Positions 1 to 32,000 of a stretch of DNA of 32,000 nucleotides are shown here, piece after piece; the stretch's first letter is position 1; each line of letters begins with the position of its first letter. The notes under the pieces were generated by a model. The model was given only the letters and a program-made list of their open reading frames with translations. It had not been told where the DNA came from and made no database searches. The translations under genes and the position numbers were made by a program. The stretch is from NCBI RefSeq assembly GCF_000284115.1, contig NC_017080.1, forward strand, positions 2,700,001-2,732,000, given 5' to 3'. The DNA is from Phycisphaera mikurensis NBRC 102666. Its GTDB lineage: Bacteria > Planctomycetota > Phycisphaerae > Phycisphaerales > Phycisphaeraceae.

Positions 1-318
1 GGACATGCGCAGCAGCAGGTTGTCGCGGGTGATGCCGGCGTTGTTGACGAGCACGTCGAGGCGGCCGTGCTCCTCGTTCACGCCCTCGACCAGCGCGGCG
101 AGGGCTTCGCCGTCGGCGATGTCGCAGGTGCGGGACGAGGCCTGCCCCCCCGCTTCCCGGATCGCCCCGACGACCCCGTCGAGCCTGTCCTGGTTGCGGG
201 CCACGCAGACGACGTGGTCGCCGCGGGCGGCCAGGGCGTGGGCGATGGCGGCGCCGATGCCGCGGGAGGCGCCGGTGACGAGGGCGATTCTTAAGGTTGG
301 GGTGGGGGTGGAGGGCAT
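1..318 (-). CDS. fabG: 3-oxoacyl-[ACP] reductase, FabG-type short-chain dehydrogenase (N-terminal 106 codons; 3' end runs off the window)
   Basis: My own reverse-complement translation from ATG (complement of 316-318) gives MPSTPTPTLRIALVTGASRGIGAAIAHALAARGDHVV...GRLDVLVNNAGITRDNLLLRMS. It has the TGxxxGIG Rossmann motif and the NNAGITRDNLL signature typical of FabG. It is absent from the ORF track because it is open at the window edge. Confidence 0.8.
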   Translation of the reverse strand, partial: MPSTPTPTLRIALVTGASRGIGAAIAHALAARGDHVVCVARNQDRLDGVVGAIREAGGQASSRTCDIADGEALAALVEGVNEEHGRLDVLVNNAGITRDNLLLRMS

Positions 319-449
319 GGGGCGGCGAGGGTAGAGGCGTCCCGGGCCGTGCGTCCGGAGTCGATGGAGGGAGCGGGGCATCGGCTGGGCCGACGACGCA
401 GCGCCGGCGTTCGCCAGCGGCCCGCGCCACCTGGTTCGGCTCGCTCGGG

Positions 450-2174
450 TCAGCCGCGGCCAGCGGGAACGCTCGGCGCCTCCCGCACGGACAGCTCGTC
501 GCCGGCATCCACGGGTTCGCGCCGCGGCGCGTCGTCGCTGCGGAGCCAGCGGTCGTGGACGCGGAAGGATTCCTCGGGCTCGGGGAAGTCGAGGCGGAAA
601 TGGGTGCCGCGGGATTCCTCCCGCCACGCGGCCGCGCGGGCGATGAGGGCGCCCACCTGCAGCATGTTCTGCACCTCCCAGCCGGCGCGGTCGTCGAAGA
701 TCTTGTCGAGCGTGTAGCGGCTCCAGAAGGCGAACATGTCGCCGACCTCGCGGAGGTGCTCGCCGGTGCGCTCGATGCCGACGTGCCGCCACATCACCGA
801 CCGCAGGCTCGAACGCACGTCGGCGAGGTCCAGGCCGGTGCGGTCCGAGAGCGGGATGTCGCTGACGATCTTCGTCCGGTGCGCCCCGTGAGCGGAGGCG
901 GCGTCGGCCGCGGCCTGGCCGACGGTCTCGCCGAGGACCAGGCCCTCCAGCAGCGAGTTGCTCGCGAGCCGGTTGGCCCCGTGCAGGCCCGAGCACGCGG
1001 CCTCGCCGCACGCGAAGAGCCCCGGGGAGCTCGTGGCCCCCGACCCGTCCACCTCGACGCCGCCGATCATGTAGTGCGCGCTGGGGTGGACGGGGATCGG
1101 CTGCCCCGGGTCGATCTCGAACTTCTTGAGCATCGCGGCGATGCCGGGGAACCGCTCGACGAACCGCCCGGTGCCGATGGGCGAGACGTCGAGGTACGCG
1201 TGGGTGTGCCCGGTGCGGGCCATCTGCTGGAGGATGGAGCGGCTGACGACGTCGCGCGGCGCAAGCTCCGCCCGCTCGTCGTAATCGGGCATGAAGCGGT
1301 GCCCGTTGCGGTCGACGAGGTGGGCGCCCTCGCCACGCACGGCCTCGGTGATCAGCGAGCGGGACGCTCCGGCGATGTACAGCGTCGTGGGGTGGAACTG
1401 CACGAAGGCCATGTCGCGGAGCGCCGCCCCGGCTCGCCACGCCATCGCGTGGCCGTCGCCGGTGGCGACGCCGGGGTTCGTGCTCTCGCGGAAGACCTGC
1501 CCGCAGCCGCCGGCGGCGAGCACCGTGGCGCCCGCCCAGATGACCTGCAGCCCGTGCCGGTCGTGGTGGGTGATGGCGCCGAGCACGCGGCCCCCCTCGT
1601 CGGTGAGGAGGTCCAGCACGTAGCAGCCCATGAAAGAGCGCACGCCCTCGGCCTCGGAAACGCGACGCCCCAGCGTGGCGACCAGCGCCCGGCCCGTCGC
1701 GTCGCCGTCGCTGTGGACGATGCGGAAGTGGCTGTGGCCGCCCTCGCGGCCGAGGGCGAGCCGGGCGGGCATCCCCAGGTCGCCCATCCCCGGAGCGTCC
1801 CGGGGCTCGCCGGCGGCATCGAAGGGCATGCCCCAAGCCGCCAGCTCGCGGACCGCCGCGGGTCCGCCCTCGACGATGCGCCGGGCGACCGGCTCGTCGA
1901 CGAGGCCGGCGCCGGCGGTGAGCGTGTCGGCGAGGTGGTGCGCGGTGTCGTCGTCGGGGTCGAGCACCGCGGCGATGCCGCCCTGTGCCCAGGCGGTGGA
2001 CGACTGCTCCAGCTCGCCCTTGGCGGCGACGATCACGTCGGCGCCCCGCTCCGCCGCGGCGAGCGCCGCCCGCAGGCCGGCGACGCCCGCGCCCACCACC
2101 AGCACGTCGGTGAAGATCTGCGGGAGCAGGGTGGCGCGGAAGGGGATGAGGTAGCGGCGCTGGCGGTGCGGCAT
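450..2174 (-). CDS. nadB: L-aspartate oxidase
   Basis: 574-aa ORF with an ATG start. It has an N-terminal FAD fold (DVLVVGAGVAGLRAALAAA), QGGIAA, the HPTTL...ITEAVRGEGAHLV block and a GANRLASNSLLEG motif. Overall layout is that of NadB within the fumarate reductase/succinate dehydrogenase flavoprotein family. Confidence 0.85.
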   Translation of the reverse strand: MPHRQRRYLIPFRATLLPQIFTDVLVVGAGVAGLRAALAAAERGADVIVAAKGELEQSSTAWAQGGIAAVLDPDDDTAHHLADTLTAGAGLVDEPVARRIVEGGPAAVRELAAWGMPFDAAGEPRDAPGMGDLGMPARLALGREGGHSHFRIVHSDGDATGRALVATLGRRVSEAEGVRSFMGCYVLDLLTDEGGRVLGAITHHDRHGLQVIWAGATVLAAGGCGQVFRESTNPGVATGDGHAMAWRAGAALRDMAFVQFHPTTLYIAGASRSLITEAVRGEGAHLVDRNGHRFMPDYDERAELAPRDVVSRSILQQMARTGHTHAYLDVSPIGTGRFVERFPGIAAMLKKFEIDPGQPIPVHPSAHYMIGGVEVDGSGATSSPGLFACGEAACSGLHGANRLASNSLLEGLVLGETVGQAAADAASAHGAHRTKIVSDIPLSDRTGLDLADVRSSLRSVMWRHVGIERTGEHLREVGDMFAFWSRYTLDKIFDDRAGWEVQNMLQVGALIARAAAWREESRGTHFRLDFPEPEESFRVHDRWLRSDDAPRREPVDAGDELSVREAPSVPAGRG

Positions 2175-2182
2175 GGAGAGCT

Positions 2183-2695
2183 TCAGGTGCCGGCGTCCGC
2201 CCGCCCGAGCGTGCCCCGGACGGAGGTGCGGGTGACGGGGAGCGGGAACCCGGACTCGGTGCCGATCTCGCGGAGCTCGCCGGGCGGGACGTACGTAGCG
2301 GCGACGGCGCAGCGGTAGGCCCGGCCGTCTAGCGTCGCGTCGGCGGGGACGGGCGCGGGGAGCGCACCCCGCAGGACCATGCGCTTCGAGCCGCGCGGCG
2401 GCAGCGAGACGCTCGGCGGGCTCGGCGCGTCGAAGGAGCCGAGCCCCTTGACGCTCAGCGTCATCCCGATCCCCGAGAGCGGGAGCTCGACCGCGTTGGG
2501 GTTGCTCATCTCCACCGTCGCCGCGAAGGCGACGCCCTCCGGCGTCCGGCGGGTGACGGCAAGGTCCACCAGCTCGATGGTGGGCCGCTCCACGAAGCCC
2601 TCCGTCACCGCCCGCCCGATCGACCGCGGGATCCCGCAGCCCGCCACCGCCGGCAGCAGCATCGACGTCACCAGCACAGCGGGGCGGAGCCTCAC
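2183..2695 (-). CDS. Putative lipoprotein, LEA_2/WHy-like (water-stress/NDR1-HIN1-type) domain
   Basis: The track ORF runs to 2797, but a GTG at the complement of 2693-2695 yields a classical lipoprotein signal: VRLRPAVLVTSMLLPAVAG|CG. The mature part (ELVDLAVTRRTPEGVAFAATVEMSNPNAVELPLSGIGMTLSVKG) resembles LEA14/LEA_2 beta-sandwich proteins. Its stop lies 8 nt upstream of the nadB start, so co-transcription is likely. Confidence 0.5.
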   Translation of the reverse strand: MRLRPAVLVTSMLLPAVAGCGIPRSIGRAVTEGFVERPTIELVDLAVTRRTPEGVAFAATVEMSNPNAVELPLSGIGMTLSVKGLGSFDAPSPPSVSLPPRGSKRMVLRGALPAPVPADATLDGRAYRCAVAATYVPPGELREIGTESGFPLPVTRTSVRGTLGRADAGT

Positions 2696-2876
2696 CCGCG
2701 GAGCGTACGGGAACGGCCCCGCAGCGGGGTCGCGCCCGCGCGAAGCCGGGGCGGGGGCGGGGACGCCGCGGACCGGGCGGCCCGGAGCGGCGACCACCCG
2801 ACCGTCCGCGGCCGCCCTCTAGGCTGCGCGACGCGAAGAAGCGGCCGGGACTCCCCGCCGCCTCCCGCCGGACCGC

Positions 2877-3692
2877 TCAGTCTTCGAGTTCGCGCTCGCG
2901 GTGCGAGAGCTGGGCCTTCAGGCGGGCGAGGATGCTCGAGTGCATCTGGCTGACGCGGCTCTCGGAGAGGTCCAGCGTCGCGCCGATCTCCTTCATCGTC
3001 ATCTCCTCGAAGTAGTAAAGGATGACGATCAGCCGCTCGGCACGCGAGAGCCCCTTGGTGATCAGCTGCTTGAGGTCGCTCTTCTGGACCTCCTTGAAGG
3101 GATTCGCCTGCCGCGTGTCCGCCAGCACGTCGATCTCCCGGACGTCCTTGCTGGAATCGCTTTCGAACCACTTCCGAGACAGCGAGACCATCCCGACGGC
3201 CGAGCTGTCCCGCTTGATCTTGACGAACTCCTCCTCGTCCACCCCGAGCTCCTCGATGATCTCGTCGTCGGTCGGCTTCACGCCGGTCTGCATCTCCAGC
3301 GAGCGACGCGCCTTGTCCACCTGGCTGCTGCGGGAGCGGACCAGCCGCGGGACCCAGTCCATCGAGCGGAGCTCGTCGAGGATCGCGCCGCGGATGCGCG
3401 GGGCGCAGTAGGTCTCGAACTTGACGCCCCGCCCCAGGTCGAAGGCCTCGATGGCGTCCTTGAGGCCGAAGACCCCCGCGGACATCAGGTCGTCGACGTC
3501 GACCTCGTCGGGCAGCTTCGTGTGGACCCGCTCGGCGTTGTAGCGCACCAGCGGCAGGTAACGCTCCATCAGGTCGTTGCGGAGCGCGTCGGAAGGCTTC
3601 TTCTCGTACCGCACCCAGATCTTGCGGGTCGCTTCCTCCTGCTCGGGCGTGGGCTTGATGCGGGGCGTGCGTGTCCGGGTGCGGAGAGCCAT
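2877..3692 (-). CDS. fliA: Flagellar RNA polymerase sigma factor, sigma-28 (FliA/WhiG family)
   Basis: 271 aa, ATG start. Region 2 (YLPLVRYNAERV...DDLMSAGVFGLKDAIEAFD...KFETYCAPRIRGAILDELR), region 3, and a region 4 HTH (LSRAERLIVILYYFEEMTMKEIGATLDLSESRVSQMHSSILARLK) are present. It lies at the end of an flhB-flhA-flhF-flhG cluster. Confidence 0.85.
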   Translation of the reverse strand: MALRTRTRTPRIKPTPEQEEATRKIWVRYEKKPSDALRNDLMERYLPLVRYNAERVHTKLPDEVDVDDLMSAGVFGLKDAIEAFDLGRGVKFETYCAPRIRGAILDELRSMDWVPRLVRSRSSQVDKARRSLEMQTGVKPTDDEIIEELGVDEEEFVKIKRDSSAVGMVSLSRKWFESDSSKDVREIDVLADTRQANPFKEVQKSDLKQLITKGLSRAERLIVILYYFEEMTMKEIGATLDLSESRVSQMHSSILARLKAQLSHRERELED

Positions 3693-3818
3693 GAAGAGCG
3701 TCCTTGATCTTGAGAAGTGAGCGGGCGGGACCGCTCGGGTGGGGTGGGTGGACGCCGCGACCGTGCGGCGTGTTGGAGGTCAGGGCAAGGAGCGCCGGTG
3801 GCGGCGCGAGGGGCCGGT

Positions 3819-4205
3819 TCACGCCGCCCGGCGGGTCGCGGCGACGGGCGGGGCTTCATCGGAAGGGGACAGAGCCGCGGAAAGCGGCAGCGTTTCCGGA
3901 CCTTCGGCCGCGTCGCCGGCGTCCGATGGGGCGTCCGCGTCCGGACCCTCCGCGAGCGCGAGAGCGGCCGCGGCCTCGAGCATCCGCCCCGCCGCATAGG
4001 CCGCGAGCAGCACCACCAGCCCGCGACCCAGGACCGCTGACGACGCGTTCCCGGCGATCGTGCCCGCCAGCAAAGCGGCGGCGAAGCACAGCAGGCCGAA
4101 GGAGGTGGCAAAGAGGCGGGGGCGGATCGTCGGGCTCCTTGGTGGTCGTGGCGCGGCGGCGAGGTCGCGTGCGGCTGGGGTCACCGGGTTGTTGTTCCCG
4201 AGCAA
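3819..4205 (-). CDS. Hypothetical small membrane protein (two predicted TM helices, acidic C-terminal tail)
   Basis: 128-aa ORF with a TTG start in the track; the true start is uncertain. The hydrophobic stretches LFATSFGLLCFAAALLAGTIAG and GLVVLLAAYAAGRML use GC3-rich codons like the neighbouring genes. I recognise no homology. It sits 126 nt upstream of fliA. Confidence 0.35.
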   Translation of the reverse strand: MLGNNNPVTPAARDLAAAPRPPRSPTIRPRLFATSFGLLCFAAALLAGTIAGNASSAVLGRGLVVLLAAYAAGRMLEAAAALALAEGPDADAPSDAGDAAEGPETLPLSAALSPSDEAPPVAATRRAA

Positions 4206-4662
4206 GCGGCGTGCCGGTCGGGCAGGCGGATGTCGGAAGGGCAGACGGGACGAGGCCCGCGGTCAGAGAGGAGATCGTCTCGGGACGCTCTCCCTCAACG
4301 GCCCGGAAGCTACCGAACCGCTGGCGGCCGGATGAGAAGCCGCGGCCGTCGCTCGGCGGCGTTGTTGAGAACGCCGCTCCCGGCTCCATGCCGGCCGCCG
4401 ATCCCGTTGAACCGCGATCTGCCGGGGTTCTTCGGCGGAGAACGTGCGGACACACGCTCCGCCGAGCGTGGAGTCCGCTGGAGAACCCGCTTCAGCACCA
4501 AGAGAGACGTCGGATTCGTAGCCCGAAATGAAGATGATTTTCGGCGCGCTATCGAGCTTTCCCCCAAACTACTCACAACGTTTGGGCAACGGCCTCCGTT
4601 GAATGACCCGCGTCAGCAGCCCAAACGACCCGCAATGCCCTACGTGTGCGTTCGCTTTGAGC

Positions 4663-4714
4663 AAAAACTGCGGGGGCCTCGATCCGGTACGCAGTCTCTG
4701 CCTGCCGCGGCAGG
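4663..4714 (-). terminator. Possible terminator region downstream of flhG (GC palindrome followed by a T5 run on the minus strand)
   Basis: A perfect 14-nt palindrome, cctgccgcggcagg (4701-4714), begins 14 nt after the flhG stop. A weak ctgcg...cgcag stem then precedes ttttt (complement of 4663-4667). A T5 run stands out in sequence this GC-rich. The geometry is not canonical. Confidence 0.25.
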
Positions 4715-4727
4715 GGAACCGGCTGCG

Positions 4728-5651
4728 TCACCCGATCCGCAGCAGCCGCCTCAAAAAGCCGCGGCCACGGTCCGGCGCCGCCTCCACGGGCCGCTGTGAG
4801 GCTCCGCGGGAGTCGAGCGTCGCCGCCAGGCGGGCCATCTGCCAGCCCGCCGGCGTCGCCGCGGCCTCCTGCAGCAGCGGCGTCCGCGCTCGAACGGCCG
4901 CGGCCACCGCCGGATCGTCGGGGACGTAGCCCGCGAGCGACGGGCTGAACCCCAGGAAGTGGCGGCAGGCCGATTCGAGGCGGTCGTGGACCTCCCCCGC
5001 CTCCGTCGCGTCCCGCACGCCGTTGACGACGACGCGGGCGTGCTGCGCGTCGTCGGACAGCGCCAGCGTCTTCAGGAGCGCGTAAGCGTCGGTGACGGCC
5101 GTCGGGTCCGGCGTGGTCACGACCAGCAACCGCGCCGCCGCGGCACAGAAGGCCTGCACCACGGGTCCCACGCCGGCTCCGACGTCGATGAGGATCAGGT
5201 CGTTCGCGGCCTCGAGGCGGTCCATGCCCTTGAAGAGGTCTCCGAGATGCTCGGCGGGGAGGTCGCCCGCCCCGGTGAGGCCCGAAGCGCCCGGCAGCAG
5301 GTGGAAGCCGGCGGGTGTCCGCAGGGCGATCTCCGGGAGGCGGTGCGTGCCCGCCAGCACGTCCGCGAGCGTCGCTTCCGGCGTGAGCCCGCAGGCCACG
5401 TCCACGTTCGCGGTCCCGAAATCGGCGTCGAGCACCAGCACCCGGCGCCCGCGGCGGACCAGCTCGGCGGCCAGGCTCACGACGAGCGTCGTCTTCCCGA
5501 CGCCGCCCTTGCCGGAGGCCACCGCGACCGTCCTGGCTCGGCGTCGCGGGCTGGAGGTCCTGGCGGCGGCCTCCCCGGTCGGCGGGTGTGCTTTCGCTTC
5601 GCCCGCGAGGCGATCGACCATGGCTCTCAGGGCTTCGGCTTGGTCCAGCAT
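4728..5651 (-). CDS. flhG: Flagellar number/placement regulator FlhG (MinD/ParA-type ATPase; FleN/YlxH)
   Basis: Deviant Walker A (VASGKGGVGKTTLVVSLAAEL) and the LVLDADFGTANVD block. I place the start at the ATG (complement of 5649-5651), giving MLDQAEALRAMV. This matches the conserved N-terminal DQAxxLR activator-helix motif of FlhG. The track ORF starts at an upstream TTG (5690). Confidence 0.85.
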   Translation of the reverse strand: MLDQAEALRAMVDRLAGEAKAHPPTGEAAARTSSPRRRARTVAVASGKGGVGKTTLVVSLAAELVRRGRRVLVLDADFGTANVDVACGLTPEATLADVLAGTHRLPEIALRTPAGFHLLPGASGLTGAGDLPAEHLGDLFKGMDRLEAANDLILIDVGAGVGPVVQAFCAAAARLLVVTTPDPTAVTDAYALLKTLALSDDAQHARVVVNGVRDATEAGEVHDRLESACRHFLGFSPSLAGYVPDDPAVAAAVRARTPLLQEAAATPAGWQMARLAATLDSRGASQRPVEAAPDRGRGFLRRLLRIG

Positions 5652-5707
5652 GACTTTCCCCAACGATTGCCCGTGTGGCAAGGTGGGCAACCCTAGAGCA
5701 ACGGCGT

Positions 5708-7240
5708 TCAGCCGGCGGGAGCGCCCGTCACGGCGGGTTCACCGGGCGTCGCAGCGGGGGCCGGCGGGGGCGGCCCCGCGAGCCGCCGGGCGAGCGCGGC
5801 GGCGTCCGCCGGCTCGATGTCGTGGGGCACCTCCTGCCCGGTCGTCAGGAAGCTCGGCGGCAGCCCCGTGGCCTCCACGACCGCCACCAGGCCGCCGCAG
5901 GCCTCGACCTCGTCGCACTTGGTGAAGATGATGCGATCGGGACGCGCGGACGCGAACCGCTCCCCGGCGGTGCGGAGCACGGCGGGGCTGGACGCCAGGG
6001 AGAGCACCAGGTGCGTCTGGTGAGGCCGCGCCACGGCGAGGAAGGCGCCGAGTTCGTTCACCCGGTCGGTGTCGCGGGGGCTGCGGCCGGCGGTGTCGAT
6101 GAGCACGACGTCGCAGCCCGCCAGCCCCGCCAGCCGGTCCGCCAGCTCCTCGGGCGACGACGCCACCGCGAGGTCCGACCCGATGATGTTGCAGTAGGTG
6201 CGCAGCTGCTCCACCGCGCCGATGCGGTAGGTGTCCAGCGTCACCACCCCGACCTTTTGTCCGTGCCGCAGCTTCAGCTGCGCCGCGAGCTTCGCGATGG
6301 TGGTCGTCTTGCCCACCCCGGTGGGGCCGACGAGCGCGAGCGTGAGCGGGCGGCGATCGGACGCGGGCCCGGTGTACGCCTCCAGCCCGGCGCCCGCCGC
6401 CGGCCGATCCGATCCCGCGTCCGCCTCCCGGCTCCCCCGGAGCATCCGCTCGAGCGCGTCCCGGACCCCGCCGTCGCCGATCCCCGCCCCGCCCGCGCCC
6501 CCCGCGTCCGCCGCCGCCGCGACGAGCCGCCGGGCCAGCTCCTCGGCGACTTCGGCGTGGATCAGCCGCTCGTAGGCCTGCGCGATCGGCCCGTCGCCCC
6601 CGGCTCCCGCCGCTTTGAAGAGCTCGGGCGCGGCCCGACGCGCCGCCTCCACCTGCTGCGACCGCGCCACGCGCTCCACCAGCTCGCGGACGGCCGCGAG
6701 CTCGCCCGCGAGGGCGGCCGGGGGCTCGACGTTCGCGGCGGCGGGCCGCTTCGCCGGCCGGTCCGGCGGCGGCGTCGCCGCGGGTCGGTCGCTCCGCCGC
6801 TCGCGTCCCGGCGGCTCGCCGCCGGGACGCTCCCGGACCGGGTCGGCGAGCGCCGCGGCGGCGGCCGCCGCCGCGCCCGGCTCGTCGAGGTCCAGCCGTG
6901 CCGCCGCGTAGGTGCGGCGGATGAGGTCCCCCGCGAGCGGTGCCGGGGCCGACTTGAGCCGGCGCTTGGAGACCCCCAGGGCGCCCGCCGCCGCCGCATC
7001 CTCCGGCTCGCCGGCCCCGCCCGCGGCGGCCTGCCGCCGGCCCCGCCGCCTCGCCGCGGCCTGCAGCACCGGCAGCGCGATCGCGGTCACCTCCACCACC
7101 GCCCGCCCGCCCAGCTGGGGGATGCCGAGCAACCCGCCGCGCCGGTAGGTCCGCGTGTGGAGCACCACCGCGTCCTGGCCGAGGTCGCCGCGGGCCATGG
7201 CGAGCGCATCGGCGGCGTTGCGGGCGGTGTACGTCTTCAC
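5708..7240 (-). CDS. flhF: Flagellar biosynthesis GTPase FlhF (SRP-type)
   Basis: 510 aa, GTG start. N-terminal B-domain-like MKTYTARNAADALAMARGDLGQDAVVL, then a long Ala/Pro/Arg-rich low-complexity linker. The NG domain has G1 (LVGPTGVGKTTTIAKLAA), DTYRIGAVEQL, G3 (LIDTAGRS) and TKCDE. Confidence 0.85.
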   Translation of the reverse strand: MKTYTARNAADALAMARGDLGQDAVVLHTRTYRRGGLLGIPQLGGRAVVEVTAIALPVLQAAARRRGRRQAAAGGAGEPEDAAAAGALGVSKRRLKSAPAPLAGDLIRRTYAAARLDLDEPGAAAAAAAALADPVRERPGGEPPGRERRSDRPAATPPPDRPAKRPAAANVEPPAALAGELAAVRELVERVARSQQVEAARRAAPELFKAAGAGGDGPIAQAYERLIHAEVAEELARRLVAAAADAGGAGGAGIGDGGVRDALERMLRGSREADAGSDRPAAGAGLEAYTGPASDRRPLTLALVGPTGVGKTTTIAKLAAQLKLRHGQKVGVVTLDTYRIGAVEQLRTYCNIIGSDLAVASSPEELADRLAGLAGCDVVLIDTAGRSPRDTDRVNELGAFLAVARPHQTHLVLSLASSPAVLRTAGERFASARPDRIIFTKCDEVEACGGLVAVVEATGLPPSFLTTGQEVPHDIEPADAAALARRLAGPPPPAPAATPGEPAVTGAPAG

Positions 7241-7288
7241 GGCGGGGAAGGAAGCGAGAGCAAAACCTGGGGCGAGCGGAACCTCAAA

Positions 7289-9559
7289 CTACCCGGCGAG
7301 GGCGGCGGCACGCCCGGGCGCGAAGGAGGCGCCCGGGGTGGTGCCCGCGCCCTGCGGCGTGAACTCCACGACCCCGACGCTCTCCACCTCCACCCCCTGC
7401 GCCACCTCGTTGTACCCGAGCACCGCCGCCGCGGGCAGGTGCGGCTCGAGGATCGTCCGGATCGGCTTACGCACCGGCGGCGACGCCAGCACCACCGGGT
7501 GGTGGCCCAGGGCCATCAGCCGCTGCAGCTCGTCGACCAGGGCGGCGGCGACGCCGTTGGCGACCCCGGGCGGCATCGACAGCGCCGTGCCGTGCTCGCC
7601 GCGGTCGACGTAGCCGGAGATCAGCTCCTCGAGCGCGGGATCGACCGACACGCAGTGCAGCCGCAGTCCGCCGCCGACGCCGTCGGGTCCGGCCTCCACC
7701 GGCACCGCCCAGGCCGCGCAGATCGAACGCCGCAGCGCGTTCCGCACGTACTCGGTCAGCACGTCAACGTCCTGCGTCCGCGGAGCCCAGGTCCCCAGCG
7801 TCTCGACCACCGTGCCCAGGTCGCGGATGCTCACGCGCTCGGCGAGCAGGTTCTGCAGCACACGCTGCAGCTCCGCCGGCTTGAGCACCGGGCTCTCGTT
7901 GGGCCCCGAGGCCGGCCCGAGCACGGCGTCGCAGAGCGCCGGGCTCTTCTCGCGGAGCTGCGTCACCAGGTTCGCGGTCTCCTCGAAGTCCAGCAGCTCG
8001 GCCGCGTGATTCTTGACCACCTCGGTGAGGTGGGTCGACAGCACGGAGGTCGGGTCGATGACCGTGTACCCCGCCATCTCCGCGGCCTCCCGCTGCGATC
8101 GATCCACCCACGTCGCCTCCAGCCCGAAGGCCGGCTCGCGGGTGCGGAGCCCGTCCAGCGGCGCCGCTTCGGGGTCGGTCACGCCGCCGTCCATCGCCAT
8201 GAACTGTCCGGGGTACAGCTGGCCCTCGGCGACGGGGTTGCCGCGGACCTTCAGCCGGTAGGTGTTGGGCTGGGCTTCCATGTTGTCGCGGATGCGGACC
8301 GGCGGCATCACCAACCCGTTCTCGGCGGCGAGCTGCCGGCGGATCAGGGTGATGCGGTCGAGCAGGTCGCCGCCCTGAGAGGGATCCACCAGCGTCACCA
8401 ACGCGTACCCGATCTCCAGCTCCAGCGTGTCGACGCCGAGCGCGTCGGCGAGCAGGTCGTCCTCCTGCTTCTTCTTGTCCTCGGCCGAGAGCGGCTCGGC
8501 CCCGCCGCCGGCCACCGCCGCGCCGCCCGGCACCCCCGGCCGGCCGGCCGGCCCGCCGGCGCGTCCCGGCGTGGCGGAAGCCCCCGCCCGCCACGCCATC
8601 ACGCCCGCGACCGTGGCCAGTGAGAGCAGCGGCACCGCCGGGAGCCCGGTGAATGCGAGGAGGCCCAGGAAGCCGGCCGTCATCGCCAGGGCCCCGCGGC
8701 CGCCGGTGAGCTGCTTGCCCAGCTCGCTGCCGAGCTGCTCCTTTGAGCCCGAGCGCGTGACGATCAGGGCCGCCGCGATGGAGATCACCAGCGCCGGCAT
8801 CTGGCTCACCAGCCCGTCGCCGACGGTCAGCCGCGTGTACACCTCCGCGGCCTCCACCACCGCGTACCCGTTGATCGCCACGCCGACCGCGAAGCCGCCG
8901 ACGATGTTGACCAGCGTGATGATGATCCCCGCCACGGCGTCCCCCCGCACGAACTTGCCCGCACCGTCCATGGCCCCGTAGAAGTCGGCTTCGCGGCCGA
9001 TCTTCTCCCGCCGCTCCCGGGCCGCCTTCTCGTCGATCAATCCGGCGTTCAAGTCGGCGTCGATCGCCATCTGCTTGCCCGGCATCCCGTCGAGCGTGAA
9101 GCGGGCGGCGACCTCGCTGATCCGCCCGGCCCCCTTGGTGATGACCATGAATTGGACGACGATCAGGATCAGGAACAGGATCACCCCCACCACGACCGAG
9201 CTGCCGGTCACGAACTCGCTGAAGGCCTCGATGACCCGGCCGGCGACGGCCGTCGGGTCTCCGCCCTGCGCCGAGCCCGAGAGGATCAGCCGCGTGGTGG
9301 CGATGTTGAGCACCAGCCGGAACAGCGTCGTCGCCAGCAGCACCGACGGGAACACGCTGAACTCCAGCGGGCTCTTCAAGAACACCGTCGTCATCAGGAT
9401 GAGCGCGGCGAGGCCCAGGTTGGCCGCGATCAGCAGGTCCATGACCAGCGGCGGCAGCGGCACGACGATCACCGCGATGAGCCCGATGAAGGCGGCCGGG
9501 ACCAGCAGGGCGCGGTAGGGCTCGACTCTGTTGACGAGGTTCTGGAGTCCTGGCTGCAT
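7289..9559 (-). CDS. flhA: Flagellar type III export gate protein FlhA
   Basis: 756 aa, ATG start. The N-terminal membrane domain carries the conserved FPSVLLATTLFRLVLNIATTRLIL and FHIPEP-type loop GGFAVGVAINGY. The cytoplasmic domain has LELEIGYALVTLVD...ENGLVMPPVRIRDN. A Gly/Pro/Ala-rich linker (AGASATPGRAGGPAGRPGVPGGAAVAGGGAEP) makes it longer than typical FlhA. Confidence 0.95.
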   Translation of the reverse strand: MQPGLQNLVNRVEPYRALLVPAAFIGLIAVIVVPLPPLVMDLLIAANLGLAALILMTTVFLKSPLEFSVFPSVLLATTLFRLVLNIATTRLILSGSAQGGDPTAVAGRVIEAFSEFVTGSSVVVGVILFLILIVVQFMVITKGAGRISEVAARFTLDGMPGKQMAIDADLNAGLIDEKAARERREKIGREADFYGAMDGAGKFVRGDAVAGIIITLVNIVGGFAVGVAINGYAVVEAAEVYTRLTVGDGLVSQMPALVISIAAALIVTRSGSKEQLGSELGKQLTGGRGALAMTAGFLGLLAFTGLPAVPLLSLATVAGVMAWRAGASATPGRAGGPAGRPGVPGGAAVAGGGAEPLSAEDKKKQEDDLLADALGVDTLELEIGYALVTLVDPSQGGDLLDRITLIRRQLAAENGLVMPPVRIRDNMEAQPNTYRLKVRGNPVAEGQLYPGQFMAMDGGVTDPEAAPLDGLRTREPAFGLEATWVDRSQREAAEMAGYTVIDPTSVLSTHLTEVVKNHAAELLDFEETANLVTQLREKSPALCDAVLGPASGPNESPVLKPAELQRVLQNLLAERVSIRDLGTVVETLGTWAPRTQDVDVLTEYVRNALRRSICAAWAVPVEAGPDGVGGGLRLHCVSVDPALEELISGYVDRGEHGTALSMPPGVANGVAAALVDELQRLMALGHHPVVLASPPVRKPIRTILEPHLPAAAVLGYNEVAQGVEVESVGVVEFTPQGAGTTPGASFAPGRAAALAG

Positions 9560-9582
9560 GGCGCTGGTCAGCTTTCTTCCAA

Positions 9583-9742
9583 AAGCGAAGAAGCGAAGAA
9601 GTGCGGAAGCGAAGAAGTCAGCAGGGCCTTGCGCCCGGAGACGGCGGCGGCTCCGCCACCTGATGCTTCTGCTCGTCGTCTGACTCCATCACTTCTTCAC
9701 TTCTTCGCTTCTCCGCTTCTCTGCTTCTCCGCTTCTTCGCTT
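9583..9742. repeat. Octamer-phased palindromic intercistronic element, copy A (between flhB stop and flhA start)
   Basis: Left arm 9583-9622 is 5 phased units: AAGCGAAG AAGCGAAG AAGTGCGG AAGCGAAG AAGTCAGC. Right arm 9687-9742 is 7 phased units: catcactt cttcactt cttcgctt ctccgctt ctctgctt ctccgctt cttcgctt. By my hand alignment the arms are about 33/40 complementary, with a GC-rich core of roughly 55-60 nt between them. Confidence 0.85.
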
Positions 9743-9777
9743 GCTCCACAACGTCCCTCGAACAACGACGCCTCGCC

Positions 9778-10848
9778 CTACGCCGCCCGCCCCTCGAGCC
9801 GATACACGTACGCCAACAACTCCGCCACCGCCGCGTAATGCTCCACCGGGACCTCGCCGTTCACGTCGACCTCGGCGTACAACGCCCGCGCCAGCGGCTT
9901 CCGCTCGATCAGCGGGATGCCGCTGAGCGTCGCCAGGCGGCGGATCTGCATCGCCATCACGTCCGCCCCCTTGGCCAGCACCACGGGGGCGGCCATGGTC
10001 GCGCTGTCGTACTTGAGCGCGACGGCCAGGTGCGTCGGGTTGGTGATGACCAGGTCGGCTTGGGGAACCGCCTGGGAAACCCGCTGCATCGCCAGCTGCC
10101 GGGCGATCCGCAGGCGGCGGCCGCGGATCTCCGGGTCGCCGGACATGTCCTTGCTCTCCTGCTTGACCTCCTGCTTGGTCATCTTCAGGTCGTTGCGGTG
10201 CTGGTGCTTCTGCCAGGCGTAGTCGGCGAAGCCCAGCACCATCAGCAGCACGGCGAGGATGATCGCCAGCTCGAAGATCATCCAGCCCGCCAGCGGCAGG
10301 CCGACCACCGGCTCGAGCTCCGCGAGCTTCACCAGCTGCGGCAGGTGATCCCAGATGTAGAAGTAGCCCAGCGCCCCGAGCAGGCCGAGCTTCGCCAGCG
10401 ACTGCGCCAGCCGCCCCATGGCCCGCGGGTCCACGAGCCGCTTCGCCCCGGCCAGCGGGTTGAGCTTCGAGGGCTTGGGCTGCAGCGGCTTGCCGGTGAG
10501 CAGGAAGCCCGTCTGACCGAGCGAGCCGACGAGCGAAGCCAGCACCATCACGCCGAGCACCGGCAGCATCGCGCGGCCGAGAAGGTCAATCGCCGCCGCG
10601 ACCGTCTCCCCCGCCTGGTCCACCCGCGTCGGGTTGGCCGCGGTGGCGTGGCCCAAGAACAGCTCCATCGCGTGCCGGAACGAGAGCACCAGCCGATCGC
10701 TCAGGAAGAACAGCATCAGCATCGCCACCAGCAGGCCGACCGCGGCCGAGAGGTCGGTGCTGCGGGCGACGTTGCCGTCCTCGCGAGCCTTGGCGAGCCG
10801 CTTCGCCGATGGCGCCTCGGTCTTGTCTTCCTTGGGGGTGTCGGCCAT
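9778..10848 (-). CDS. flhB: Flagellar type III export switch protein FlhB
   Basis: 356 aa, ATG start. It has MADTPKEDKTEAPSAKRLAKAREDGNVARSTDL (the canonical FlhB N-terminus), four TM segments, and the autocleavage motif NPTH in VITNPTHLAVALKY. Confidence 0.95.
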   Translation of the reverse strand: MADTPKEDKTEAPSAKRLAKAREDGNVARSTDLSAAVGLLVAMLMLFFLSDRLVLSFRHAMELFLGHATAANPTRVDQAGETVAAAIDLLGRAMLPVLGVMVLASLVGSLGQTGFLLTGKPLQPKPSKLNPLAGAKRLVDPRAMGRLAQSLAKLGLLGALGYFYIWDHLPQLVKLAELEPVVGLPLAGWMIFELAIILAVLLMVLGFADYAWQKHQHRNDLKMTKQEVKQESKDMSGDPEIRGRRLRIARQLAMQRVSQAVPQADLVITNPTHLAVALKYDSATMAAPVVLAKGADVMAMQIRRLATLSGIPLIERKPLARALYAEVDVNGEVPVEHYAAVAELLAYVYRLEGRAA

Positions 10849-11127
10849 CCGTGGCCCTCCTGATCGGTTGTCGGCGAGGTCCGCCGGCGTCCTGCCCGCG
10901 GCCGCGCATCATCGGCCGCCCGGCCGCCACCGCGCCAATCCGGCGCGGTCGTTACGGAGCGGCGACGGTCGACAGGCGGCTTCGGCGAGCGGGGACCCGC
11001 TCTTCGAGGCGTCGGCGTCGCCCGCCTTCGAGATGGTGCCCGGGGCCTCCCGATGCGTGCGGGCCCGGGCGCGAAGCAACCGGACGGCGCGTCGTGATCG
11101 GCTCCGGCAAGGCGGCGGCGCTTCCGC

Positions 11128-12063
11128 TTAGAGCCCCAGCGCCGCGGCCATCGTCGAGCCCAGGTCGGCGGGGCTCTCCGCGACCGAGCAGCCGGCGGCC
11201 CGCAGCGCGTCGAGCTTGCTCTCGGCGCCGCCCTCGCCGCCGGAGATGATCGCGCCGGCGTGGCCCATGCGGCGGCCGGGGGGGGCCGTGCGGCCGGCGA
11301 TGAAGGCGGTGACGGGCTTGGTGACGCTCTTCTTGATGAAGGCGGCGGCGGTCTCCTCGTCGGTGCCGCCGATCTCGCCGATCATCACGATGCCGTCGGT
11401 CTGCTCGTCCTCCTGGAACATGCCCAGCAGGTCGACGAAGTTGAGGCCGCGGACCGGGTCGCCGCCGATGCCGACGCAGGTGGATTGGCCGAGGCCCCGG
11501 TTGGCGGTCTGCCACACGGCCTCGTAGGTGAGGGTGCCGGAACGCGAGATGATGCCGACGGCTTTGCCCGTGGGGGCCTTTTCTGCGGGCACGTGGATGT
11601 AGCCGGGCATGATCCCGATCTTGCAGCCCGCCTCCTCCGAGCCGGGCTTCGCTCCGTCGACGCCGGGCGTGATCACGCCGGGACAGTTGGGCCCGAGCAG
11701 CGTGCAGTGGGGGAATTTCGCGGCGAGCGTGGCCTTCACCCGCATCATGTCCAGCACGGGCACGTGCTCGGTGATGCAGATGGCCAGCGTGATGCCGGCG
11801 TCGGCGGCCTCCAGGATCGCGTCGGCCGCGAACGGCGGCGGGACGAAGATCATCGACGCGGTGGCTCCGGTCTCCTCGACGGCCTTGGCGACCGTGTCGA
11901 AGACGGGCAGGCCGTTCTCGTCCTCGAGGCCGCCCTTGCCCGGGGTCACGCCGCCCACCATCTGCGTGCCGTACGCCAGGCACTTGGTGGTGTGGAACTG
12001 CCCGGCGGAACCGGTGATTCCCTGGGTGATGACACGGGTGTTTCGGTCGACGAGGATTGGCAT
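11128..12063 (-). CDS. sucD: Succinyl-CoA synthetase (ADP-forming) alpha subunit
   Basis: 311 aa, ATG start. Motifs: [45 protein letters not shown], and the phosphohistidine loop [11 protein letters not shown]. No sucC lies upstream in this window. Confidence 0.9.
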
Positions 12064-12079
12064 GGGCGGACGATACCGG

Positions 12080-12233
12080 GGGCGGGGAAGCGGAGAAGCG
12101 AAGAAGCGGGGAAGCGGGGAAGCGAAGAAGTCAGACAGGCAAGCGCGCGAGACCAGGAGCGGTCGGCGCAGCCGCCGCGCTTCTGCCTGGCTTCCTCACT
12201 TCTTCGCTTCTTCGCTTCCCCGCTTCTTCCCTT
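12080..12233. repeat. Octamer-phased palindromic intercistronic element, copy B (between nuoH stop and sucD start)
   Basis: Left arm 12088-12135: AAGCGGAG AAGCGAAG AAGCGGGG AAGCGGGG AAGCGAAG AAGTCAGA, preceded by a partial unit. Right arm 12186-12233: cctggctt cctcactt cttcgctt cttcgctt ccccgctt cttccctt. The stem continues into the core (caggcaagcgcg / cgcgcttctgcctg). It shares the 15-mer AAGCGAAGAAGTCAG with copy A (12120-12134 vs 9607-9621). Confidence 0.85.
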
Positions 12234-12256
12234 GATCCGCAGAGCGGATGCCCCGC

Positions 12257-13612
12257 TCACGCCGGGCTGAACCGACTTCCCACCAGCGGCACCTTCCGGT
12301 TCACCTCCGGCCCCGCAGGCAGCAGCGGGCTGAGGAGCAGGGCTCCGGCGACCACGGCAACGTTGGCCAGCGTGAACATCCACCAAGCCGTCAGCCCGGC
12401 CCAAACCATCACGCCGACGACCAGCAGCATCACCAGCACCAGCGGGATCATGCCGCGCCAAGCCAGCCGCATCAGCTGATCGAAGCGGAAACGCGGGAGC
12501 GTCCAGCGGACCCACATCATCACGAAGAGCACCAGCGCCACCTTGGCCATGAACACGCCCATCTTCAGGCTCACGACGAGGATCCCCTCCAGCCAGCCCT
12601 CGGCGACGCTTGGAAAGGCGTGGAGGAAGGGCAGCTCCCAGCCGCCAAAGAACATCAGCACGACGAACGCCGAGCCGGTGATCATGTGGATGTATTCGCC
12701 CAGGAAGAAGAGCGCCCACTTCATCGAGGAGTACTCGGTGTGGAAGCCGCCGACGAGCTCCTGCTCGGCCTCGGCGAGGTCGAAGGGGGCCCGGTTGCAC
12801 TCGGCGAGCACGCACACGAAGAAGATGGCCGCCAGCAGCGGGTGCATCAGCACGCCCCAGACCTCGCCGAGCCCGAACCAGCCGGCGGAGATCTGGCCCT
12901 GGACCATCGCCTCGGTGTCGGCGGTGCGGTACATCAGGATCATGATCAGCACGCAGACGCCCATGGGGATCTCGTAGCTGAGCATCTGGGCCGTCGCCCG
13001 GAGGCCGCCGAGGAAGGCGAACTTGTTGTTGCTGGAGAAACCCGCGAGCACCACCCCGTACACGGCGAGCGAGCTGACGGCGAGCAGATAGATGACGCCG
13101 ATCGAGATCGGCAGCACCGCGACGCGGGCCGCGTCGACCAGGCCGGTCACCGGGTCCACCGGCGAAGGGGCGACGAGGTCGATCCCGAAGAGGTGGATGC
13201 CCGGGAAGGCCCACATCCCGCCCCAGGGGATCACCGCCCAGCCGATCATCGCGGGGATCACCGCGAGCACGGGCGCGAGCAGGAACAGCCGCAGGTCGAC
13301 AAAGGGCGGGGTGTAATCCTCCTTCACGAAGAGCTTGAGGCCGTCGGCGAGGGCCTGGCCCAGGCCGAAGGCCTTCTTCCGGGCGAGGAAGCGGAAACCG
13401 GGGATCGAGCGGACGATCCTGCCCAGCGTCGGGTAGATCTCCAGCAGGTCGGACTGGCCGAAGGAGAAGTCGGTGCGGTTGGGGCCGATCCGGTCCTGCG
13501 CCCACGCGGCGACCTTGCGCTCCAGGAGGATGAGGTAGGCCGTCGCCCCCAGGATCACCGGGAGAAGCGACAGGGCCACGACGATCGACAGGAAGGCCTG
13601 CGCGCTGAGCAT
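12257..13612 (-). CDS. nuoH: NADH-quinone oxidoreductase (complex I) subunit H
   Basis: 451 aa, ATG start. Motifs: LLERKVAAWAQDRIGPNR, GLGQALADGLKLFVKED, FSSNNKFAFLGGLRATAQMLSYEIPMG and NRAPFDLAEAEQELVGGFHTEYS. It carries about 35 extra residues after GPNR and is longer than typical NuoH. No other nuo genes are adjacent. Confidence 0.9.
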   Translation of the reverse strand: MLSAQAFLSIVVALSLLPVILGATAYLILLERKVAAWAQDRIGPNRTDFSFGQSDLLEIYPTLGRIVRSIPGFRFLARKKAFGLGQALADGLKLFVKEDYTPPFVDLRLFLLAPVLAVIPAMIGWAVIPWGGMWAFPGIHLFGIDLVAPSPVDPVTGLVDAARVAVLPISIGVIYLLAVSSLAVYGVVLAGFSSNNKFAFLGGLRATAQMLSYEIPMGVCVLIMILMYRTADTEAMVQGQISAGWFGLGEVWGVLMHPLLAAIFFVCVLAECNRAPFDLAEAEQELVGGFHTEYSSMKWALFFLGEYIHMITGSAFVVLMFFGGWELPFLHAFPSVAEGWLEGILVVSLKMGVFMAKVALVLFVMMWVRWTLPRFRFDQLMRLAWRGMIPLVLVMLLVVGVMVWAGLTAWWMFTLANVAVVAGALLLSPLLPAGPEVNRKVPLVGSRFSPA

Positions 13613-13737
13613 CGGCGGACTCTACCGGCACCGCCCGCGGCCCGGGCTCCGGGTCCTGGAGACCGCGGGGGACGGCCGCCGGCCGGCCCCGCCGCCCCCG
13701 GCGGAGCCCGAAACGGCCGATAGGCTCGGCAACCGCC

Positions 13738-15477
13738 TTGGAAGCCGCTCCTCCCAGCCCGAAACGCGAAGAATCCGCCGCTTCGAAGCGGAAACGGCGG
13801 GAAGAGCGGCGGGCGGTGCGGCTCCACGAGCCCGCCGAGCGGTCGCTCAAGGAGACGCTGGAGTCGGTCGTCGTCGCCTTCATCCTCGCGTTCACGTTCC
13901 GCGTGTACGTGACGGAGGCCTACATCATCCCCACCGGGTCGATGGCGCCGACGCTGCTCGGGAGCCACGTGGAGGCCGATTGCCCCGCGTGCGGCTTCCG
14001 CCTGGTGGCGGACGCGGCGCCCCTGCTCGAGCACGCCGTCGACGAAGCCCGCTGCCCGATGTGCTTCCTGGAGGTGCCGCTGGCCGAAGCGCCCGGCCTG
14101 CCGCCGGCGGTCCGCGCCGGCGACCGCATCCTCGTCCAGAAGCATCTCGGCCGCTTCGAGTCGCCGCGGCGGTACGACGTGCTCGTCTTCAAGAACCCGC
14201 AAAACCCCTTCGGCGGCGGGCAGAACTTCATCAAACGCCTGACCGGGTTGCCGGGCGAGCGGCTGATGCTGCTCGACGGCAACGTCTACGTCGCCGACGA
14301 GCCGGAGGAGGCGGGCGTCCCCGACGAGCGGCTGCGCTGGCGGATCGCCCGCAAGACCGACGAGAAAGCCAATCCACGGGCCGAGGCGATCCAGCGCGCG
14401 GTGTTCCAGCCCGTGTGGCACAGCCGCCACTGGCCCGGGGACGGCGGCACGAGCGGCGGCGTCACCCGCTGGGCGTGCCCCTGGGTCCCGCGGAGCGGCC
14501 GGTGGGAACGCGCGGCGGGCCGCTTCCGGCCGCTCGCGGACCCGCCGGCGGCGAGCACGCCCGCGTTCACGCTCGGCTTCGACTTCACCCCCGTCGCCGG
14601 CCGGCCCGGCTACCTGCGGCCCGACGCGATCTACCCGTACAACCAGCTCGGCTACGGCCCCGGCGACCTCGACGTCTTCGAGGACTTCCGCGTCGCGATG
14701 ACGCTGGAGCCCGCCGAAGCCGCGGACCGCGGCGGCTTTGGCCCGTTCGAAGCGACGGTCCGCGGGACGGCCCGGCTGGCGGCGGGCGTGGCGGACGTGC
14801 GCGTCCGCTTCGCGGAAGAGCACGTCTGGCTCGAGAGCCGGCCGGCGGGAACCGACGCGGCGTGGACCCGCCTCGCGGCCGCCGGCGCGGGCGTGGGGCT
14901 CCCGCCGCTGGCCAAGCGGCCTCGCCTGGAGTTCTGGTCCGTCGATCAGGAGTTCTCCGCTTGGATCGACGGCGTCCGCGTGCTGCGGTACCGCGTCGAC
15001 GTCGGTTTCGAGGCGCTGCTCACCCGGCCGGGCCCGCCCCGGCCCGCGGAGCAGCGGCTGCGGATCGGGCTGGCCGGACCCGGAGCGACCGCCGCGGCCC
15101 TGGTCGACCTCGACCTCGACCGCGACCTCTTCCACGAGAGCGGGGCCCTGGGCGGCTTCCGCGGCGGCGTGAGCCGCGGGCTCAACGGCCTGGTGCGCCG
15201 GGACCGCGTGGAGCCGGTGCGGCTGGCGGCCGACCGCTTCTTCTTGGTGGGGGACAACAGCCCGCAGAGCGACGACAGCCGCCGCTGGTCCACCGTCGAC
15301 GCCTGGATCCGGGACCGCTACTTCCCCGGCGTGCCGGCGCGGGACGCCGCGGGCCGGGTGCCCGCGGGGCTGCTGATCGGCCGCGCCTTCGCGGTCTACT
15401 ACCCCGCCGCCAAGCCGCTCCGGCCCGGCGGCGCGGCCGTGGTGCCCGACCTCGCGGCCATGCGGTGGATCGACTGA
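13738..15477 (+). CDS. lepB: Signal peptidase I (S26 family), unusually long, with inserted CPxC...CPxC zinc-ribbon-like motif
   Basis: Box B IIPTGSMAPTLLG (Ser nucleophile), box C GDRILVQK, box D FIKRLTGLPGERL (Lys general base), and box E FLVGDNSPQSDDSRRWS. The start is uncertain: TTG at 13738 per the track, or an in-frame GTG at 13816 as an alternative. Confidence 0.85.
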   Translation: MEAAPPSPKREESAASKRKRREERRAVRLHEPAERSLKETLESVVVAFILAFTFRVYVTEAYIIPTGSMAPTLLGSHVEADCPACGFRLVADAAPLLEHAVDEARCPMCFLEVPLAEAPGLPPAVRAGDRILVQKHLGRFESPRRYDVLVFKNPQNPFGGGQNFIKRLTGLPGERLMLLDGNVYVADEPEEAGVPDERLRWRIARKTDEKANPRAEAIQRAVFQPVWHSRHWPGDGGTSGGVTRWACPWVPRSGRWERAAGRFRPLADPPAASTPAFTLGFDFTPVAGRPGYLRPDAIYPYNQLGYGPGDLDVFEDFRVAMTLEPAEAADRGGFGPFEATVRGTARLAAGVADVRVRFAEEHVWLESRPAGTDAAWTRLAAAGAGVGLPPLAKRPRLEFWSVDQEFSAWIDGVRVLRYRVDVGFEALLTRPGPPRPAEQRLRIGLAGPGATAAALVDLDLDRDLFHESGALGGFRGGVSRGLNGLVRRDRVEPVRLAADRFFLVGDNSPQSDDSRRWSTVDAWIRDRYFPGVPARDAAGRVPAGLLIGRAFAVYYPAAKPLRPGGAAVVPDLAAMRWID

Positions 15478-15825
15478 CCGGGCACCGTGGAGGAGCCGGC
15501 AGCGGGTTCTTCCACACCGCCGGGCCGGATTCGCCACCCGGGAGACTCACCCGATCCTCACGCTGCCCCCGCGGGCAGACGAGGGGACCACGAGGCGGCG
15601 TCTCCACCTCAAGCTAAGGATATACATGAGTTTACGCTCGTTTTCGCCTCGATCGGGCGCGTGGAACGTTCGAACAGCGTTCAGAAGCGGAGGGTAAGCT
15701 GGGGACTCTGGCAGCGGAGCCCTCCGGCCACGTCCCCACGTTCTGCACACTTCCGTGCAACGAGGCTCGCCGCGTCACCGCAGCAGGCGGCCGCGGCGGC
15801 GGGGCCGTCCCGGTAGGTTGCCCGC

Positions 15826-16437
15826 ATGCCCGCCAGCTCCTCCGCGTCCGCCAGCGTCCGCCGCCACGTCCTCGCCGCCCTCGTCACCAACGAGCCCGGC
15901 GTCCTGGCGCAGGTGGCCGGCATGTTCGCCGCCCGCGGCTTCAACATCGACTCGCTGGTGGTTGGCCGCACCGACAACCCCGAGCTGTCGCGGATGACGA
16001 TCGTGGTCCCCGGGGACGACGCGGTGCTCGAGCAGGTCCGCAAGCAGCTACAGAAGCTCGTTCCCGTGGTGAAGGTGGTGGACTACCACGAGGTTCCCTA
16101 CGTGGAGCGGGACCTGGTGCTGGTGACGGTGGCCACCGGCAAGCCGCGGGAGGACGGGCAGGAGGACGGCCGCGGGGCGACGGAGTACCGCGAGGAGATC
16201 GCCTCGCTGGCCACGCTCTTCCGCGCGAAGGTCGTGGACGTCGCGGCCGACCGGCTCATGATCGAGCTCGCCGGCGAGGAGAGCAAGCTGGAGAACTTCA
16301 TCGAGCTGCTCAAACCCTACGGCATCCTCGAGCTGGCCCGCACCGGCGTCATCGCCATGCCGCGGGGCATGGCGCCCAAGGCACGCGTCGCCGAGGAGAA
16401 GAAGACGGTGGACGCCGCGGACCTGCCGCCGGGCTGA
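15826..16437 (+). CDS. ilvN: Acetolactate synthase (AHAS) small regulatory subunit
   Basis: 203 aa, ATG start. ACT domain HVLAALVTNEPGVLAQVAGMFAARGFNIDSLVVGRTDNPELSRMTIVV, followed by the ALS_ss_C-type region (LMIELAGEESKLENFIELLKPYGILELARTGVIAMPRG). No large subunit is adjacent. Confidence 0.85.
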   Translation: MPASSSASASVRRHVLAALVTNEPGVLAQVAGMFAARGFNIDSLVVGRTDNPELSRMTIVVPGDDAVLEQVRKQLQKLVPVVKVVDYHEVPYVERDLVLVTVATGKPREDGQEDGRGATEYREEIASLATLFRAKVVDVAADRLMIELAGEESKLENFIELLKPYGILELARTGVIAMPRGMAPKARVAEEKKTVDAADLPPG

Positions 16438-16464
16438 GCCGCGGGCGAGCCCAACGGCGGCGTG

Positions 16465-16905
16465 TCAATCCGCCTCGAGCGCCAGGATCTTCTCCAGCCG
16501 CTTCTCGTGCCGCCCCCCGGCGAAGGGCGTCTCGAGGAAGGTGGTGACGATGCGCTCGAGCAAGCGCGGGCCCAGCAGGTCGGCGGCGAGGCAGAGGACG
16601 TTGACGTCCAGGTAGCCCCGCGCGGTCTCGGCGGCGATCTCGTCCTGCGCCTGAGCGGCCCGGATCCCGCGGAGCTTGTTCGCGGCGAGGCAGCTGCCCA
16701 TGCCGGTGCCGCAGAGCAGCACGCCCCGCTCCGCGTCCCCGCTGAGCACGCTGCGGCAGACCGCGATCGCCATGTCCGGGTAGTCGCAGACGTCGCCCCC
16801 GCAATCCGCGATGACGGCCACCGCGATGCCCCGCTGCTCGAAGAGCGGCAGCAGCTGCTGCAGCGCGTCGTGCCCGCGGTGGTCGGCGCCGATCGACACC
16901 CTCAC
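16465..16905 (-). CDS. rpiB: Ribose-5-phosphate isomerase B (RpiB/LacA/LacB family)
   Basis: Only the last 146 codons of the 384-aa track ORF look real: VRVSIGADHRGHDALQQLL...GVLLCGTGMGSCLAANKLRGIRAA...NVLCLAADLLG...TPFAGGRHEKRLEKI. The GTG start (complement of 16903-16905) overlaps the TGA stop of the upstream gene as GTGA, which suggests translational coupling. Confidence 0.85.
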   Translation of the reverse strand: MRVSIGADHRGHDALQQLLPLFEQRGIAVAVIADCGGDVCDYPDMAIAVCRSVLSGDAERGVLLCGTGMGSCLAANKLRGIRAAQAQDEIAAETARGYLDVNVLCLAADLLGPRLLERIVTTFLETPFAGGRHEKRLEKILALEAD

Positions 16906-18014
16906 GGCGCCAGCTCCGCGAGGCGCCGGCCGACGGCGGCGCGGATCTGGTCCGCGGCGCGGCGGTAGTCCTCGGCGTCCCCGCCGATCGGGTCGCTCAC
17001 GTCTGCGCCGGGATCGAGCCGGCTGGCCTTCGACGCCGCGTCGGGGAAGCGCGACACGAGCAGGTCGAGGTGGTCGGCCGTCAGCGTGTAGATCACGTCG
17101 GCATCGACCACCGCCTGCGCCGTCAGCGCGTGGCTGCGGTGATCGGCCAGCCCGCCGCCGGCGCCGGCCGCCTCCGCGACGGCCTCGGGGCTGGCGGCGT
17201 ACCCGTCGACGGCGCTGACGCCCGCGGAGGACACGGTCACGCCCCCGCCGCCATCGGCGACCGCCTGCCGGGCGAACGCTTCGGCCATGGGCGAGCGGCA
17301 GGTGTTGCCGGTGCAGACGAACAGGATGTGGAGTCGGTTGAGGCGTTCCACGATGCGCGGAGCATAAACCCCGGCCCGGAGCACGCTCGCCCGCAGGCGG
17401 CCGCGGCTCCCGTCCGCCCGCTTCGGCCGGAACAGCCGCACCGCCGTGGACCCGCGGCCGAAGCGGGCGGGGCCGCCGAGCACCACCAGGTCGGCCCCGA
17501 CCGGTGGCCGCTCCCGCGGATCGACCACCTGCCGGCCGGCCGCGTCCACGGCAGGCAGCGCCACCACCGGCCCGCCCGCCGCGGCGACCGCCCGCCGCGT
17601 GACCCGCGGTTCGGGGCACCGCACCGCCACGCGGCCGCCGCGGGCGAACACGCCCCGGGCGGCCTCATCGGGCGCCCGCGACGCCAGCGACGCCGCGTCC
17701 GCGTCGAGCGTGACCGCGTACGCCCCGGGCATCGCCCGCCGCAGGAAGCGGCCGACCGCCGGGTCGGCGGGCGCAAGCGACGCCGCCGCCGCCGCGTCGG
17801 GCACCTGCAGGGCGAGCGCCTGCCCGTCGACCAGCCCACGCTCCCGCCGCACCCGGGCCACGGCGTCGGGCCGATCGGCCCGGAGAAAGAGCCCGTAGAC
17901 GGTTTCGGTCGGCAGGACCACCGCCTCCCCGCGATCGAGCGCAGCGGCCGCGACCGCCGGAGCGTCCGAGCGGTCGGCTTCGATCTCGGCGGTTGGGGTC
18001 AGGGCGGCTTCCAC
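16902..18014 (-). CDS. Fusion protein: N-terminal YrdC/Sua5 (TsaC-like, threonylcarbamoyl-AMP synthase family) domain plus C-terminal low-molecular-weight phosphatase (YwlE-like)
   Basis: 370 aa, GTG start. The N-terminal half has the YrdC hallmark VVLPTETVYGLFLRA. The C-terminal half begins ILFVCTGNTCRSPMAEAFARQ (a C-X5-R(S) P-loop, essentially the same motif as in B. subtilis YwlE) and carries the DP-loop VSDPIGG. Confidence 0.75.
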   Translation of the reverse strand: MEAALTPTAEIEADRSDAPAVAAAALDRGEAVVLPTETVYGLFLRADRPDAVARVRRERGLVDGQALALQVPDAAAAASLAPADPAVGRFLRRAMPGAYAVTLDADAASLASRAPDEAARGVFARGGRVAVRCPEPRVTRRAVAAAGGPVVALPAVDAAGRQVVDPRERPPVGADLVVLGGPARFGRGSTAVRLFRPKRADGSRGRLRASVLRAGVYAPRIVERLNRLHILFVCTGNTCRSPMAEAFARQAVADGGGGVTVSSAGVSAVDGYAASPEAVAEAAGAGGGLADHRSHALTAQAVVDADVIYTLTADHLDLLVSRFPDAASKASRLDPGADVSDPIGGDAEDYRRAADQIRAAVGRRLAELAP

Positions 18015-18135
18015 GGAGGGCAGGCTAGGTCGCGCCCGGAAGCGCCCGCCGCCACGGCGGTTGCGGGGCGCTGGCCGACGCGCGGCCGGCTCCCGGAGCG
18101 GCAGGCCCGGGCCCCGGCCCCGTCGTCGGGCCGGG

Positions 18136-19248
18136 TCAATCCCGCAGCACGACGACGTCCGCCGGATCGACCCAGCCCGTCAGCGGTGCCGCCTCCGCGT
18201 CGACGACGAACCGGGGGTTCATCTCCAACGCGGTGAGCGTGAGCCCCCCGCCGCCCCCGTCGTCGCCGCCGGCCGTGGCCCGCACCGTGTGCTGCGCGAC
18301 CTCGCCGAGGTAGACGCCGCCGGCTCGCTTCAGGCGGAGGCGGTTCTCGCCGGGCAGACGCTTCTCCGCGTCCGAGCCCGGCTCGGCCAGGACGACGGCT
18401 TCGGGACGGATCGAGCACGTGACCGAGCCGGATGCCGGCAGCCGCTCGGGGAAGACCGCCGAGGCCAGCCGCCCCGCCGCCGTCTGCAGCAGCACGCGGC
18501 CGCCGTCGCGTCCGACCACCTCCGCCGCCACGAGGTTCGTCTCCCCGAGGAAGCCCGCGACGAAGCGGTTCTTCGGCCGCTCGTAGAGCTCACGCGGCGG
18601 GCCGACCTGCTCCAGCTTGCCGCCGTTGAGCACGGCGACGCGGTCGGCCATCGACAGCGCCTCCTTCTGGTCGTGGGTCACGTACACGCCCGTGGTGCCG
18701 GCGGCCTTGGTGATGTCGCGGATGCCCTGCCGCATCTCCAGCCGCAGCTTCGCGTCGAGGTTCGAAAGCGGCTCGTCGAGCAGCAGGACGCGCGGCTCGA
18801 TCACCAGCGCCCGGGCCAGCGCCACCCGCTGCTGCTGCCCGCCGGAGAGCTGGTTCGTTTTGCGGTCCGCCTGGTGCCCCAGCTGCACACGCTCCAGCGC
18901 CGCGTCCACGCGCTTCCGCGTCTCCGCCTTCGAGACCTTGCGGACCTCCAGCCCGAAGGCCACGTTCTGCCGCACCGTCATGTGCGGCCAGAGGGCGTAG
19001 CCCTGGAAGACCATCCCGGTGTCGCGCTTCTGCGGCGCGACGTGGGTGACGTCGTCGCCGCCGAAGAGGATGCGGCCGGCGGTGGGCTCCTGGAAGCCGG
19101 CGATCATCCGCAGCAGCGTCGTCTTCCCGCAGCCCGACGGCCCGAGCAGGAAGAAGAGGTCGCCCGCGGGGATGTCGATCGAGACATCGTCCACCGCGAC
19201 CGTCTCGCCGAACTGCTTGCGGAGGGTGTCCAGTCGGATCGGCGTCAT
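18136..19248 (-). CDS. ABC transporter ATP-binding protein (PotA/FbpC/MalK-type importer ATPase with C-terminal TOBE-like region)
   Basis: 370 aa, ATG start. Walker A LLGPSGCGKTTLLRMIAG, Q-loop MVFQGYALWPHMTV, signature LSGGQQQRVALARAL, Walker B LLLDEPLSNLD. No permease or binding-protein gene is adjacent. Confidence 0.85.
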   Translation of the reverse strand: MTPIRLDTLRKQFGETVAVDDVSIDIPAGDLFFLLGPSGCGKTTLLRMIAGFQEPTAGRILFGGDDVTHVAPQKRDTGMVFQGYALWPHMTVRQNVAFGLEVRKVSKAETRKRVDAALERVQLGHQADRKTNQLSGGQQQRVALARALVIEPRVLLLDEPLSNLDAKLRLEMRQGIRDITKAAGTTGVYVTHDQKEALSMADRVAVLNGGKLEQVGPPRELYERPKNRFVAGFLGETNLVAAEVVGRDGGRVLLQTAAGRLASAVFPERLPASGSVTCSIRPEAVVLAEPGSDAEKRLPGENRLRLKRAGGVYLGEVAQHTVRATAGGDDGGGGGLTLTALEMNPRFVVDAEAAPLTGWVDPADVVVLRD

Positions 19249-19406
19249 GACGAGAACCTTAAAGGACCACGCGCGAGCGCAGCGCTTGTGGGCGACGGGC
19301 CGCGCGCACCGCCGCCCGAGCCGCAGCCACCGGCTCGGCTCCGGCCGCCTCCGGGTGGCTCCCCCGCGTCGTGATCGGGGGGCCGAGGCGGGAGCGGCGC
19401 GGGCGG

Positions 19407-20636
19407 TCAGTGGATGAACTTCTTGCTCTTCTTCCCGGTCAGGTAGCTCTCCACCACCGTCGAGGCGAGGTCCTCGCTGGTGCAGTAAAAGGCCGTCCCG
19501 CGCGTGAGCCTGGTCAGCTTCTCGATGAAGCCGACCCAGTCCATGCCCCAGTAGTCCTCCATCAACGCGAAGCTCGCGATGCGGATGCCGCGCTGCTGGC
19601 AGCGGAGCGCCTCCCGCAGCGTCAGCTCCGAAGACTCGTCGCTCGGCGGGTAGACGAGGTAGAGCATGTCCTCGCGGGTCGCCGGATGGGTGGTGACGTG
19701 CGCCGTCGGCTGGCCGTCGGTCACGATGAAGATCTGCTTGTTGGCCGCCCCGCTCCGCGAGAGGATCTGCCGGGCCTGCCGAAGCCCCAGCTGCAGGTTC
19801 GTGAAGTGCAGCGGGATCTTCTCCTGGTTCGCGTACGCCTGCTCCAGCGGGATCCGCAGGCGGACCTGGCTGTCGCGGATGCTCACCGGCTTGGGCATGA
19901 CCAGCGGCAGGTCCCGCTCGTGCAGCGTCTCCGCCAGCGAGGAGAAGCCGACGAACTGGAGGGTGTCCAGCGGGAAGCGGCCGCGGATCAGCTCGCTCAT
20001 GCCCAGCGCGACCCGCTTCGCCTGCAGGAAGCGGCCGTAGCGCATCATCGAGCCCGAGAGGTCGATCAGCATGACCGTGGCGCAGTCCGCCGAGCCCTCG
20101 GTGTTGTGGAGCTGGAAGTCCTCGGGCGTGATGCCGATCGGCAGGCGGAGCCCGCGGGGAACCTCCACCCCCGCCTCCCGGGCCTCCTCCACCGCACGGT
20201 GCACCTGCCGCCGGGCGGCGTTCTGCAGCGAGCCGGGCAGGTCCAGCTCGCCGATCGGATCGCCGAACCGGTACGGCCGGGTCCCGTCGCTGCGCTCGCT
20301 GGTGCGGCCCGGCTCGCGGGTGCTGTGGCCTTCCTTGGCGCCCTGCTTCATCTCGGCGAACACCTCGAGCAGCGCCCGGTGCTGGAGCCCCCGGAGCAGC
20401 CGCGGCGACATCTTCAGGCGCCGGTTGCCGTCTTCATCGGTGCTCTCCTCCAGCAGGCCGGCGTCGATGAGCTGCTGGATGAACGCCTGCTCCTCCTCGT
20501 CCTCGAGGTTCGCCATCGCGTCCATCGCCTGCTCGCCGTACTGCAGGATGAAGTTCATGAGGTTCGGCGGGGCGAACAGCTCGTCGGGGGAGAGGAAGCC
20601 CTGATCGCCAGAAAACTCGGAGTAATCGAACCTCAT
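19407..20636 (-). CDS. von Willebrand factor A domain protein (CoxE-like VWA)
   Basis: MIDAS motif VMLIDLSGSMM, later IFIVTDGQPTAH. The N-terminus MRFDYSEFSGDQ resembles the M-x-Y-S-x-W-D-G-x-Q starts of CoxE-type VWA proteins. I prefer the ATG at the complement of 20634-20636 over the track's GTG at 20666. Confidence 0.7.
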   Translation of the reverse strand: MRFDYSEFSGDQGFLSPDELFAPPNLMNFILQYGEQAMDAMANLEDEEEQAFIQQLIDAGLLEESTDEDGNRRLKMSPRLLRGLQHRALLEVFAEMKQGAKEGHSTREPGRTSERSDGTRPYRFGDPIGELDLPGSLQNAARRQVHRAVEEAREAGVEVPRGLRLPIGITPEDFQLHNTEGSADCATVMLIDLSGSMMRYGRFLQAKRVALGMSELIRGRFPLDTLQFVGFSSLAETLHERDLPLVMPKPVSIRDSQVRLRIPLEQAYANQEKIPLHFTNLQLGLRQARQILSRSGAANKQIFIVTDGQPTAHVTTHPATREDMLYLVYPPSDESSELTLREALRCQQRGIRIASFALMEDYWGMDWVGFIEKLTRLTRGTAFYCTSEDLASTVVESYLTGKKSKKFIH

Positions 20637-20871
20637 GAGCGACGTTAGCGCCGCGGTGAGGCGCACCGGGAGGGGCTCCGCACCCAGCGAAGGGCCTGCG
20701 ACGCGACGCCGCCGCGTGCGGCGGCGGGCCCGCCCGTGCCGCGGACCGCGGGCCCATCGGCGTGATCGCGCGGACGGTCCGCGGCGAACCCGGGGAGGCT
20801 CGGCGGGGTTGGTCGATCGGCTTCAGGCGTTTAGGCTCGGTCAGATTCCCCACTCGTACGCCGGCTCCTCC

Positions 20872-21753
20872 ATGCACCACCGCCCGCTCGCCCGCCGGAC
20901 GGCCCTCGGATTCACGCTCGTGGAGCTGCTGGTCGTCATCGCCGTGATCGCCCTGCTCGTCGGGATCCTCCTGCCGGTGCTCGGCGCCGCCCGGACGGCG
21001 GCGAAGACGGCGGCCTGCATGGCCAACATGCGGTCGCTCGGGCAGGCGACCGTCGCCTACACGCAGGACCACGCGCTGACGTACCCGCAGCCGTTCCAGG
21101 AGGGCCAGCTCGGCGCCGCCGGCGGTCTTTCCGCGGACCGGGTCAGGGGCCGGGCCCTCTGGTACAACGCGCTGGACCGCTACCTCGGGCAGGTCGTGAA
21201 GGATTATTCCTCGGCCGATCCGGCCGCCCGGAACCACGACGCGTACAAGCAGGACCCGGTCTGGTTCGAGCTGCCGGCGGCGGTGAAGTCCGGAGCGACC
21301 ACGGTGCTCCTGCAGCCCGAGGAGGTCCGCACGATCAAGATGAACCAGTACTTCGGCGAGATCGGTGGCTCCGCCACCGCGGCGGGGGCGGTGAACTTCG
21401 TGCGGATGACGCGGGTGCCCGAGCCCGCGCGGACCGTGCTCTACGGCGACGGGCGGGCCCACGACACCCCCTCCACCACCTCCGGGAACGTCGACACCGG
21501 CGGATCCGGCCGCTTCGACTTCAACCCCGCGACGATCGGCCTCCGCCACGGCGGAGGCGCCAACCTGGCCTTCGCCGACGGCGGCGCGGCGTACCAGGAG
21601 AACCCGGTCCGCGTCACCGCCACGGGCTACCGCGGCTGGTTCGACCCTTACGCCAGCGGCGTCACCCCCGGGCAGTACCCCGACGCGATCTTCCGGTTCG
21701 AGCCCGATCGCACCGGCCAGGACCGCATCCGCGCCCGCGGCGGCAACCGCTGA
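20872..21753 (+). CDS. Prepilin-type N-terminal cleavage/methylation domain protein, DUF1559 (H-X9-DG) family
   Basis: Start taken at the in-frame ATG 20872 (MHHRPLARRTALG|FTLVELLVVIAVIALLVGILLP), a class III signal with the G|FTLVE cleavage site. The C-terminal RHGGGANLAFADGG fits H-X9-DG exactly. The upstream 79 codons of the track ORF are Arg-rich and probably not coding. Confidence 0.85.
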   Translation: MHHRPLARRTALGFTLVELLVVIAVIALLVGILLPVLGAARTAAKTAACMANMRSLGQATVAYTQDHALTYPQPFQEGQLGAAGGLSADRVRGRALWYNALDRYLGQVVKDYSSADPAARNHDAYKQDPVWFELPAAVKSGATTVLLQPEEVRTIKMNQYFGEIGGSATAAGAVNFVRMTRVPEPARTVLYGDGRAHDTPSTTSGNVDTGGSGRFDFNPATIGLRHGGGANLAFADGGAAYQENPVRVTATGYRGWFDPYASGVTPGQYPDAIFRFEPDRTGQDRIRARGGNR

Positions 21754-21762
21754 TCCGGGGGC

Positions 21763-22983
21763 TCAACGCCCCGCCGCTTCGACCGCGTCGCAGAACGCGG
21801 CGCACATCCGCTCGCGGGTGAAGCGCTCCGCCTCGCGAGCGGCGGCGGCCGACTTCTCCGCGAGCTCGGCGCGGCCCGCGGGCGTCAGGAGCCGGCGGAA
21901 CAGCGCCTCGGCCGCGTCCGCGTCGTCGTGGGCCACCGTCCAGCCCGCCCCGGCATCTGCGATCTCGGCGACGTGGCTGTCGGCGGGGGCCATCGCCAGC
22001 AACGGGCGGTGGACCTTCAGCACGCCGTACACCTTGCAGGGGTGGACGATCCCGCTCATGGCGCCGCCCATCGCGACGAGGTGGACGTCGGCGGCGGACA
22101 GCGAGTAGCGGATCTTCTCCAGCGGCTGGTAGGGCAGCGTCACGACGCTGGCCAGCCCCCGTTCCGCGGCCCGGTCGCGGATCTTCTGCCAGCCTCCGCC
22201 GGCCCCGATGAAGACGAAGCGGAGGCCGTCGGCGTCCCGCACCCGCTCGGCCGCCTCGAGCACCGCGTCGATGGGATGGGCATCGGAGATGTTGCCCGAG
22301 TACATGACGACCGTCTTCCCGTCGAGCCCGTGCTCCGCCCGGAAGGGGTTCTCCGCGTGCGGCACCGGGTCGAGGTGGGCGTCCATCGGCCACGGCGGCT
22401 GCACGTGCAGGCGCTCCTGCAGCGCCGCGTCGGGCACCTTCGCGGCGAGCCGCTCCGCCATGAAACGGTCGAGCGTGCAGACGCGGGCGGCGTGCTTCAG
22501 CGTGGCGCGGATCATCGACTCGAAGAGCCACGCCGGGGTGGAGTCCGCGGCGCACTTGCCCATCGCGACCATCTGATCGGGGTTGATGTCCATCGCCCAG
22601 AACACGTACGGCGTGCGGCGGCACGCACGCAGCGCGAGCGCGGCCAGCGGGGCCATCGGCGGCGACGTCGACACCAGCGTCACGTCGAAGCGCCGGCCGC
22701 CGAGCACCCGCAGCGCCGCCTGCGCCGTGAACGAGCAGCCGCCGAGCAGCCGCACCGCCATCGAGCCCTTGCCGAAGGAAGAGAAGCCCAGCCGGCGCAC
22801 CCGCACCCCGTCCAGCGTCTCCCGCTTGGGGTAGGTCTGCGAAGAGTCTTCGTAGGACTTCGACGCCGCCACCGCGACGACGTCGTGCCCCCGCCTCGCC
22901 AGCTCCACCGCGGCGTCGTGCATGTACTGCCCGACGGCGGGCGCGTCGGGGACGTACGTCTGGGAGAGGATCAAGATTCGCAT
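21763..22983 (-). CDS. Glycosyltransferase family 4 (WcaI/WbuB-like)
   Basis: 406 aa, ATG start. MRILILSQTYVPDAPAVGQYMHDAAVELARRGHDVVAV is a typical GT4 N-terminus. The C-terminal GT-B half reads VMYSGNISDAHPIDAVLEAA...FVFIGAGGG...ADVHLVAM. Confidence 0.75.
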   Translation of the reverse strand: MRILILSQTYVPDAPAVGQYMHDAAVELARRGHDVVAVAASKSYEDSSQTYPKRETLDGVRVRRLGFSSFGKGSMAVRLLGGCSFTAQAALRVLGGRRFDVTLVSTSPPMAPLAALALRACRRTPYVFWAMDINPDQMVAMGKCAADSTPAWLFESMIRATLKHAARVCTLDRFMAERLAAKVPDAALQERLHVQPPWPMDAHLDPVPHAENPFRAEHGLDGKTVVMYSGNISDAHPIDAVLEAAERVRDADGLRFVFIGAGGGWQKIRDRAAERGLASVVTLPYQPLEKIRYSLSAADVHLVAMGGAMSGIVHPCKVYGVLKVHRPLLAMAPADSHVAEIADAGAGWTVAHDDADAAEALFRRLLTPAGRAELAEKSAAAAREAERFTRERMCAAFCDAVEAAGR

Positions 22984-23025
22984 GAGAACGTCGCACCGGC
23001 TCGATCGACCGTGGCCGCGTCAGGT

Positions 23026-23390
23026 GGTGAAGGGGGAGCGAGGACAAGCCAGCAAGCAACCCGATCCGCAAGAGCCGCGGGCACCCGCCGCGGAGGCATC
23101 CCCCTCACCTCCCCGCTGCTTCACTTCCTCGCTCCCCCACTTCTTCGCTTCCTCGCATCTTCGCTTCTTCAATCCTTCGCTTCTTCGCTTCCTCACTTCC
23201 TCGCTTCTTCACTTCTTCGCTTCTTCGCTTCTTCGCTTCCCCGCTTCTTCGCTTCCCCGCTTCCCCGCTTCCTCACTTCTTCGCTTCCTCACTTCCTCGC
23301 TTCTTCACTTCTTCGCTTCTTCGCTTCCCCGCTTCCCCGCTTCCTCACTTCTTCGCTTCCTCACTTCTTCGCTTCCCCGCTTCCCCACTC
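23026..23390. repeat. Octamer-phased palindromic element, copy C: short purine arm, about 81-nt core, and a hyper-expanded 34-unit pyrimidine arm
   Basis: 23119-23390 parses into 34 consecutive 8-nt units (consensus CYYCRCTT; dominant variant CTTCGCTT) without a single indel. The block starting at 23191 recurs at 23287, a 96-nt (12-unit) offset. The short arm GGGGGAGCGAGGA (23032-23044) is perfectly complementary to 23126-23138. Confidence 0.95.
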
Positions 23391-24415
23391 CCCCTCCGCT
23401 CCCCCGCCAGCCGCGCCAGCACCACCACCTCCCGCTTCACATCCGCCAGCGGCTTCGCCGGCATGCCGCCCCAGCGTTCCCCGGCGGGCACGTCTTTCAT
23501 CACCTTCGAGCCCGCGGCGATCTTGGCGTGATCGCCGACGCGGAGGTGATTGGCCACGCCCGCCTGGCCGCCGATGGAAACGTAGTCGCCGGTGGTGACG
23601 CTGCCGGCGAGGCCGACGTCGGCGACCAGCAGGTTGTGCTTGCCGATCTTGCAGCCGTGACCGATGACCACGTTGTTGCTGGCCTTGGTGCCCTCGCCGA
23701 TGACGGTGTCGCTGAGCTGCCCCCGGTCGACGCTGCAGTTGGCACCCAGCTCGACGTCGTCGCCGATGACGACGCTGCCGATGTGCGGGATCGCGTGGTG
23801 GCGCAGCGGGGCCCGGTGGCCCTCGTACTCCTCCTTGGGATCCCTGGCCGTCGCGTAGCCGAATCCGTCCTGCCCGATGGAGGTGCCCGCGTGCAGGACC
23901 ACGCGCTTGCCGATGCGGCAGCGGGCGTAGACGTGCACGCCGGGGTAGAGCACGCAGTCGTCGCCGATCACGCTCTCCTTGCCGACGTAGACGCCGGGGT
24001 AGAGGATCACCCGGGCACCGATCTTCGCCCGCGGCGCCACGTAGGCGTGCGGCCGGATCGTGCACAGCGGCCCGACCTCGGCGGTGTCGTGCAGGTAGGC
24101 CTCCTCGTCGATGCCCACGCCGGGCTGCGGCCGGAACCCGTGCATCTTCATCACCGCGTTGCGGAACGCGAAGGCGACGTCGTCCACCACGATCGCGCAG
24201 CGGTCCGGGTGGCGATCGGCGAGCGCAGCGTCGAGGATGACGCAGCCGGCTCGGGTCGTTGCGAGCCGATCGTGGTACCGCGGCGCCGCGACGAAGGAGA
24301 GCTGATCCGGCTCCGCCTCGTCGAGCGCGGCGCACCCGGTGAGCACGGTCTCGCCCGACCCGCGGACCTCACCGGCGAGGTGGTCCGCCAGCTCCGCAAC
24401 GGTGGTTTCAGCCAT
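23345..24415 (-). CDS. lpxD: UDP-3-O-(3-hydroxyacyl)glucosamine N-acyltransferase
   Basis: 356 aa, ATG start. It has an N-terminal LpxD domain (LSFVAAPRYHDRLATTRAGCVIL) and a long left-handed beta-helix of hexapeptide repeats containing SIGQDGFGY and VVIGDDVELGANCSVDRG. The last 16 or so codons ([16 protein letters not shown]) and the stop lie inside repeat copy C. Confidence 0.9.
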   Translation of the reverse strand: MAETTVAELADHLAGEVRGSGETVLTGCAALDEAEPDQLSFVAAPRYHDRLATTRAGCVILDAALADRHPDRCAIVVDDVAFAFRNAVMKMHGFRPQPGVGIDEEAYLHDTAEVGPLCTIRPHAYVAPRAKIGARVILYPGVYVGKESVIGDDCVLYPGVHVYARCRIGKRVVLHAGTSIGQDGFGYATARDPKEEYEGHRAPLRHHAIPHIGSVVIGDDVELGANCSVDRGQLSDTVIGEGTKASNNVVIGHGCKIGKHNLLVADVGLAGSVTTGDYVSIGGQAGVANHLRVGDHAKIAAGSKVMKDVPAGERWGGMPAKPLADVKREVVVLARLAGERRGSGEAGKRRSEEAKK

Positions 24416-24424
24416 CGGCGGAGC

Positions 24425-25477
24425 CTACCGGGCGGGCTGCGGATCGGCATCGGGGCAGGCCAGCCAGCGGTCCAGCGTTCGGGCCTGGCCCAGCGAGTCG
24501 GCGTGGCCCATCGCGCGGCCGGCGGCCTCGGTGCGGCCGGCGCGGATGGCGTCGCCGGCGGCGTCGATCTCGTGGGAGAGCAGCGCCCCGGCGTAGTCGA
24601 CGGTCACCGGCTCGGAATCCTTGCCGCGGCGGATCGCAAGGTGCGGGCCCTCCCGGCCGGGCTCGAAGTGCCAGGGCCAGCGGCCGCAGACGACCAGCGA
24701 GCCCTCGCCGCCGTGCACGCGGATCCACTGCGCGTGGGCGCGGAGCGTGCAGTAGACGCTCGCGGTCACGCCGTCGGCGAAGAGCAGCTCGGCGCCGGCC
24801 TCGACGTCCACGCCCGTGCCGCCGCGGCGGAGCCAGCCGCGGAGGCCCCCGGGGTCGCGGAAGCGTTCGCCCGCCGCGGCGCCCGCGATCGCTCGCGCCA
24901 TCGAGACCGCGTAGGTGCCCACGTCGAGGATCACCCCGCCGCCGAGGGCGGGCTCGAGCAGCCGGTGGCCGGGGTCGAGCGGGAGCATCGCCCCCCCGAA
25001 GGCGGTCTCGATGCGGAACACGCGGCCGACCGCCCCCGCCTCCACGCGGGCGAAGAGCTCATTGAACACCGGGTGCGGCCGGTCCTTGAACGCCTCCATG
25101 AAGAAGACGCCCGCTCCGCGGCAGGCCTCGATCATCGCGGCCGCCTCCTCCGCGGTCATCCCCGCGGGCTTCTCGACCATCACGTGCTTGCCCGCCGCGG
25201 CCGCCGCGAGCACGCTCTGGAGGTGGAAGGGGTGCGGGGTGGCGACGTAGACGCCTTCGACCGCGTCGGAGGCGATGAGGTCTTCGTAGGAGCCGAAGGA
25301 TGCCGCTGCGGGCGCGTGCTCGGCGGCGAAGGCCTCCGCTCTCTCTCGCGAGCGGCTGCCGACGGCGGCGACGACGCCGGTGCGGGAGTCGGCGGCGCCG
25401 GCGGCGAACTTCCGCGCGATGCCGCCGCAGCCGAGGATGCCCCAGCGGACGGGCTCGTCGATCGTGTCGTTGCTCAT
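24425..25477 (-). CDS. Gfo/Idh/MocA family NAD(P)-dependent oxidoreductase
   Basis: Start taken at the ATG (complement of 25475-25477): MSNDTIDEPVRWGILGCGGIARKFA, a Rossmann GxGxxG. The family motif HVMVEKP is present, followed by a C-terminal alpha/beta domain. The upstream 62 codons of the track ORF look non-coding. Its stop is 9 nt from the lpxD start. Confidence 0.8.
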   Translation of the reverse strand: MSNDTIDEPVRWGILGCGGIARKFAAGAADSRTGVVAAVGSRSRERAEAFAAEHAPAAASFGSYEDLIASDAVEGVYVATPHPFHLQSVLAAAAAGKHVMVEKPAGMTAEEAAAMIEACRGAGVFFMEAFKDRPHPVFNELFARVEAGAVGRVFRIETAFGGAMLPLDPGHRLLEPALGGGVILDVGTYAVSMARAIAGAAAGERFRDPGGLRGWLRRGGTGVDVEAGAELLFADGVTASVYCTLRAHAQWIRVHGGEGSLVVCGRWPWHFEPGREGPHLAIRRGKDSEPVTVDYAGALLSHEIDAAGDAIRAGRTEAAGRAMGHADSLGQARTLDRWLACPDADPQPAR

Positions 25478-25483
25478 GGCTGC

Positions 25484-25533
25484 ATCCGCGGACCGCGACC
25501 CGGATCGTGCGAGAACCCCCGCGGTCCGCGGAT
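25484..25533. promoter_or_regulatory. Perfect 14-bp inverted repeat (atccgcggaccgcg N22 cgcggtccgcggat) abutting the oxidoreductase start codon
   Basis: 25484-25497 is the exact reverse complement of 25520-25533. The proximal arm ends 6 nt from the ATG at 25477 on the minus strand. The repeat itself is certain; its function (operator, RNA stem masking the translation start, or processing site) is not. Confidence 0.4.
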
Positions 25534-25726
25534 CCCTGCCGCGTGTCGCAACGTCGGCTCGCGGAGTCGCTCCATCGCAGCGGTCACAGGCCGTGTGCTG
25601 ACGTGTGCCGCGGGTCGTGCACGGCCCGGCGATGACCCGGTCAATCGTAGAAGCGAGCGTCACCCGCGGACCGGGGTTCTTCGGTCGGAGGCGTCACGCG
25701 GCCGCGAAGAGCGAGCGCAGCGACGC

Positions 25727-25753
25727 GGAAGCCTCCCGCGGAGCGGAGGCTCC
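25727..25753 (-). terminator. Stem-loop immediately after the eno stop codon
   Basis: ggaagcctcc (25727-25736) and ggaggctcc (25745-25753) form a 9-bp stem with one bulge and an 8-nt loop. It directly abuts the stop at 25754-25756. There is no U-run, so it may be an mRNA-stabilising hairpin rather than an intrinsic terminator. Confidence 0.3.
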
Positions 25754-28457
<2,704 letters not shown>

Positions 28458-28525
28458 AGGCCGCCGGGAGGCCGGGGGGCGCGAGCGCGTGCCCGGGGGC
28501 TTGCGCCCGCGTGTAGCTTCCCGCC

Positions 28526-29131
28526 ATGGCCGCCACCGACCTGGTTCCCGTCCGCACCGCCCTGCTCTCGGTCTCGGACAAATGCGGGCTGATTGACCTC
28601 GGCCGGGCCCTTCACGCTCGCGGGGTCACGCTGATCTCCACCGGGGGCACGCGGGCAGCGCTGACCGAGGCGGACCTGCCGACGGTGGGGATCGAGACGA
28701 TCACGGGTTTCCCGGAGATGATGGACGGGCGCGTGAAGACGCTGCACCCCAAGGTTCACGGCGGCCTGCTCGCCGTCCGGGACGACGCTTCCCACGCGGA
28801 GGCACTGAAGACGCACGGCATCACGCCGATCGACCTGGTCTGCGTCAACCTCTACCCCTTCGAGGCAACGGTCGCGGCGGAGGGCGTGACGCGGGCGGAA
28901 GCGATCGAGCAGATCGACATCGGCGGCCCCTCGATGCTGCGCTCGGCGGCGAAGAACCACCGCTACGTCGCGGCGGTCGGCGACCCGGCCGCGTACCCGC
29001 GCGTGCTCGCGGAGCTGGAAGCCCACGGCGGCGCGACGACGCTCGCGCTGCGGGCGGAGCTGGCGGCGGGCGTGTTCGCGCTGACGGCGGGGTACGACGG
29101 CGCGATCGCCTCTTACCTGCAGCAGCGCTGA
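28526..29131 (+). CDS. purH: IMP cyclohydrolase (MGS-like N-terminal domain of PurH) as a stand-alone 201-aa ORF; the AICAR transformylase domain is absent
   Basis: ATG start. [33 protein letters not shown]...[22 protein letters not shown]...[11 protein letters not shown]...[16 protein letters not shown]...[14 protein letters not shown]. It is collinear with E. coli PurH up to AAYDSMIANYF, then stops at the domain boundary. Confidence 0.8.
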
Positions 29132-29284
29132 GCGCTCGGCCGCGAGGACGATCTCTCGCAACCGGCCGCGCGCAGGTCCCGCGGACGGCAGACGATTTCG
29201 TCGTCGAGCGTGGGCGGTCCGCGGCCGGAGGCGGTCTCTCCCCCCGGGGCGGTGCCGTCGGCCGGCGCCGTGCGGCTGCGGCGC

Positions 29285-29314
29285 GGGCCGGGCCGGGCCG
29301 GGCCGGGCCGGGCC
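29285..29314. repeat. Pentanucleotide microsatellite (GGGCC)5 plus a degenerate unit GGGCG
   Basis: Direct reading: gggcc x5 at 29285-29309, then gggcg at 29310-14. That gives six G3 runs separated by 2-nt loops. It is intergenic, 154 nt after the purH stop and 41 nt before the next GTG start. Confidence 0.9.
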
Positions 29315-29354
29315 GGGCGGATCTTGCCGGAGCCGGAAGCCGTACGCTGGCTCC

Positions 29355-30086
29355 GTGGCCACCGAAACGCTGACCGTCGACTTCTCCAAGGCCTTCCCGC
29401 TCTTCCCACTCCCGGGCGTGGTGCTGCTGCCGCACGGGGTTGCCCCGCTGCACATCTTCGAGGACCGCTACCGGGCGATGACGCGGCGGGCGCTGGACGG
29501 GGCGGGCCTGATCGCGATGGCGTCGCTGATGCCCGGGGGCGGCAGCGGCGCGGCGGCCGATGCGGAAGCCGACGACGAGCCGCCGAAGCTGCGGCCCGCG
29601 GTCTGCCTGGGCTACGTGAGCCAGCACGAGCGGCTGGACGACGGCCGCTACCACATGCTGCTGCAGGGGATCGCGCGGGCGGAGATCGTGAAGGAGCTTG
29701 CCCCCCACGAGGAGGGGTTCCGCCGGGCGCGGCTGCGGCCGCTGGGCGAACCGGGGGCGGACGCCGAGGCGGTGGCCGCGGCGGCGGACCGGCTGCTGAA
29801 GCGTCGGGCCGAGCTCGACGCGCTGCTGGCGGACCCCGAGCTGCAGAAGCTCGCCGCCGTCGCGCGGCTCAACGAGTGGCTGGAGGACGCGCTGCCGACC
29901 GAGGCGGTCTGCGACGTGGTGTCGATGACGCTGGTGCAGGACGACGCGCTGCGGTACGCGCTGCTGGCCGAGGGCGAGGCGCCCAGGCGGCTCGACGCGG
30001 TGCTGCGCTTCCTGCAGAAGACGCGGGCGGAGATGCGGAGCGCCGAGGACGCGCCGCGGGACGCCGGCGGGTACCTGCTCAATTGA
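29355..30086 (+). CDS. LON N-terminal (substrate-binding, PUA-like) domain protein
   Basis: 243 aa, GTG start. FPLFPLPGVVLLPHGVAPLHIFEDRYRAM...GLIAM...VCLGYVSQHERLDDGRYHMLLQGIARAEI is the typical stand-alone LON_substr_bdg layout. There is no AAA+ or protease domain. Confidence 0.75.
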   Translation: MATETLTVDFSKAFPLFPLPGVVLLPHGVAPLHIFEDRYRAMTRRALDGAGLIAMASLMPGGGSGAAADAEADDEPPKLRPAVCLGYVSQHERLDDGRYHMLLQGIARAEIVKELAPHEEGFRRARLRPLGEPGADAEAVAAAADRLLKRRAELDALLADPELQKLAAVARLNEWLEDALPTEAVCDVVSMTLVQDDALRYALLAEGEAPRRLDAVLRFLQKTRAEMRSAEDAPRDAGGYLLN

Positions 30087-30106
30087 GTCCGGCGGCTGCG
30101 CGGTCG

Positions 30107-30637
30107 GTGGAGCTTCGGCGCTGCGGATCCACAAACGCGGTCGCGGCGGCGTGGTGCCGCGGCGGCGGGGGCCTGCCGGTGTGCGTCTCGGCGTCGACGC
30201 AGACCGGTGGACGCGGGCAGTGGGGGCGGGCGTGGCTGAGCCCGGCGGGCGGGTGCTGGTTCACGCTGGCGGTGTCGGGGAGCGTCGGCGACGGCGAGGG
30301 CCTGCCGCTCGCGGCGGCGGCGGCGGTCGGGCGGGGGATCCGAGCGGCGACGGGGCTGGAGCCCGAGCGGGTCGCACCCAACGACCTGCTGATCGGCGGG
30401 GCAAAGGTGGCGGGGCTGCTTTGCGAGCGGCTGGCGCTGGCGGGCGGGACCGGGGGCGGAGGCGGCGCCACGCTCGTGGGCGTGGGGATTAACGCGAACG
30501 CCGTGCCGGCGGCGGGCGCAGCGCTCCGCCGCCCCGCCGCCTCGCTGGCGGCGGCGGCGGGGAAGCGGATCGACCTGCCGCGCCTCCGGGAGGCGTGCGT
30601 CGCCGAGCTGCTCTCGCTGCGGATGCCCACGCCGTGA
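30107..30637 (+). CDS. birA: Biotin--[acetyl-CoA-carboxylase] ligase, minimal catalytic domain only
   Basis: C-terminal part of the 475-aa track ORF: GSTN...ASTQTGGRGQWGRAWLSPAGGCWFTLAV (GRGRxGRxW motif), APNDLLIGGAKVAGLLCE (catalytic Lys context), VGVGINAN. The start is GTG at 30107 or TTG at 30083 (overlapping the upstream stop). There is no HTH, and only about 43 residues follow GINxN. Confidence 0.7.
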   Translation: MELRRCGSTNAVAAAWCRGGGGLPVCVSASTQTGGRGQWGRAWLSPAGGCWFTLAVSGSVGDGEGLPLAAAAAVGRGIRAATGLEPERVAPNDLLIGGAKVAGLLCERLALAGGTGGGGGATLVGVGINANAVPAAGAALRRPAASLAAAAGKRIDLPRLREACVAELLSLRMPTP

Positions 30638-32000
30638 CGCGGCCCGCCGCCTCGCTCCGCGGCCGGCTCCTCGTGCTGATCATGGTGGCCGTCGGCTGCT
30701 TGCCGGTGCTGCTCTTCCTCGGGGATGCGCCGCTGCGGGGCAGCTCCGAAGCCCGGTACGCCCGGGTCGCCCAGCTGACCGCGGCGGAGCCGGCGCCGGC
30801 GGGCGCCGCACCGCGGTGGCTGGTCCCGCGGACGGACACCGGGCCGCACCTCACCAAGCCGCCGCTCGCCTACGCGGCGATGGCGGTGTCGATGCGGGTG
30901 CTCGGCGAGACCCCGCTGGCGGCGCGGCTGCCGGGGGCGCTTTCGGCGTGCGGCGTGCTGGCGCTCCTGGGCTTCGTCGCCCTCCGGCTGCACGGGCCGG
31001 GCGTGGCGGCGGTGGCGGTGGGCGTGCTCGCGATCACGCCGCTGCACGTCGCGGTCGCTCGGGTCGCGACGACCGACGCCATGCTGGCGCTGGCCTCGCT
31101 GGGGACGCTGGCGGCGGGGCTGCTCGCGCGGGCGGCGGGGCCGAGCCGCCGCGTCACGCTGCTGTTCCACGGCTCGATCGCGCTGGGCCTGCTTGCGAAG
31201 GGGCCGATCGCTCTGCTGCCCGCCGGGCTGGTGCTGGGGTGGCTCGCGCTGCCGCCGGCGGACCGGGCGGCGTTGCGGCGGCTGCGCCCGGGGGTCGGCC
31301 TGCCGCTGGCCTGCCTGCCGCTGGCGGCGTGGGCGGGTGGAGTGGCCTGGCACGACCCCGCGGCCGCGGAGCTGTGGTGGCAGGAGACGGTCGGCCGCGT
31401 GGGCGCCTCGGCCGACCACCCCAAGCCTTGGTGGTACCTGCTGCCCTTCTTCGCGCTGGGGCTGTGGCCGGTGACGCTGCTGCTGCCGCTGGCGGGCCCG
31501 CGGCGGGCCCTGGCGGCGGCCGCCGCGGGCGCGAGGCGCAAGCACCCGGCGTCGCTGCTCGCCCCGGCGGCCGCCGCCCCGCTGCTGCTGTTCACGCTGT
31601 TCACCGGGAAGCTGCCGACCTACCTGCTGCCGTGCGCCGCGCCGCTGGCGTGGTGCGTCGGGCTGCGCTTCGGGCGTGGCGAGCGGGAGGTGCCGGCCTC
31701 GGGCGTGGCGAGCCTGGCCGCGTCGTTGGCGCTGCCCGCGGCGGCCGTGGCGGTGCTCGCGGCGCGGCCCGGCCTCGCCGGGGCGGATTGGATCGCCTAC
31801 GCGTCGCACCCGGCGTTGCCGCAGGCCGCCGTCGGCCTGGGCGCCGGCTGCGTGCTCGTCGCGACGCTGGCCCTCGCTTGGCGTGGCCGCTCCCGCGGCG
31901 CGGTGCCCGCCGGGGCGGCTTTCGCCGTCGTGGTCGCGTGCTGGGGCGTGCTCGCCCGGACCGAGGCCCGGGTGCTTACCGACACCGCGACCCCGCGCTG
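30634..32000 (+). CDS. GT-C fold glycosyltransferase, ArnT/PMT_2 (GT39/GT83-like) family; 3' end runs off the window
   Basis: My own translation from GTG 30634 (GTGA overlap with the birA stop) is open to the window end: VTRPAASLRGRLLVLIMVAVGCLPVLLF...SSEARYARVAQL...GPHLTKPPLAYAAMAV...LLAKGPIALLP...HPKPWWYLLPFFALGLWP...GKLPTYLLPCAAPLA. These match the DEARYA / KPPL / KGP / PxWYY / KLPxYxLP landmarks of ArnT-like transferases. It is not in the ORF track because it has no stop in the window. Confidence 0.75.
   Translation, partial: MTRPAASLRGRLLVLIMVAVGCLPVLLFLGDAPLRGSSEARYARVAQLTAAEPAPAGAAPRWLVPRTDTGPHLTKPPLAYAAMAVSMRVLGETPLAARLPGALSACGVLALLGFVALRLHGPGVAAVAVGVLAITPLHVAVARVATTDAMLALASLGTLAAGLLARAAGPSRRVTLLFHGSIALGLLAKGPIALLPAGLVLGWLALPPADRAALRRLRPGVGLPLACLPLAAWAGGVAWHDPAAAELWWQETVGRVGASADHPKPWWYLLPFFALGLWPVTLLLPLAGPRRALAAAAAGARRKHPASLLAPAAAAPLLLFTLFTGKLPTYLLPCAAPLAWCVGLRFGRGEREVPASGVASLAASLALPAAAVAVLAARPGLAGADWIAYASHPALPQAAVGLGAGCVLVATLALAWRGRSRGAVPAGAAFAVVVACWGVLARTEARVLTDTATPR

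Follow-up and report, generated by a model that had tools for sequence, protein, structure and literature searches.

A dispersed family of intergenic palindromic repeats with tandem 8-nt arms in Phycisphaera mikurensis and its candidate role as intercistronic hairpins

The A/B-type elements of Phycisphaera mikurensis are a dispersed, genus-level family of 150-200-nt intergenic palindromic repeats. The family is apparently undescribed, and its arms are runs of tandem 8-nt units that slippage adds or removes as wholes. We consider it very probable that the family is genuine and dispersed and that slippage drives its arms. Our best explanation of the whole, in which the palindromes with slippage-changed arms also serve as intercistronic RNA hairpins, is somewhat probable.

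Units and copies of the family

The window, which is the whole 32,000-nt stretch of P. mikurensis DNA that was analyzed (record JACHEL010000017.1, from a genome with a 3.80-Mb chromosome contig), was examined together with its flank as approximately 50 kb of contiguous sequence. Two relatives at approximately 79% identity, L309 (21 kb) and L304, were also examined; FlhB is only 79% identical between species. The resulting set comprised 8 copies at 6 distinct junctions, with four copies in the 50 kb of P. mikurensis, three in the 21 kb of L309, and one in L304 (locally about 1 copy per 7-12 kb). A first-pass annotation of the window had proposed a family of three copies. The family stands. A fourth copy (copy D) separates a ketoacyl-synthase gene from tatA, 2.4 kb beyond the left edge of the window, and outer ends, inner stem, and orientation are common to the set.

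We scanned the window for the two-unit pattern CYYCRCTTCYYCRCTT, allowing at most one mismatch. The scan returned 50 matches against 0.05 expected, all of them inside regions A, B, and C, and TRF assigned a period of 8 to 9583-9617, 9692-9742, 12082-12130, 12190-12233, and 23124-23384; the phased 8-nt units claimed for these places were thus borne out. Over 62 units, the purine-sense consensus was A-A-G-Y-G-R-R-G, with five of the eight positions invariant and variation confined almost entirely to transitions at positions 4, 6, and 7. In the P. mikurensis units, the variants were site-specific, and the commonest unit, AAGCGAAG, lacks GGA.

Copy A (9583-9742, minus strand) occupies the spacer between flhB (9778-10848) and flhA (7289-9559), starting 35 nt past the flhB stop and ending 23 nt ahead of the flhA ATG. 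In mRNA sense, its 5' arm (9687-9742) comprises the seven purine units AAGCGAAG AAGCGGAG AAGCAGAG AAGCGGAG AAGCGAAG AAGTGAAG AAGTGATG. The inner stem (GAGTCAG ... CTGAC) and a GC-rich core with the small apical hairpin GGCGG-AGCC-GCCGCC follow at 9615-9686, and the 3' arm (9583-9614) comprises the four pyrimidine units CTTCGCTT CCGCACTT CTTCGCTT CTTCGCTT. Copy B (12082-12233, minus strand) lies between a nuoH-like gene (12257-13612) and sucD (11128-12063), starting 23 nt past the nuoH-like stop and ending about 18-24 nt ahead of the sucD ATG. It carries a 5' purine arm of six units (12186-12233), the conserved core module GCGGCGGCTGCGCCGACCGC (12159-12178), and the CTGAC half of the inner stem with a 3' pyrimidine arm of 5-6 units (12082-12134). 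The flanking genes FlhA, FlhB, SucD, NuoH-like, GT4, and LpxD are all as first annotated.

Both copies had been described as inverted-repeat hairpins, and the analysis confirmed this. The inverted repeat has arms of 39 nt with 85% complementarity in copy A and of 49 nt with 84% complementarity in copy B. The minus-strand folds reached -89.9 kcal/mol (z -4.87) and -117 kcal/mol (z -8.02), respectively, and in each case none of 200 shuffles was as good. The 15-mer reported for both copies was confirmed and forms part of a longer match, the 17-mer GGAAGCGAAGAAGTCAG; the 17-mer CTGACTTCTTCGCTTCC in the inner-stem/3'-arm part of copy B is likewise common to copy A, and the reported core sub-motif was found as GCTTCTGC in both cores. 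CTGACTT occurs only three times in the 50 kb, each time at the same place in copies A, B, and D.

Copy C (23103-23390, minus strand) is a one-sided array, about 33-36 units long in purine sense, in which TRF detected 32.6 copies of period 8 and a higher-order period of 72 nt (9 units, 3.6 copies). Its fold was no better than shuffles (z +1.57), and no long hairpin was formed, so the claim that every copy forms a hairpin of at least 150 nt fails here. Nor does it share the architecture of copies A and B: the plus-strand "purine arm" proposed at 23026-23060 yielded only matches of 14-24 nt at 71-86%. A GC-rich core and a degenerate 3'-arm remnant, CTTGTCCTCGCTCCCCCTTCACC, occupy 23026-23102 (minus strand) and stop about 42 nt short of the GT4 ATG (22983). 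The upstream 46 nt of the array (23345-23390, minus strand) lie within the lpxD reading frame and encode its last ~15 codons and TGA stop; hence, of the three gaps first called non-coding, those of copies A and B lie between genes, but the lpxD/GT4 gap is not wholly non-coding. Of the 356 residues of the protein, the Pfam LpxD/hexapeptide match reaches only to residue 311. Copy C is best explained as a member of the family with a 5' arm expanded by 9-unit block duplications and a decayed 3' arm.

Chance low-complexity sequence or an assembly artefact is very improbable as an explanation and is refuted for copies A and B. Short-read contigs do break inside the arms, which marks a region that is hard to assemble. 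However, besides the excess of matches in the scan, the copy A spacer is base-for-base identical in an independent Logan assembly (contig L058), LpxD with its array-encoded tail is the same protein in both NCBI assemblies, and three further genomes or metagenomes contain homologous elements. Because Logan reproduces the copy A spacer and its contigs break within the arms of copies B and D, the elements are not an assembly artefact; the unit count of the long array in copy C is provisional.

Arm turnover and conservation among relatives

In gene sense, the elements begin with an outer end (gRGC|AAGCG), a purine-unit arm, and the inner stem AGYCAG(R)CAG, and they close with the inner stem CTG(Y)CTGAC, a complementary pyrimidine-unit arm, and the outer end CGCTT|GCYC. 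Between the stems lies a core of GC-rich small hairpins that can take either orientation. The inner stem (AGYCAG...CTGAC) is conserved, as are the outer ends between unrelated loci. Some copies share 20-24 nt of core in either orientation, and the exact 20-mer of copy B recurs in two L309 copies at unrelated loci, one of them flipped. The mid-arm units differ by lineage, with units such as GGGAAAGA and AAGAGAGA in the relatives.

The arms gain and lose whole 8-nt units. The spacers of two near-identical metagenome contigs, L309 and L310, differ only in the 3' arm, where a single 8-nt unit is missing from one of them. The 72-nt higher-order period of array C and the site-specific unit variants point to slippage as well. 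The two arms of a copy nevertheless keep their complementarity while the unit sequence turns over. In a consensus stem of 38 bp, 90% of the cells were paired against 83.5% in shuffles, and both partners had changed in 14 of the 38 pairs, compared with 8.9 in shuffles; neither value was reached in 500 shuffles, and slid controls were 50-56% paired. All palindromic copies folded with z between -3 and -8. We suggest that replication slippage would produce the gain and loss of units, and that selection or templated correction between arms may keep them complementary.

The flhB/flhA copy is orthologous in three Phycisphaera-level genomes. In L307, however, this junction is a 6-nt spacer, and in L308 another gene is present there, so the element is dispensable at this site. 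More distant Phycisphaerae carry palindromes with unrelated 7-9-nt units, often at flhB/flhA, as in Algisphaera and the MAG L306; others lie at motA/motB, fliQ/fliR, and flgE/flbD, and all had z between -4.1 and -6.3.

These patterns could also arise from a neutral or selfish DNA process, a possible but less probable account. A small GC-rich hairpin or repeat in a tolerant spacer would grow by replication stalling and slippage, template switching would copy changes to the other arm, and the element would persist where harmless, with no cellular function. The one-unit indel, the 72-nt block duplications in copy C, the full turnover of lineage- and site-specific units between relatives, and the inversion of cores between arms are all consistent with this account, as are the vacant or otherwise occupied flhB/flhA junctions and the persistence of copy C without a hairpin. 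Non-Watson-Crick cells showed no strand bias (16 G·U vs 13 A·C), as expected of a strand-symmetric DNA process, and similar (GAAGNNNN)n arrays occur in many high-GC taxa (35 of 38 intergenic) with weak polarity. Local neutral growth is nevertheless hard to credit, because the core, stem, and ends are exact at non-orthologous loci across species. The uniform orientation at 6 of 6 junctions and the recurrence of unrelated units at flhB/flhA in four of six lineages also argue against it.

Placement, mobility, and a candidate RNA role

The genes on either side of every copy (8 copies, 6 junctions) are co-directional, and the purine arm is always 5'; no copy was found in the three divergent or two convergent spacers of the window. 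Most copies are separated from the neighbouring stop and start codons by about 15-70 nt, copy C being the exception in overlapping the lpxD end, and the occupied spacers include the classic operon junctions flhB-flhA and fliP-fliQ. The single orientation noted in the first-pass annotation cannot be credited to transcription, because within a genome every sampled copy sits on the same DNA strand and GC skew tracks the gene strand. The uniform orientation may reflect the replication strand instead.

A non-autonomous mobile element, MITE-like or REP/REPIN-like, is a rather unlikely alternative. Its transposase would be encoded elsewhere, and either the 8-mers would serve as binding sites or the folded single strand as substrate. 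It would account for the discrete, locally dense copies that two species carry at unrelated loci with conserved inverted outer ends and inner stems, and a single-strand (Y1/HUH-type) mechanism would explain their confinement to one DNA strand; known single-strand movers (IS200/IS605, REP/RAYT) show such one-strand orientation. However, no target-site duplications were present at the 8 copies, and no transposase-like Pfam family was found among the called genes of the ~50 kb or the relatives' loci. The elements bear neither the GTAG nor the CGTC tag of REPs, there was no empty site in a close relative that would demonstrate insertion, and the viral contigs and plasmids searched contained no copy. 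Because it is orthologous in three genomes, the flhB/flhA copy is old and not recently mobile. MITEs (Correia, RUP, ERIC/IRU, NEMIS) are 100-250-nt non-coding elements that have inverted ends, form hairpins when transcribed, and can affect neighbours; their terminal inverted repeats are of fixed length, and they come with target-site duplications and a cognate IS family. None of these three features was found for the Phycisphaera elements, and their variable-number tandem-unit arms are atypical of MITEs, so that MITE membership is unsupported. The earlier exclusions of coding periodicity, CRISPR, REP/BIME membership, nearby transposases, and target-site duplications held in the tests made.

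The first-pass annotation had listed four candidate roles and favoured none of them. Among the roles considered, an intercistronic RNA hairpin appears the most likely, although we propose this RNA-level role only tentatively. Because the elements fill spacers between co-directional genes, they are most likely transcribed into mRNA; we infer transcription through them from gene arrangement alone. In the mRNA, they would form hairpins of 40-60 bp in the stretch from the upstream stop codon to the downstream start codon. Such a hairpin could block 3' exonucleases, act as a substrate for a double-strand-specific RNase, or both, and either action would uncouple neighbouring cistrons in stability or expression, as with E. 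coli REP/BIME. Hairpins of the REP/BIME type stabilise the cistrons upstream of them, and RNase III acts on long perfect dsRNA.

Several observations run counter to an RNA role. The G·U and A·C counts and the mixed sense-minus-antisense energies (A -9.9, B -2.2, D -25.6, and L304 +8.2 kcal/mol) do not favour the sense RNA, and template switching within quasi-palindromes can alone keep arms complementary without selection. Copy C persists without a hairpin, and the flhB/flhA element is dispensable in L307 and L308. A canonical terminator was rejected: UUUU follows copy A only, the other hairpins lack a following U-tract, and a terminator search called no terminator-like site at the elements.

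Related repeats in other bacteria

The elements had been thought to match no described kind; this did not hold, as their kind has precedent in inverted array pairs of Xanthomonas (PMC4692102) and paired octanucleotides of Geobacter (PMC2700814). The inverted GGGAATC heptamer pairs of Xanthomonas are the closest analogue. Passages of that report (Rehm et al. 2015, PMC4692102) describe heptamers that are 89-93% intergenic and occur as single arrays and convergent inverted pairs, with 70-75 cases per genome of opposite-strand pairs able to form a stem-loop. The arrays lie near the upstream ORF and in some cases overlap it; most separate genes of the same direction, and they occur about equally on both strands relative to genes. 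Their position is conserved between species, whereas length and sequence vary. The Phycisphaera elements resemble what is described there in having intergenic short tandem units, single and paired types, a location near the upstream ORF and mostly between genes of one direction, and a position kept across species despite varying length and sequence. Their units, however, are 8 nt rather than 7 nt, show strong purine/pyrimidine asymmetry, and mostly lack G-tracts, so the G-quadruplex idea does not transfer to the commonest unit. An inner stem, core module, and outer ends common to loci are not reported for Xanthomonas in those passages (PMC4692102).

REP/BIME/REPIN sequences of Proteobacteria are dispersed extragenic palindromes, frequently located between the genes of an operon and frequently arranged as inverted pairs, for which mRNA stabilisation and termination have been proposed (PMC3733652, PMC3116915). 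A single REP is a stem-loop of 20-40 nt that carries an unpaired GTAG or CGTC tag and is linked to RAYT transposases (Di Nocera et al. 2013, PMC3733652; Bertels & Rainey 2011, PMC3116915). The Phycisphaera elements differ in their tandem-unit stems of 40-60 bp, without tag and with no RAYT seen nearby; REP membership was rejected on these grounds, although by analogy they most plausibly work like REP/BIME.

In Geobacter metallireducens, class 1 "global regulator binding sites" carry GTTGCTYN four times per strand on opposite strands at variable distance (48 intergenic sequences per genome); the authors read them as protein-binding, and some accompany ISGme8/9 (PMC2700814). Both systems have paired tandem 8-nt units, but the Geobacter unit is unrelated, has about four units per site, and comes with no described arm growth or core module. 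Following this precedent, the Phycisphaera units could be iterated sites for a DNA- or RNA-binding protein. Alternatively, they could form non-B DNA (a cruciform, or a triplex at the mirror repeat GAAGCGAAG), or copy C could be an unstructured purine RNA, rich in GGA and SD-like motifs, that titrates a CsrA-like protein or ribosomes; we regard such roles as improbable. The invariant unit positions, the constant GAAG at an 8-nt period in other taxa's arrays with different variable halves, the purine/pyrimidine mirror symmetry read in GAAGCGAAG, and the 19 GGA motifs in the 288 nt of copy C, which stays unpaired, are compatible with them. However, the relatives show the same architecture built from quite different units (7-9 nt further out), and no single recognition sequence is conserved. 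The commonest unit offers no GGA, one pyrimidine per 8 nt breaks the triplex-forming tract, and no binding protein emerged as a candidate.

Abundant intergenic tandem 7-nt units are also said to have been described in cyanobacteria, as STRR heptamers, by Mazel et al. in 1990. TAACTGA repeats of Beggiatoaceae, cyanobacteria, and Bacteroidetes are direct repeats of usually 2-6 units, with one inverted case in 170; their arrays are oriented to genes, differ between strains by whole-unit indels, break assemblies, can overlap ORF ends, and supply stop codons (MacGregor 2015, PMC4679880). These arrays are predicted to be unstructured and lie right at start codons, whereas Phycisphaera copies A and B are palindromic.

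Repeat copies in Phycisphaera mikurensis

FlhB of the window is 100% identical to the P. mikurensis FlhB encoded on NCBI contig JACHEL010000017.1 (GCA_014207395.1; 56.8 kb, in which the window corresponds to 10227-42226) and on a 3,803,225-bp contig. The window has a GC content of 73%, and Pfam agreed with the first-pass annotation on the minus-strand genes flanking the three repeat sites: FlhA (7289-9559), FlhB (9778-10848), SucD (11128-12063), a 451-aa NuoH-like protein with an NADHdh domain (12257-13612), a GT4 glycosyltransferase (21763-22983), and LpxD (23345-24415). The two-unit pattern CYYCRCTTCYYCRCTT, allowing at most one mismatch, matched the window 50 times versus 0.05 times expected from shuffles, and all 50 matches fell in the three regions for which 8-nt units had been claimed. 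Tandem Repeats Finder returned period 8 at every arm. Read in the mRNA (minus-strand) sense, 62 purine units yielded the consensus A-A-G-Y-G-R-R-G, in which positions 1, 2, 3, 5, and 8 are essentially invariant and positions 4, 6, and 7 vary, almost all by transitions. The commonest unit, AAGCGAAG (18 of 62), carries no G-tract; the only G-tract unit of P. mikurensis is AAGCGGGG (10 of 62), and some relatives use GGGAAAGA and AGGGGGT.

Copies A and B had been described as palindromes, and both proved to be true inverted repeats. Copy A (flhB-flhA spacer, 9583-9742) has 39-nt arms that are 85% complementary, and copy B (spacer between the nuoH-like gene and sucD, 12082-12233) has 49-nt arms that are 84% complementary. 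The minus-strand RNA of each folded into a single long hairpin (A, -89.9 kcal/mol, z -4.87; B, -117 kcal/mol, z -8.02), and 0 dinucleotide shuffles folded as well. The 15-mer reported as common to A and B was recovered as part of the 17-mer CTGACTTCTTCGCTTCC (mRNA sense). Look-ups with window proteins extended the contiguous stretch of P. mikurensis DNA to 50,187 nt, and the claim of a family was strengthened by a further copy, D, located approximately 2.4 kb left of the window (assembly contig L059, 14585-14783) in the spacer between a ketoacyl-synthase gene and tatA. Copy D comprises 13 purine units, a core, and approximately 4 degenerate pyrimidine units (fold z -2.95). The 8.6 kb right of the window contained no additional copy, and the density is 4 copies in 50 kb, or approximately 1 per 12 kb.

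Among the aligned copies, the inner stem (AGYCAG(R)CAG ... CTG(Y)CTGAC) and the outer boundaries (gRGC|AAGCG ... CGCTT|GCYC) are conserved, and CTGACTT occurs three times in the 50 kb, each time at the equivalent place in A, B, and D. The elements occupy most of their spacers. The 5' arm begins 15-63 nt past the stop codon, with distances of 19-35 nt for A, B, and D (copy C overlaps lpxD instead), and the 3' arm stops approximately 18-38 nt ahead of the downstream start codon. All four P. mikurensis spacers lie between co-directional genes, and the three divergent and two convergent spacers of the window contain no family copy. An assembly artefact was ruled out by the independent Logan assembly of run SRR12223476, which reproduces the entire copy A spacer base for base; Logan contigs end within the arms of B and D. 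In practice, the elements break short-read assemblies.

Copy C, between lpxD and the GT4 gene, had been presented as a third long hairpin. The results revealed that this description suits A and B, not C: the second arm of C is barely detectable (14-24 nt at 71-86%), and its fold was no better than those of shuffles (z +1.57). Copy C is a one-sided array of approximately 33-36 units with a higher-order period of 72 nt (nine units); A, B, and D are inverted pairs and C is a single array. The first 46 nt of the array (23345-23390) lie within the lpxD frame and supply approximately 15 C-terminal residues of LpxD together with its stop codon, and both NCBI assemblies annotate the identical 356-aa protein with this array-encoded tail. 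Slippage of units ahead of the lpxD stop would alter the tail. When the region was translated, each purine-sense frame of the array reached a TGA within about 10-45 codons, and the array-encoded peptide returned 3 weak matches as a search query. The elements can thus create array-encoded protein tails, as in LpxD, and also spurious ORFs.

With regard to gene order in the window, the nuoH-like gene is solitary: it immediately precedes sucD, and the neighborhood lacks both sucC and any further nuo gene (11128-13612). The flhB gene follows sucD in P. mikurensis, not fliR as in Algisphaera, L306, L307, and L308 (loci of more distant Phycisphaerae), and the surroundings of the flagellar export genes are reshuffled in order in P. 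mikurensis. The spacer between flhG and a gene for a 121-aa hypothetical protein (4185-4727) is unusually long (543 nt) and lower in GC (66%), and it holds no family copy.

The family in relatives and comparable arrays elsewhere

The loci of FlhB orthologues were used for comparison with relatives. At approximately 79% FlhB identity, L303 and L304 carry a palindrome at the orthologous flhB-flhA junction with the inner-stem edges of P. mikurensis (GAAGCCAGGCAG ... CTGCTGACT) and with arms made of another 8-mer, GGGAAAGA/TCTTTCCC (fold z -6.08). A second lineage at approximately 79%, represented by L309 and L310, has three copies in 21 kb, namely upstream of fliN, at fliP-fliQ, and at flhB-flhA; these combine AAGCGGGG outer units and AAGAGAGA-type mid-arm units with an inner stem and outer ends as in P. 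mikurensis. Comparison of the orthologous spacers revealed that flhB-flhA is occupied in P. mikurensis and in both relatives, with differing units. The flhB-flhA spacers of L309 and L310, which originate from different metagenomes, differ only by a single clean gap of 8 nt in the 3' arm and match at every other position. This difference is direct evidence that the arms change by whole units. The core module GCGGCGGCTGCGCCGACCGC is present exactly in copy B and in two L309 copies at unrelated loci, and it was seen once in each orientation relative to the arms. This finding indicates that cores can flip, which is the behavior expected of a segment flanked by inverted repeats.

The elements constitute a dispersed family with conserved modules, in which the arms co-vary and change by whole units; they are located between co-directional genes and form very stable hairpins in folding predictions. 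We have high confidence in the identity of the family and in this mode of evolution.

Distant Phycisphaerae have palindromes built in the same way from unrelated units. In Algisphaera, these units are GGATTTC/GAAATCC at flhB-flhA and of the GATTTCA type at motA-motB; the MAG L306 has GAAGTCC at flhB-flhA, a 9-nt TGATTTTCK at fliQ-fliR, and ACGCCAAG between convergent genes; and L308 has GCTTGAG at flgE-flbD. These palindromes folded with z scores of -4.1 to -6.3. An additional (AGGGGGT)n palindrome lies in the spacer between the sigma-factor and LEA_2 genes of L304. In 4 of 6 lineages the flhB-flhA junction holds such an element, and the units have no sequence similarity to one another. The element is dispensable there because the L307 spacer is 6 nt long and the L308 junction holds an extra gene; such empty junctions were seen only in these distant genomes. 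The L308 gene (11119-11490; 5.5-Mb genome) encodes 123 aa with 23S_rRNA_IVP/bAvd-like domains, and bAvd is an accessory protein of diversity-generating retroelements.

Arrays of (GAAGNNNN)n are widespread outside Phycisphaera. In other Phycisphaeraceae MAGs (L001, L011, L038, L054 [Phycisphaeraceae MAG CAZHFW01], L039, and L037), single arrays of 4-8 units, pure (AAGCGAAG)n, immediately follow stop codons and have no partner arm, and a Planctomycetota MAG (L014, 2595-2735) has a full palindrome of AAGCGAAG units (z -7.49). A search of genome contigs with a 24-nt three-unit pattern returned mostly unrelated low-complexity matches from many phyla. Among the matches listed for a 17-nt junction motif in metagenome and viral sequences, arrays were present at 8 loci, all of them metagenomic and none belonging to the Phycisphaera family; the other listed matches were due to chance. 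Unrelated metagenome contigs with a GC content of 54-70% carry intergenic 8-nt-period arrays (L068 11820-11915, L094 4949-5012, L109 12753-12784, L111 7057-7080, L136 2498-2521, L162 39-78, and L171 7023-7074) that have a constant GAAG and otherwise variable halves (AAGTCAGG, AAGCCAAG, AAGCTAAG). Several of these arrays adjoin a start codon, and L171 additionally has a palindrome of GATGGGAT-type units.

Arm covariation, orientation, and possible function

Seven family copies were aligned and analyzed by using RNAalifold and a pair-count tool, the latter with 500 shuffles. The RNAalifold consensus stem comprised 38 pairs, in 14 of which at least one sequence had changed on both sides with the pair kept (8.9 in shuffles). 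Paired cells amounted to 90.0% versus 83.5% in shuffles, and the covariation score was 0.305 versus 0.176; for each of these three measures, 0 of 500 shuffles reached the observed value. Pairing fell to 50-56% when the partner was shifted by 1-3 columns. The two arms of each copy therefore track each other. The record of concerted arm evolution is unusually clear and easily read: ends, inner stem, and core are conserved across loci and species, the mid-arms grow and shrink in 8-nt steps, and the arms stay complementary through complete unit turnover.

Such covariation is predicted alike by selection for pairing and by templated arm-to-arm correction, and template switching in quasi-palindromes can correct one arm from the other. 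The main rival explanation, which we consider rather unlikely, is that of functionless DNA upheld by slippage together with correction between the arms. If selection acted on the sense RNA, G·U mismatches should be favored over A·C; 16 and 13 were counted, respectively, with no asymmetry, and sense-minus-antisense folding energies were mixed. An RNA-level function is thus not specifically supported by the sequence. The host junctions include classic operon-internal ones (flhB-flhA and fliP-fliQ in the family; motA-motB and fliQ-fliR in the sister elements), and the elements are therefore probably transcribed within polycistronic mRNAs. A stem of 40-60 bp in an mRNA would block 3' exonucleases and would be long enough to serve as a double-strand RNase substrate, and by analogy with REP/BIME elements the fates of neighboring cistrons would be uncoupled. 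We propose this function at the mRNA level tentatively, with somewhat less than even confidence. In these elements, the question of whether selection or templated correction upholds long hairpins can be asked cleanly in a natural system, and they could show whether stem length tunes the expression of neighboring genes. If functionless, they would still be a useful repeat-family annotation in a type-strain genome.

The purine arm is 5' in the sense of the flanking genes in 8 of 8 family copies at six different junctions, and also in the strongly asymmetric palindromes of L304 (sigma-factor/LEA_2 spacer), L306 (fliQ-fliR), and L014. The single orientation claimed in the first-pass annotation was thus uniform in the sampled copies, but it is not attributable to transcription as opposed to the replication strand: within each genome a single DNA strand carries all sampled copies, and the GC skew tracks the gene strand, so the two causes are inseparable. 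Speculatively, transcribing the purine arm first would leave no long unpaired C/U-rich, Rho-loading-like tract exposed. We further analyzed polarity in 38 (GAAGNNNN)n arrays from mixed high-GC taxa by using a home-made GC3 gene caller validated on the window. Of these arrays, 35 were intergenic, and their polarity was weakly biased. A universal polarity, with purine arrays after stops and pyrimidine arrays before starts, was rejected (after-stop 14:7, before-start 13:8).

A broader proposal, in our judgment distinctly unlikely, is that tandem-repeat-armed palindromes represent a general, unrecognized class of tunable intercistronic RNA elements in Phycisphaerae. Selection would repeatedly place or keep a long hairpin at particular operon junctions; besides flhB-flhA, the junctions occupied in various lineages are motA-motB, fliP-fliQ, fliQ-fliR, and flgE-flbD. 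Whole-unit slippage with arm-to-arm correction would then act as a heritable stepwise "rheostat" of stem length, by which neighboring cistrons would be adjusted relative to each other in mRNA stability, processing, or re-initiation. The phylum of the Phycisphaerae is characterized by scattered genes and weak Shine-Dalgarno use. In a variant of this proposal, the family may have spread by a novel strand-specific copying mechanism.

Described element classes and other palindromes

In model bacteria, palindromic repeats dispersed over the genome shape both the expression of operons and the plasticity of the genome; to our knowledge, essentially no comparable repeats have been characterized in Planctomycetota, including Phycisphaerae. 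Rfam returned 0 matches over the window at the gathering score, and the matches of a permissive Rfam search were all to eukaryotic miRNA precursors, of a generic long-hairpin kind (22-39 bits versus cut-offs of 60-140). The view that the elements are neither CRISPR nor REP sequences was upheld. CRISPR arrays consist of identical 23-50-nt repeats with unique spacers of comparable length between them, usually beside cas genes, whereas the 8-mers are contiguous without unique spacers, and no cas domains are present among the neighboring genes. REP/REPIN sequences are imperfect palindromes of 20-40 nt with an unpaired GTAG or CGTC tag, whereas the Phycisphaera stems of 40-60 bp are far too long and their ends lack the tag; no RAYT (Y1 transposase) was found among the called genes of the approximately 50 kb of P. 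mikurensis. Coding periodicity was also considered and rejected. No sigma-70-like promoter was called within the elements. Intrinsic terminators, which are short GC-rich stem-loops with a U-tract immediately behind them, were rejected, with none called at the elements; a U-tract is absent after B and D, and copy A alone is followed by UUUU. A phage origin of the core module was rejected, the sole viral match being a chance match in a coding region without arms. Copy B had no blastn match in the plasmid sequences searched, a set without the P. mikurensis plasmid (which we take to be NC_017081, AP012339).

After the functionless-DNA explanation, the next rival is a non-autonomous element mobilized in trans, which we regard as very unlikely. 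MITEs are recognized by target-site duplications, terminal inverted repeats matching an autonomous IS, and presence/absence polymorphism. The family copies do have conserved inverted ends. The first-pass annotation had reported no transposase nearby; no transposase or IS was found in any fetched locus (a small sample), and the boundaries of the 8 copies showed no consistent direct repeat indicative of target-site duplication.

The best match in kind is the GGGAATC heptamer repeats of Xanthomonas. These repeats are 89-93% intergenic, form 70-75 convergent inverted pairs per genome, lie near or overlap the upstream ORF, keep their position between species with variable length, preserve the single or paired type, and are transcribed, with function unknown (PMC4692102). 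The likeness extends to a head-to-tail short unit (6-9 nt; here period 8, 62 units AAGYGRRG), opposite-strand arrays forming a stem-loop (A, B, and D) plus a single array (C), proximity to or overlap with the upstream ORF end (C overlaps lpxD by 46 nt), and conserved position with unit-step variation (flhB-flhA and the one-unit L309/L310 indel). The Xanthomonas type reaches the order of 100-200 copies per genome (4 in 50 kb in P. mikurensis), and, unlike in the GGGAATC/GGGGATT families, G-quadruplex-capable G-tracts are absent from the commonest Phycisphaera unit. In Geobacter metallireducens, each site consists of four tandem octanucleotides, and the sites form pairs, one on each strand, whose separation varies; the authors interpreted them as regulator-binding sites (PMC2700814). 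The TAACTGA heptamer arrays of Beggiatoaceae and cyanobacteria are oriented, vary by whole-unit indels, and overlap ORF ends but, unlike the Phycisphaera elements, are direct repeats (PMC4679880). Four features set the Phycisphaera family apart from the known systems: its period is 8 nt, it is asymmetric in purines and pyrimidines, it generally lacks G-tracts, and its ends, inner stem, and core are conserved among several loci in a REP/MITE-like manner. A full-text search of the literature on P. mikurensis and Planctomycetes found no description of the family. The element is less unprecedented than had been supposed, because intergenic short-tandem-repeat palindromes are already known. The family is real and well defined and extends this known kind into Phycisphaerae; its elements would make good strain-typing markers.

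Other repeats were observed in the same loci. The fliA/LEA_2 spacer of L309 (17890-18462) contains a very long near-perfect inverted repeat, with arms of approximately 45 nt (GTGCCAAGGAGCTTCAGCTCCTTG...GGTCGCCGCAGGCGAC) around approximately 330 nt, that looks MITE-like, and a small hairpin in this spacer, GTCGCCGCAGGCGAC, is also present in the core of the L304 flhB-flhA element. Algisphaera agarilytica (L305) has a REP-like family of inverted pairs (TTAGCCCCGGGC...GCCCGGGGCTAA) in three flagellar-region spacers (3739-3830, 8657-8726, and 20112-20203), namely flgE-flbD, fliP-fliQ, and argS-DUF1802. A second palindrome family in the window, unrelated to the 8-mer elements, has invariant termini (CCGCGGACCG ... 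CGGTCCGCGG) at a fixed 26-nt spacing with an unconserved center. The window contains 16 half-sites versus 2.5 expected, comprising six full pairs (2766-2811, 14720-14765, 20739-20784, 25486-25531, 27198-27243, and 29179-29224) and single half-sites at 11447, 21131, 25664, and 30826. Five of the six pairs are in spacers, and 14720-14765 is inside an S26 peptidase gene. The fixed spacing and variable center suggest a protein-binding site or a REP-like element, and similar motifs are also present in L304 and L309.

Follow-up and report, generated by a model that had tools for sequence, protein, structure and literature searches.

An expanded octamer array between lpxD and a glycosyltransferase gene of Phycisphaera mikurensis as a probable derivative of a dispersed palindromic repeat element

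The 32,000-nt window of the Phycisphaera mikurensis chromosome analyzed here has a G+C content of 73%. Gene calls and protein matches located two minus-strand genes on either side of a repeat-containing spacer, namely, lpxD, encoding UDP-3-O-acylglucosamine N-acyltransferase (23345 to 24415), and, downstream of it, a GT4-family glycosyltransferase (GT) gene (21763 to 22983). The repeat, termed copy C, extends overall from 23026 to 23408. Its major component is an array of 34 octamers with no indels (23119 to 23390, minus strand), which was detected by unit parsing, TRF and pattern counting; every unit was checked against the sequence, and all of the units listed by the first-pass annotation, which had reported 34 indel-free octamers starting at 23119, were found to match. 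The array consensus is CTTCGCTT on the plus strand and hence AAGCGAAG on the transcribed minus strand, and in the sense of lpxD and the GT gene the array forms the 5' purine arm of the element. The lpxD stop codon, a TGA at 23345 to 23347, is made by a AAGTGAGG variant unit (unit 29), indicating that the last ~15 codons of LpxD consist of array sequence. The strand asymmetry of this region is marked, with a GC skew of -0.20 and an AT skew of -0.33 at 23001 to 24000. A degenerate two-unit pattern produced 29 matches in the 32,000-nt window compared to an expectation of 0.79; all of the matches were at three sites, each between co-directional minus-strand genes.

The internal order of the array was examined by TRF and by comparison of units. 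TRF reported 32.6 copies of a period of 8 with 0% indels at 23124 to 23384 (score of 270) and also gave an alternative period-72 reading. With each unit variant represented by a letter, the order of the units is abcdedfddghadddidiigdghaddiigdgdij. Two higher-order duplications were detected by unit comparison, the second also by TRF. Units 9 to 14 (23183 to 23230) are exactly repeated over 48 nt as units 21 to 26 (23279 to 23326) at an offset of 96 nt, which makes the 96-nt duplication of the first-pass annotation real and one unit longer than had been stated. Units 17 to 22 (23247 to 23294) recur over 48 exact nt as units 26 to 31 (23319 to 23366) at an offset of 72 nt. Together, these duplications describe a 12-unit block that has been copied with a 3-unit deletion. 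Shuffling of the unit order generated two blocks of at least five units in only 36 of 5,000 trials. Clustered singleton variants and degenerate units are found at the edges of the array while the center is homogenized, and the presence of singleton variants at both edges is expected for an array that has been homogenized from the center. Beyond unit 34, sequence comparison showed a degenerate G-rich outer edge with the sequence GGCGGGGGAGCGGAGGGG on the minus strand (23391 to 23408), and a similar GGGGGCGGGG-type leader is present in copies B and D, described below, and in element 2 of the related genome L087.

The arm opposing the array is a remnant. A 13-bp segment at 23032 to 23044 pairs perfectly with loop-proximal array units at 23126 to 23138, as had been noted before, and was the sole inverted partner found; the start codon of the GT gene is located 48 nt past this remnant. 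Between the two arms is a G+C-rich loop or spacer (23045 to 23118) in which sequence inspection and folding identified a mini-palindrome, CCGCGG-GCACCCG-CCGCGG, at 23075 to 23093. Folding of the transcript strand of copy C yielded -129 kcal/mol versus -136 kcal/mol for shuffles (z = +1.57). As the transcript folds no better than shuffles, the purine tract is unpaired, in agreement with the earlier proposal of a purine tract that mostly lacks a partner in a grossly unbalanced hairpin, which here has a 34-unit arm set against a 13-bp remnant.

Copy C is arranged head to tail with a constant period of 8 at levels above chance and hence is a tandem array of the VNTR or minisatellite-like type. A CRISPR array was rejected because the octamers directly adjoin each other, with no unique spacers between them. 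A coding repeat was also rejected, as only the last ~15 lpxD codons reach into the array and, beyond the end of lpxD, no frame with the coding-type codon-position G+C of the window covers it.

The other two octamer sites in the window are balanced elements. Copy A, in the flhB-flhA spacer (9581 to 9749), and copy B, in the nuoH-sucD spacer (12078 to 12250), have arms of 4 to 7 octamers and loops of ~60 to 75 nt that hold G+C-rich mini-stems, with predicted RNA folds of -93 kcal/mol (z = -5.1) and -117 kcal/mol (z = -7.1), respectively. Extension of the contig detected a fourth copy, D, in the fabF-tatA spacer 2.4 kb to the left of the window. This copy has a 13-unit purine arm consisting mostly of AAGCGGAG and a degenerate pyrimidine arm of ~4 units. 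A second expanded copy, whose absence from the genome the first-pass annotation had listed as counting against an actively evolving array, is therefore present. Four copies were thus found in ~53 kb of P. mikurensis sequence, all between co-directional genes, and the density of ~1 copy per 13 kb is an extrapolation from these 53 kb. Two of the four copies (C and D) are unbalanced, and in both it is the transcript-5' purine arm that has expanded. A search with copy B of a plasmid collection whose entries do not include the P. mikurensis plasmid gave no match.

The lpxD-GT arrangement is conserved in related genomes, all of which are metagenome assembled and encode LpxD proteins with 77 to 85% identity (the L087 LpxD is not listed separately). 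The spacer of P. mikurensis is 361 nt in length, with the 34-unit purine array and the 13-bp remnant stem. Balanced hairpins occupy the orthologous spacer in L082 (152 nt; GGGA-type arms), in L083 and L084 (108 nt; GAGA-type arms, AAGAGAGA) and in L085 (176 nt; GAGA units mixed with AAGCGAAG units), and the 166-nt spacer of L087 contains a hairpin with arms of GAGTTACA and TGTAACTC octamers. The 76-nt spacer of L086 is without such a hairpin, and this genome is too diverged to be aligned as an empty site. L087 was reached through a search with a prepilin-like protein, for which there was no P. mikurensis paralogue among the best 120 matches. Similar elements were found in the flhB-flhA spacer of L110, L111 and L112. 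Further paired hairpins are present in the fliN-fliO and fliP-fliQ spacers of L112 and a pyrimidine-only tract in its flhA-flhF spacer, so that 21 kb of this genome contains three paired elements and one pyrimidine-only tract. The arms of the balanced hairpins in the lpxD-GT and flhB-flhA spacers of the relatives are 36 to 48 nt in length.

Comparison of these elements revealed a common layout, consisting of an 8-nt-periodic purine arm, a G+C-rich loop of 50 to 90 nt, an 8-nt-periodic pyrimidine arm and, in some cases, a small 3' hairpin module. The purine arm is 5' of the pyrimidine arm in every Phycisphaera element. Autocorrelation was maximal at a lag of 8 or 16 in all 23 arms, whatever the unit. 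Unit sequence follows the genome and not the locus, with one flavor per genome (AAGCGAAG, AAGAGAGA, GGGAAAGA or GAGTTACA). The proportion of shared 9-mers was 0.10 to 0.36 among most paralogues of one genome and 0.00 to 0.05 between orthologous elements of P. mikurensis and other genomes. Turnover appears to be rapid, as the spacers of L082 and L087 are unalignable while the lpxD genes are 92% identical at the DNA level. The genome-specific arms point to concerted evolution or to repeated renewal of arms.

Other parts of the element are shared between sites that are not orthologous. Copy B, at 12159 to 12178, and two non-orthologous L112 elements contain the identical 20-nt loop core, GCGGCGGCTGCGCCGACCGC. 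The 3' module has the form CTTGAT[stem-NNN-stem]ATG, with a stem that covaries (ATTGGC/GCCAAT, ATCGGC/GCCGAT and ATCCGC/GCGGAT). In L082, L083 and L085 the module comes after the pyrimidine arm, and its ATG supplies the called start codon of the GT gene (MPSPLRIL… or MPLRIL…); in copy B it is likewise 3' of the pyrimidine arm, as CTTGATCCGCAGAGCGGATG on the plus strand at 12231 to 12250. A related form, CTTGCCTGGCGCAGCCATG, follows the pyrimidine arm of element 2 of L087, and in both this element and copy B the module is antisense to the flanking genes. Both the module and an arm segment of 22 nt are common to the lpxD-GT spacer of L082 and the nuoG-mreD spacer of L087, which are non-orthologous. 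The occurrence of modules at non-orthologous sites and in both orientations suggests that the element has been dispersed by transposition or conversion, and it is on these shared modules that the putative mobility of the element rests. A metagenome scan for the module (CTTGATYGGCGCAGCCRATG) produced 22 matches, none with purine and pyrimidine arms, and hence no new family members. These matches were unrelated sequences, mostly from contigs of lower G+C content, and several were coding-like.

These results indicated, with a probability of roughly 0.65, that copy C derives from an intergenic repeat element of Phycisphaera that is palindromic, mosaic and dispersed. It is the most degenerate and expanded member of this family and not a distinct device. 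The reading of copy C in isolation had missed the family, which is dispersed and position-conserved across Phycisphaera genomes and of which copies A and B represent the normal, balanced form. In the proposed sequence of events, the AAGCGAAG unit would have taken over the arms in P. mikurensis, and slipped-strand mispairing together with unequal exchange would have lengthened the copy C arm beside lpxD to 34 units, leaving nested 12- and 9-unit duplications and overrunning the end of lpxD. The arm beside the glycosyltransferase gene would meanwhile have decayed to ~2.5 units. Once one arm had outgrown the other, further expansion may have been unconstrained, and the hairpin would have been lost. 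Unequal exchange within a tandem array preserves the period while units turn over and could thereby account for the constant 8-nt period. A history of slippage or unequal recombination, as postulated in the first-pass annotation, is consistent with the higher-order blocks, the 3-unit deletion, the degenerate edges and homogenized center, the orthologous spacers of 76 to 176 nt in relatives versus 361 nt in P. mikurensis, and the copy D arm of 13 units of a different dominant variant. The expansion of copy C itself is most likely a neutral by-product.

To our knowledge, repeat elements are essentially uncharacterized in Planctomycetota. The value of these observations resides more in the family, with its 8-periodic arms, concerted flavors, conserved positions and uniform polarity, than in copy C alone. 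The family is a natural example of a structure being kept while its sequence is replaced, with four arm flavors at one orthologous spacer, and of concerted evolution among dispersed short palindromes. Copy C is an example of a tandem array escaping a hairpin after loss of arm balance.

The family was compared to known repeat systems. As in the REP, BIME and REPIN systems of Proteobacteria, there are many dispersed imperfect palindromes, located in transcribed spacers or at gene ends and in either orientation, which are mosaics of arms and linkers and have a genome-specific consensus at conserved positions. The G+C-rich GCGNAGC-type mini-hairpins of Phycisphaera also resemble HUH endonuclease sites (PMC3333891, PMC3733652). 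Documented REP superfamilies are defined by a conserved GTAG or CGTC at one end of a 20- to 40-nt palindrome (PMC3733652). By inspection, the GTAG and CGTC tetranucleotides were absent from both ends of the stems, and neither a RAYT gene nor a Y1_Tnp domain was found among the genes tabulated for the ~53 kb of P. mikurensis sequence. Unlike REP elements, BIMEs and REPINs, the Phycisphaera elements have arms of 35 to 55 nt made of tandem octamers, strict purine/pyrimidine segregation and loops of 50 to 90 nt, and one arm can reach 34 units.

Copies A and B and the elements of the relatives are also MITE-like in that they are 125 to 175 nt in length (<500 bp), have near-perfect inverted arms and contain internal sequence common to non-homologous sites, with the 20-nt loop core being exact at three. 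The Correia/NEMIS elements of Neisseria, the enterobacterial ERIC/IRU elements and the pneumococcal BOX elements are similarly non-autonomous, 100 to 200 nt in length and located in operons with long inverted arms, and BOX, with its variable boxB copies, likewise carries a tandemly iterated module. RNA hairpins of these elements are substrates of RNase III or RNase E and alter the stability of flanking mRNA. There is no sequence relationship between these elements and the Phycisphaera family, in which, by contrast, the arm sequence is replaced entirely from one close relative to the next and the structure is retained. Prokaryotic satellites, as described by Subirana and Messeguer in 2019, are intergenic short-unit tandem arrays, among them an octamer-dimer family of Mesorhizobium ciceri, and their scatter in the genome implies transposition (PMC6749651). 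The Phycisphaera arrays share with these satellites and with VNTRs a growth by slippage or unequal exchange but, unlike the satellites as described in that study, are paired, inverted, hairpin-forming and position-conserved between species. A literature search for 16-mers of the array gave no match, and in the literature consulted on palindromic repeats of Planctomycetes, the element family was not described and Phycisphaera was not mentioned. The family therefore appears to be undescribed, whereas its kind, a REP/MITE-like repeat with tandem-repeat expansion, is known.

Species-level genomes were scanned for three units in a row, and 76 stretches in many phyla were detected; none was from P. 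mikurensis, although copy D fits the pattern, indicating that the source genome is masked or absent there. Several of the 76 stretches are probably coding sequences or simple arrays, and the units are without stop codons in most frames. Seven stretches had an inverted partner within 300 nt. These paired arrays were in Bacteroidetes, Gemmatimonadales, Planctomycetia, Geobacterales and Caldilineaceae metagenome-assembled genomes (MAGs), and the purine arm was 5' in all seven; an entire element is located in frame within the enolase gene of one Planctomycetia MAG. A broad interpretation would be that octamer-periodic, purine-first palindromes constitute an unrecognized mobile or self-renewing class across several phyla (Phycisphaerae, Planctomycetia, Gemmatimonadota, Chloroflexota and others), with a real role in high-G+C genomes. 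Arms would be rebuilt in 8-nt steps and homogenized genome-wide while loop modules persist, and members might act, for example, as bidirectional terminators or attenuators, or as HUH-mobilized REPIN analogues, and be tolerated in frame inside enolase. Taken as a whole, this interpretation is speculative and we regard it as doubtful.

The positions of the elements suggest how the balanced form could function. Elements begin at or just past stop codons. The balanced ones occupy the whole spacer between a stop codon and the next start codon and are found inside flagellar clusters, and they are therefore almost certainly co-transcribed with the flanking genes. The balanced members would then fold into RNA hairpins of 40 to 55 bp that would affect the processing, segmental stability or attenuation of polycistronic mRNA. 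A near-perfect RNA stem of this length is a generic substrate for RNase III and a barrier to 3' exonucleases, as is the case for REP, Correia and ERIC elements. We infer an intercistronic RNA hairpin role for the balanced elements on this basis. An analysis of G-U versus A-C asymmetry in the elements detected no consistent strand bias, and sense and antisense strands folded about equally; selection at the RNA level is hence not favored over selection at the DNA level. A riboswitch or small RNA of a known family was rejected, as Rfam 15 gave no match in the window at the gathering score and, at an E value of ≤1, copy C had no matches and copy B only far-sub-threshold matches to eukaryotic microRNA precursor hairpins.

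An alternative is that the elements are bidirectional terminators or attenuators adapted to a genome with 73% G+C, in which case copy C would be a terminator whose upstream tract has grown too long. The expected layout, a G+C-rich central hairpin preceded by an A/G-rich tract and followed by a U/C-rich one, is seen on both strands. The purine-first polarity of every Phycisphaera element and of the 7/7 paired arrays from five other genomes fits this proposal, as do the G+C-rich stem in every loop, the pyrimidine arms, which are among the most T-rich sequences of these genomes, and the start of the elements at or just after stop codons. Purine-first polarity would be the outcome expected of descent from A-tract/hairpin/U-tract bidirectional terminators, in which transitions under G+C pressure would turn A/T tracts into mixed purine/pyrimidine tracts. 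However, no element has the G+C-rich stem followed by a T/U run that characterizes an intrinsic terminator: the U-rich arm is not beside the central stem, and the arms are ten times longer than those of bidirectional terminators. A promoter and terminator scan of 9000 to 25000 identified eight terminator-like sites, a count near the shuffle expectation, and none was in an element; the elements were likewise free of canonical promoters. The elements are also inside probable operons; the fliN-flhF flagellar cluster of L112 holds two paired elements and a pyrimidine-only tract, and full termination would be harmful there. Copy C retains only the 13-bp outer stem. We therefore consider a terminator function unlikely. 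If it did underlie the purine-first polarity, it would help to explain how transcripts are ended or attenuated in very G+C-rich bacteria without canonical T-run terminators.

Two further proposals, which assign a function to the repeat tract itself or to its DNA, appear improbable. In the lpxD-GT transcript, the 272-nt purine tract, being unpaired, could offer ribosomes or an RNA-binding protein a platform or act as a sponge for them through its GGAG, GAGG and GGA motifs, or its antisense, (CUUCGCUU)n, being C-rich and G-poor, could be a Rho loading site that suppresses antisense transcription. The copy C tract is unstructured, with ~15 units having GG-A junctions or GAGG, copy D is dominated by AAGCGGAG, and the long arm is on the same side relative to transcription in both expanded copies, but two cases are too few to establish a side preference. 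The arrays of related MAGs consist purely of AAGCGAAG and contain neither GGA nor GGAG, the relatives do well with 76- to 176-nt spacers at the same locus, and no binding protein is known. The element could instead act as DNA, in the form of a cruciform or of purine-pyrimidine non-B structure (H-DNA or slipped DNA), by absorbing supercoils or binding gyrase or nucleoid proteins. Such functions have been proposed for BIMEs. The arms are near perfect in DNA and have no RNA-strand bias, the consensus array AAGCGAAG is mirror-symmetric and the strand asymmetry is extreme. One C per purine unit would interrupt any triplex, however, the GGGAAAGA and GAGTTACA flavors are not mirror repeats, and loops of 50 to 90 nt disfavor cruciform extrusion.

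Simple-sequence repeats drive phase variation of lipooligosaccharide (LOS) glycosyltransferases in Haemophilus and Neisseria, raising the question of whether the array is a contingency locus in which the unit number tunes the envelope glycosyltransferase or the C terminus of LpxD. A unit length of 8 nt is not divisible by 3, the stop codon of lpxD falls inside the array and the neighboring genes act on the cell envelope. As a precedent, phase variation in H. influenzae is reported to be controlled by intergenic repeats coupled to RNase III processing (PMC12721329). Against these points, the same elements flank housekeeping genes (fabF-tatA, nuoH-sucD and flhB-flhA), variant units interrupt the array and hence would lower slippage rates, and TGA-bearing variants stop all frames such that a change in copy number alters only a short tail. 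Array length was also the same in the window and in the JACHEL assembly, which represent one strain. Phase variation is accordingly a very improbable function for this locus.

An assembly artefact or collapse, to which repeats of this kind are prone and within which short-read unitig assemblies do break, is extremely unlikely given the identical array in the JACHEL assembly and a break point exactly where the duplication predicts it. The window was 100% identical, array included, to GCA_014207395.1 JACHEL010000017.1 over 20,238 nt, and the LpxD protein, with its array-encoded tail, was identical on the chromosome record and the JACHEL contig. The Logan contig assembled from SRR12223476 reads (L078) stops at window position 23209, where the first 30-mer (23180 to 23209) of the 48-nt duplicated block is completed, as expected of a k-mer assembler at a true internal duplication. 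Variant units would, moreover, allow most 100- to 150-nt reads to be placed uniquely. Copies C and D are ready-made VNTR markers for Phycisphaera as well as break points for short-read assemblies. In a contig from SRR29904083, the GT gene was at the same offset from the contig end as in the SRR12223476 contig.

The 20-nt loop core GCGGCGGCTGCGCCGACCGC was identical in elements from three nonorthologous spacers of two species, being found at 12159-12178 of the window and at both 2234-2253 and 4552-4571 of L112, a relative carrying the flhB-flhA spacer. The elements sharing this core differed in the flavours of their arms. A GCGNAGC-type mini-hairpin, GGCGCAGCC, was recurrent in the loops of the elements and in the 3' module.

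The orientation of the arms was examined in (CTTCGCTT)n arrays of other phyla that had an inverted partner within 300 nt (L002, L009, L011, L042, L044, L058 and L060). The purine arm was located 5' of the pyrimidine arm in all seven of these paired arrays, and the opposite polarity was observed in none of the seven. One of these loci, L044, contains a complete octamer element, comprising a 13-unit purine array, a short loop and a pyrimidine arm, at 4917-5100 within an enolase ORF of a Planctomycetia MAG (MFD05747.bin.2.36, contig CAWEKV010000002.1). The element is in frame with the enolase ORF and lacks a stop codon; the protein reads …HYWMREGE, followed by ∼60 amino acids ending in PLLRSSASSLPRFGPSLLRSP and then by LTSDQMIDQFAALADDFPVLSIEDGL…. 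Two further such elements, L011 and L058, were detected in the same MAG.

In three relatives with the orthologous lpxD-glycosyltransferase spacer, the called start codon of the glycosyltransferase lies within the small 3' hairpin module of the element (L082, 11171-11190; L083, 11148-11167; L085, 6912-6931). Starts at this location add 2 to 5 residues (MPSPL-, MPPAP- or MPL-) before the conserved RIL(V/I)LSQ of the glycosyltransferase, and no alternative ATG was present downstream of the module-located start in L082 or L085.

At the flhA-flhF junction, the sense strand carries a pyrimidine-only tract without a purine partner (window, 7241-7265; L110, 13552-13608; L111, 13554-13644; L112, 13573-13623). 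This tract was 25 nt long in P. mikurensis compared to 51 to 91 nt in the relatives, and differed by 34 nt (57 versus 91 nt) between two genomes that are ∼90% identical. In L111, flhA was called as two ORFs of 412 and 387 amino acids (11245-13646), while the gene was intact in P. mikurensis and L112; the split in this MAG is probably an assembly frameshift error.

Other repeats were also observed. A perfect (CGGGC)7 pentanucleotide repeat is located within a spacer at 29284-29318 of the window, 37 nt upstream of a gene starting at 29355 that encodes a LON substrate-binding domain protein. In L079, which extends the contig leftward, five direct copies of a ∼38-nt sequence, ACGGGAAGATAAACGGTGGCTGTCACCTTTTCCGCTCC, separated by short variable linkers and followed by a small ORF, were present at ∼17860-18095, which places them ∼4.2 kb beyond the left end of the window; these repeats are a family unrelated to the octamer element. 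The Phycisphaeraceae MAG binchicken_co284_12 contains pure (AAGCGAAG)4-7 arrays that lack an inverted arm (L001, 892-967; L074, 4333-4470). Each was followed, within 20 to 55 nt, by a GGTTTG…CAAACC hairpin, and array and hairpin together may represent a different element based on the same octamer.
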